DNA of 63,990 nucleotides, the filler included, from Perkinsus olseni (lineage: Eukaryota), in the NCBI GenBank assembly GCA_013115125.1. It is 3 parts of 3 records of this genome, joined end to end, with 100 filler letters (N's around TTAATTAATTAA, not from the genome) between each part and the next. Parts side by side here need not be neighbours in the genome. Positions count along the whole stretch, not along the records: positions 21,899 to 43,628 come from JABANN010000553.1; positions 43,729 to 63,990 come from JABANN010000581.1; 1 more part is not named here. One strand, 5' to 3'. The notes under the pieces are model-generated. The model searched no databases. It was not told where the DNA came from and was given only the letters and a program-made list of their open reading frames with translations. Of the stretch, positions 1 through 63,990 are shown piece by piece (position 1 is the stretch's first letter; every line of letters starts with the position of its first letter). The position numbers and the translations under genes were made by a program.

Positions 1-137
1 TATAAGATAAGAAGATTAACTTTTGATCCCACTCATTTCCCATGTCGAGTTCGTCAACCACTGGACCGCCACAGTATGACTAATGCGGTATTTGGGCGAA
101 TGATTTCCAGTCACTGGTCGAGACTCGTCATCAAATC

Positions 138-3100
138 ATGCACCACAGCTCATACGACCCAACCAAGCCGCTGCGGGGCTTCTGTTCTTGCAGTGCAGTG
201 CCATTCCTATGGCCTTCCTGGCCACGCCTTCTTCGTTCGACAGGGTTGTCCTTGCTTTATTCATTATTACCTATGGTCTCGTCTACCGGCTGCAGAGGAG
301 TGGCCCTAACCATACTCATGGCCGTATTAGGCCGGGGGTATGGAGAGACCGCCACCTGTCATGTTCTGTATCTTCCAGATGGGGATAGCCATCATGACTC
401 GGCTCTCTTCGATAAACATAAGGAAAACTTCTTCCGCTATCTGGTGGGTCGGGGGCAGGACAATCGGGCATCCTTGTGATCGACGAGTATCATCTGTTAT
501 TCTCAGGCTGGCCGGAAAAAGTCCAGCAGGGCTGCTGAGGTGAATGCTACCTGTGGGGAGATTCACTTTGATATGTTACTTCCACCGCATCCTCAAAGAC
601 GATGGTAGATCGACGACGTCCGTAGGGGAGGGTTGAATGAATGCCCTCCCAGGTTCACCAGTCGCCCCAGTCCGCAGTACCCCGACCAACCCGAGTTTAC
701 AGACCCTACCGACCAGCAACTCATCTACTCGCTCGAGTATCTCTTCGGGAAGATCAACCGCCTGGCTGACCGCGTACCTCTGCAATCCATATTCCTGGTG
801 GGTGTTTATAGTGGAGCTGCTATGGCTATTCAGACTGCGTGAGTTCCTTCGGCCCAGATGTTCGGGTATCTCCTCCTCCTCAGACTACTCTATCCCGGTA
901 TAATCGGGGGTGTACTGTCCTTTGCTGGCTGGATACCTCTAAGAAATGGGGCAGTCCATTTGTATGAGCGTGTACACGGCTGGAGCCTACTCATGCGCAC
1001 GCCGATAAGCGGTGTACAGAGCGTGCGGCGAGGAGGGGAGACACTGAAAATTCACGGACCCTTGCATGACCACTCGCAGGTGCACCAGCGTGGACTTAAG
1101 CTTTGCTTGATCGCGACTGGATGTCAGGAACTGGCTAGGGCTGGCTCCTTGGGCGTCATCTACTACGAAGCGCCTACGGAAGAGTTTCCCTGGGGCGCGC
1201 TAACCTCGATGATGATTCGACCAGTGTGCGGAGTGGTCTGGGTTTCTTCCCAGAGATGGAGGCGGAGAAAATTGAAGTCAGAGGAGGAACTGGTAAGCTT
1301 CCTTCGAGCTTCAATCATCGCCAGCCCCTCTCCTATTTGTGGATGCTGGTGCTGCCCCGGAGTGTACTGTGGTATCCCATACCCATTAGTCGTCTGCCCT
1401 TCACGTTAGCAAGCTTCGTCCTGGGGGTGTGCCGTCAACGTTCAGAATATATCGGCTCCCGTTCGCTTTCTCTTCCCCATGGCGCAAACTAATGCATATC
1501 CGCTCCGGTATCACTCTCAACTCGAAGTTGTGGTGGGTCTCTCATGATTCCGATCTATGCGGTAGTACAGTTTTCTACCAGTCAAGGGTGTTGCTGCCGC
1601 GCTCTTCTGCAGTTTTGCAGTGCTCCGTTCCTCGCCGTATCATTGTTTGTGATGAACCGTGGCCGGTTACCACCGCGTCGGTTGTGATGTCGCTGAGGCG
1701 CTACGGTAGGTACGGGAGATTCTGCTGGGCGATCGGCATTCGGAAGCGGGAGAAGGCTTGCGACGGCTTTGTGGCACGAGCATCGAGTTGATATACCGCC
1801 GAATGAGCAGACATGACATGCGAAAATCCAAGTATGTGTAAGCCAATGACGTGGAGCCAGTGCATTGGGCCGTCCGTCGTCACGCAAAGCCAGAATGACG
1901 CTGGCCAGTTGCTGCGCTGCTCAGAACGGCCGCGAGTCTCATCAGCTACAGGCTAGTTGGAGATCTCTTCCGGCTGCGACGAGGGGATATCCCTCCTCTT
2001 CGTCTCGTACTAGGCGGGAATGAGATCGGAGCTGACGCCGTTGATCGGTTTGTGTAGGATGGATTCCTTAATGCGCCCAGCCAGTCGGATCTGCTTTCAG
2101 TTTCCAGAACCCCGAGCTGATTCAGACAGTCTCCGGCACTCTTCTTCTCAACCCAACCGAAGTGGGTCATGCTTCAGCACCTCATCGCAAGACTGCTGTT
2201 CTTACTGGCAGGGCACTCCTCATCCTTATCTGAACAGGACCGGTCCTCGCCGGCTTCCCATCTCACACGCGAAGAAATCTAGTCCTGCTGAGTAAAGGCT
2301 ATTACCAAGGGGGTCACCGGAATGCGCTGGCGTCGCTCAGGTTGAAAAGGAAGCTCCTTCAAGGTTTCTCCGACCTGTTCTCGGCAGTCCCCAGGCGTTG
2401 CGTCATAACCCTGATCGTCAAGGAGGTCTCCGAGCTGCTGGTCATGGGCAACTGGGCTGAGGCGGTGGGTTCGTGCACAGCATCCCCACCGGCGGTCTTC
2501 CCTTTCCGCTCACCGCCGCGGTATTCGGGTTGGACGTTATCGGTTATCCTTCGGTTGCATTTTTCCCGACGGTTCATCACTATCGTGAGGGTGCCCCGTA
2601 CAGGTTCGTGAAAGAGCTGTTGATCGCCGACTCTTGGAAAAATGCAGTGCTGGAATCGATTTCGTCAGTCTGGTGGAGAGCATCTTCGGGTGAGACCGCC
2701 GGGCACTGTCGAAGTGGCCCTCCTCACCCTCGATATTGGGCCTTACTCAGGTCGAACGATGAGGGCCCGCCGGATGACAAAAACCGGCTCGGTGCTCGAG
2801 CGGGCGCCGGCCTTTCGGAGATCATTGCCTTCCTGACGAAAAACGGGGCGAACCGCACCTCGCTCGTGTTCATCACGGAATCCCTTTCTCACTCGTTAGC
2901 GTAACAGCGATCGTTTCCTCGTCTCTGCGTACCCGCGCCCTTTGAGTAGGCCCTCTGTTGGGGTTCTCAGCATACGGTATGCTGTCATAGATAACCCGTT
3001 AGCTCCAACGCCTGCTCAACAGGCGAACAGAACCGAGGTAAGTCCGCGGGTTCTGGGCGGCTTTCGGATATCTATCCCATCTCGTCCATAGACTCCGCGA

Positions 3101-3950
3101 CGGTAGAGGCCGCGGTCTTCGAGAGAATTCCCGATAGGGACCCCCGGGCCGACCAACTGAGCGGCCATTACTACGAATCGTTAGGTGTCGTGACGCGTCT
3201 TCCCTTCAGGGCATATTGCGAGACTGCGTTATTCCTACAGCACTCAACTGGGCCTGGGGTTCTCCCCGCCTAAACACATCGTGTACGGTCGTTGGCCCCG
3301 CTCGGGATGGAGAGTGGGAGATACTTTAGCGAGCAACTTACTCATTCTGCCACATTCGTTTCGTCATACGCATGTCCTGAGTTGTCACTGATGTTGTCCC
3401 CCTACCTGAGAGTTACTTTGCAGTGCCTTACGGGAGACCGCTGAGAAATCTACTGGTCATTGCTTGTCGTCTCATGCGCAGTGGGCGTTTCGGTGCGAAA
3501 CCATTCCTGGCAACCTTGCAGCAACACTATCACGCGTTTGCCTACGATACTAATAGTTGGCGCGGCGGTCTTCGCTCGGCATCAGCGCGTGTGTCGTCTA
3601 CCCTTTCGGCGTGTCAACCCACGCCAGCCCGAACAGTGCCCGTAGTTCCCATGGGGAAGTTGTGTGGCCGATGGTGACACCGAGGCGCCGATATATATCG
3701 GAAGCCTCTAGCTGCCGATGCAGTACATCCTCGGAGGGTGATGAGTACTGTGATCGCAGGTCAATTCATTGAGCAAGTTCAACAGCCATTCGAGTTCTTG
3801 TGCTGTCCGAAGTGTCGAGTCTTACAGCTAACCTGAGCGGCCAGAGGCGAGAAGGTCTCGAAGCTCCTCGCCTTTTGTAGCATAGGGAATTGACCTGCAG
3901 CCACGTGCCAACACCGTTGGTTTTTTGGCTTGAACGTATGCGTAGGACGC
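138..3950 (+). CDS. Multi-exon phospholipase/carboxylesterase (abhydrolase_2, APT1-like) fold repeat protein, paralog 1; probably catalytically inactive; ends approximate
   Basis: Spliced exons read HVLYLPDG...CGEIHFDMLLPPHPQRRW|FTSR...SLEYLFGKINRLADRVPLQSIFLVGVYSGAAMAIQTA|LLYPGIIGGVLSFAGWIPL...TPIS. This aligns with the APT1 pattern WFD...IPSERIVLGGFSQGGALAL..ALTYP..LAGVVALSGWLP...TPIF. GT-AG introns are present. Confidence 0.65.
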
Positions 3951-4135
3951 CAAGGTATGAAGCACTTTTAGTTTGCTACTTGGGAAAACCTGCGAGACGC
4001 TAGTCCAGAACTACGCTAAGGGCCAGTGTAGCCTACCCCGAACTGTTCGCTCGATGAGAGGCGACTTCCAGGCGCGCGAAGGTGTGGGTTCTTCCGTGTG
4101 GAGAATTGAGGAGATCGGCTCGTGGCTCATCACGC

Positions 4136-7100
4136 ATGGCATGTTTGGGGGCTCACGAGGTTTACATTGGGTTGGCTCTCGTCGGTGCCCCGCTGAATAG
4201 GTTAGTCGAAGTGAGTCACTACCGAGTTCATCATCGCTCATGGCCCCTCCCGTCAGCTGCAGAGGAGTGGCCCTAACCATACTCATGGCCGTATTAGGCC
4301 GGGGATTCGGAGAGACCGCCACCTGTCATGTTTTGTATCTTCCAGATGGGGATAGCCATCATGACTCGGCTCTCTTCGATAAACATAAGGAAAACTTTTT
4401 CCGCTATCTGGTGGGTCGGGTACAGGCCGCCCGGGCATCCTTGTGATCGACGAAGTCCTCATGAGCGGGTTGGTATCCTCTGTGCTTCTCAGGCTGGCCG
4501 AAAGAAGTCCAGCAGGGATGCTGAGGTGAATGCTGCTTGTGGGGAGATTCACTTTGATATGTTACTTCTACCGCATCCTCAAAGACGATGGTACATCGAC
4601 GACGTCCGTAGGGGAGGGTTGAATGAATGCCCTCCCAGGTTCACCAGTCGCCCCAGTCCGCAGTACCCCGACCAACCCGAGTTTACAGACCCTACCGACC
4701 AGCAACTCATCTACTCGCTCGAGTATCTCTTCGGGAAGATCAACCGCCTGGCTGACCGCGTACCTCTGCAATCTATATTCTTGGTTGGTATTTATAGTGG
4801 AGCTGCTATGGCTATTCAGACTGCGTGAGTTCCTTCGGCCCAGATGTTCGGGTATCTCCTCCTCCTCAGACTACTCTATCCCGGTATACTCGGAGGTGTG
4901 CTGTCCTTTGCTGGCTGGATACCTCTACTGAATGGGGCAGCCCACTTGATCGTAGCGAATCCTCATCAGTGGGGGATAACGCGGACGCCGATCTGCGAAA
5001 TTAAAAGAGTATGGCGGGGCAGACGTCCGCTGTCTACCGCAGGCTTCTCGCATGATCATATATCAATGGTGAGCTGCTTGCTCGTGGGCTCTCGTTCCCC
5101 GTTTCACGAGTAACGATCGCTCAGGTCCTGGCTCAGTCTGGCTTCCTCGAAGCCTTGTATTGCGGAGAAAGCGATGAAGCTCCCATCTGGGGCAGTTTGG
5201 CGTCGGTGATGTCTCGGCCAGTGTGCGGAGTCCTCTGGGTTGCGCCGTCAACGAGCAGGATTGGAGATAGCAAAAAGCGAAGGGAGGAACGGGTGAGATT
5301 TTACTGCCAACTGCGTAGGCTTGCCAGCATACTAGGATATCTCTATAGTCTTCGAACGTGCTAGTGAACGTACCACTCTTCGCCATATTCTCAGCGCTCC
5401 TTCACGCCACAGCTGTTTATAATCCCCGCTCAGCCGCTTCGAGTTCCATAATCTTCCCCGATTCTGTTGATTCTTATCTGGGGAAGCGCCTGAGTTTGAG
5501 GTGCTCTCGGAGTATAGGAGGATACTGTTCGCAGATGAGGAAGCTTCTGAACGGCCCTGGAGATCCAGAAGCGATGGAAGACTTGCGTCGGGTCTGTGGT
5601 GCGAGAATCAAACTCGTTTACAGCCTAATGAGCCCCGAGGACGCCCAAAAAGTTGCAAGGTGAGCCTGAAAGCCGCTTTAAATGCTGTTAGTGTCAATTG
5701 GGTGGTCAATTAGGAACTGGGCTGCCGTGCTCAGAGGAGAGGCTCTTACCTCTCTCAACTACGAGTTCAATGAGGGTTATCATGCACTGAGTGTTCAACG
5801 CATACCAGGCTGGTATTACCAGCTCACCGCATCGTCGTCGGTGGGGAGAGTGTGGGAGGTCAAGCTGTGAAAATATTTATGTAAGAGTCTTTGGTCTCCA
5901 TCTGAGCGAACGTTTTTTGCCAGCACGGGAAACCCTGCCATCACCCGAGCATCCGCTGGTATTCTCCTACTGAACATGCCAAAGGTGAGGGTTGGTGGAG
6001 AGCTCAATCAGGGTCCCCGATATCTTTCAGGGATATATCGGTATCTTTCCCAGGCCACCCGTCGATCTGATCTCGACGACCCCGGTGTCCCCGCCGTGGC
6101 CGTTGAGCACACGAAGGAATCGAGCACTAGAGAGTGAAAGGCTGGTGCTCTTTTAGCTCAGTTTACTGCATACCCCGCAGGTTGAACTCGAAGCTCCTTC
6201 AAGGCTTCTCCGACCTGTTCTCGGCAGTCCCCAGGCGTTGCGTCATAACCCTGATCGTCGAGGAGGTCTCCGAGCTGCTGGTCATGGGCAACTGGGCTGA
6301 GGCGGTGGGTTCGTGCACAGCATTCCCACCGGCGGTGTTCCTTCTCCGCCCGGCGCGGCGATATTCGGGTTGGACACTGTCGGTTCTCCTTTCGGTTGCA
6401 TTCTTCCCGACGCTTCATCACTATCGTGAGGGTATCCCGTACAGGTCCGCGAGGAAGCGGTGGATCGCCGACTCTTGGAAAAGTGTAATGGCGAAATTGA
6501 ACTCGTCAGTCTAGTAGAGAGCATCTTCGGGTGGGCCATTGAACACGGTTGAAGTGCCCCTTCTTCTAGCCCCCGATGTTGGGCCTTGTTTAGATCGTAC
6601 GATGTGGGTCTACCCGATGGAAACGATCAGCTCGGTGCTCGAGCGGGCGCCCGCCTTTCGGAGATCATTGCCTTCCTGATGAGGAACGGGGCGAACAGCA
6701 CCTCGTTCGTGTTCATCACGCGATCCCTGTCCTACTTGTTAGCGTAATGGCGATCCTTCCCAGCCACTTGGTACCTCTGTCCCTTTGAGTAGGCCCTTTG
6801 TTAGAGACATCGGTATACAGTACTCCGTCATTGATAACCCGTTAGCTCTAACGCTCACTCACCAAGCGAACAGGACCGAGGTATATGTCTTTGTGCTTTA
6901 GAGTCCCTGGGGCTTCGCGTACAGGCTATAGGAAGTGGTTCAGTTTTCAACCTCGCGATATTACTCTTCTGAATGTGAGGTACTCTCCGTCTTGGCTCCC
7001 GATAGGGTCTGAGGCTAAAATTTGGAGTCCTTGTGCCGGGATTACGAAAATGTTGGGAACACAGGGTCGATTACGAGGGAAAAGCGGAGACGGGATTGCC

Positions 7101-8900
7101 GCACGACCGATGTTCTAGGCCTTCGCTCTTCTCCTTCCAGGGCATATTGCGAGACTGCGTTATTCCTACAGCACTCAACTGGGCCTGGGGTTCTCCCCGC
7201 CCAAACACATCGTGTACGGTTGTTGGCCCCGCTCGTGATGGAGAGTGGGAGATACTTTAGCGAGCAACTTACTCATTTTGCCACACTCATGAGCTCTTTC
7301 CATACGCATGTGCTAAGATGTCACTGATGTTGTCCTCGACCTGAGAGTTACTTTACAGTGAGTAACGGGCGAGTGCTGAGATCGCTACTGTTCTGTGTCA
7401 TGCTGGGTCACAAGCATTCTTCTTGTGCAGCACCCCTTCGACCGGGCGGGTGATAGCCAGTATAGGGGTATAGCTGCGGGCTCAGTTGCTGCCTGAGCCC
7501 TGGTAGGAACATAGAGATAGTACGTTACACCGCACAGAGTGCGATCGGTGGGAAGCCCCCCAGAAGCCTCCCACCTGTCACCAGTAGGATGCTTCATATC
7601 CCGATATCCCCAGGCAGATGTCGGCCACATCTTCCTCATGTACTTCTACCATGTGCGAACACTGTGGTTTGATGCCAACAGTCGCGTCATATCGTATGGA
7701 TTTTCCAGGGCATCTTTACCCAGGCAAGTCTCCCTCCACCTCCGCCAGCGGTAGCGCTGGTGTAGATGTATGGAAGATTCCCTACTCCTGCCACAGTAGC
7801 GGCATTCTCGAATCCCACCATCCAATCTGAATAGATGGGCCCTCAGACAGCCGTCACAAGCATTGGGATGTTACTGAGGAGCATCAGGTCTTTTTTTGTG
7901 GTCAACAATTTATCTAGTGCTACTTCGTGTACACACCTGCTTCGACACTGATCCAGCCGGCACGCCGCTTTTGTTGGATACCCTCCTGCAAAGAGTCTGC
8001 CGTGGACCTTATTGCGCGGGTTTTTGAACAGATTTCGTTCCCGCGGCTTCGCTTCTTTCATGACTCTCACGACATTGCTCGCATAGCGTGGGATTTCGTG
8101 TAATCTCAGTGCCTACTCTGAGTGGATGGGTTGAGTCGTAGAATCTTTCGCCTCCAAGGAGCATGGAGTACTCGGGCGAGAATTTGGAAACTTAAACTAA
8201 TTCACGGTGTTGCTAGCTCGAGCATCGACGGGCCACATGCTGCGATCATGGCGATCCCCTGGTCGTCTTCAGTTACCGCGGAATCGCGTAGTCACGTGCG
8301 GTGTATCGCAGAGTGGTGGACAGCTCCACCATGCGGTGGTAACCATCGCACGGTAACCTGCTGGCTGCATCACTGGTGCCTCTTCAATGAGCCAATTCGA
8401 ATGCAATCGATCGAATCGTTTCTGGGTTCGATTCTTAGGGTGAAATGCGACGGCAAAGTCGGCAGTGGCGCGTTTGGGAGTTTGGGAATTGGTTCGCCGA
8501 GCACCCCCTCTGTACTTTCTTCTAGCTAGCAATGGTCGCAGCCGTGGATGTTCTGGCTCTAATGGCAGCGGATGCGAGGTCGAACCAGCCTCGCGCTCCC
8601 TGGATGTGGACGTAGGTTACAAGAGACTGCTGACTCGACCCAGACCGGGTATGGAATCGAGCAGCGCTCGTGTCCTACTAAACCGTGGGGACTTCCAACT
8701 ACTAGTTGACAGCGGACACAGGCTACTACCTGGTTGCTGGCGTTGACGCTGGTGAAGACAGAGCAGAGCCACTCACTGTTCACACTCCCAACCTCCGCAT
8801 CATGGGAATTTCGCTCCGTGGGATGCTGGTCTGGGAAGGATTGGATGGAAATCTATGACGGCTTAGAAGCTTCGAACGGCCTTCTAGAATTGTAAGCTCG
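4136..8900 (+). CDS. Abhydrolase_2-like repeat protein, paralog 2; ends approximate
   Basis: 4256-4945 is near-identical to 288-958, with elbow IFLVGIYSGAAMA. Further shared blocks lie at about 5855-6540 and about 7130-7380. Confidence 0.6.
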
Positions 8901-9113
8901 ACAGGAGTCCACTTCCAGGCGAGCGGAAATCTTCGTCGTGCGCAAGAGAAAATTCCACCATCAAGTTTGGAATCTTATTTACCGCGCCAACTCGCTCAAC
9001 AAGTTATGGATCGCGGCTCATCACCTGATCATGACCAAGGGAGCGCTTTGCTCATAGTGAGCCGGGCTCTTGCGGCGCTCTCACTGTTGCGTCTGCAAGA
9101 CCTTGAGGTGCCC

Positions 9114-12100
9114 ATGGATGGTGACCCCGACGGCTTCTCTTTAGGGTGGTATCCTCATGGGCAGTTTATTATTATCTATGGTCTCCTACACCAGCTGCAG
9201 GGGAGTGGCCCTAACCACACTCATGGCCGTATTGGGCCGGGCATATGGCGAGACCGCCACCTGTCATGTTTTGTATCTTCCAGATGGGAAGTCTTTTGAT
9301 GACTCGGCTCTCTTCGATAAACATAAGGAAGCCTTTTTCGGCTATCTGGTGGGTCGGGTACAGGACAATCGTCTGCCACCCGGGCGGCCTTGAGCCCGAC
9401 AAAGACGCTATGATTTGATTGGAATCCTTTGTTATTCTCAGGCTGGCCGGAAGAAGTCCAGCAGGGCTGCTGAGGTGAATGCTGCATGTGGGGAGATTCA
9501 CTTTGATATGTTACTTCCACCGCATCCTCAGAGACGATGGTAGGTCAACGACGTCCGTAGGGGAGGGTTGAATGAATGCCCTCCCAGGTTCACCAGTCGC
9601 CCCAGTCCGCAGTACCCCGACCAACCCGAGTTTACAGACCCTACCGACCAGCAACTCATCTACTCGCTCGAGTATCTCTTCGAGAAGATCAACCGCCTGG
9701 CTGACCGCGTACCTCTGCAATCTATATTCCTGGTGGGTGTTTATAGTGGAGCTGCTATGGCTATTCAGACTGCGTGAGTTCCTTCGGCACGGATGTTCGG
9801 GTATCTCCTCCTTCTCCTCCTCCTCCTCCTCCTCAGACTACTCTATCCCGGTATACTCGGGGGTGTGCTGTCCTTTGCTGGCTGGATACCTCTACTGAAT
9901 GGGGCAGCCCATTTGACCGCGGAGAATCCTGATGACTGGAGCCGTACGCGAACTCCAATTTGCGAAATCGAGACCGTCTGGCGTGGCACTGACTTACTGT
10001 CCATCACAGGGTTGCCTCAGGATCGCGTGTCGGTGGTGAGTCCGTGAGGGCCTCGGTACAACCTCGAAAGTGATTCTTGCCCAGGTGTTGAGCACGTCCG
10101 GTTTCCTGAAGCCTTCGTTCTGCAGTGCACTGGATGAAGCCGGGATCTGGAATAATTTAATGTCCATGATGACTCAACCGATTTGCGGAGTGCTCTGGGC
10201 TACTCCTTCGAGGATGGCGATTCTGAATTATAAAACGCGGAAGAGGAAACAGGTAACCCCCAGCTCGACTACCTCTAGCGATGTGTTCGATGGCAACAGA
10301 ATCTCGTTGGCCTGGCACGCTTGTTTAAGGCGCGTCTTGACGTATCCCGCGACTGAGCTGTCTTCTCAGCACCACACGCCCTTCCAACATTCGTATGCAT
10401 TGACTTCGCCTCTTTACTTTCCTCGGGGTCTGTGATGTGCTGTCGCTGAATTCGATCCAGAAGAACTATTCGCGCATGAGGACTATGGGGCTGAGCAGCG
10501 GCGGCGGGGGATTCGAAATTTTCTTGAGGAGTCCGGTCTAGGGGTCCATGGGATACTGGTTGGCAGATGGGGGAGCTCTTGAATGGCCATGGGGACTCAG
10601 AAGCGAGCCAAAAGTTACGGCAAGTTTGTGGTTCGAGGGTGCAGCTCGAGCTCCACCTGATGAGCCTCGAGAGCGAAAGAGAGGTGTCGAAGTAAGTCCC
10701 TGGCGTTGCGGGAAGGCTTCGGGTGGTGTATCGTGGAAATATCCTGCGGGTTTGGCGTTTAGATTGTGAGCTCAGGGCGAAACCCGAGATGGCGTCCAGT
10801 ATCCCATTCTATGTTGAACTGGAGGGAGGCTATGATCGACTGAGTTGGGGTCGCATACCAACTCACCGCATCGTCGTGGGTGGGAAGAGTGAGGGGGCTC
10901 AAGCTGTGAAAAGATTTGTGTAAGCGTTTTCGGTTCCGATCTGAGCGGATCTTTGTCTCGCCAGCATGGAGAACCCTGCCATCACCCGAGCATCCGCTGG
11001 TATTCTCCTACTGAACATGCCCAAGGTGAGAGCTGGTGGAAAACTCAATCGGGGATATATCGGCATCCCTCCCAGGCCACTCGTCGATTTGATCTCAATG
11101 ACCCTGGTGTCCCCGTCGTCTCCGTCAACCATGCGAAGAAGTCGAAGACTACAGAGTAGGAGTGCTTTTCTAGCTTAACTTACCGCATACTCTGCAGGTT
11201 GAACAGAAAGCTCCTTCAAGGCTTCTCCGACCTGTTCTCGGCAGTCCCCAGGCGTTGTGTCGTAACCCTGATCGTCCAGGAGGTCTCCGAGCTGCTGGTC
11301 ATGGGCAACTGGGCTGAGGCGGTGGGTTCGTGCACAGCATTCCCCCCGGCGGTATACGTCTGATCGCTCCAGCACTGCCGGTTTCCGTTTCTGTCGCATC
11401 TTCGTCGAAATCCTTCCATCACCGTTGTTGCTGCGGGGAGGGTATCCCGTACAGGTCCGCGAGGGAGCAGGTGACCGCCGACTCTTGGAGAAGTGCAATG
11501 GCGAAATCGAGTTCGTTAGTCTAGTGGAGAGCATCTTCGGGTGACACACTGGAACAAAGTAGCATTCGGTGTAGCTGTCATTGATCTTAGGGGGGTGAGT
11601 CATCGTAGAAGACGCGAAAGTCTCATCGGCGGTCGAGTGACAAGAATAGTCAATCTACTGAGAAGCAGAGGGAGCAGCTCTGTCGTGTTTATCGCGCAAT
11701 CTCTGTACGATTCACTGGGGTAAGGTTCGCCTCACTGCGTCGTTGAGCTCTCGCCCGGAGTCAGGTCCACGATCCGATCTTTCGACATGCAGGCTATGTA
11801 TGTGGCGAACCCACGAGTTCCCTCTCCTGATCAGCTAGGAGAGGAACCCGAGGTAGGACCGCCGTGCGTCGGGAAGTATTTCTCACGACACCTTTCCTTG
11901 GCGAGGGTGGTCGTCATGATTTTACGTCGAGCCCTTACGGATCTTAGTCCTCGGAACAGCTGTGCTAACATTCTCTTACTCAGTCTAGGTGTAGGAACCC
12001 TCCGAGGAAAGTCCGCAATGGATGGTCCACGGGTCCCAAACCTAGTATTTTACGGTGTGGAACTAGAGGTTGCCCGCGGCATTGCGATGATGGGCATGCG
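9114..12100 (+). CDS. Abhydrolase_2-like repeat protein, paralog 3; ends approximate
   Basis: 9194-9915 is near-identical to paralogs 1 and 2, and about 10895-11540 matches paralog 2. The intron at about 9775-9836 carries an expanded (CTC)n tract. Confidence 0.6.
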
Positions 12101-12195
12101 CTTTCCATCGGAATCAGAAAGCACTTTTACTGGCACTACATCTTGTCGTTCCTTCAGGTCATTCTGAGGGATTGCATCATCCCTATTTCTCTATC

Positions 12196-14985
12196 ATGGG
12201 CATGGGACGGTCCGAAGGTTCCAGTTCCGTGCAGAGCACGTGGTAATGGTAGCGATAGTGATTGGGAGTTTATATAGCTCTCCTGCTGTACCTGCCGGGC
12301 TTGCGAGAGCCGAGGAAAGCTGTTGAAGATGTTGGCCGTTATCCACCAAGCATGTTCGCTGTGAATGTACATGGTGTTGACTCATTTCTCGCAGTGTTGG
12401 GTCACCACAGCCTTGTTTCCTTGGCTGGAGCCTTCCATGCCGAGGACACGACCGCGGCTCGATTCAATGCCCCGGCAAATGTATCTTCTAGGCGTCCTCG
12501 TTCATATAGATGACCCCTTCAAACTTCCGTACTGCATCTCGCTTCTTGGCTTCATTACTGATCCTAACACGACCAATTCCCACACAAGCAGTGTGCAAAA
12601 TAATATGTTTATCAGAGAAGTCGGATACTGGGACACATGAATTCTTTGTGGCCTTTCATGACGCATTCAACGTAAGTGATTACGCACTCGAGCTTACTCG
12701 GGGGAAAACGATACTTTAGGCGTTAGTCGACTCCACAGCCGCTGGGGAGCCGCTTAGACGGAATTGTGGGGAGACAAGGTTCTCCTTGCTTCTTCCACCT
12801 AATGAGCAAACCTACTGGTAGGACCGACGCCCACTGCGTGTATGGGACTCGCCGTGCTCTAGGTTCGATAGGGAGTCGGCGCGTCAGGGTCTTAGCGACC
12901 CTGAGTTGGAGAATTCTCTCCGCGACCTAAGCAACAGTGTCAACCAGATTATCACTGAAGTGCCCCCCGAGCACGTTTTCCTGGTTGGCCAGGAGACAGG
13001 AGCCGCCATGGCGGTTCATTTTGCGTGAGCCTCTGACCTTATTCTTTGGTGGAAGGCAGAGCCATTAGAGCTGCCTCGGTTCAGGAGGCTGTATCCCCTG
13101 CGACTCGGCGGTGTGCTCGCCGTGGACGAATGGGATTCTTTACAAAATGTTACTCCAAAGATCGTGGAGACCGAAGGGATGGAGGTCACGCCTGTGCGGA
13201 TGTATAGAAACTCACCAAGATCAGAGCCTCCGAGATTGAACGTGGTAGGAGTTTCTTTCAGTCGATTGGAGAGCGTCACTTTTTTCAAGGCTGCAACGCT
13301 CCCGAGAGGTTTTCGCGTCGGCGACGGCTTGCTCACTGATCTATTGATGCTTCTGACGCGCCCACTGTGCGGTATTATCTGGCTGACAACGACCACACAG
13401 CCCTTCACGGGCAGCCTCACGCACGATAAATCTGTGCAGAAAATATCGCACGTCATGGACGACCTACTGGGCCACTCGATCGAGGTCAAAGCCGCTAGGG
13501 CTGTTGATAAGTCGCTTGCACTTGAGTGTGGGAGCGGTGTTACCTACAGAACAGTGCAAGTCCCAACGTCCGAGCTGAAGGAAATAAGGTAGGAACAGGG
13601 TATCCACCTGTGCGAATTAAGGTCGTCAGGGATGGCAAGACCCCAAGTAGCGTCAGTGATATCTTGAGAGAGTACTATGAGCTGTCGGTTCTCCATCGAA
13701 TATATCCGAATCGCATTGCTATCGGTGGCAGTCATGGGGCGGAGGACGCTGTTTCCCAAATCATGTAAGTCCTCGACGGTACCTCCAGCGGTCCCACGGC
13801 CCGTCTAAGGCACAATTTCGTCTACACTTATGGTAGAATCGCCGGGGTTATTCGACTAGTCGACAAAAAGAAGCGAGTAAGCAGCATCATGAGCATTCTT
13901 GTGGTCAGCTCGATATCTATTTTTTCTCTCAGCGGCCTCCTCCAGGCTCCGAAGGCCAGACAGCAATACCAACCAGATCCATTGACGTAGGTCGAGCTGC
14001 TTGTTGTCGAGCTGCTTGTTGTCTACAAATCGTTGCGAACCAGGATTGTTCCCTGGTCCTCAATGGTAGTTCTATTTGCGAGAGCGCTATCTTTTTCGAA
14101 TCTTCGGTGACACGGCGGAGATGCTTGTCGACAATTTCAACTCAATAGCCATATTATTAGCTCGTTCAATCTGGCTGGAACTTTTCGTTAAACATCGTGA
14201 ATCGTTGGCCTCTTCCATTATTCTGGAGGAGCGTAGGCATTTTACCGAACCTTTAATTCCAATTAGTTTCCTGGCGGCCGATCCTCTGTCATAGCGAGAG
14301 CTGAGCTCGAGGCTGCGTTCAAGGAGATGCTCACATCGCCACCGAGGCAGTGCTCAGTCGTTTTGGTTGTGAGGGACACCCTTGAAGCCGAGATGTTCGA
14401 GTCTTGGGAAGAGGCTGTAAGCAGCAATGCTCTTTGATTGATAAAGCTTCATCACATAGGATGCTCTGCATCTTGAGCCAGCCCAAACAGTGCCTCATCG
14501 AAGTATTCGTCAGGTGCGGAAAAAAGCGGCGGAGCGTGGGTATGAGCTGGATAGGAAGTGCGAGGGCGTAGTCGTGTTCAAAACGGTCCTCCGGTCCATC
14601 GCCCAGTAAGTCAGGTCAAGGACGCGATATGGATGGCTCTCTTGAGGCGTCCGTTCATACGCGTTGCAGTTCGAAGTACTTGGTCTTCAGGACGGTGGGT
14701 GGATTTGTTCGCTTGATAGAAGGATATGCTCAACCGAACCACACTTTCATCCTCCTCCGTGGTGCTGGAGACTCCAAGGCGATGGCGCAGCGGTAAGTGC
14801 CTATTTTTTTCGTAGGTCGCTCCACTGATCAATTCAGGTCGGCGTTGCAGCGTAGAGGCTTCCGTGTGGTGCCTTTGCCAGCATTGCCCACCAGAGGAAC
14901 TCGTGATCAAATTGTAGCAATCCATCTCAAATACAGCGTTAACATTCTCCTAAGCAGGTTCAAGCCTCCATGGGATGTCTGGTAG
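12196..14985 (+). CDS. Diverged abhydrolase_2-like repeat protein, paralog 4; start approximate
   Basis: Exons read NCGETRFSLLLPPNEQTYW|FDRE...VPPEHVFLVGQETGAAMAVHFA|RLYPLRLGGVLAV...LTRPLCGIIWL, with the same intron positions as paralogs 1-3. A second domain reads IYPNRIAIGGSHGA. The last exon is PIFFVG...KPPWDVW*. Confidence 0.55.
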
Positions 14986-17900
14986 CCGCAGCCGTGAATG
15001 GGCCCTGGCTTGAGTTCCGCCCCCCAGACAGCAGACATGTTGGAACGACTGCTGTCGACTAGACTCCTATCGGCTGCCGTTGAACTCATGTGCAAGAGAT
15101 GTTCCTGTCGTTGTTCAACACCGGTGACTTGCTCTTCAGTACTTCATGGGGCGTAATCCAAGGCTATCCAGCGATAGCGTACGTCTGCAAATACGAAGCT
15201 CGCTTAGGCATTGTTAATTGAGGTGATGCGTCGTTGCTGCTCAACCACATAGCTACTCTGGGAGCCCCGATGCTTCTCTCCAGTGGGTAAGGCCGAAGGA
15301 TCGGCCTCTGAAGGTGTAAGTGTCGTGAGGACTTCGCCACGGTCGGAATCCGCCTGACTGACGCTGCGTTAGGGCTCCGCTGCGGCGGCCCACGGTTGCG
15401 GAGAACGGAGCTTGAGGACTCCACGGACTGCTGGAGTATTACTGAGGAGCTCCCTTCAATTGCGAGATTGATACTTGTACGGTAGGTTGGCGGGTTTTAT
15501 TTCTTTCTTGGTCACCTGAATAGCAGTTTCGAGTCGCTGAGCAGTGGGGCGCGACCTCCCAGTTCCTCGTTGCCTCGAGGAACTGAACGCGCGGCAGTGC
15601 GTCTAGTTAGTCCCGTCGGCATATTGAGCTCGAGCTGCTGATGACAGTAGCTTTCTTTTCCAACATCCGAGCAATGATGGGAACTTCATCTTATTGTCCC
15701 TTCGAATGATTGAGGAGCACGAGGCCGATGTTCCGAGGCATGTTATGTTCCGCAAGAGATCCTTTATCTTGAAAGGATTATGAAGTTCCGATCAACTGAT
15801 CACTGCTGTCGCCGACAAATTATGCAACACCGCAGCTGTTACGGGTGCGAATAGCCTGTGCGTGGTGGCCGAGCCGGTCACCATGGAGGGCTGGGCCATC
15901 ACTGGTTGATTCGGCACTGGGCGTGGCCAGGTGGTACTGAGTTACAGGAACTCAGTGGGTTCGACTCACGGGCCGATCTCAGCCAGTTGCATCCGATATC
16001 CGCTCACAGTGCGGTACGATGTCCGGCTCACCCAACCAAGGTTTATGAGGGCCAGGAAGTAGCGCAGAGGAAGGCTCTCTCGGGGGAATCAGCGACGCAG
16101 TAATCAATCTAAGTATGAGGTTGAGCTGTGAACGATCATATCAGCACGCCTCACCCTGAGAGGAGTCTCCGCCGCCAGGCGGAGTGTCTCATCGTCACTA
16201 AGCGCACAATCCTCGCTCGTGAACATGAGGAAATGGCGATGGATAGAGCAAGGATTCTTGCCCGGTGTGACAGAGTTGGAAGAACAGAATGCCCAGCTTG
16301 CGGAGACAACCGGTAGCGTGTTCTCGAATGTTATTGTACTGTACCGTGGCAGCGTGTGCTTGTGCAGTCTATCTGTTGGAGCAAGTTTCCAGCTCAAGGC
16401 TGCATACGGAAGAAGCTACCGGTCGCGTCTCAAGTTTGTTCGCTAGCAACCGGCAGTGACTGGTGTGAAGTCTTGCGTACACGACGCTCACCGGGGCGCC
16501 ATCAAGGCTTGCCGAGTGATCTTCCCAAACACACGAAACGGTAGGTGCTTCTTCCACTTCAACAATAACATGAAGGACAATTGTTGAGCGTTAGGGTAAC
16601 ATGTGGACATTGGAGCTGAGCTGGCCAAGTTCATAGCGGCGGTTTGCTTCACCGTACCGGTGCAGCAATGAATTCGGAATCTACTACATAGCACAGTTAT
16701 CTTACTGCCGCCTAGATGCTCCACCCTGGCAGATGGCAGAGCGAGGACGTGGGCTATCCTCGGAGCGGATCATTGAATGAGATCCCCATGAGACTCGTAC
16801 CCTGTTTTCATACGTGTTCGATGAGAGATTCTTATAGTTCTTTCTGAATGAGTTACTCACATATCGTCTTGTGCCTCAATTCAATCCAGTTGTGCTGTGG
16901 AGGTTCAAAGTGTCTTCCATGGAGAGCTTCCATAGCGGAACGCTAGCGCAACTTAAAGTAATCGTCTTGAATTTCCGCTCTGGTAACGGCTGTATGAACT
17001 CCGCCCGAGAACGACTGGAAGGTGGGCTGCCCACCGTGGGTTGCCTTCTAGTCGTTCTACGCATGGGAAAATGCGACGTTTGACAAGTCAGACGTGTATA
17101 GATATTGAGAGAGACGAGAATTTCGGATTTCCCCGAGTTGCCCTGGTGGGGCGTTTATTTGCTCCATTCGATCGCTTGTAATTCTCGCTTGTTCTTGCTC
17201 GATCAGGTACACCGGATAAATTCTTCAAGATGTCTTTCGTTGCTCTATTACTTGTCTTACGAAGCTGTCCGAGCAGTGCACTTGGCGTGGGCCGTGGAGG
17301 GCACCTATGGCCAGCAATAACCCCACTAAAGTGGACTTGTGAGTTTGGCTTCGGCACGGCTCGCTCGATCCAAACAGCTAGGTGTTCTCTGGATCAACGC
17401 AACCCGTACAAGATCGGAGCCGTGCTCTTGACTACCATAAGGTCTTCGAGGCTCGATTGGCTGGTCCTGTTATCTACCGCGGTAGGCTTAGTTTCCGAAA
17501 CGTGGTAAAGGTGGTGATGGCGTGCCACGCCAGGCGTGGTGATAGTTACTCTCGGTTCGTTGTTTTATATATCGCGTCTACGTCAGTAAGCGATGTGTCG
17601 GTGGGAAGCTGTGGCAAGCTAGTTCATCTGCAGGTCGGCGTGTTGGAACTGCGTCATAGTACATGCTTATTGGAAAGCTGGGTCATCGCAGCTCTAGCGT
17701 TCATCTTCCGGCTTGATGGTGTTTCCGTATCTATTCCCTATGGGCAGTTTCCTGTTTCCTGGGCACCTCGGCGTCAGCACTATGCCGACGTTCGCTCAGA
17801 GGACAAGGCCGCTCCTCGAGGGTCGCCTCACGCCTAGCAGAACCAAAGGCAGATCCGCAGGGATGAGATCATTTCTGGACTTATCCGAATAATCTTCCTA

Positions 17901-18916
17901 ATAATCAGCTCGGTGCTCATCGTCATCTGCTTCTTTTTCTGCGGGGAACTTGGCGGAGAGAGCTCGGGCAGTGAGTGATGTGACATTGTCCGAGTAGGCA
18001 GCCTCCCCGACGAGCTCGTCGCAAGTGCAATCGTCAATGTCGTTCTTCTCGGGCGGCCGACCTTCAATAGGACATCGGTGAATGAAGAGCCGCAGAAGAA
18101 TTCGCCTCCCTAGGAGAGAGGCCTTGTTCGCAATGGTCATAGTGGATACGATGAAATGGAGGCCAAGAATCTTTGGAATATCGTATAGCTTCTGTCGTGC
18201 CGCTGTACCACTTCAATCGTGGGCGTCACTGGAGGACACGCAGTAAGGAAACTTGTGATAATCAGCTCTGTGAAGAGGCTTGGAAATGGCATAAGAGACC
18301 TGAGGGTCGTCGGCAGTCCACGAACACCGATGCCCGGATGAGACGAGACCGTCTCATAGTGCTGTCTTCCGGAGAGACTATCGTGGCAGGCTCCTGATCA
18401 TCGACCGGAAGCTCGGAGGCTGGAGGGCAGGCGCAGAATGATCCGCAAGAAGAGTCTGTGCTCAGGCGTTATCGCTTCAGGTTTGCTGATGATTGTTTGA
18501 GTTGCAAGCGGGAGACCGAGGCAATGAACTGTTCTTCAGCTAGTTGTGAAGCAAGAGGCTAGTAAATGCAGTCCAACTCGCTCAGCCGTCAGCTGCTTCC
18601 CGAGACGAGTGATCAGTACAAGGCTTACCGCTCGGTCTCGCCGGGCCGGGTACTTGTCTTCTGTATACTCATTATCGCTGCCCTTGGCTTCTGGAGTATC
18701 CGGTCCAGCTCTGGCCATCGGGGTAAGAGGACTTCATAGAATTGCGTTACTGGGCCAAGACCATGTCAGCTCCTTCCACTAGCACCGCCGTGACCTAGAG
18801 CAGGGTCATCACCTCACGTGATAGTGGTCCGATCGCTCTCGCAGCCGGGATCGCAGCGCTCGAATTTATCGTTCAGAGCAAGTGTCGTCGAAGTTCGAAT
18901 CTTCTCAGACACTAAG

Positions 18917-20921
18917 ATGCAAGGCGAACCCCTAGTTGGGATGAATTCTACGTCTAGCCTGGTGGCTGGCGAGTACTCCGCTCGGCTGTACTATGGCGCA
19001 TCCCATCTCCTTATCAAAGAGCCTACTATATGTGACTCTTCCGTAAAACAACGGAGTGGGTACTTTGTAGTCAACGCTACCAAAAACCGAAAGTGAGAGT
19101 CTTTGTCGGATATATTCCCGTTAACTACAGTGAAAAGTAGCCGTGAAAACACCATTTTCATGGTATTAGGTACTTCTTCTGGTTTTTTGAGTCCAGGAGG
19201 TTACCAGCAGCTGAGTCTCCAACTACACTCTGGCTCAGCGGCGGCCCCGGGGCGAGCTCAATTCTAGGGTTATTGATGGAGAATGGGCCCTGCCGTTTGC
19301 TCTCTGACGGTATCACCACGGAATATAACCCTTACGGATGGAACGAGGTCTCCAATATGATATGGCTCGACCAGCCTGCGGGGACCGGCTACTCTATGGG
19401 AAAGCACGAGCATAGCCTCACGGAAGTGAGGGATGATCTCTATAACTTCCTGCAGGCATTCTTCCACCACTTCCCGGAGTACAACAGGAATTTCCATCTT
19501 GCTGGAGAGTCCTTTGCTGGCCACTATATACCGGTTATCGGGGATAAAATACTTCAGGAGAATAAGAGAATGCACCAGGGAAGTCCATCCATGTGGAAAA
19601 GTACGAGGCTCCGAGTTTTGACTGCCCCGGGTTTGGTGGTCTGCTGTTACCGCTACGGGAATGCACTACCGGACGGCACCCGGGCTCTGCCTTCAGGTAT
19701 GAGCACGCCTCCAGAGCAGCGTATTGATTTCCGTGGCATGGCCATCGGTAACGGAGATACCGATAACCCGCATTCAGCTCCTTATATGGCTGAGATGGTG
19801 AGCCAGCTCATTGAGCTGAGAACCACGGATGTTGATCGAGCATCTCGTATTCCGCACTGGCTTTCTGACAGTCAATGGGCATTTCTCGCAGGCGATGGCC
19901 TCTGGCGCAGTGAACCGAACCACCTATCAGCAAATGCTGGCATCGGTTGATTCGACTACTGAGCTCATGTTGAGGTGTACCGCGATACTAGGGAACGTGA
20001 GCACATGGAGTTCTGCCGGGGCCGGCTTCTTGACCTGTTCCTTCTATTCCAGTTGAAGCAGCCTGCGAGTCTGTTCACTGCACCCGAGACGTGCTTGGAC
20101 GCTAATCTTGAATATATGATGAACTTCTTGGCGCCAGTTGAGGCGACTGGTCGGAACATGTAAAGAAAACACCAGTGCGGAAGTTCCCTATAGGATTGGT
20201 AGAGAGTGTGGTTCATAGCTTGTAGTTCTTCCGCCCCTGTCCACGGAGCTCATCAGCACAGATACGATCTCCGCTTGAATGGTACCTACAACTTCACCCG
20301 ATACATCAACTTCCTCAACAATGCCACCATCATGAACACACTCGGGGCAGTCAAGAAATGGAAACCGATCAACTACCGTGTAAGACGCAACGGGCCTCTG
20401 CCAGAGGCTCCGGGGAGCTTGTTGTGTTACCTTCGATGCGCCCCAATTCAGGTTACTCTTGATCTGTACTTTGATGATACGTATCGAATTTACAATCCCC
20501 AAGTAGAGCGAGTTCTGGAAGCCGGCGTTAAAGTCCTGATCTACGCTGGAGACAAGGACCACCTATGCAACTGGCTCGTGAATGATGCCTGGACGAAAAG
20601 ACTGCAGTGGAGCGGAGCTCAGCAGTTCGTCCACAAGCCTCTCGAACTATATCAAGCCGGTAGGGTGTCAAGAATCGTGGTAGCCGAGTGGGCGTTGATA
20701 GACCCACTGGAGCTGTCGTCGATAGCGCAGTTTTGCTCAGTGGTACAGCTCGTAGCTGCGGTTCAGGTACCGAAGAGGCCGTGGGTGAAATGCGTCGTAC
20801 GCAGAATCTAGCATTCGTTCGAGTCTACAATGCAGGACATCTGGTCCCTCATGACCAGCCAAAGAACAGTCTGGTGATTATAGAGCAGTTTTTGAATGGA
20901 AATATGTTCGCTTCTGCCTAG
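18917..20921 (+). CDS. Serine carboxypeptidase, peptidase family S10 (multi-exon; true start may lie upstream)
   Basis: Motifs SGYF, YFFWFFESR, LWLSGGPGASS, ENGPC and WLDQPAGTGYS are present. The catalytic triad is GESFAGHY (Ser), YAGDKDHLCN (Asp) and NAGHLVPHDQP (His). Confidence 0.95.
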
Positions 20922-21193
20922 ATGGCTTAGCCTCATACCCCTGAGTGTTGAGTTGTAACCATGACTTCGGGGTACTGCTGCATAACGACGTCGACCTCAT
21001 CGAGTAAATAAAAAACGCAGATTCCAACGCATCTATTTCCGGTCATGCGTTTGGTGACTCCGTCACGGCCTTATCCATCATACTCATGACAGGAATCCTT
21101 TGCGCGATGGCTCCGACAGGATGTTCCACTTCCACTTCGATTCACTTCCTATAACAAAAATCGTTCCTTTTGTAAAACACACATCTACATCAC

Positions 21194-21739
21194 TCACCCC
21201 ATGCATCTAACGGGAGAATTGTTGTACACCTTTAGGTTTAAGAAGTCATCCATATAAACACGGTTCCCAAGAAGCTCCATGAGTCGTTCGCGTTCTTCGG
21301 TGACAGACGGGTCGATCAAATCCCCTCGTACTTTCCCAGAGGATATTCCCTCTATCATCATCCTTTGTTGCTTCTTGTTCAGTGAACATACCCCGTCCAT
21401 CAGGACATGCATAACTCGATCTTCATCCCTTTTTTCACTTTCCCGCAAATTACCGTCCTTGCACATTCTCCGCCATAAACCCTCAACCGCGGCGACACAA
21501 ACGCGACTGCCTCCAGTATCATCGTCTTCATTGTAGAGCGAATCATACTTAGAACGAAGTGGCTCGCTGAGAAACCCTGCTCCCAGCTTTCTACCGTAGT
21601 GCCTTATAGCATCGGTATAGAGCACACTAGGTGCCCGTTGTAGAAGCCCTTGAAAGCGCCAGTTACTGAAGGAGAGGACGTCAAGCTCCCCGACTTGCGT
21701 TGAGAACTTTTCGGTTCTACTAGTTATAAACCCGTCCAC
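21194..21739 (-). CDS. Hypothetical protein (intronless ORF next to contig end)
   Basis: 181-aa open frame with protein-like composition and no recognised motif. Confidence 0.35.
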   Translation of the reverse strand: MDGFITSRTEKFSTQVGELDVLSFSNWRFQGLLQRAPSVLYTDAIRHYGRKLGAGFLSEPLRSKYDSLYNEDDDTGGSRVCVAAVEGLWRRMCKDGNLRESEKRDEDRVMHVLMDGVCSLNKKQQRMMIEGISSGKVRGDLIDPSVTEERERLMELLGNRVYMDDFLNLKVYNNSPVRCMG

Positions 21740-21798
21740 AAAATTATATCACATGAAGTTTTTTTCTAATTTCTCCGTAGCGATTGTGACTCAGGGCC

Positions 21799-21898
21799 NN
21801 NNNNNNNNNNNNNNNNNNNNNNNNNNNNNNNNNNNNNNNNNNTTAATTAATTAANNNNNNNNNNNNNNNNNNNNNNNNNNNNNNNNNNNNNNNNNNNN
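21799..21898. other. Assembly gap with artificial six-frame-stop linker
   Basis: N44 + TTAATTAATTAA + N44, exactly 100 bp. Confidence 0.97.
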
Positions 21899-22965
21899 GT
21901 CAGCTGCAGACATATACCTCTCAACTTATGTTGCGTTCCAACAGTAGTGCTTTGGAATCCGAGATGCTACACTTGTGCAGTCCAAGGACCGCCGAAGACG
22001 ACCCAAGGGGGGGGTATGGATATTAGAACAAGGAAAAAAGCGAACGAAGGAGCCTTCTAGCTCCTTCAGAGTCTTCTTTCCAGTTTGAAGGTTGTAAATG
22101 CTCATCAAGAAGACACTTCTCATATGGTTCATCACCGATGCGTTCTTTTTCCAACAAGAAGTTCAATCAAGAATTGCTGCTTCTGAAATCGTCACTGACC
22201 CACGCAGCCTGCATGCCGAGCAATCAGCGACTTCAAACGACGTGCAACGAATCAAAGCTCTGGCGCGAGACACAAGGGGAGGACTGGACATCCCCACTGG
22301 GGATGTCCAGTCACTCCCACTCCCGTTCACTCCCGACCGAAGCGTCCAGACTACTTTCGCAATAGCGTTGAGGAAATGCAAGTCATGCAAGAGTGGTTAA
22401 GTGGAGTTTAGCAGCACAGATCCTCCATTTCAGTCACTCTTGTTGTTTCTTCGTGATTGGTGAAATGGTGGAACCCATTCTTCCTGCCGGATGTCCTCAG
22501 AAGATTAATGACCGCTCACCCCCGTCGTTTGACAATATTCGTTTTAGAGTTCTAATTTTTCGGCCAAAATTTGGTATTACCGAATTTTTTAAGCTAGTAC
22601 AATCGTCATTTTCCCAACCTTTATAGCTCGCTCTCCCCTCTCCCTCTCCAATCAGTGCCACTCATGCGTCTAAGACAGCTAGAGGTGTCAGAAAAGAATG
22701 GCCGGCGGCTCGGTTGTGATGCTCACTAGCCTAACGATTGTGTTGATGAAGCTTCCCGACCGAACTCGTGTCGTCGACCGGTCATCATCAATTTCTTCGC
22801 AACTCGTTTCATTAACTTTTCTTCGTTACTATGTCGATGATAGTATTTTTTCATCATTATTAATTTTCCTATTTTAAGATTTTTTCATGATTTTTATTAC
22901 TCTTCAGTTCTGCTTGTGCCCTTCTTCTGTATCATCTCTAACAACCCTTAAGCTATTACCTTCTC

Positions 22966-25900
22966 ATGGCGACCGACAACACAGCAAGCGTCGAATCGCC
23001 ACAGCAGCGGTATGTGGTGCCCAAGGTGAGCAAATCCACTAGTTGCTGCCTCTCATCAGCTATCCACCTCCAGGTTCACGGCGCCCCGATCTGCCCGATC
23101 TTCGGCCGTATTCTCGTCTTGACCGTCACCCTCGTCGTATGTGCCTTCGTCGCGATGACCTGGTAAGTTTAGAGTCCGAGGGAGCGCTCAATAGACTGCG
23201 GCCTCTCCTGAATTCCGAGAGCGCTTCAGGATTGAACTTGACGTCTAGGAGGGGATCCTAGGTAGCTCAGCTGAGGCAGTCTATTGTCCACTACGTTGTT
23301 GGTCGCAGCGCCATCGACGGTCATCACTTCTCAGGTATTGCGAGGGCATCATGTGGATTTACGACCCTACGACCAATTCTTGGCCGATCTATGACTGCCC
23401 CAGCTTAGCCGAGTCCTTCAAAATCCAGAATAGGGAATTTTCTGGTAGGACTTGTCGCATGGCCATCGCCTACAACTATGAAACTGCTTACAACATGCAA
23501 AAGGCTGGTATCACTGTACCGTACGGAACCAAGCCCGAAGATGCTCTGGAGAGGTGTATCTTACCTCACGAGAGCGAAGACGATATTATGTGCTACTCGG
23601 TGAACCAATGCACGTACATGTGCCGTACCGCTGACACCAACGAGAACTGCCCTTATCCTGGTACCATCAATAAGGACACTACGGAGATTGCTGATAACGA
23701 GCAGTGTAATATATATGTTGCCAGCCAGACCTTCTCGCAGACAGTTGACTGCTATAAGGTAATATCATGATCTGTGGGAGGTCTGGTCAGGAGTGGCGTA
23801 TTTTAGGTTGAAGTTGGTCCTTTTTGTGGTCGCCAGTTTAGAGTAACTCCCTCTAATATCTTGGTTATGAGAGGCATTATTGTGGCTACTGTATTTATGA
23901 TTGTATTTTGGTTCATTTCCGAGTTTGGTCTGAGGGCTACGGAAAAGGGTTTGAAGCAAGAGCAGGCGGAAGGCAAGGCTAGGATGGACGTTGAGTTGCC
24001 AGCCAAACGGAAGTGGGTGCCAGACACGGTATCGACCTGGTCAGTACTGTTTTGGCAGGTTCCTTCGAGAACAGGTCGAGCAGAGGTGGGCGGACGAAGC
24101 TCGGTACATGTACTCGCTGGACCCCAACTCCTCTCTCTGGGGCGGCGACCTCACTGCGTCAGCGGGTCAGAGCGCGAGGGCTGCTGGATCTGTTGTCACG
24201 CCGACTGTTAACAGTCCGATGATGTCAACGTAATGAGGTGGTTGTGATTGTTTTTGATGATTTTTGATTTTCAGGATTGGAGGTTATCCGGGCATGACCG
24301 CCAGCGAGTACAGCGAGCAGATAACCAAGGGAGGATTCAAGAGCAGATTGTGAGGGGGGACGATTTGGTGAAGGTGTGGTATGGAAGCGTGCATGCCCGT
24401 GCTCTTTTCAGGGAGTCTCGGGATCCTCGGAAGCGTTTCGAGTCATCCGCATGGCAACGGCGGATTGAGCAGTACCGGACGTTAGGAAAAGACAAGAAAG
24501 CAAGATTTGTTGCCAAGGAGCACTTCCGTATGTTGATAACTACTATCATTATGGCGTGCTGGCGTCCTTGAAGCCTCCATTTCTAGGTACACTACTACTC
24601 AATGGTTTCTTCATCATTCTTATTATCGTTTCTCAATTCTGTATTCTATATTTCTCTCCTCAAAATATGCATTCCCAAGAGAGCCTGTATGAAGCCTTCG
24701 TTGGTGTGGTATCTATTTGGAATGCTGTATCTGCTTTGGATTGGATTATCTTCCTCGATGTGTTGTTGGATGTGGTACTCTTCTTTGCGGCCGCATGTGT
24801 CGTCAAGTGGCCTAAGCCTCCAGTGAGTGGGAAATGGTCTAGTGGTTAAATTCATGGGTTGCTATGCGACAGGTCGCGGGTTCGATTCTGACTGCGTTAT
24901 TTTAGGTCTTCTCTCGTCATATGCAAGAGGAGCTCAAGGAGACTGCAGGTGAGGGTTACGGCGAGGAGTCTGTCCCTCTGAAGGAGGCGGGCAAAGAGCC
25001 GGCCATGGGAGCAGCTGTCCCGGAGGCAGCCGCGGCAGACCAACCAACAGCTCAGCGCAAGACTCTACTACCACTTGATGGTGCTGATAATTTGAGTGAC
25101 GTTGATGCTGGGAGTGACTTCGAAAGTGAAGATTCGGCGACAGTTGACTTTGTAATATTTTTACCTCTGGCCTGGTTCCGACGACATCATCCTCGTGCCA
25201 GGTACTGGAACAAGCCATGACGGGGGACGTCTGCTTGCTTATTGCTTGTCATAACTCTGCCATGACTGAGGAGAGGTGGGCTCCTCTATTTCACCCTCGG
25301 GGGGTATGATCGCTTTTTTCAGGTATGACGTTTTCACTGGCACTCTCAGAGCTGCCCTGATGGTCTTCCCGCCCACCCACATCTTCGTATGTGATAATGG
25401 ACGGGATGCCAAGCCTTTTGATGAGACCCAATGGGCCACCCAGCAGGTAGTAGTAAAATTCCCCCAACTCGTGTGAGGGGGGAACGCTTCCATCAGGTGC
25501 ATCCTGACATTAACTACCTCTTTGTACCCGAGGGTAACAAGACCTTTGCCTTCTATTGGTGTAATAAATATTGGATACCCTTCCTTCATAGATGTGGCAG
25601 GGTCCCCGCCTTTAAGTAATAGTGCTGTGCCTCGGTCGGGGAGTAGGGTTCATTGACAGGTACGCGGTAATCATTGATGATGATGTACCCCTGCCGGCTG
25701 ACCTCCATATCCCTCATCAAATGCTAGACCAAAACCCGAACATCAAGGTGAGTTCATGGTCAGCTCTCGGGTTCCAATGGAGGCTTCCTTTCAGGCGGTT
25801 CACTTCCCTATTACTGCAACGACACCCGATGGACACCCCAACCAGTTGGTCCGGTGTCAGGATGTCGAGTATAAGCTGGCTGCAGTGCACAAGCTGTTCC

Positions 25901-26881
25901 AGGCAACTCTGGCAAGGAGCCTGAGTTGTCACGGTGCTATTGCACTATGGGACCGGCAGACCATGGACGAGGTGAGTTCGGCTGAGTGTCGTGCAGGAAG
26001 CGTTGGAATGAGCTGACAGGTGTTCTATGAGCATGATACCGTCTTCAATGGCGAAGATCTTTACATGGGATTGTCCCTTCTGAGACGACGTGATGACTCC
26101 AAGATCATATCAGCACCTCAGACCATTGTGCCCACCTACGCTCCTGATACCTGGTACGTATCTTACCATCTTCAACCTCGGATATTTTCTCAATTCAGGT
26201 CGATGCTGTATCGTCAACGTGTGAAATCGTGGGATGTTACTTCACATAAGAAGACGTTCACGTATCTGTATGAAATCCTCACCCCTAGAGGTTGGTTCCA
26301 TCTCGCCAGTTGGGTACTCAAACCCTACTTCATACAGGAGGTAGTACTACCATCCAATGACCGCGCGCCACGAAATTCTCCCTCTCATTGTGTGCAGTTC
26401 CTCACGATTATACTGGACTGGTTGAGAGCCTTCCTCCTAGGAGGTCTGATCATACGTGATTGGATTACCTTTGTTATCATGCTACTGGTCTTCACTGCCC
26501 TACTTTACATTATGGTCCTGGTCTTCTACTTCATCGTGCTTCGAGACAGGAAGGATATTCGACCGAGTGTCATGACTGTTATACTCTTCCCCTGGTAATA
26601 AGGGCAATAGGAGGCGTCTGTATTGATATCGATCATCCGGGCGAGCGCGGTTTGTATACTGTGTTGGCAGGTACCGATTGTCAAGTTTGCTGTTCCGATT
26701 GGGTGCACTTTGCCAGAATCTTCTAATTTATTCCCATGAGAGGAAGGGCATCAAGATCGGCGTCCGAGAGGATGAGATTAGAGATATCCCCCCATGCCCA
26801 CCTCATCCGGATGTTGATTGGTTTACCGTATGGACTTTGCCTGAGGACGACAAGAAGGACGAGGAGGACGGAAATCACTGA
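22966..26881 (+). CDS. Membrane-bound processive glycosyltransferase family 2 (hyaluronan/chitin/cellulose-synthase-like), multi-exon
   Basis: Motifs HIFVCDNG, EGNKTFA, VIIDDDV (DxD), GEDLYMG and LYRQRVKSWD (QxxRW-like). Several TM segments flank the catalytic region, and there is a Cys-rich N-terminal loop (23351-23760). Confidence 0.85.
24829..24896 (+). repeat. tRNA-derived element (A box + B box) filling a GT2 intron
   Basis: TGGTCTAGTGG...AGGTCGCGGGTTCGATTC lies inside intron 24823-24905. The acceptor stem is not intact. Confidence 0.65.
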
Positions 26882-27275
26882 GCTGATCGCTCGTAGTAAT
26901 GTTGCTATTATTATTACTCTTCCACATCATCACCATCGTACTCGTGCTACAATTATGTTCAGCGAAGGCAGGGACCGACCTGAAGTGCTGGATGGTCGCT
27001 CAGTAGCGTGTTACTGGTTTCGCATCCTCTTCTTGAGTGAGTCGAGTTGTCTCATATGTCCTTAGGGCAGGCTAGGGGTGAGGGAGGGTTGATGAATTTC
27101 TATGGGCCTTGGAGAGGATGGGAAGGCCGAGTCGTATGTTAGGATCGAACGCGGGACTATCTGCTTCGCGGATGAACACTTCATCCGACTGAACTGCAGA
27201 GACCGAGAGAATGCAGGAGTCTTGTATTTTAGTGGGCGATAGTTCAACTGTTCTGGGACAGCCTGTTGATGTTCT

Positions 27276-28308
27276 ATGGCCGGGGCAACAGCCCTAAGAC
27301 GATCATCCAGGCTTCAGATGGCGGTCGATGAGTGAGTCAAGGGGCCCAGCAAGTGAGAGCGACGGCGCCTGTCTGACGCAGGGCAGCCACCACGAAGGGC
27401 AGCAAAAGGCGACAGTCGGGAGGGTTGTTGACGACGACCGCAGATGGAGCGTCGAAGGATGTCGATCGAACAACAGAAATACGTACGAGGGGGTTGAGTC
27501 GATGCCCTGAGGGCGGTCGGGCCGAGGTCGTTGGCAGGCAAGAAGAAGACCCCGATTATGTCGATACGAGCGCGGTGTCGGAGGAGCTCTCGGTTGAGCA
27601 TGAGACGTGACAGCGTTGTTGAGACCGCCGGGTTCAGTACCCCGCCCAGGTTGCTCGGACAGATGCAGTCCCCGCAGGAAGTGAGGTACTTGGATAGGTG
27701 TGGGTGGGGTAGTGCTGCTGCTGCTGCTCAGCTGTCGCAATGGTGGACCAGCGACTACGATGCTTGCCCGCCTTACTTTGCGCATGAGAATCATCCCTTG
27801 TACGACATGCGGTACTCTCCACCAAGCCAGGACGATCGTCACTGGAGGCGGATCATCAGGAAGTCGACTAAAATGAGAGGCACGCCGTGAAGGGCCAGCC
27901 TGACCTCACGCTACAGCTGGTCAGATGCGTGTTTGACTGGCAGACGGCGGACTAGTGTCGCATCGAGACGAAGCAGTATATCTAGCACCTTTACAGACGT
28001 GGGTACGCGCAGCCACTGTGACCGGCAGTATCCTCTAGGTTCCGCCGCCGGTGGAGGAGTCGGACAACTTCAATCCGGTGAGCCTCGCAGAGCTGCAACA
28101 GGTTTGTGAGGAGCTAGGCAAGCCCACCGTCGCCATTGCGAACCCTCCGACGAGGCGACAGGCGTCCGTGTCGTCCCGTCATGGTGAGGCGTCCATGCCT
28201 CCCTGCAACCGTCATAGTCAGCCAGGCACTACTCGACGGAGTGCCCGACTCCACCCACCAACCCCCCGCAAGTCGACTCGACGCCGAAGTGCACGACAGA
28301 GGCGATAA
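27276..28308 (+). CDS. Hypothetical low-complexity multi-exon protein (possibly the 5' part of the bromodomain gene)
   Basis: ATG at 27276 (MAGATALRRSSRLQ), exon-like ORFs 27531-27890 and 28051-28308, and an Arg-rich C-terminus. Confidence 0.35.
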
Positions 28309-28632
28309 CGAAGCCTTCAACCCGTTACAGCCTCTTCGTTATGCGCATGAGAAATTTGATCGGTGGTGTCTTCGGGGTAATGCCCGGTATCATTGCCAGA
28401 AGCAGCGAAGTCTGCTGTACACGATGGTCTCCCTCTTTCTGTCAGGGTTGGGTTGTTGAATACTATGCTTATCTAGCAGTACATTATTGCACTTTTTAAT
28501 GAGCGCTTCAGCGAGGCCGTTGAAGCTACCTGGCCGTGATTCTACACGGGTATTGCACGCCTTGGCTGCCAAGGGTGATACCACTCCTTTCAGAACTCTC
28601 ATCACTTAGCGGCGTATGAGCAACAACAGACT

Positions 28633-29022
28633 ATGCCCGACTGGGAGCGTAACGAGTATCGGAGGTTGATCCAGAGGATCTGCAGACACCATAAGGATAT
28701 CGTGGAGCCCTTCGTGAATCCTGTACCGAAAACTGTCCCGCGGTACTACGACGTCATCTCCACGCCAATGGATATCGGCGTTATTCGAGAGAAGCTCGAC
28801 AGTTTCGCCTACTCTTCCCGGGCCGAGTTCGAGGGCGACATTAGACAGATGCTGAGTAACGCTTATTTGTATAACAACCCCGGCGAGTACGTCTTCGAGA
28901 AGGCGTTGGAGTTCCACGACCTCTTCAACGAGCAGATGAACGCAACTGTTGCTGTTGTATTGGACCGGCTGGCTCAGGAGGAGGAGGCCATAACGAAGGT
29001 TAAGCGACGAAAAAAGGAATGA
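28633..29022 (+). CDS. Bromodomain-containing protein (terminal exon or whole small protein)
   Basis: EPFVNPV...PRYYDVISTPMDIGVIREKL...Y....EFEGDIRQMLSNAYLYNN, with the acetyl-lysine-binding Asn retained and a basic C-terminal NLS-like KVKRRKK. Confidence 0.92.
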   Translation: MPDWERNEYRRLIQRICRHHKDIVEPFVNPVPKTVPRYYDVISTPMDIGVIREKLDSFAYSSRAEFEGDIRQMLSNAYLYNNPGEYVFEKALEFHDLFNEQMNATVAVVLDRLAQEEEAITKVKRRKKE

Positions 29023-29881
29023 AGTTGATCGTTAGTATTCCCTGCTAATGTAGTTAAGTATTTATTCAAAGGCCGGTGGTATCTTGTGTTCAGTTTTCGG
29101 TTGTATAACAATCAGTAGCCATCGTACCCCTACCGACGTCCGGATGATGCGTGTCAGTTTAAAGTCCAACGCCGAGAATCGGCTCAATCATCACACCAGT
29201 ACGGATGTGTCCTACAGTACCCACCGTCTAAAGACTGTATCTGCTTTGGCGGACCTCACGCATTCAATTTTCCATGTTATAAGCTGAAATTTTGGATATA
29301 GAGGTTTTTTTACTATGACGGATGGCTTAGGGGGTGAACGTGACAGTTTCACGAAAAAACGGGCGGGCGAAAATGAACTTGAAGAGGGATTAGTTCAGGC
29401 TAGTTCACCGAGGTTTGTGGTGCTCAGACTCGAGGCTCAGTTCTTTCCTCTCACGGCGGTGCCTGTGCACCACCCGACAATGTGTTTGTGGGTTTGAAGT
29501 TAAACTCCGACATTCCGAGAGAAAAGGTTTAGCCTGTCGAATGGGCCCTGCTCATGTTGCTCACAGAGCGAGGTCAGCGGCCGGGATACTTCCGGCCGGG
29601 TAACCTGCTTCCTGACCGTCGCCTGGCGCCTCTGGGTGGTCACTTTCGAACACAAAGTATTGATCGAATCAACCACAACCAAGAAGACTTTCATGCGTGC
29701 GAAGTAACTCCTGATTCAATCGCGGTGGCGCTTCAGACTTCCTCATAGAATATCTGAAAGGGGACAGGTGGCTTGCTTCGTCGCCCGCAATTCACTGCTG
29801 ACCGTTGCCTCTTCAAGTGCGTGCACACTCGCCACGCCCGGGGGTCCACTAAGGCCCGCTGACTTCGGGAGCGCTTCTCCG

Positions 29882-30667
29882 CTAGTCGCAGCAGGGCGAA
29901 CTGTTCGAGGACCTGATCATGAACCTACTAGGATGGGTTCGAGGGAGTAGTCGGCCGACCGTTAGACGTGCCGCAGCGTCGGCCTCTTCAGCCTCTTCGC
30001 CCACCACCTCCCCTTCCGCCTCGGACTCCTTGTTATTATCGACTATCGTGGCATCCCACACAACACGATCGAAGTTGGTTAGCCGTGGCAAGGACAAGTC
30101 GGGAAGAGTAAACCCTCGCCGAAGGAGGGCCTCCGATTTTGGCTGCGGCAGACGGGGAGACATCTCGTCGCTGTCGCTGTCGCTGATGTAGCTGCTGAGC
30201 ACTGATGATGACACGTCGTCAGTCGTGAGCACTCCGGCGGGCATCCAAGGCAACGCCAAGTACCTGCAGACAGCTGACCACCGCAGCTGCCTCACATTCT
30301 CACGGCGATTTATGCCGTGATCTTAAAGCTCTGAATGACCGCGAGGGTCGCCTGTCGAGTCGCCTTGTCTCCGGCCGTTTCGCCGACCTCCGCTGCTGAT
30401 GCTGACTGGCCGTCGGCAGGGCACCGTGGCCTGAGAGGAAGTGAACAGTCGTAGTGTCCTTCCCGTGCTCATTGGGGACCTCGACTGTAGTCCTCTAAGG
30501 AGAGCTCCGTGAGGGCGGTCGTATAGGGGCTGTCGCGGAAGGAGCCTCTCGACCCTGTAGCCGTTGTCGCCGCCGTTCGGTTGCCTTTGCGACTGTGGCT
30601 GGACGGGGTGCTCACTCGAAGGCCCGGATGGATCATGGACCACACCAATGGAAGACGACTCCTTCAT
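29882..30667 (-). CDS. Hypothetical protein, Ser/acidic-rich
   Basis: Consecutive minus-strand ORFs 30323-30733 and 29882-30295, co-oriented with the gene cluster. No motif recognised. Confidence 0.35.
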
Positions 30668-30735
30668 ATTAATGACAAACACAAGGCCAGTGTGGTAGTT
30701 GAGGAAAGTTTTCAAAAACGTCACGCGCCACAAAA

Positions 30736-31299
30736 TTATCCACCGCTGATTGGAGGAATCAGAGCAACTTCATCGTTTGGCTTCACATGCGTTGTGGACT
30801 CTCTATCCAGTGCTACGTACTGCTCATTCAGTGCGAAGATCGATCGCGGTAGTAACTGACGACAGAACCTGCACCTTTGCCAGCGACGTTCGGACAGTCA
30901 TGAAGGAGGGGCGCTCTGCACTGTCTCCATAACAGCACAATCGAACCGTGTGATGGCTAGCTTCCCGTTATCAACCTCGGTTCTCTCGACTATCTACTCA
31001 ATCTCCTCCACTGTGAGCCCAATCTAAAACTACAATTACTACAACGAGATGGTGCGCCTCACCTGAGCCAGCTGTGGGTAGTCCGAGGCTAGACCGGCAC
31101 GGACACCACTCACTGTCCGGTTCCTGCCAACATTCGTGAAGACCACTTTACCTGAGGGAGATGGTATGATAGATACTACACCATCATACGCCTCACTTCT
31201 GGGCGTCACAGCATCTCGCGCTGGACCGAAAAGCAGGACGCTCATGCAACCTGGCGGAGGCGAAGCAATCTCGGAGGGGCTGCTGGAAGGAGACGACAT
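30736..31299 (-). CDS. MOCS2A: Molybdopterin synthase sulfur carrier subunit (MoaD/MOCS2A, ubiquitin-like)
   Basis: The N-terminal exon has SVLLFGPARD. The last exon (not in the ORF track) reads SIFALNEQYVALDRESTTHVKPNDEVALIPPISGG*, with the diagnostic C-terminal GG. Confidence 0.88.
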
Positions 31300-31397
31300 C
31301 AGGCTCGAGAAAGATGACGATCATGAGCATGCCGGCTCGGGTAACGCAATCGGGTGGTGTCCTTCGAAACGTTTGGTGCTGTTATTGCGGAAACATC

Positions 31398-33997
31398 TCA
31401 GCAGCATGCATCGACGATTCTATCGAGAAGGTCGTGGTACTTGTAGGAGTCCTCAGCGAACAAGGCCACCGTCGGAGCCCTGCTGGCCCAACTCGAGACC
31501 ACCAAGTCCGATGGTATCCAGTCACCTCGCTTCACTATGATGATGTTGAAGAGCTTGTCAGGGGCGCCAGGGCGCGTGCAGCGTATGATGGGAGTTGGAT
31601 ACGCCTCCCACGGGATGGCTAGAAGGGAGGCGACCTTCCTGACTGCAGAGGCAACCTCGTGATCGGGCGCAACACCGATGAGGTCCCTCAAGGAAGGAAG
31701 ATCGTCCGTTCGCACCACTCCTCCTGAGGGCGACCAGACCAGCAGCTTGGTGACAAGATTCGGCTGGGGACCATCGAGAAGCCGGAGTGACCACGACTCA
31801 GTCTTCCGCCCCTCCTTGTCAGAGGTTGGCGCTCGGTCGCGTACCTCCGGTAGTCGTAGTACAAGTTGTGCTAATCTCTTCTCGTCTGGTGCCAGCAGCT
31901 TCAAAGATTCCCTAAGATACCTCAGAAGCCTCGCCGGCACCCGGCCTTGCAGCCACCACAATTCCCCTGCGGTCTTCACCAAATTCCTCCCATCAGTTGC
32001 CCCTCCGAACGAGTACAACTCCCAGCTCTGCCCGGCCAGCCGTCGACCGAGCTCCCCTACAGTGTCATTGCCTCCGAATCCAGACAGTGTGCACGCGTGC
32101 AACACCGCAGCCAGCGCTGAGAATGACCAACTCCCCTCCTCTCCGAACCAGGCTGTATTGAACCCTCTCGGCAGCTTTCGAGTTGCTATTGCGAAAGCAA
32201 GAGTAGCATTAGCGATGTCCGTTGGATCAGTCAGGCGGAGCGAAGCGTTTTCCGTTTCCACTTTTTCAGAGGGCAAGGCGGATACCAGCCAGTGCCAGAA
32301 TACATGAGACTGGTCCAAACCGAGAGCAGCGAATCCCGCCGCAGCCCGAGGGAGGCATCTTGAAGGCGTCTGGGACGGGGCCGAGCAGAGGAGCCTCGAG
32401 AAAAGATCGGCTAGGCCTAAGCACTGCCATGGGCTACCGTCCGAACAGGAATTCAACCTGACCTAGGATCTCCGGCGCTGTCGTCTGGGGCGGACGGTCG
32501 ACCGCCCCTCCCTGTAAGCTTGCGATCAGACCCACGGCGTGTACGAATTCGGACAGGCTATGGGCGTCAGGCTCAGATACAGGGGCTAGTCTCGTGGCGG
32601 CATGCTGTAGTAGAGCGCTGCTCACCTGACATCCCGAAGACCTCGGGTTCGATCCCCAGCAACAACGTCGGCCTACTTCCGTCCATACCCTATCATCATC
32701 TTCACACAAGCCATGCGCCCTCGTCCTTGACGCCGCCTGTGCGGCCATTGCAAGCTCTTGCCAATTCATTTGATGCACCACCTGCAGCAGCCTCGCCCCG
32801 TCAGTGGACAGCTCCCCGAAGGTCTACCGTAGCGAGCCGGCCCTGCAAGGCTTCGTAGCAGCTCTTCCTCATCCTCCTCTCCTCCTCGATCGGAGCGCCA
32901 TCATCATCAACACGAGTGGCTGTTTCGGAGTACCTACCGCGGTCCTCCTAGGAGCACCTTCATCCCTGAGTCACCAACATCAGCTTTGCCAGGGCCCGCC
33001 AGATGATGGCCAGACCCTGGGCGTCCATGAATTTGCATTGGGAGGGTATGAACCGAGCACATGCAGCCACGACCTCAGCATCCCGGACGGAGACTCGGGA
33101 GCACGCCGAGAGGATCTGCGCCTGTCCACAGGCGATGATGAGGGGAAGGAGCGGTATTGGTACCAAGTCCTTGACGTGCAGGGTAGATTCATCATCACCA
33201 TCGACCTCCGTAGTGACTAAGATACCCTCCCTCATTATCTGCTGGAACATGACGTGGATTGTGAGGGCTGTTGGGTACTTCGAGAAAGCATGACATAGCA
33301 GAGCGACATCCTTCACTCGGTATCTGGCAGTACGTATCCTAGGTCGAACATGGGAAGATACAAAATAACTCAAGTTGGAGGACCTACTTAGATTGAGTGG
33401 GTTTGTGCCTCTTCCCTAAGGCTCCAGCGAAGCAATCGAATACTTCCGTTATGCTCGGCATGGCTCCCTCTCCTTCAATTAATTCCGGGCATCTTTCCTC
33501 GGCCAGCCGGACACACGAACTGGCGATGGCCGCCAAGCTCCGACACGAGAAAGCATCAACCCGGGCCATCGCACGACGTAGACAGGCTTCCACCACTGCT
33601 GTCGATTCTGAGGGAAAAACGGGAAAATGCAACCTCACCATGGCAAGATCAACTCCGATAAGTATCGATCCGCGTATCTTTCAATCCGGCGGGTTCACCT
33701 TGATTCAAGTTCGTTGGTGACCTTGTGCATGCGTGCAGAATATAAGATACGTCCTGATGTGAAGGATTGCTCCTAGCCTCCATCGCCTCCACTGCCCTGA
33801 GGGCCACAACAGTGTCTGCCTCCCTCTCCCGTCCCCCTCTACTACTGTGCTAATGCAGCTCTCCACATGCCCAGATCGCTCCTCCTCTTCTTGGCCAGCG
33901 TCGATAGTACCTTTCGGACGTCCAACGGCCTGAGCCCTCCGCCGCCCACCGCCACAGTCGTCTCCACTGCCCGCAACAGCAGTCGTGAGGGGACCAT
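31398..33997 (-). CDS. Helical-repeat (FASTK/RAP/OPR/HPR-like) putative organellar RNA-binding protein, multi-exon
   Basis: Recurrent repeat-like motifs: FSCRSLAAIASSCVRL, VKDVALLCHAFSK, MDAQGLAIIWRALAKL, MNWQELAMAAQAASR, DPTDIANATLAFA, WSFSALAAVLHAC. The Arg-containing N-terminus reads MVPSRLLLRA. Confidence 0.5.
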
Positions 33998-34103
33998 GGC
34001 CCAACCGAAACTGAAGACGCCCTTCGCGATATCAACTCAAGGCCATCCGCACTGGTAAACAGGAAATATCAACGTTAAGGGCTGCGATGATGACGAGGCA
34101 GCC

Positions 34104-35245
34104 CTAGTCCCCTTCTGAGACCGCCGCCAAATCAGCTCTGGTTTTTCTGTATTTCTTCTTCCGCTGTGGAGCTTCCTCCACCTCTTCTTCTACGATAGCC
34201 TCGTCAATCTTCTCTTCAGTAGGCGTCTCCTTCGTGCCTTTCTTCAGCAGCTTCAGGAATTTGCTTTTGGAAGCGGTGTCCAATCCTGTGGAAAAGACTC
34301 ACCCCCATCGCAAGAGGCCTCGCGTTGTCAGTCACGACTAACAAGCCTTGGTGCGGTGGAAGACGACGCCCTAGAGAACGTTGGAGTCGCCAGAGAGCCA
34401 CACACCCTCGAGCGAGCACTACTGACAGCCAGGCGAAGAAGGACTTCGATTCGCGACACGAGCTATCTTTCCATTGCTAAGCGAGGCTGCGGACGGTAGA
34501 CCGGTGTTTACCAGTCCTTCATGCGACCAAAGCCCGCTACTACGAGTGCTGGGAACCTCCTTCTCCACAACCTCCTCTCCTTCATCCTCATCCTCTTCGC
34601 CAACTTCAGGCTCCGGTGCCCGGAAATCCTTGACCTGACCATAATCACGCCTCGCTGCTGTACGAAGGCACCCTCCCTCTACTACCGCATTGAAGACAGC
34701 TACCACGCCCTTGGTCGCAATACGACGATACTCTCTCTCTAAGGGGAGCTCGAGGACTGGCGGCTCCGTAACGTGGAAGGCCGTCCGCAGGGATTTCCGA
34801 TGCTAACAGCGAAGGAGACGCTATTCTACTTCAATGGATAACTCTACCCTACCGCAGCAAGCCTCTTGCGTATCTTTGCTTCCTCCTTCTCCTCCTCTAT
34901 TTTATCCACCACCTGACTTCCTACTATTTCTGATCGCCACTATAATGGTATCACTACCCCCTTGTCCTCAGCCAGCGTTGGCTCTTTTTCCGCCTTCCCT
35001 AGGTCCCTAGTGACGATTGTCTTGAACGCAGAAGCGAAGGCCTTCACGCCACCAGCCTCTACTGGTGCCTCATCAGTCGACTCGATTTCGGTGTCTACTT
35101 CTAAAAGCAATCCCGATAGGGTTAACTCAGTTTAATCATCAGTAATACCCTCATCGTAGCTCTCCTCTCCTTCAGAGCTGGGCACGTCCGACCCTACTAC
35201 GGGCTCTTCTTCCGGATCAACGGGCGTCTCGGGAACCACCGCCAT
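34104..35245 (-). CDS. RRP15: RRP15-like 60S ribosome biogenesis protein
   Basis: Spliced translation gives an acidic N-terminus, AFASAFKTIV, EREYRRIATKGVVAVFNAV (Rrp15 signature) and SKSKFLKLLK. Confidence 0.8.
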
Positions 35246-35408
35246 TACACCCAAGTTTGCTGCTGCCGTGGCTTCCACACCTCCCCCCAAACGCACAAAC
35301 ACAACAGAACTGAATAGCCAGTAAACCGTCCTAGACTGTCGAGACAGTCGTTGGCCCAATGTTAGCTGACAGCAGCAAATGACCTCGTCCGGTAGCAAGC
35401 ACTGCTGC

Positions 35409-35832
35409 TTAATCGAAGAGATCGAAGCCCATGTCCTCATCCTCCTCCTCTTCCTCCTCCTCAACCTTCTTCTCCTCCTCAGCGGGAGCGGCCTCAGCAC
35501 CACCAGCAGCGGCACCAGCGGCGGGCGCGGCGGCAACGGCACCGACGGAGCCAGCGGCGGAAAGCATCTCGGAGACGTCCTTACCCTTGAGCATGCGGGC
35601 GAAGATCACGGGCCAGTAGGACTCAACGTGCTGAGAAGAAAAACAATAAGAAAATGCATGAGCGCCCCTGATGATGAGTGAAGCTTACCCTGGCGCCAGA
35701 GGCGTGGATGAGGCTGTTGAGGTTATCGGAGGTGATCTCGAGGTCCGAGTCGTGAAGGATGAGGGCGGCGTAAGTGCACAAGAGCTCGTCACGCTCAGTA
35801 CCGGGGATATCGTGAGTGGGAACAGCGGCCAT
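35409..35832 (-). CDS. RPLP1: 60S acidic ribosomal protein P1 (one intron, about 35631-35688)
   Basis: [13 protein letters not shown]...[10 protein letters not shown], an Ala-rich hinge, and [14 protein letters not shown]. Confidence 0.96.
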
Positions 35833-35999
35833 GACTAGAGAGGCAAAGCGGTTTAAGCTGTCTGCAGTAGGGCAGATGGTGAAGAAGAGAGGCATCCGCG
35901 CATCCGAGCGCTATACCATAATCGATCATCGTGGCGAGCGAGATTGACGGCGCACTTTAGAACTTCAACAACCCTTCACGTGAAGTAACGTTAGTGAAC

Positions 36000-37152
36000 T
36001 TAGGACTCTGCTGCATCAGCAGTGGCTGCGGAAGGAGCTTCTTGCTTATCGTCACCTCCCCCTTGCCTTCTCCGTCTCGAGCGAGTGCCTACGAAGACGA
36101 CCGATCGGCCGCCAGAGGGACGCCAACAGTACTCACGCTTCTGCTTCGTCGTCGTCGTCTGCTCCTGGGTGTTGTCCTCCTCACCAGCAGGCGCTTGAAC
36201 TTTCCGTTTCTTGCAGCTCAGAGGGTTCGGGGCTCTCGGACCACGTCGCTTCTTTTTGCTAGTTTCTGACGGGTTGTTAGACAACACCACCACGCTGAAT
36301 CTATACCGACCTCGGGCGTCTCCCGCCATCGCCTCCGCCTTGGCCTCCTCCTGGCGGAGTATCGGCAACTTACTCTTCTCCCAACTTTGCACTGCTTGCT
36401 TCTCTGAGAAACCAACCACTATATCGAGTTGAGTTCGGTACTAGCTCACCGTTCTCTTGCTTCGCAGCAACCCTCATAGAAGCTTCGCTCGGTTGCTCTA
36501 TTATCGGCACCTGCAGGCTCATCATCATCGACGGTAGTGTTCGGTCTCATACTTGGCCACCATGTAGTATTATCAAACCCGCCCCGGGTACTCGACGAAC
36601 ACGCTCTCTCAAAGCCTTGTCTTGGGTGCCTGATGCATGCAAAATGACATGACCGGGGATAGAACCCACGACCTTTCTGCTGCCCACTTACACACTAAGT
36701 ACTGTTTCGGATTATTCGATGCCAACTGCTTGGTTATACAATCTGCTGCAGAGCATCTGAACACGACAGCGGAGCGAAGCGATTCACGAATGCATTTTCA
36801 TCTCCTCTCCCTACTCTCCTTTAGTGTGACCACACTTAAGCCGGTAGTAGCCCCGAGCGATAATGGCGCTTCCCGAGAAATCCGCACCCAAGTCCCGAAG
36901 CTCTTGATATACCTACATAATGGTATCTTGCACGCATGCACAAAAGATACTCCAACCTACACATTCAGTGACAACAGGAGTTGTTCGGCCTCCTAAGAGT
37001 TTCGGCAACTGTTCTTTGATATGAACTTTCGACTTCAACGCAGCGTCGATGAAGGTGCCGTCGATGAGCGCCCTGTAGGGCTCTTGGAAGCCGAAGGCCG
37101 TTTGGTAGAAACGCATCACCTTACGGTGCGACTTTTGGCGTCTTATCTTCAT
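36000..37152 (-). CDS. UTP23: rRNA-processing protein UTP23 (PIN domain), multi-exon
   Basis: MKIRRQKSHRKVMRFYQTAFGFQEPYRALIDGTF...VVTEC and C-terminal KKRRGPRAPNPLSCKKRK. Confidence 0.93.
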
Positions 37153-37286
37153 CTTAAACTAACTTAGTATTACTAAGAAAATAGGAGGACAAGCCTTGAA
37201 AGCAACCCGTGAGAAGGTGCGGAAACTGTGCATAAAAAGGCGGTGCTGGGGTTCGAACCCGCGGCCTTTGGGTTGAGCAGTGAGCA

Positions 37287-38143
37287 TTATACAGCATTTA
37301 AAGGGAGATCTTCTTCCGCCAGCTCTTCGAACTTTCCCGCACCAGAATTGAACGTTGCATGGGCGACTGCCAGGATGCCCGATAGACATAGTACGGTCAC
37401 AATAAGCCCGCCAGCCAATACCAACACCTGCACGCGTCAACCTAAGATACGTTCTCGCGCGAAGGACGGGGCTTACCAATGCGCCAGAGACGACGGTCAT
37501 GGCGAGCATTCGCTGAGTTCTGTTCAAAGGGACACCACCAATTTGGGGGTTCCAATTGGGGTCCGAGTTCTTGTTGAGGAACGCCACCCAGGAGGCCACA
37601 AGAAGGAGGCAGAGGAAGAGTGCGGATGGTGTCGTTAGTACCCCTGCCGACAAAATGCACTTCCGAGATATCCTCAGGGTGAGATAGAAAGATACGAAAA
37701 AGCTCAGCAGCTACCCCTCGCCGTACATAATAGAAGCAGCACTACTGCGCACACTCCGTAGTTGCCTTGGTAGTAAAACAAATTCTTGGATATTCTCTGT
37801 GACATCTCCCCACTCGACCTCGGCCTGGTAAAGGTGAAGAACTCCTTCCAAGGCTTCATTATGGATACCTTGAGTCAAGGTATGGTACACCGGATGCTAT
37901 CACTCTTGTAAGAATAGGATATGTTATCACTGTTCTTAACACAGAGATAGGGCTCACGTGTAGCTAGAGATTATCAAGTGATGATGATGACCCTTGAGTG
38001 TATCCGACTACCCTCCCTACTGTGCCGGTGAGTCTCCTTATCATGGGTATCGCCATGGCTTTGATCTCCTCCAGTTTATTCCCAGCCTCCTTTTCACCAT
38101 CTAATTGCCCACCATTCAACCGAGGGGAACCTGTCGACTCCAT
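37287..38143 (-). CDS. PRA1 family protein (prenylated Rab acceptor)
   Basis: MKPWKEFF..RP....QRISKNLFYYQGNY, hydrophobic hairpins and AVAHATF near the C-terminus. The stop is at 37287. Confidence 0.85.
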
Positions 38144-39431
38144 GCAGAAAGTAAATAACAGAAATCTGAGAGTATCCAAGGCTGACCATGGTCTTGCACA
38201 ATTCCTCCCCCCGCAAGATCCACACGCCCTGAACTACCAAACGAAGAGCAAAGACTCAGTAATAACAGAAACTCGGCAGGTTACGTCGCATCATGCTCTC
38301 ATTCATCCTCACCCTTCCCAAGTGGTCTCTCCCTCAGTAGTTTCGTTTGACGAGATTCGACCGGAGCGGTAGACAGATATCCCTACCACCCCATCGCAAG
38401 GGACCCTTCCATATACCAACTTTTCCAGACCTCGCCGATCATAAACTATCATCGTATTGTAGCCTACGATCAATAGACATCGCTGTCTTGAGATAGACCC
38501 TCCTAGTCCCTTCCCAACCTGAGGGAAACCCTCGGTACTTAAACCCACGCAGGTTCTATCCCCACGAAATCTTCTAATGTAGCGAATTGAACTTGATCTG
38601 CCGTGAGGAGTATAAGATCATTGCTCAGCCTTCCAGTCTGGAAGGCCAACCCTGAGGGTTATCGAGTCACCCCCTTGGCCACTACCATTCGCATGAGGTC
38701 AACGAACCTCAACTAGCCACTCGATACGGAGCTATTGAGTGCGCTTTTCTCTGTCCTGTTCGGTACTTGTCAGTTTCAGATCAGCAACCAGGTAGCGTCC
38801 CGAGCTCGCCATCCAACTAGTAGTTGGTACCCACCGTTGTTCCCCGACGTCTGGGTTAAACCCGTGATCTCACATATCCTACCTCCACATCCAGGACAGA
38901 TCTCTCGGTCGCTATCACCCCACCCATCAGTTAGGTCTTCGGCAGAGTCACAGTACTCCACCAGCACGTGAAAGTCTACTCCAGCCCTTCATGCGGGAGT
39001 TTCTGCGGTGTTTTGGTGGCGCGTCATTCCCCCAGCGCCCAACCGTCCACGGTAAATCGCTACGTATCTCTCACCCAAGTCCATCGTGAGAATTCTACCA
39101 CACAGTTTTCCGCGGCTCCAGCACCACTCTGAGCACTCGAACCCCCTAGCATACCCTAGTCGTCCTGTAGACGACAATGAACAGTCCTTGCACCCGATAG
39201 CTGTTCGGCTGTTCAGGAGCTCGTGACGCCCCAGCAGGTGGCTCCAACTTGGTGGCGCCAGGCTGATCGATACTGCACGTCACGCCGTGACGTGACCCCC
39301 CTGGCGTGACAACGAAGCCACCTCAAGAAGCAAGAAGATCCTGTTCCTGTGACTTGTCCAGGAGTAGCGTCTCGCTGAGGCTTGATAACCACCGTTCCCT
39401 TGCTGCAGTTTGCAGTGGATTCTCGAACCTC

Positions 39432-40440
39432 ATGGTTTCTCACATCTTCCTGGCTACCCTTTCGAATCTCGTGCTCGGTGGTGCCGCTCGGCACTTGAGC
39501 AATTCCCCTCCCGTAAGTTAGGCTATTTCGACTCGTCATCCACGGCATTGGGTTAAGATCGCTCATTATCGGCATTCCTCCGCTACCTTTTACTTGGCGA
39601 TCTCACTAGAACCGCCCCTACTGATGTTCTATGGTCTTTCAGACGAGCTGCCAGGACATCCTCCCCGGATCCTATTGCAAGCCCGACTCACAGTTCCCGG
39701 AGACTGCTATCTGCCAATTCTTGTAAGTGTGCAGCCATCCGTGAGGTCTCATTTTTCAACTATACGCCCCCCCCCTCAGATACTATAGACATGGTCCCTC
39801 CCGCCCTCATGACATTTGCGTCCACGGGGTAGACTCGGACTGCCAGGAGCACTTCCCTGTACCCTGCCCAGGAGGCAAGACGACAGTTCATCCTACCCAA
39901 CCTCCTTGCCCTACCACTACCCCGTGTCCGACGCAGCCCCCTTGCCCTACGACTACTACCACAACCACTACGACTACCACGACGTCATCGAAGTATCCCC
40001 CGTGCCCAACGACAACCCCGTGTCCGACACAGCCGCCGTGCCCCACGACAACCCCGTGTCCAACACAGCCGCCGTGCCCCACGACGACCCCGTGTCCGAC
40101 ACAGCCGCCGTGCCCCTCGACTACCACCAAACCCACCACGATTACTTCCACCACAACAACGACGACGACGACTACGACTACCACGACTACTACGCCCACA
40201 ACTACGACAACTAAGACCACTACGACGTCATCGACATATCCCCCGTGCCCCACGACTACCCCGTGTCCGACACAGCCGCCGTGCCCCTCGACTACCACAA
40301 AACCCATCACGACTACTACCACTACCACTACTACGACAACGACCACTACGACGTCATCCACCTATCCCCCGTGCCCTACGAATACCCCGTGTCCGACACA
40401 GCCACCTTGCCCTACGACTACCCCGTGTCCGACCTGGTAG
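39432..40440 (+). CDS. Secreted mucin-like Thr/Pro/Cys-rich protein with N-terminal Cys domain (start tentative)
   Basis: Spliced frame TSCQDILPGSYCKPDSQFPETAICQFL|YYRHGPSRPHDICVHGVDSDCQEHFPVPCPGG is followed by (TTTPCPTQPPCP)n and poly-Thr runs to TAG at 40438. An upstream hydrophobic exon reads MVSHIFLATLSNLVLGG. Confidence 0.7.
39895..40433 (+). repeat. Coding minisatellite: 36-bp units (ACGACAACCCCGTGTCCGACACAGCCGCCGTGCCCC) interleaved with (ACN)n Thr tracts
   Basis: Directly visible tandem repeats with synonymous third-position variation. Confidence 0.9.
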
Positions 40441-41249
40441 CCATTTCCAAAGATCGGCAACTTACAACTGACGACGACTACATTTTTCTCAAGAGTCGCA
40501 TCTCCTTACGTTCTCCACTTAGAGTACACTGTGCTTCGGTAGTCATAACCCGGCCTTTCTGAATGTATGTCGTCTAAGAAGGAGAGCGTCAGTTTGTTCT
40601 CAGAGTAGTTCTTATCGCTCAACCTTAGGAGGAGTATCACAGATCGACATGTACCTTGGAGCACGCGTTGGTTGCAAAAACTTCCCACCAATATCGGCCC
40701 ATTTTCTCTACTAAATACTGACGGTTTGCGTTGTAATCTGGCTCCGTTACTTAAAGATCGAAAAGGACTCCCCTTGGCAATGTCGTAGATAGTGACCTAT
40801 AGAAGCCTTTCGGCGAAGAATAGACGGTGCTGGGGTTCGAACCGGGGACCTCATGGTCGGAACTCGATGTTGAGTGAGTTCGCGGACAGAAGACAGGCCT
40901 TCAGTGGACACATAGCTTGTCAACGGGAAATTTGGAGGAGCGAGCCTCAGGGGACCACTACGTGCCTTGTGTAGCAGTTCGTCTGGAGTATTCTCGCTGG
41001 CCCTCTAAAATCCGAGGGGTAGTGTTTACGTGCAAGAGAGTGGCTGGACACCGCGAGAAAAACGACCAGCGCTCTAGACAGGTGTTTGGCACCCTAGCCT
41101 CGCATGATCCATAGATCTCGGGGTCTCTTCAGACCCCGCCCCACTAGATAAGAGCATGGTTCCCGAACGGCTTAACCAGTCGCTCTGGTCCAGTCGTTTA
41201 AGAATTGACACGTACGCGGTTCAATCCGCGGTACGGGCGCTCCAGAGGA

Positions 41250-41835
41250 TGTACCCCCGCCAGCTCTTCGAACTTTCCCGTACCATACTTCGAAAGGGGA
41301 AAGGACGACTACTAGGATGCCCTATAGATACAGCAGGCTACAAGCAAACGCCAATCCTCGTACACATAGACGCGAAACATACTCAGAGATGATCTACTTA
41401 CCCTGACACCTGGGGTGATGGGCAGGCCGGGAAGTTGCGTCCGAAGTGATCCCACTGACGACTAGCGGCCAACCTGAGGCTTCCATTCGACGTTGAGGGG
41501 CCTTGTTAGGAAACCTGGCAGAGGAGGTGGAAGAGAGCAAACGGTTATTGACACCCAGAACAATCGCATGCTACGCCCGAGGTTGTCCAAAGAAGCAGGA
41601 GCATTCTCACTGCTACTGACCCTCCCTAAGGCTCACGATCAAGTGATAATGATGATGATGATGATGATAATGATGATGACGGCCCTTGAGCTTACCCGAC
41701 TACCCTTCCCTACTGTGCCGGTGAGTCTCCTTATCATGGGTATCGCCATGGCTTTGATCTCCTCCAGTTTATTCCCAGCCTCCTTTTCACCATCTAATTG
41801 CCCACCATTCAACTGAGGGGAACCTGTCGACTCCA
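41250..41835 (-). pseudogene. Decayed duplicate of the PRA1 gene
   Basis: About 41700-42010 is near-identical to about 38005-38320 (exon 1 and upstream). About 41260-41560 is a degraded, partly deleted copy of PRA1 3' exons (shared CAGCTCTTCGAACTTTCCCG) with stops. Confidence 0.7.
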
Positions 41836-42209
41836 TGCAGAAAGTAAATAACAGAAATCTGAGAGTATCCAAGGCTGACCATGGTCTTGCACAATTCCTC
41901 CCCCCGCAAGATCCACACGCCCTGAACTACCAAACGAAGAGCAAAGACTCAGTAATAACAGAAACTCGGCAGGTTACGTCGCATCATGCTCTCATTCATC
42001 CTCAGCCTTCTCAAGCGGCTTCTTCGGGAAATGCTCCCTCATGTAGTGTTGGAACATCCTTTGCCGAGCATCATGCAGCATCAGCAGTCGTGGTCTGTTA
42101 GAATCGATAAAATCAGTCTAGTACCACATTTCCCCTACCTCGACTGAAGCTCTATCAGTTGCGCATCGATCTTTGCCCACCGACTTGCGGTATCCTTAGT
42201 GATCTTGAT

Positions 42210-43530
42210 TCAGGGGATCCGACTTGAGCGGCAGACAGAAATCCTCACCTCTCCTTTATATACCAACTTTTCCAAACCTCGTCTGTAGCACATCTTTATC
42301 GTATCATAGGCGTTGGCCTCCTGAGACAGCCGCTCCTTCTTCTTCCCTGAAGAAAACCCGCAGCACTGATGCAGTAAAAGCCGCCCCCACGTACTCAGCC
42401 TGGATGCTCTCTCCTTCGTCCACTGCGAAAAATCTACCTCCCAGTGGTTCTTCGGTTTTGGCATGACCTTGAGCCCCCTTACGACCTGTCATTACTCAAC
42501 ACCACCGGCGCACAGCAAGGGACATTACCTGCCGCCGATAGCTGCCCAGACTCCTAGGGAGCTCGATGCAAGGTGCAGAGAGCATGAATGAAGCTGGAGA
42601 AGTCGCAGGTTCGAACCCCACAGCCTGCATTTTTCCACTGAAACTCAAAGGCAAGCACTAATGAACACCAGAGGTTGGTGCAAGCATGTGAGAACAGATG
42701 GCAACTATAATCATGCCAGAAAAAAATTGTTTCAAGATAGAGTGACAACTTGACGAAAGCAAAACGTTCAATCGCATCAGACCACACTGCAAATTTACAT
42801 GACCTAATGAATGTCCGAGCCAGGATTCGAACCGGGGACTTCTTCCTACCTGACAACTCCCTCGTCCGGCCCTTGGTCTGCGCTTCCCGGTGTGTTTCTT
42901 CAACAACTTCTCTCGAAGTTCTTCCAGAGACTTGACTATCTGGAAGGTCACTGAATGTACAGGCCTCGATCCTCAACGAGCCCACTTACCTCTGCGAAAG
43001 AAAGCCGGTCGCCACATTCCGCACTCCAGCATTGCGTCAGCATCGCAATCAAAGAGGCTGGAACGTCGGGTGGTATCTTCCCCAGTTCATGCATCCCGAG
43101 GTTCCAGGATCAACCCGACCACCTTACATCGTATAGGTCCGGTCGTTCACCGCTCAAAATCTTCATCGTCACTTTAATCGGATTGAGCTCCCTGAAGCAC
43201 CGCCAACCAATCGCGAAAATGGCTCAAAAGTACTAAATAAAAACCCGCTTCGCTCCGCTGTAGTACCGGAATGGAGGCATTGCTGATAGTATCTCGTAGC
43301 AAACAATCGCGTAGCTGTAGATGTCGGCCCTTTCATCGTAGTGTGTTGAGTCAAGAACCTCAGGTGCCATCCACCATATTGTGCCGACCTGAAACAAGAA
43401 TGGGTAATCGAGAGGCCCCCGGGTCGAATCCCCCACCCACTACTTTTCTTGTCATACTCTCATCCCTTTCTGCCTTCGCCCTGGCAAGTCCAAAATCAGT
43501 TACTTTCACCACAGGCTCGTCCGAAGGCCC
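42210..43530 (-). CDS. Protein kinase (TKL-like), C-terminal part; 5' part lost in the gap; 3' end approximate
   Basis: VKVTDFGLAR, VGTIWWMAPEVL, ADIYSYAIVCYEI, GERPDL and MLTQCWSAECGDRLSF. Confidence 0.88.
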
Positions 43531-43559
43531 CTAAAAGCCCCAATAAGAACCACCGTCAT

Positions 43560-43560
43560 C

Positions 43561-43628
<68 letters not shown>
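43560..43628. repeat. (CAA)23 microsatellite, intronic, truncated by the gap
   Basis: Perfect trinucleotide run directly upstream of the kinase acceptor site. Confidence 0.95.
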
Positions 43629-43728
43629 NNNNNNNNNNNNNNNNNNNNNNNNNNNNNNNNNNNNNNNNNNNNTTAATTAATTAANNNNNNNNNNNNNNNN
43701 NNNNNNNNNNNNNNNNNNNNNNNNNNNN
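43629..43728. other. Assembly gap with artificial six-frame-stop linker
   Basis: N44 + TTAATTAATTAA + N44. Confidence 0.97.
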
Positions 43729-44347
43729 GCCAACGTTGTCAACATTAGCTGCGTTCGGAATTTGGACAACGTTGACGATGTTGACGAAATTAGGAGCCCC
43801 GCGTTTGTTTCACGATTTTCGTGCTAAACTGAATCAGTTTAACTGATGAAGCTGCTATTGGTAATCGTCGTGATTTTTTCGGTGTTGAGACACCAAGTTG
43901 ACGGGGCAGGTCATCTATCCGGACAGGTGAGGTGTGCTCGGCCGTTGTCCGGTGTTGATGCTGTTGTTGTTAGAGAAGCGCGAGCGAGAATTCCGACGGG
44001 CCGGAGTCTCCGGAGCCCACCAGACCAAGCATTCTGAGAAGTCCCACGAGAAAAACTTCCTCTCGGAGGAGGAGGAGGGGAAGGAGAGTTAGGTTTGAGA
44101 ATAAACAGGATAAACGGGGATCGACTTGCCAGGACTGCCCGGATTCCCCTGGTGGTTACCCGACTAACGATGATGATGATTTCTACGACGACCCGAGGAT
44201 GTCCCTGTCCATCGATCAGCCTGATGGGTATCCTATTGATGAGCTCGTAGGCCTCAGTGTGAATTAGTATTGATGTTAATGTCATGGTTGTTGGTGTGGT
44301 TTGGGGATGTTGAGTTGTAGTGACATAATTCCCAAGGGTGAACGCAT

Positions 44348-44410
44348 GAGTAGTTCAGTAGGGTGAAGAGATGGTATATCACGCGTAAGGTCCTGGGTTC
44401 GATCCGTGCT
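44348..44410 (+). repeat. tRNA-derived element (A box + B box), intergenic
   Basis: TAGTTCAGTAGG...AAGGTCCTGGGTTCGATCC, with no intact cloverleaf, about 20 bp upstream of the ATG at 44427. Confidence 0.6.
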
Positions 44411-44426
44411 AGGTTAGCGGTGCCCT

Positions 44427-45806
44427 ATGTTCTCTCCGGCGGCGATTATTCGTCTCATCCTAGCCGTCTCCATCCTTCCATCTGCCGCTGCTGCTGGGGA
44501 TGTCGCCGTTCTTGAGAAGTGCGCGGTCGACAGCGGTACCGGAGTGACGGCAGTCCAGTGGAAAAGTGGCAGCAAAACTGGTGATACGGGGAGGAGAGAG
44601 AGAATGCTTTTACTCGCTCCATCAGGAACGGTTAGCAAGGATGCAGCGATTTCGGATAACGGCCATCCGTCGGTCTCTTGCGACCTCAGTACTGCTGAGT
44701 TCTATCCAGCTCAAGTAGCATTGATGGTGAAATTCAGAGAGGGTAAGTGTTTGACATCTTCTCCATCGTCGTCGTTTGTGAAGTTTTCTGATTGGCTTTT
44801 TCGCAGGCGAAGATATCGTTGGCGCGCCGGATGTGCAGGTCATCGAGATGACACGTGAGGGGGTGGAGGAGGAGTTGGGGAAGTTATGGTACTGATGCAG
44901 GCACAAGCGGCTCGTCCAGGACTTACACCGCTGATATCCCCGTTGCTGGCGCTGGTGCGATGACGCCAAGGGATGGGAAGTCCGACGGATTTGGACTTGG
45001 CGGAAAATTCACGGTTGGGGGTTTCAGATACGACTTGTCGATTTTGGTCGGCGATCACAGGATGCCGAAAGGCTTACAGCAAAATATAGGAACGGTTCCC
45101 TTCGTGTTCCATCAGGTAGGTGATTTGGGGAAGGTGTGGTATGCATATTTCCGGGGTATCATTCAGGCGGCAAAAGAAGCGCTGAGCAAGAGCGGCATAC
45201 CGGAGAGTAGTGACTCTCATGCGGCGACGAAATTTGCAGGTGACTGAGTCTGGATGACATGACTAAGTCGATTGATTTTGTCTTGCCTTCCTCAGGACGG
45301 TATCTTCCTCTGCCATTGATTGCTCACACCTTCAAGCCACCTCAGAAGACCCCACCTGTCGCAATCACTGCGGTGTTTGTGGTGAGATTCACAGCTAGAG
45401 GTGTCAGTAAAATTTCGGCGCGTTTTCTCAGGCTCTGACTACTGTGATTCCGCTGTTGGCCTTCCTGCGCGGTTTGGGTTTGCTGAAGGCCAACACGAAA
45501 TTGTGGAAAATCGACTTGCACGGGGTAGGTCAATGAAGATGCGTCGAAGGTATCTTAGGTTGATCCGTGCATCAGATGGTATTCTTCGGAACCCTGGCTG
45601 CGTACTTGGCCGTGTTGGGGATGTTTTTCCTGTTTTTGAATCTCGTGCAGACGATGATGCTGTGCTTACTTCTACTGCCGGTGGCAGTCATATCAGGGAA
45701 CAAGGTGAACAGCACGCACGCAAATTCCCATACCAACTTTTTCGCAACTCACGATTAGGTGCTGTGCCAGAGTAGAGCTGACATGCTGGGAGGGGCGGCC
45801 AACTGA
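44427..45806 (+). CDS. Hypothetical signal-peptide protein with C-terminal transmembrane segment(s), multi-exon
   Basis: Signal peptide MFSPAAIIRLILAVSILPSAAA, GT-AG introns, and hydrophobic FFGTLAAYLAVLGMFFLFLNLVQTMMLCLLLLPVAVI. Confidence 0.6.
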
Positions 45807-46728
45807 TAAACGATGACGACTGAAGGAGGGAAGGCTTCGTTTTTACAGCTGATATCTTTTTTCTGCGATTATTATGTTATTGAGTTAAAAAGCAGTGTCT
45901 GGGGATAGAACCCGGGACCTTTTGCTACAAAGTGGGCTGTTTGAGGAAGTGCAAGATTCGCAAGATTGCAAGTTTAGTCTTCTCGCGCTATCAAGAACGG
46001 AAGCGTAGGGTAATTCTTAAATACAAGGGAGATGGCCGATTTCCAAGGAAGCATCTTCTGGGAGCTGGTTGCCCTTTCGGGTTTTGGGAGGAGTTTCGGG
46101 TTTCCCGTCCCTGCCCCCCCGTAATCCAGAGGTTATCTTCTGTTGCCTTTGCCTGACTGTCGTGCGCGGTTTACTTGGACTTGAGTCTTCACCCGTGAAT
46201 CTCGAAAGTCTCGAGCGAAAATAAACGCGAAGGCGTTCGAGAGAGACCCTGGCTGCATGATCGGGATGATGGTAGTTGAAAGTGAAGGAGAGAAATCGAC
46301 CCGAAAATTTCGGGGGACTTTTTTCGATTGCTATTCATTTCGGGCAGAAATGGCTAGCAATCGAAAAAAGCGAATCTTGTTGTTATGATGAGACAGGCGT
46401 TAGAGGTGTGCGAGAGAATCTTGAGGTCAAGATGGAGAACATAAGTCGACGCGAGGAAGATATCTTACGCTTAATGTGATAGAGCGGATGCTGAAGGGAG
46501 CTGTAGAGGGATTGTGTCGAAGGAGACATCGTTAGGCTTTGGCACCACTACTAGCGGTCTGCATAAAGATTCTCCTAGCGCACTGCATAGAATTTCGCAC
46601 AGTGTATTTCAAAGCGTTGAGGACTACGATCGTCGGCTGTAGTGATGGGATAGTTATCGGGGAGAGGGAATTGAACCAGGGTGTATCGGTTGTTAGTTTG
46701 ATTAAGTTACACTACCTCCCTCATTGAG

Positions 46729-48123
46729 ATGCTTTCCCGCTCTACCGCTCGTTGTGCCCCCGCCGCCCTCGCAGGCATTCGTCAGCGTGCCATGCAGACT
46801 GGCCTTAAGAGTAGTGCATCGACTTAGTAGTATCACCATCTTCACTTTGACTTCCTTTCAGAGTTCATCGCCTTCCCCGAGGTCACCGATGAGCGTGTGA
46901 TTCCCGCTGTCGCCAAGGTTCTCAAGGAGAAGATTGCCCAACCTGTAAGAATACGGGCGCGTTTCCTGTTCAAAATAAGAGGTTATTTTTGACAGGTCTT
47001 GGTGGGTGATCGCGAGGCGGCTTACAAGTGCGCCAAGGCTAACGGCGTCTCCCTTGAGGGTGTGAGGATCATCGATCCCTCTCTTCATCCCGAGGTCGTC
47101 GAGCAGACCGCTACTGTCTTGTAAGTTGGCGGAAATGTGGTATCATGAAGTGATGGGTGTGGTGACAGGTTCCAGAAGCGCCAGAAGAAGGGCATGACCC
47201 TCGACGCCGCCCTCGACACGGTTAAGAACTCTCCCTTGATGATGGCCGACTTGATGTTGACCACTGGTCACGTCCAGGGGGTAACTCGGGGCGTTTCGGA
47301 AGCCTTTTGAAAGATATAATTCTTTGTTCTCTTTTCAGTGCGTCGCTGGCGCCGCTCATACTTCTGCTGATGTTGCCCGATCCGCCTTGCAGACTGTTGG
47401 CGTAAGTTTCATCGCACGCCACGTATCTTAACTTGATGCATGCATTCCGTACATTGGAAAGATATTTTCTCTCAGGTCAAGAAGGGCCTCAAGACTGCCT
47501 CTTCATTCTTCGTCATCGCCAAGGACGACATCACCTATCTCTTCGCTGACTGCGGTTTCTGCATCGCCCCTTCGATCGCGCAGCTCGCTGAGATCGCCAT
47601 CACGACCGCCCAGACCTGCGAGGACGTCTTGGCCACCACTCCCCGCGTTGCCATGCTCAGCTTCTCTACCTTCGGCAGTGCCAAGCACGAGTATGTGACC
47701 AGAGTCCAGGAGGCTCTCGCCCTCGCCCGCAAGGAGAAGCCCGATCTCGCCATCGACGGTGAGATGCAGGTCGATGCTGCCATCGTAAGTTCCCCCCTAC
47801 CGCGTCGTTTTATCGGTATAAATTTCCTTGTACAGGTCCCCGAGGTCGCCGCCAAGAAGGCCCCCGCCTCCAAGGTCGCTGGCCAGGCCAACGTTCTCAT
47901 CTTCCCCGACTTGAACGCCGGCAACATCGCCTACAAGATCGCTGAGCGTTTCGGCGGCTTCCAGGCTGTCGGCCCTATCTTCCAGGGTCTCGCCTACCCC
48001 ACCAACGATCTCTCTCGAGGCTGCCATGATGAGGATGTCGTTGACGCGGCCGCGGTGACTGTCCTTCAGGGCGCTAGCATCCCGATTCCCACCGGCCCCG
48101 CCCCTGGCGATGTTCTTAACTAA
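46729..48123 (+). CDS. pta: Phosphate acetyltransferase (phosphotransacetylase) with putative mitochondrial presequence, six introns
   Basis: IAFPE...DERV, FADCG, PRVAMLSFST.GSA, IDGEMQVDAAI, ANVLIFPDLNAGNIAYK, GPIFQGL..PTNDLSRGC. The N-terminus is MLSRSTARCAPAALAGIRQRA. Confidence 0.96.
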
Positions 48124-50343
48124 ATGTTTAGGATAGTTGCTGTAGCATAGTTGATTATTCGCGCATTTACAGTAACCAAGTGTGAGTCTCTTTATACGAG
48201 ATGTTCTTCATTTGCATGATTGTTGTGTTTTATTAGTACGCAAGTCCACCGCTGTTAATTGCCTCGATAGGAGGATATACACGAGGATGAATTACTGCTT
48301 GGGACGGGGTCTGATCCGACCAGGTGGAGGATCTCTAATGGCAACCTGAAAAGAAGAACTGCGTACACGTAAAGCGTCATGTTAATGGAGCATTAAGCGC
48401 TGATAAATATGGGCTAGTGAGAGTCCTCATAGTGGTTCTATGAGCTTTCCCCGACGCCCAAACAATCCTTTAATATTGCAACATTGCGACATAACATGGA
48501 TGAATGCAAACTGGAAGACCGGCACCCAATGGTGTGCCGTCTTTTGGTTTTCAACAGTCGATCTCCTGTAAATCACATGTACTTGAAGTTTTTGAGTTAG
48601 CTATCATTAAACCTACGTCGGTTTCTGGGAGATTTCCACGTCCCAGCCACCTCCGTCCAGTAGAATGAGTCCCCAAAGATTTTGCCGCCCGAGGCTTTTG
48701 TCGATTGGATGATCCTTCATCAGAGCCAACTTATCGTTCGTGACCTACACAACGGACTTGGATATTGAACACTGGATGGTGCAACGATAAAACCGTCTGC
48801 TGCACTATATTATGCGATCCGTGCCGGAAGTCAAGGAAATGAGAACAGCGGTGAAAGTCTGAGGCGGCAACGCCGCGGCGTTGAGTTATAATTTTACACA
48901 AACATGTACGAAATAACTGTCAGATTGCATTGCATATCAACGCTACAGAGAGTCCCCAACTGAGCATATCGGAAAGAGTCTAACTGAGCCGGCGTTGGAC
49001 TATAAAGTCACCCACACGCTAGGGAATTCGGCAGATCCACGGGCGCCCAGGAAGCCTGTGGCTCACTATGCTGATGGTCTGCGTCTCCTTGTGATGATGG
49101 TCATCGACGATTATTGTTATCTTGTCGGCCTTCGCAACCATCCTCTCCGTTGATGCCCCTTCCTGAATCGAAAAAATGAGCTCTTAGTGAATCCAACCTC
49201 GAAATCCCTCGATGATTCTTTCATATAGTTTGCGCTCCCAGGCGAATGATTAAACTCCCCTCATTTGATAAAGGGAGTTTAAGCGCTTGAACTAAGTCAC
49301 TCCACCAAGTCTCAATGAAAAGGCGTCTTAATGAACCTCAGTCGGTCCACATGCATGAGGGAAATCATGCCGAGTCCCTCGAAAGGCACCCGTAGGTGAA
49401 GTGGACCTCAAACGGCTTGTTATCAGGAACAATGCTGACCAAAGCATGGCTTTTTCTCGACGGAAAAAAGCGAATTCTGAACCGCCCAGATGCACCGGTT
49501 TGAGTGGAAATATGAGGCTGGCTGGAGGTGGGACAGTGTGAGGATGAAACTCCTGCACATCTTCCGGACTCGTTCCTGAGGCAAGGTGAATCCTTTCGGA
49601 TGAATCTTAAGGGGCTACCTGTGACGCCGATCGCAGCGGAAACCGAAGGCAAGTCGTGCAGGGTGACGCTCCAATGACGATATCCGCCAGATGCATACCT
49701 AATCTTCAACACTTATCGCTATTATCACTCCAGTCAATCACGCCATGAATCATGGCCCATGATGCGTGAGAAAGTTACATAATAAATCCACTGGGAGCCC
49801 TCGTTGAGAAATTCTGAGCTCGACTTTCGTGTTGACTTCTCACTCATGAAAACTAAATTGCCACATCTCCGAATCATTTAGCCTTCTAGATCCCATACGA
49901 GATCTTCCACGCATTCCGATTGCTCAATGAGATCCACTGATGAGCACTTCCTCAAAATGGAGCGCTAGAGTCCTTTCTACAAGTGTTCAAGGCATCGTTG
50001 TACTCACAGTGGTCTGGACGTCATGAGCATCGATGTGGCGTTGGACTCGTTCTCTCGCCACTTCGCCCTGTTGCGATTCGTAGACAGCTCTCCCGCTGCT
50101 GTATCTGCATTGACTCCGATCGCGGTGATCAGCCCGACTGGTGAGGTACGCCTATCGAAGGTCATTGGTCTGCTATTGGACAAAGCTTCGGGTATGGAGA
50201 TGTGCGGCACTTCGCTCCCTCGGCGAGATTCTCGGGTCCCTCGATGAACACTGGCCTCATTTTGGAACCAGCTTTGAAGCGGCAACGCTCGTTGATGTTG
50301 GTCGTCAAGAGCTAGTCTTAGTGGGGAGAGCATGGGGGTCACT

Positions 50344-50619
50344 TAGAGCTGGACAACCGTACTGGGGTCGAGGAAAGTACGGTACGGAGTACGTTCCAAA
50401 CTGTTAACTTAGTACGGGTACGGAGAATCAGCACGTATTAACTATATTAAACAACGCATACGTGTATTAAATTACGCCGTACTTGAAGTACGGCGTACTA
50501 GTACGGTACTTGGGAACCGCTGCGACGAGTAGTACGGGTACGGAGACGTACTCGTTGCCGTTCCGTACCGTACTCCGTACCAGACTATACCCGTACTGTC
50601 GCCCGTACGCCCACTTCTA
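50344..50619. mobile_element. Non-autonomous hAT-type MITE (276 bp)
   Basis: 8-bp direct repeat GGGTCACT at 50336-50343 and 50620-50627. Imperfect TIRs TAGAGCTGGAC / TAGAAGTGGGC, with many inverted subterminal GTACG(G) repeats. Confidence 0.85.
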
Positions 50620-50899
50620 GGGTCACTAAATGACGCTGATTAATTATATCACGGTCACCTTGTCAAGGTGACCAGAAACAGTCGAACAAAGCCTTGACAG
50701 ACGAGGGCGAATTAGAACGCTCAAACAAGGGCTTGAGTGACACGGGCTTATAAGGGAACTCGAACAATGCCTCGACTGGCACGGCTTAACCAAGACCCCG
50801 GAACGAAACTTTGGCTGACACAGGTTTAAAATTGAGGCACCCGAACAAAGCCATGACTGCCTCGACAACATCGAACATCATGTGTAAAGGTGTAGCATA

Positions 50900-51643
50900 C
50901 TATTTCTTTCTTCCGCTCTTCAGCTTCTTCACAAACCTTTGCGCCTTGCGACCTGGCGACCCGCGGACAATGTCCTTCCATTCTCGATTAGCAGCTGTGA
51001 AGGAAATTTTTTCCTTTTTGGGTTTGTCCTTGAGGTTGATCACTGTCCAGTCTCCATCTTTTTCGACTTCAGGAGGGGGTTCTTCGACATCAACGACCGC
51101 CCAGTCACCTTCGACTGGTTTGTCGGAAATTTTAGCTTCCGGAGGCTCCGGAGTCGGCGCGACTTTCTCGAAGTGATTCTCGACGAAGTTCAGTGGTGGT
51201 TCGGGAGGAATCCACACTGGAGAAATCAATGGCGGCTTCTGCAGAACGAATTTTTGAATGGGAGGGCTTGACTGGGGCTTGGAGCGCTTTCGAAAAATAT
51301 TGGGCGGCAGGTCTCCGTGGCCGTAAACCACTATACCGGGAATATCGGAGAAGTCCATGACGCTTTCGTCCGAGTTCGTACTCTTAGGGCTCTCGTTCGA
51401 CCAGTAACCACTGGAAGCATCGGAGGTAGAAGACATTGGACTGTGGCGATCCCTGGATGGAATGCTGTCGCGAGACCTGAACGGGTTGTCGTCCTTGAAC
51501 TTTTTGTAATGCACTGCGGGCTCGTCTTTCTCGGCCTTGGGCACGCAACCAAAGAGACCACGGAAACAGGAAAGCACGTTGAGGGATTTCCCTTGGACGA
51601 GATAGACGACGAGGGAAGCGGTTGGTATCCGTATGAGACGCAT
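50900..51643 (-). CDS. Hypothetical secreted protein, intronless, Ser/Pro-rich with basic C-terminus
   Basis: N-terminal hydrophobic MRLIRIPTASLVVYLVQG; 247-aa ORF. Confidence 0.65.
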   Translation of the reverse strand: MRLIRIPTASLVVYLVQGKSLNVLSCFRGLFGCVPKAEKDEPAVHYKKFKDDNPFRSRDSIPSRDRHSPMSSTSDASSGYWSNESPKSTNSDESVMDFSDIPGIVVYGHGDLPPNIFRKRSKPQSSPPIQKFVLQKPPLISPVWIPPEPPLNFVENHFEKVAPTPEPPEAKISDKPVEGDWAVVDVEEPPPEVEKDGDWTVINLKDKPKKEKISFTAANREWKDIVRGSPGRKAQRFVKKLKSGRKK

Positions 51644-53311
51644 GGCGGGCAAATCTTAGGTTGAAGCTCGGTGGAAATACTTCGAGACACAATTTATGGC
51701 GAGAGCGAAAATGATCAATCTCGGAGACCCCCAGTGACACCACCGTGACGCCAGGAGGAAAGGAAGCCTCTCTGGTTGAATATACCCCTGAGGAGAGCTT
51801 CTTGACTTTTGTAAGGGAATATCATTTCAATCACCGTGACGCGATCAAATGCACTTTTCTGAGGGAAAAGCATTCCAATTACCGTGACGCAGTGTCGCGA
51901 TGCCTTATTCCGAAACTCAGAACCGTATCTGGGATTGATTCCCCCGCGTAAAACGCTGTCCCAGAATCGACTCTGAGTTCCAACACTGGTCTATTGAAGA
52001 CCTATTGATTAATATTTCGTCAATAGAATCTTATTGTCGTGGTAATATTCATCCTCGAGATCGCCAACAGCGCGACCCTCCTGAGGTTTGTTCGGTTTCC
52101 ATTGAATTTGACGTCGCGCGACGGGCGCGGATAGACGCCTCAGAAGGAAGCGTTCCGATAAACTATTTGATAATCACAGTATACCAGTTCGCGCGTCTAA
52201 CCCTTAATGAGACTATTAACACATACGAGCTACCAGCATCATCGCGTCTGGACGCCATTCCGGTGGAATCCACTTTGAAGCATCCCATCGGAGGAAAAGC
52301 GCTTTGAGCTTTTCCATAGGTGAGACCTTAGTCGGAGAGTTTTCTCCCTGATAGCGCCTGACTCGGGCGCGCGGCTACTGCCCCCTCCCAAACTCGCAGG
52401 TCAGAGGTTTCAATTGACTAGACAGTCGGGTCTGCTGCGACCCGTGACCACTGCCCTACCCTGACGGAACCTCTCTATGGGGTTTCCACATTCGATTTAA
52501 ATTAATGAACTCGTGAATGAACACCCCGAGGGAATCTTTCCGACGAACCAGCTGATGACCGGTAGACTGTAACTCAGCCGGTGCCAAGGTTTGGCGACGA
52601 ACTTATATACAGGAACAGGGCTAATGTGATTCAGTGAAATTGTGGTAGCCTACGGAATCACTCACGTTCACACATTCCACAGATGAAACCGGCTCGTGGT
52701 TTGTATCTTTTCGTCTTAGTTTCGCTCACAATGTCGAATGCTCGTTGACGATTGTTGTGATTCCACCGTTTGCCTCGAGAGCTAACAGGCTGGCTCAGCA
52801 GCTGAGTCGGTGGAGTGCTTCTCAAGGCAATCACATGATATGACCGTATGAGAACCCAACTTTCAACACAACGGTTTGTGATACAGCAACAACGAAGGCT
52901 CAATGGTTGATAGATGCATGATAAACGACAGCAGGAGCAACGGAGTAAAACAAGTGTCAACTTCGAAGTATATTCGAAGCCGACTCGGCCATCTCCATCA
53001 TCTTATCGCTAGACGTCAGCTCAGTTTCCTTTTCAACAGTTCCTCCTCTCGCTTTCCTCACGCTGTGAGTAGTCGGTGCCTGTCCTGTTCCGCTGGCCTG
53101 ATCCCTATGACTGCCTCCGTGGAACCTGAGAACGTGAGGAGGAAGCTCAGAGAACGCGGCGCCGATGAGTTCGGTCACGAATCCAATTGCACCGAAGAAG
53201 CACAGCCAGTGGTCAACCGACCTCTACTGAGTTACAAGAGCGCTCTCAGGGTGGTCTGTTACTGTGACGGTGGGACGCTGTTGAAACTCAGTAGGGATCT
53301 GTTAAACAGCC

Positions 53312-53608
53312 TCACAGTGTTGGCCTGGTCCATGCGTCCATTTCTCTATCCGTAAATGTACGGTAATTCCTGGAGCCCTCGTCCTCGTAACTTGAGGTGA
53401 AGTTATCATAGTGAACCATTTCATACGTCTCATTTACAGGAGCACGTCGCCGCCGGGCCCGACGACCCCTGCAGAACAATCGTGCACACAAGTCGCCGAG
53501 GCAGCAACCGAGACTGGTGTCATCGTTCAGGAGAAGCTCTTGCTCTCGTTGAACCGTTCGGGCCGAGCACAACACCAGTATACAGCAAATGTATGTGTTG
53601 CGGAACAT
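53312..53608 (-). CDS. Hypothetical small secreted protein (may have further 3' exon)
   Basis: Signal-like MFRNTYICCILVLCSA followed by a Cys/basic motif. Confidence 0.5.
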   Translation of the reverse strand: MFRNTYICCILVLCSARTVQREQELLLNDDTSLGCCLGDLCARLFCRGRRARRRRAPVNETYEMVHYDNFTSSYEDEGSRNYRTFTDREMDAWTRPTL

Positions 53609-53769
53609 GGCAGACGGGGATGAGTGAAACTCAACTTTGCTAATTTTCCGGCGTTGATGGAGCGATCGGGTAGTTTGGAACTAAACTCAGTCAAGCGATC
53701 ATGGTTGTAACATCGAACACCGCGGCATGGATACAAACTGTTAAGAACGTCTGACACACTAGAGGCCTT

Positions 53770-54345
53770 TCACCTCGCACTAGGGAATCTAAATCTGACC
53801 GTTTTCTTTTTCTTCTTTTTTCCATCAGAATCAGGAGTTCCTGGCTCGCTATCGGAACTCTGCGGACTGCTGTGAGCAGACCAGGTCGGAGAATCGTCGA
53901 TGACTTCATCTTTTCCCACATCCAAAGGCGTCTGTGCTAGCCCGGTCTGCGAACTCACGAACCCATCTGTAACATCAAAACTTGCCGGTGGTACCTCACC
54001 GTAGCGATTTGGTTCAACTTTCTTTTCTCTTCTTCTGAACATGCGTTTTATGAATTTGCAAATACCGTTGAAGCATCCACCTTTGTGATCACCGAAATCA
54101 TCGTCATCGGCTTCAGAAGCCAAATGCATGACTCTTGATAAATCTTGACTGTCGGTTAGTTCCCCGTAAGTTGCATGTCTCTTGAGAAGACGAGTGCGAT
54201 CTCTCGTCCATCTGTTCGCCTCTTGTTTACTAAGCTGTCGCTTAACTGGCCCGGTCGAAGCCTCAACTGGCTCGGACGAAGCCTCAACTGGCTCGGTCGA
54301 AGCCCAGGCAGTGAGAGCAGCACTGAGGATCAACAAGAACCGCAT
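53770..54345 (-). CDS. Hypothetical secreted protein with 7-aa repeats and C-terminal poly-Lys/KTVRF motif
   Basis: Signal peptide MRFLLILSAALTAWA, 21-bp repeats (EPVEASS/T), intronless 191 aa. Confidence 0.7.
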   Translation of the reverse strand: MRFLLILSAALTAWASTEPVEASSEPVEASTGPVKRQLSKQEANRWTRDRTRLLKRHATYGELTDSQDLSRVMHLASEADDDDFGDHKGGCFNGICKFIKRMFRRREKKVEPNRYGEVPPASFDVTDGFVSSQTGLAQTPLDVGKDEVIDDSPTWSAHSSPQSSDSEPGTPDSDGKKKKKKTVRFRFPSAR

Positions 54346-57300
54346 TTTGAGGAAGGTGTCGGTGGAATGTGAGCGATCGAGCTACCAGAGACATGTGCAT
54401 GAGGGCGAGCGAGTTGGAGCGAGTTGGCTGGCGCTCGGCTCCTGCCGCGTTGCTTGGTCGTGATTCACAGTGCTAAGCGGCAGTCGGAAAAGACGTCAGA
54501 GTCTATTCTCAGCCTTGTGCGGGGGGACTGAGGATTGACTATGCACGCGTGCACATAACAGCATCAAGCGCATTGTTTTCTTAGAAAAGTACCATCATCC
54601 CTTGGGGAAGGCAGGAAGAAGTCCTTGGGTAAGTTTGAAGAGTCCTTAGGAAAGTGTAAAGCGTCCGTGGAAAAAATCCAGAACTTCGCAAGGAAAATGC
54701 CGTGACTGAGCGAGACTTCTTCCTCAGAAAATAATTTCTCCTTAGGATAAGCATTTTAATTCAGCAGCAACTGTGAGCATAGCAAACCAATAATGGTGCC
54801 AGTGGCACCGTGCCACTTCGATAGGTATTCGTGACACAGGCAAGCGGTAATTTTCGTCGTCACACTGGACGATCAGAATCGTTGTTTTTCTGGGAAGGTT
54901 TAACAAATTTCGCTGCCACCCCAAAAATCTTGAATTGAGTAACTTCGGATGCTCCATCCGATCAGCTTCCAGCTCGACACAGGAACGAGGCACAGAGCAC
55001 ATTCTCCAGCTCGCACCTGTTCCCACATTAGCACGCAAATGTGCGTCGTTCAAGATTGATGAGATCTGTAAAATCTTGCAATCTTGGCAAATCTCAATAC
55101 CACGGATTCTACACAAGACTCTTCACCTCACAACTTGTGGGCCCTTCAATGCAAGGAGAACATTCCATTCAAATCGATGACGAATTTGACTGATGAATTT
55201 TGATAGATTTTGACTGACTCCCTTGGATTTTGGGAATTCAATTCCCGGAATTACCCATTAACTTTTTGACCGATACCCGAGTGCACTCACACACGCTTCA
55301 ATTCACCAACGGTCAAATATGCTCGCTTACAGTTGGAATCACTCCCACGTTGCGTTATATGCTGATTTTTGAACCGCAATTCGATGCCCCTTGTTTGTCA
55401 GTTTTTTTCTTTATCCATCTCGAGTACGTCGCCGTCCACCACCCTTCTTTGACATGATGGCGACTGGTCCGCACGGGGAAGCAACAAACGAAGATGGTTA
55501 TCACAGATTCACCACCACCAGGCCCTTCGACTCGCCCATCACATGTGGTACCAATTTACAAGATTCTCTTCAACTTCGCTATTTCTCTGGACGTGAGCAA
55601 CTGAGTGGCCGAGCGTGCTACACGCCTGCCTATCGAGAAAATTTCTGGCAACGACCTAAGCCGGTGTTCCGTCCGCCGGGCCAGCGACCTTCGAACAACA
55701 TTCGTGATCATACCAATAATAGTTATTCACTACGAAACTGTAAGATGGGGAAGACATCTGTTTTCTGTCATTTGGTTGATACTTTTTTAATTGCGATTTC
55801 CTTGAATTTTTGCACAGTTCGTTAGTTAGTTGCTCAGTCGTTGGCATTTCCCAATGAAAATGTGTCTCACTAAGGAATAGGTAAATAGAACTAATAAATA
55901 TTCCGTCTTTGAATTGTGATTTCTTTATTTTCTTGAATTTTTTCAGTGCTCATCATTAGTTGCTCAGGCGTAAGCTTTTCCCAGTGAGGATGTGTCTTAC
56001 TAAGGAATACACCTTTCTATCAGGTACTATGTATAATTGCAATCATGATAACAACTCCATGTACTCTCCTTATTACTATAACACCTTCTACCGCCCCAAC
56101 GATGGTACGGTTAATCATTTCAATGTGAACGCGATGCCGTCTGTATTAAGAAGTTGTAGAGTAGAGGCCTGTCGGAGTCCATTCGCGCCCTACAACGACA
56201 CTATGGTAATACAGGGGAGGATTGATAGTATTAGTATCTTATTCTCTTGCTTATATTTTTTGAATGATATTTTTCAAGTTTTTGTACTTTTTCTTTGTTG
56301 CATTCTCATCAAAGTGTACGGAAATCGCTCGTCCAGTAGTTGTCCACTGGTGTCACCTGTATATTGTGCCCCCTAGGTGATTTCAATTGCACTATCTTTG
56401 TTTTTGTCGTCGCCTCTCCCGTTAGCAGGTATGGTATGCAAGTAGGTATTCGACTGGTATTCCGTTTTGATAGTCGGTACAGTAGTATCGTGTTCGCTTT
56501 TTTTCCTTGGGAGAGTTAGATTGCTTAATGATGATTTAAATCCTGTCATGTCTCGTTAACAGGCATGGAATACAGGTACTGCTTGTCGCGTGTTCTGCTC
56601 CGATAGCCCCACAGTAGTACCATGCTTACGTGAATGGTTCGAGTCGCTGAATCTTGAGTTGACAACTCAGACTTGTATCCTGGCCTTTCTCGTTTACAGG
56701 TATCGGTTCTTCCCCAGCTACACCCGGCGATCATGCCGAACGGCAGTCCGTATGAGACTGCATGTAGGATGAGTTCTGTTTGAGCTGCCGCGAAAATGAT
56801 TGCATTGAATTTTCAGATTCTCATCATTACAATGGCATCAGTCCAGTCGAAGGACCAAGTCATGAGGTAGTAAGAACTGGGGCGAACGGTTATCTCTCGC
56901 GCCCTGCATTCTTCTGTATATCCTGTTGTAGTCGTAACCAGAATGTATCATCCGTGTGCATTTCAGTTGGCGTTCGTCTTGTTGTGATCGTTCTCGAATC
57001 TGATCTAATCTAACTGTTGTGTAAAACTGACGTGACAGCCGGAAGCGCCCTTTGTACTGGGAGACGTGGCCATTATACCATGTACAGCACGATGTATAGG
57101 GAAAGCTTCTATCGGCTGCTTGTCTGAGATTGCATAAGCTCTTTTCACTTAGAAAGTTACACTGTGTCAATTGAGTGTCCGCAGTGACACTACGATCGAG
57201 AGATTGCAGTTGTAAAAAGGGATCGTTCTCTCCGCCATGGGCCTGGATGACCCACCTGCTTTACTTGATGCCGAGTAAAATCCGGAGAGTGTGACTTGCT

Positions 57301-57627
57301 TTTGATTGGTGAGATGGCAAAAGAACGATGAGAGTTTTATTGAAATGACTTTCTCGCCTGTAAAGAGGGAAGAATTGCAAGATGCAAAAATGTGGCCACT
57401 ACTAATGTCGACCTCTATTGTTGTTTACTCTCGTCTTCGTCAGGCTACTCAGGATTCCGGCGTATGGCGCAACACTTATTTGTCTAATCACGTACCAGTT
57501 GCCGCCCCGCTGCACCGAGAAGATACTTTCCTAGACACCCTGCCCGACGAAGTGCGGAAATTCCGATTAAGTCGCGAAGAGGTGGAAAAATTCTAGCGCT
57601 TGATTGTCCTCAAATATCGTTGGTTAG

Positions 57628-59649
57628 GTACAAATATGTGCTATCCCTCCGTCGGGGCCCTCCAACAGTCACGACGGGTATCCTGGATATCTCGGGGGTG
57701 GTACTTTCGGTTACGTTTGCGCTGGCTTTGTTCATGGCGCACGTTGTGCAGTCAAGGTAATGGGGCGAAATATCATCTCTTGCTAGCCTTTTTCGACAGG
57801 GAAAACGCTCGTGACATCGGTTTTTGAGCTTTGAGTTTTTCGTTGAACGGACAGAATCGCGGAAGTTGATGATGTACGTATCACTGATAGCATAGAATGT
57901 GGAAAAGTAAAGAAAATTAAATCGAAATTTGGGAAAATTTAGCGGAAAAATTCATTCAGGAAGAGCGTGAAAATCTTGTTACCTATTTTCGCGAGCATTT
58001 CACAACATTAATTTTTTCGCTTGTAATGCACACTTTTTCCAGTGTCGAGAACGTGGTCTTAGTTCCATCCACGTCCGCATAGATGCCGTGAGTCGACTTG
58101 TAAATTCTCCATGTTTCGGCCACTGACATAATTTTGATACTTTTTTGAGAGCTTCGTTTTTTCAGGTTAGCCGAGGCCTCGGGCGTACCTCAGTTGACGG
58201 GCACGATCCGCAATTTATACGCGAAGTGATGACGCTATCCAAATTGCATTCCAACCATAATATAGTGACCTTGCTGGGGTTCGTCCCGTCGGATGCCACG
58301 TCCGATTCGTGTTTGTTGGTGATGGAGGAAATGGCAACGTCGCTGCAGAGCGTCATTGAAGGGGTCGGCCCTCTACCGGTAATAGGGTTCCCTGAATTGT
58401 ACGGATGGGCCGGTGCAAAGATATAGTTCGATGATTAACTAAGCGCCGTCAAGTTGCGAGGATTGTTACTTGTTGCTTCTTATTACGAATTTGAAAAAGA
58501 TTGGGGAAAATAGATAATTTTGACCTTTTTATGGGAAGCTTTTTTGGGCATTTTCCCTGACCTGATGTTTTTCGCTTCAGCGTGGACAGTTGCCGTTTCA
58601 CATAACCATTGTTCATGCTTCAGATACCATCAACATTAACCCGTATTGGTATCATTCGCGATGTGAGCTCGGCTCTGGAGTTCATGCATGCTCAAGGATA
58701 TGTACATAGAGATATCAAACCCGCGAATGTGATAACGGTTTGGGGATGGCGAATTTGGTTTTACTGGTCGCAATCTTGCAACCTGTGTAATGTAATTTCT
58801 TTCATCCTCCTCTTCCTCGATCGTTCATCCGCTAGTTTGCAATTCTCCGTTTTCGTTTCAAAGATAGTGGATAATTTCGAAATATGATCTCGATTCGATT
58901 ATGAATTTTGGTGGAGAAATTGTCAGAAGGTTGTTGAGAGTGTTCCGCGATTTTTCTGTTACTGCGGGTGAGCAGGAAGTCATAATACAAATATCGAGCA
59001 GTGGAACCGTGTGTGCTACTATCAATTCAACGGGGAAAATCATGAAATCACTGAAAAATATGTGCCTAGCCGTTCCATTTCGTACCACACCAAGTTGCTC
59101 GTGCGTTATCCTGAGGGGTCGGGGTGAGTATTCTGACCTGATCCGGAGAGAGCTGGGTGTGATACAGTATCAGTACACTCGAGTATCACTGATACTGCTA
59201 TGAATAAATCTGATCGCTGTCGTTTTTCTATCTATCCTGCTGGAAGGTGGCTTCAGGTGCTATTATCACACTCATATATAGCCAAGCTTTGTGATTTTGG
59301 TGGGTGTTTTACTCTTGGAGAACTGCAGAATGGAAGTGCTTCGGCGGCATGTGCTACTGTCGAGTAATGATCTGAATTAGTGGTTGCGGTGAAAGTCCCT
59401 GCCTTGGACCTTAGATACGCATGTCCAACTCATCCGTCTTGTCAGCAGTGTAGCTGCGATATTTACTCACTCGGTTTAGTGATGGTCCAAGTTGTACATT
59501 TGGTTGATATTTACACGGCCACGGAAAGACGGAAGTTGGCGCCGCCGCCGAATGCAGCTCTGGCAGATATGATGGAAGTTGCTGGGTCTTGCGTAGGGCC
59601 TGGGTGGTATCTTAGGTCGCCCCTTGCGTGTTGCAAAATTGCGAATTGA
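57628..59649 (+). CDS. Ser/Thr protein kinase domain, multi-exon (N-terminal exons may extend to about 55453); atypical or decaying
   Basis: Exons read YLGGGTFGYV...CAVK | FIREV...HNIVTLLG..LLVME | VHRDIKPAN | VLLSHSYIAKLCDFG...ATVE|YACPT..CDIYSLGLVM. Confidence 0.8.
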
Positions 59650-60839
59650 GCGATCAATAGGCTCGTAGGATATTCCTGGTGAGTGCTTCAGTCTCTGTCA
59701 TGTATAATGGTCACTGGAAATGACATAGCGAGTTGTGGCTCACTTAAAATTTAGTCTTTCCTTCGTACTGCGCAGGGGACGAGCCGCGGTTGGAAATTTA
59801 GTATACGTGCTCAGCGTGCCTACAGTATATTCATTTACTATTGGTTCGTGGACTTTGTCAGGGTGATGCGAACTTGTGGGTTTGAAACTACTGTGTAATG
59901 GAATGCCTGCTATTATCAGATGTCTGCTCTTGATGCATCCCGGCCTACGTCTCACTTCCTGAGAGATCATTTCGCATCTGCCTTCTTGCAACTCACCAAC
60001 ACCTATTCCTCGCCATCCAAGCCGGTCAAGCCTCATCGTGGAAGCGGCCATTCGAGATACTCGAGGGCATCAGTCAGTCAGAACACTGAGGGAAAGCGCA
60101 AGTGCAAACAGAGCACGATGCCTCCTAACGTTAGGAGAGTTCTAGTCCCAAAATCGGGAGTCCCGCTTCGATCGCCCATGCTGCTTGTTGGCAGTTAAAT
60201 ACTAAGATTTTGTATCTTTCTATTGTTTTGCTTGTTGTAGTGAATGCAGACTGGCTTCATCACGAGCCAGCGCTGCCGTTGATTGACTTGCCTTGAGTGG
60301 CGCAATTTCGAGCAGCGAAAGCTGCATTTACTATTGATCATAGAGGTGCCGTTTGACGATACAAATGAAAGCCACTGGCATCGTAATTTGTAACATCTTT
60401 CACGGCGATGGTGTCATTCCGAGAAGAATGCGATAGCGGCAGTCTTCCTATTATTCTCTCTTCTTACAACACAGTTGACATCATTGCTCTTGCTACTGTT
60501 GTTCTACTTTTGAGTACCATCCTTGCTTGTTTGCTGCAGTATAACGATGATACGATGAGACTGTGTGCTCCTTCACTGAAGTGAGGCTTGCGTTTGTATT
60601 GTGCTGATCAATGCTGGCCGGGGGAGCGAAGGTCGAGGAGAAAGGCCCTTCCCTTGTTCTTACACATTTCCGCGACCGTTTCTTGAAGGTCAACTCATTG
60701 GGCAAGTTAAACAAGTGAACGAGTGTCAATGGGTCCGGGGGCTTGCGCCGTAGCGTAGTGTTCTCTGTTACATGGGGACTGAACCTGAACTCGCCCGCCC
60801 AGTGGACGCCCACACCGTTAGTTATGTTGGCTGGGAGGC

Positions 60840-63800
60840 ATGAGCAGAAATGCGAGGTACGATGTACCCCAGTTGTGGTACTTGTCAGAGAACTGGCACA
60901 AATCTGAAATGGTCAAGAAATACTGACCGAACTTCGCTTAGCTCATGCGGAGCGAAACATCCAGTCTACGGGTTAAACCCGTCGGGTTTGCAGCTGCAGT
61001 ATGGTTGACGGGTTTAGGGGTTTCTCGCATGCTGCACACAATGCTTCTTCCTTAACCCTTTCCCGCATCTCGGTTCTCGCTTTTCCGAGCGGGAGTATAG
61101 TATCCTTGAACTGGGCAAGAGTGAAATAGCCGTGTACAGAGTGATGCGTAGTGAGAGGACAGTACCGATACATTTTGTGGCCAGGGATACAGGGGTGACT
61201 AGGGGCTCCCCTTCAACCTGGAATGGGACTCTGCAATTTGTACAGCACCGTGTTCCTTTGGCAATGTGAAGCTCCTCCCTCGTGATCATCTTGCGGACCC
61301 GCAAAGCAACCTCTCCCCATAACTGCTCTCCTCCGGTCGATAGCGGCTCCCGATAGCGGCTTGGCGGGGTTCCGAATGTACAGGTGCCTCGGCTTTGCTG
61401 GCAGCATCAAGTTCCACCGCGTCACAGGCCGGTTCAAACAAGAACTGGGCTTTACTAGCCCCCTCAAAACCTTCAGCTCGTGGGAAGACTGGGCCACCCC
61501 CGCTGATCTCGGCCGCATCCTGATCGCTATCCAGGGTTCTTATAACCTTCATACACCCACTAATACTGGTCTTCCTGATTCGATCTACAGGTAGAACCTG
61601 TCCAGACTTCGACAGATTTTTTTATGCGCCTCAGTATTTCTGAGGAGTTCGAGGTCTGCCCATATCCGAACAGCGCGGCTATTTCGGACCTACAGTTTTC
61701 CACATTAAGCTCCCGGGAAGCCGTCGCTGAACGAGGGTTCGACAGAGGGCTGTGCAGCTTGAAAGTTGATGAGCGAAATTTCGCCGACTATTTCCGCAGA
61801 TACGTTATCTGACCCCGAGCGGCTCGCCCTATTTCTCTCAGATGAGAAGACCTTAGATCGGAGATCGTGCCAACGTCATTCATTGACTCGAGAGCAGAAT
61901 TCAGCAATTGGCTATCAACGATGTCATCCTCATTAGCGCCATCGGGCCAGAAGTCCTCTATCTCGTCAGCGCCCTCGATGCGGATGTCCCTCTCTGAGAG
62001 GGCCCCTCATCGAGAGGTGCTTCAGTAGAACTACTGGACGATGTTTCAGCAGGCTTGTCAGCTACCGGTAGGAGCCATTCAGGTGAAGCCATGCCTTCGG
62101 CGCCCGTTTCTATAACATGCTGGAGAAGCTTTCTCCGGTGTTGTGCGACAGCGTAATCGAGTCGAAATTCGGCATCAGCGAGAATGTGATTCTCGAGCAA
62201 TCCTCCCATGGCAGCATGGAACTTAGCCCACACTTTCAAGTCGGTAAAGGGGCAGGGGTCTTAACCCACCCTCTGCGCGGCTCCGAGCCGCCGGCTCGCC
62301 GATTCCAATTGGCACTGCCAATGTGACGGCTTCCTCATGAACAGTAGCGCTCAACAAATCGGCTCCGAGGAGTGTTTCTTCACATGGCTGGTATAGAGAC
62401 GCGTGGTGACTGCTCCGCTGAATCAGCGGCGCTGATGCACTCCTCAGCTACCTTCGTGTAGATAAGTGCTCCCTCCTCGTCGCTCAAGCACCCGGCCGCC
62501 GCATGACGACGAAATTCCCATGATGCAGAGGTTGGGAGTGTGAACAGTATGTGTTCGCGCTCTGACCTAATTCGGTACTTAATAAGTACTACTTATCAGT
62601 GTGACACTGACACTGGCTCTGACACTGACAGTGTCAGAGCCAGCAACCAGGTTGGAGGCTCCTGCCAGGAGCCACAACTGTTCAGTAGGACACTAGAGTC
62701 GCTTGACTCCATACCCGGTCTGGGTCGAGTCCGCAACCTCTAGTATCCTACCTCCACATCGAGGGAGTGGCGGGCTGGGTCAAACTCGCGTCCGCCATCA
62801 TCACAACCAGTACTTTGTACGGTTGTTTCTCATCTAGCACCATACTAGCTCTAGCTTTGGGTTTCATTGAAGTACTGCGATCTGGATCGCAGGACCGTTG
62901 CGCACAAGTTTCTGTATTGTGCGCCTGGCCTCTGCGTGGTAATTTTGCTCAAGCCTATCCTCCTACGTAGGATTGCTACCAAGATTCTCACACCACTGCT
63001 ACTCGAAGCCCGGGGGCAGGAAGCCTTCGTTAGAGAGCTTGAGCTGCTCATCCAACTTCACATATATTCATAGAAAACCAACAGGCGGTTGCAGAGGGTG
63101 ACCGTATCGGGAATGGTTTCACGGATGTACTTGTTATACTCTCGAGAGAGTAACTCTCTCCTCCCCAAGCGTTCCACCCATCTCCCAGATCCCCGGATTG
63201 CCCTCAGCGCTAGATCCTCGTCTTCCCGGTTCACTACGAAAATATATTGTTGCAGGGTGGAGAAGAAACTTGGCCGGATTGGGTGATAGCCTTGAACGTA
63301 TTGTTCGAGCCTCCTAACCCAATGGAACAAATCTAGCTTAATGGATACATCATCATTTTACCCGGGAGAATAGAGCTTCATACTCTCCAGAACAACAGCC
63401 CTTGTCGACGTACACCGTATTGAGATCGCTTGTTCGGTCTCGGTATTGAGCCCTTAGAGTATCCACCATTGACTCCAAGTCCGAGGCCTTCTCAATATCA
63501 ACCAGAATGTGCGAAATGAGCATGCCGCTCTCGTTCGTGGCGCTTATGTGAACGCGGGGTATCCCGGTAGTGCTACTGTGGATGTACTTCGCATCGATTC
63601 GCAGAACCTGGCCACAATCTGGTTTCTGTTGCTGCACCAAGCACCCCTTTACGTATGCTCGCCTATTTTCCGAGATCTCCACAAAACGCTCCCGAATTTG
63701 AGACACGCTGAATAATACACTCTGGTAGAATGCGTCAAAACTTAACCATGGCTTCAACTGGACCCCCTGCGGCCTCCCCACAACGGATCGCCGCCAAACA

Positions 63801-63946
63801 GATACCCACCGCCTATACTCCGGCGCAGCCCGCATAAAAGCAACATAGTCCTCTTGTCTGAGTGTCTCGTCGAGTCGCGCCAAGTTGGAGTCACCCCCAA
63901 CGAAGTACCGCCCCACGCGGACCGGCAACTTGCTATCCGCCACCAA
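60840..63946 (-). pseudogene. Decayed DDE-type DNA transposase (DxxH-motif, MULE/ISL3-like) with C-terminal Cys/His knuckles
   Basis: GQVLRIDAKY...TNESG...TVYVDKGCC, then after a frameshift IKLDLFHWVRRL...HP...YIF and GCLSD. C-terminal CTNC...GHKMYRYC and CAAC motifs follow. There are multiple frameshifts and stops. Confidence 0.6.
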
Positions 63947-63957
63947 TGCGGATCCGT

Positions 63958-63990
<33 letters not shown>

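Follow-up and report, generated by a model that had tools for sequence, protein, structure and literature searches.

tRNA-like B-box copies cluster in short introns and intergenic spacers of a Perkinsus olseni genomic region

The window, by which we mean the whole 63,990-base stretch of DNA that was analyzed, comes from Perkinsus olseni, a member of a genus that parasitizes oysters and clams. Among the genes in its middle part are a UTP23 gene and a kinase gene, and in and between the genes lie 11 copies of a short sequence built around a tRNA T-arm/B-box motif. All 11 fall between 24.8 and 46 kb, a stretch of ~21 kb. Five copies lie in introns of 46 to 83 nt (three in sense and two in antisense orientation) and six in short noncoding intergenic spacers, as had been proposed for the copies outside introns; none lies in coding sequence. 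Two copies (class I) extend over the length of a tRNA gene. The other nine (class II) are units of ~35 nt, consisting of a variable-loop-like RRAGGTC, an imperfect T-arm with the B box, a further 7 to 9 nt and often TTTT. The copies are as follows.

24830..24903 (+): class I, full-length decayed tRNA-like copy; A box 24835-24845, B box 24879-24889, TTTT 24900-24903.
32634..32664 (+): class II; antisense in the 51-nt intron 32626-32676 of a − strand gene.
36644..36677 (−): class II, T57 variant GGTTCTATCCCC; sense in the 62-nt UTP23 intron 36630-36691; profile E = 6e-4.
37236..37269 (−): class II, followed by TTTTT; sense, in the spacer that precedes UTP23, 84 nt before its start codon (37152, − strand).
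38548..38573 (+): weaker class II copy, T57 variant; the surrounding stretch has stops in all six frames.
40821..40853 (−): class II; noncoding, ~120 nt upstream of an ATG near 40701 (− strand).
42597..42631 (+): class II, followed by TTTTT; in a spacer downstream of the kinase stop codon, antisense to − strand genes.
42811..42844 (−): class II; sense in the last kinase intron, 42804-42849 (46 nt).
43410..43437 (+): class II; antisense in the kinase intron 43389-43443 (55 nt).
44344..44418 (+): class I; A box 44351-44362, B box 44396-44406, spacing 45, without a T-run.
45890..45923 (−): class II, T57 variant, followed by TTTTT; noncoding, ~106 nt upstream of an ATG near 45785 (− strand).

The motif GGTTCKAWYCC has nine matches on the two strands of the 63,990 bases, against 0.21 expected, and none of 100 shuffled windows contained nine or more (largest shuffled count, 1). 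The palindromic site at 37249/37250 is read on both strands and supplies two of the nine, leaving eight distinct exact sites; the motif is thus more frequent than in shuffled sequence, as the original prediction held. That prediction listed ten places, all of which were recovered as real with a 36-column profile, although the profile was made from the copies themselves and its matches to them are by construction. Nine of the ten positions were matched at E < 0.05 (24867, 32637, 36644, 37236, 40821, 42597, 42811, 43410, and 45890), with the copy 45890..45923 (−) giving the best match of all (E = 2.7e-5), and the tenth was matched at 44385 with an E value of 1.2. The profile also revealed the copy at 38548-38573 (+) (E = 0.023), which the earlier list lacked. 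Nothing comparable was found with this profile at 1 to 24 kb or at 46 to 64 kb of the window. Clustering was significant both for the exact sites (eight within 13.3 kb of the 64-kb window; P = 1.2e-4) and for the profile sites (10 within 21 kb; P = 3.3e-4), with all counts covering one 64-kb window. A profile with the B box masked, meant for copies whose B box has decayed, had no power (E ≥ 0.56 for known copies).

We then compared the copies with the parts of a tRNA gene. An A box stands at tRNA distance from the B box (44 and 45 nt) in the two class I copies, and the other nine copies are at the background A-box score; a perfect score is reached by 1.3% of random 50-nt stretches. In six of the 11 copies TTTT starts 7 to 9 nt past the T-stem, compared with 4.8% of background stretches (P = 4e-6), and in class II units it sits where a Pol III terminator would be. 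Similarity among the copies stops ~12 nt before and ~24 nt after the start of GGTTC. Beyond these limits, neither the upstream flanks (best single-pair P = 0.014 among 55 pairs) nor the downstream flanks (best single-pair P = 0.0075 among 55 pairs) are more alike than random window segments. An apparent extended homology between 32646 and 37259 (ATGCTGTA..GCTCAC) failed a flank-only test, and a nested set of 5′ truncation points was dropped, as the stretch concerned in 32646 is a coding exon. By reading of the profile rows, the T-stem forms two to four of its five pairs in every copy, the mismatch C50/A64 is common to seven copies, and three carry a T at position 57, which is always a purine in tRNAs. 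These common departures from a real tRNA arm make up a sub-family pattern, which suggests that the copies were made from already mutated sources.

As anticipated, tRNA finders made no call. ARAGORN reported no tRNA genes, and its relaxed calls were rejected as tRNAs (“introns” of 14 to 1806 nt and poor stems). The Rfam tRNA model had no match at the gathering threshold or at E ≤ 10 over 24.5 kb, nor in short searches with 151 nt around the copy 24830..24903 and 141 nt around the copy 44344..44418. The attributes of a functional tRNA, i.e., a cloverleaf recognized by tRNA finders and a paired 5-bp T-stem with purine 57, were accordingly not found. There is no conserved RNA fold among the copies: z was below −2 in one of the 11, the copy 42597..42631, which alone has a significantly stable fold (z = −4.3).

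The tRNA-like core also occurs elsewhere. The 21-mer with the C50/A64 signature had 119 matches in metagenome contigs, 81 of them in tRNA-like repeat heads or tRNAs; an A box lies near −44 in 72 matches, ARAGORN called a tRNA in nine, and the remaining 38 have neither. The T57 variant GGTTCTATCCCCAG was found in one marine SINE-like family too (L003, L048, and L054). Rodent B2 and ID elements are tRNA-derived SINEs with tRNA-related heads. The heads of the metagenome families have the identical 21-nt T-arm core, including the nonpairing C50/A64, and two window copies share with SINE heads an A box at tRNA spacing. In contrast, nine of the 11 window copies have no A box, nor anything upstream of approximately tRNA position 40. 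The unit is ~35 nt, without a body or a LINE-like or A-rich 3′ tail. Inspection by eye of the flanks of three copies revealed neither target-site duplications nor terminal repeats or tails; in old copies, duplications could have disappeared. The proposal of an old tRNA-SINE family is therefore upheld in its tRNA ancestry (the A-box spacing in two of the 11 copies, the position of the T-run, and the core in tRNA-like heads elsewhere), but “SINE” applies only in part, since the set as a whole has neither the paired A and B boxes nor the body and tail. Mammals have tRNA pseudogenes and truncated, tailless tRNA retropseudogenes, which resemble the window copies in their decayed cloverleaf, their makeup of partial-tRNA fragments, and their dispersal in noncoding DNA; unlike the retropseudogenes, the window copies end in a terminator-like T-run and not in CCA.

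To place the copies within genes, we relied on RNA contig joints or on alignments with P. olseni proteins, an ab initio search for GT..AG boundaries and ORFs around the copies being ambiguous; the RNA evidence is at the contig level, and such contigs cannot show transcript ends or small RNAs. The 83-nt intron 24823-24905 (+) of a + strand gene is, as had been claimed, almost wholly an A-box plus B-box tRNA-like sequence: the A box TGGTCTAGTGG is at 24835 and the B box at 24879 (spacing, 44), and the copy 24830..24903 fills the intron in sense orientation. Contig pieces of two RNA runs begin exactly at 24906, and the joint is not among the 15 of 58 joints listed. The name “GT2” proposed for this gene was not borne out, as the flanking ORFs matched no Pfam families. 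The other three introns predicted to carry the motif do so. The UTP23 intron 36630-36691 (−) has joints in all four RNA-type runs and belongs to a gene with a UTP23_sensor Pfam match. The probable intron at ~32627-32676 is exactly 32626-32676 (−), 51 nt with GT..AG ends, and corresponds to a 17-residue gap in the alignment with the P. olseni protein P0002; a piece of the RNA contig X7 ends nearby, at 32623. The kinase intron at ~43390-43440 is exactly 43389-43443 (−), 55 nt; in two P. olseni kinases the protein sequence continues over it without a break as ...DESMTRK|VGTIWWMAPE, and the Pkinase profile runs on across it. A fifth intron, 42804-42849, is matched by the P. olseni kinase P0009, which ends ...GRGSCQVM in agreement with the predicted splice, and an alternative kinase model, P0008, has a longer intron that also holds the copy 42811..42844. 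For the two antisense copies, the GTAG donor coincides with the copy's 3′ end or follows it within a few bases (in intron 43389-43443, the donor GTAGTG is the antisense of the 3′ end of copy 43410..43437), and in the sense cases the T-run falls in the pyrimidine-rich stretch before the 3′ AG.

We favor, with a probability of roughly 0.55, the reading that these are decayed, mostly 5′-truncated copies of a tRNA-gene-like source in the Perkinsus genome. The two class I copies would be full-length pseudo-tRNA genes that kept the A box, B box, and tRNA spacing and lost the cloverleaf; the nine class II copies would each represent the 3′ portion of a tRNA gene, with the 7- to 9-nt stretch in the place of the acceptor strand. 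Their origin may lie in 5′-truncated copying of a Pol III-type transcript, or in the capture of DNA pieces from a gene of this kind. Truncation probably took place at origin, because a B box that is ~90% intact next to a wholly absent A box does not fit uniform decay, and a mature tRNA is less probable as the source than a primary transcript or the gene, because the copies end in a terminator-like T-run and not in CCA. Insertions may have survived only where they were tolerated, in tiny introns in either orientation and in short intergenic spacers, and copies inside introns are simply spliced out. Any present-day function would be putative. Several observations sit less well with this reading: no ordinary SINE or MITE is as short as this unit, the flanks inspected by eye showed no duplications, terminal repeats, or tails, the B box is better preserved than its surroundings (in part through ascertainment), and a neutral dispersed family does not predict the observed clustering.

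The claim that such elements created introns is plausible because they fill 33 to 74 nt of introns that are 46, 51, 55, 62, and 83 nt long, where the usual length is 42 to 62 nt (14 of the 15 RNA-verified introns listed for the region). In an introner-like process, tRNA-derived fragments inserted in coding sequence would have made new, tiny spliceosomal introns, and the intergenic copies would be by-products of the same insertions. Without the elements, the preinsertion introns would have been only ~9 to 24 nt, too short to splice, and the intron ends hug the element, both antisense donors being placed at or just past its 3′ end. The process as a whole nevertheless seems to us rather doubtful. 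The introns are alike only in the ~35-nt core, so the element carries no splice sites, and their ends differ; six of the 11 copies lie outside introns; and the same result would follow if an element had inserted into an intron of normal size that later shrank back to the preferred length. The intron positions are also common to the P. olseni models, so any intron gain predates the split between the window sequence and those models. A cross-species search with read-through ORFs over the in-frame intron 32626-32676 gave no matches. P. olseni itself is probably too close for a conservation test, since 18 residues of one P. olseni model, which takes them from a stretch that is noncoding 3′ flank in the window, are 100% identical. 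Amoebophrya has “invasive intronic elements” (described in the available part of PMC7789003), which, as in the window, are repeats accounting for the greater part of short spliceosomal introns in an alveolate; introner copies, however, are alike over the whole intron and mostly intronic, whereas the window copies share ~35 nt, occur in both orientations, and are intergenic in six of 11 cases. A combined view is unlikely: a Perkinsus mini-element amounting to the last third of a tRNA gene, with its B box, acceptor-like strand, and Pol III terminator, would have inserted in coding DNA and been rescued as 46- to 83-nt introns in either orientation, a Pol III-derived “introner” whose B boxes might double as clustered putative TFIIIC sites.

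Budding yeast has extra-TFIIIC (ETC) sites and fission yeast has COC sites, which are B boxes without an A box that lie in spacers between Pol II genes. Nine of the 11 window copies likewise have a B box without an A box, and six copies lie in spacers just upstream or downstream of genes. They could be maintained solo B boxes, predicted to bind TFIIIC without Pol III transcription, with the cluster marking or insulating a chromatin domain in a compact genome. Orientation relative to host genes shows no bias, the copies are significantly clustered, and a preserved core stands between unrelated flanks, a contrast that is partly one of ascertainment, since the copies were found via the B box. According to the available part of PMC11811891, which mentions both ETC and COC sites, TFIIIC reads the B-box G base-specifically, and the human factor contacts G66, T68, C69, G70, C74, and C75 of the B box at 65 to 75; by reading of the 11-mers, all of these contacts are intact in six of the 11 copies. 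Three others share G70T at a base-specific contact, however, and two have lost C75. Conservation also runs past the 11-nt B box (AGGTC, CCCAG, and the T-run at a fixed distance), more than binding would require, and five copies are intronic. Both the T at the contact G in three copies and the constant T-run position weaken the chromatin-organizer reading, and we regard it as quite unlikely. Our literature search found no report of ETC/COC-type sites in alveolates. Working small-RNA genes (tRNA-half-like or tRNA-like Pol III transcripts) or RNase P/Z 3′-end processing signals would account for the B box with a T-run at terminator distance in six of the 11 copies and for an A-rich 5′ edge that can pair with the T-run in a few. 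They are very improbable, given the imperfect T-stems in all 11 copies, z scores above −2 in 10 of the 11 and no conserved fold, the lack of any tRNA-model match, and an orientation relative to host transcripts that is about evenly split.

In the main texts covered by our literature search, among them the available part of PMC3101222, we found tRNA-like elements nowhere described for Perkinsus. If intron gains did occur at the intronic copies, these would offer a concrete, datable source of new introns in a short-intron alveolate, from tRNA-gene fragments, a sequence class not usually linked to intron origin. Should TFIIIC bind the B boxes, the cluster (nine sites in 13 kb) would give a handle on chromatin organization in a lineage in which the control of transcription is poorly understood. 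Failing both, the copies would be ordinary tRNA-derived relics, still of value for annotating repeats and for putting users of tRNA and gene finders on their guard.

Individual copies show some further features. The class I copy 44344..44418 (+) lies in a divergent spacer, directly upstream of an ATG at 44427 (+) that, judged by eye from the DNA, reads as the start of a hydrophobic, signal-peptide-like N-terminus. At the copy 40821..40853, one run has RNA contig pieces that end at 40819 and resume at 40845, and a contig of another run spans the site.

The T-arm/B-box motif GGTTCKAWYCC matched nine times in the window against 0.21 expected, while 100 shuffles never gave more than one match. One palindromic site matches on both strands, leaving eight distinct sites, and the recurrence described in the original prediction was thus confirmed. 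We then placed the copies with a 36-column profile built from the copies themselves, which is circular for those copies. Ten sites had an E value of <0.05: nine were among the ten positions originally proposed, and the tenth (38548-38573) is a copy absent from that set. The remaining proposed position, 44388, was recovered only weakly (E = 1.2). The eleven copies span only 24,867 to 45,923, and the next best profile matches in the window had E values of >2. Under uniform placement, both the confinement of the eight exact sites to 13.3 kb (P = 1.2 × 10−4) and that of the ten profile sites to 21 kb (P = 3.3 × 10−4) are improbable. Scarce non-coding space elsewhere was ruled out as the cause of this clustering, since short ORFs, and hence introns, were found along the whole window.

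None of the copies lies in coding sequence. Five are intronic, three in the sense and two in the antisense orientation relative to the host gene:

Introns containing a copy
24823-24905, 83 nt, sense copy (24830-24903); RNA contig pieces from two runs begin at 24906
32626-32676, 51 nt, antisense copy; GT..AG ends, corresponding to a 17-residue gap in the alignment with a P. olseni protein
36630-36691, UTP23, 62 nt, sense copy; splice joints in four of four RNA-type runs
42804-42849, kinase, 46 nt, sense copy; the end of P. olseni kinase model P0009 (...GRGSCQVM) exactly matches the predicted splice
43389-43443, kinase, 55 nt, antisense copy; the Pkinase profile and the two P. olseni kinases continue without a break, joining ...DESMTRK directly to VGTIWWMAPE...

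The four introns that had been predicted to carry the motif are all present, with slightly adjusted ends for the second (about 32627-32676) and the last (about 43390-43440), and the 83-nt intron is indeed nearly all tRNA-like, with an A box and a B box. In the second kinase model, P0008, a longer intron at the place of the 46-nt one likewise contains the copy. The other six copies occupy short spacers (as predicted) or stop-rich stretches, assigned by stops in all frames or by a short spacer adjoining a start codon:

Copies outside introns
37236-37269, 84 nt upstream of the UTP23 ATG
38548-38573, the sixth non-intronic copy
40821-40853, sense, ~120 nt upstream of a minus-strand ATG
42597-42631, after the kinase stop
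44344-44418, ending just 5′ of the ATG at 44427
45890-45923, sense, ~106 nt upstream of a minus-strand ATG

The eleven copies are not tRNAs. ARAGORN called no tRNA gene in the window by default and only artifacts with "introns" of 14 to 1,806 nt at lowered thresholds. Rfam gave no matches at gathering scores and no tRNA match at E values of ≤10 across 24.5 kb or in searches limited to 151 or 141 bases enclosing the two copies that most resemble tRNAs; a pseudogene call or none had been anticipated. Read from the aligned rows, every copy retains only two to four of the five T-stem pairs. Seven share a C50/A64 mismatch (3′ strand, CCCAG), and three (36644, 38548, and 45890) carry T at position 57, where genuine tRNAs have a purine. 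Folding of 44- to 48-nt segments gave no structure common to the eleven copies, and only one (42591-42638; z = −4.3) was more stable than its own shuffles.

By anatomy, the copies form two classes. In the two class I copies (24830-24903 and 44344-44418), a perfectly matching A box lies exactly 44 or 45 nt 5′ of the B box (1.3% of random 50-nt stretches reach this score at any offset); these copies are full-length pseudo-tRNA genes with decayed stems. In the nine class II copies, A-box scores are at background level and the common sequence is only ~35 nt: a purine-rich edge, a variable-loop-like AGGTC, a T-arm holding the B box (SCGGG-TTCGAWC-CCCAG), 7 to 9 less-conserved bases where a tRNA gene has its acceptor 3′ strand, and often a T-run. 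TTTT starts 7 to 9 nt past the T-stem, the place of the Pol III terminator in tRNA genes, in 6/11 copies (P = 4 × 10−6; background, 4.8% of random 24-nt stretches from the same region). Beyond the unit limits, the flanks were no more alike than random window segments (best single-pair P values, 0.014 upstream and 0.0075 downstream; not significant after correction for 55 pairs each). A longer match between 32646, where the stretch is a coding exon conserved in P. olseni, and 37259 was therefore counted as chance.

We consider it somewhat probable (roughly 55%) that a tRNA-gene-like source gave rise to the copies. The non-tRNA mutations that the copies share (A64 in seven and T57 in three) speak for copying from sources that had already mutated, not for eleven independent tRNA genes. 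Class II units were probably truncated when made, because uniform decay would not leave the B box near-intact and the A box wholly absent. A Pol III primary transcript, with the U-run and without CCA, may have been reverse copied incompletely to give these units, or they may equally be captured gene fragments; neither target-site duplications nor tails were visible by eye. Copies would survive only where the compact, intron-dense genome tolerates them. Our search of the open literature, at the level of main texts, returned no earlier description of such Perkinsus elements.

Descent from a tRNA-like source may coexist with the creation of introns by element insertion, which we regard as doubtful. 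The elements take up 33 to 74 nt of introns of 46 to 83 nt, so that the introns before insertion would have been implausibly short; 14 of the 15 RNA-verified introns listed measure 42 to 62 nt. Alternatively, the element may have inserted into an existing intron that later regained the preferred length. It is unlikely that the copies are ETC-like TFIIIC sites, although the solo B boxes, the spacer positions, the clustering, the lack of strand bias, and the conservation of the core between unrelated flanks would all fit, and all bases that TFIIIC reads specifically (PMC11811891) are intact in 6/11 copies. Against this reading, three copies share a changed contact base, the conserved AGGTC, CCCAG, and fixed-distance T-run are unneeded for binding, and the contrast between core and flanks is partly ascertainment. 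Working small-RNA genes or processing signals seem very improbable given the broken T-stems, the mixed orientations, and the lack of a common fold.

A 21-mer of the T-arm core with the non-pairing C50/A64 signature gave at least 119 matches in at least 118 metagenome contig loci. Among the 119 matches listed, 72 had an A box near −44 (most from one highly repeated tRNA-like family), 9 were ARAGORN-called tRNAs, and 38 had neither, many of them resembling G+C-rich coding DNA; one marine family has the T57 form GGTTCTATCCCCAG. Since the listed matches lie mostly in tRNA-like heads, the core is the T-arm that heads of tRNA-derived repeats usually have and is not peculiar to the window genome. What is unusual in the window is that 9/11 copies have the 3′ part only, unlike those heads. 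A highly repeated tRNA-like head (loci L002, L010-L012, L014, L017, and ~50 further listed loci) has the A box TGGTCTAGTGG, the same T-arm as the window copies, and then ...CCAGATTTTCTGAG; it recurs within one group of metagenome data sets and evidently represents a SINE-like family from a eukaryote in those samples. Locus L110 is a tandem array of ~27-nt units each containing GTTCGATCCCCAGCCACAAGG, i.e., the T-arm core as a minisatellite.

The evidence comes from one 64-kb window, RNA-type contigs of four public runs, and protein comparisons. The window is eukaryotic, and very short introns abound in it. A 354-residue ORF (31401-32462, minus strand) is 93% identical to a P. olseni hypothetical protein, and the window kinase matches two P. 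olseni entries annotated "protein kinase kinase kinase" piecewise at 87 to 100% identity; these matches place the window in Perkinsus, in P. olseni itself or a near relative. The two kinase models disagree at the C terminus (42651-42849, minus strand): one, with the 46-nt intron, terminates in ...SCQVM, and the other uses a splice site ~145 nt beyond and gains 18 residues 100% identical to the non-coding 3′ flank in the window, which could reflect alternative splicing or an annotation artifact. Because of this identity, P. olseni sequences are probably too close for informative comparison. Among the 15 RNA-supported introns listed in 34286-36960 (minus strand), the one outside the 42- to 62-nt range, in an Rrp15-like gene, is 258 nt; six begin GTAG, not GTAAGT/GTGAGT, and no branch-point consensus was obvious. 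At 35666-35744 (plus strand), a sequence with UGAUGA and CUGA boxes weakly resembles C/D-box snoRNAs (21 bits; gathering score, 75) and overlaps, on the opposite strand, the intron region of a 60S acidic ribosomal protein gene. Positions 21799-21898 and 43629-43728 each consist of two 44-N runs flanking TTAATTAATTAA, contain stop codons in all six frames, and are read as assembly or scaffold-gap linkers; a long CAA repeat (43560-43628) directly precedes the second.
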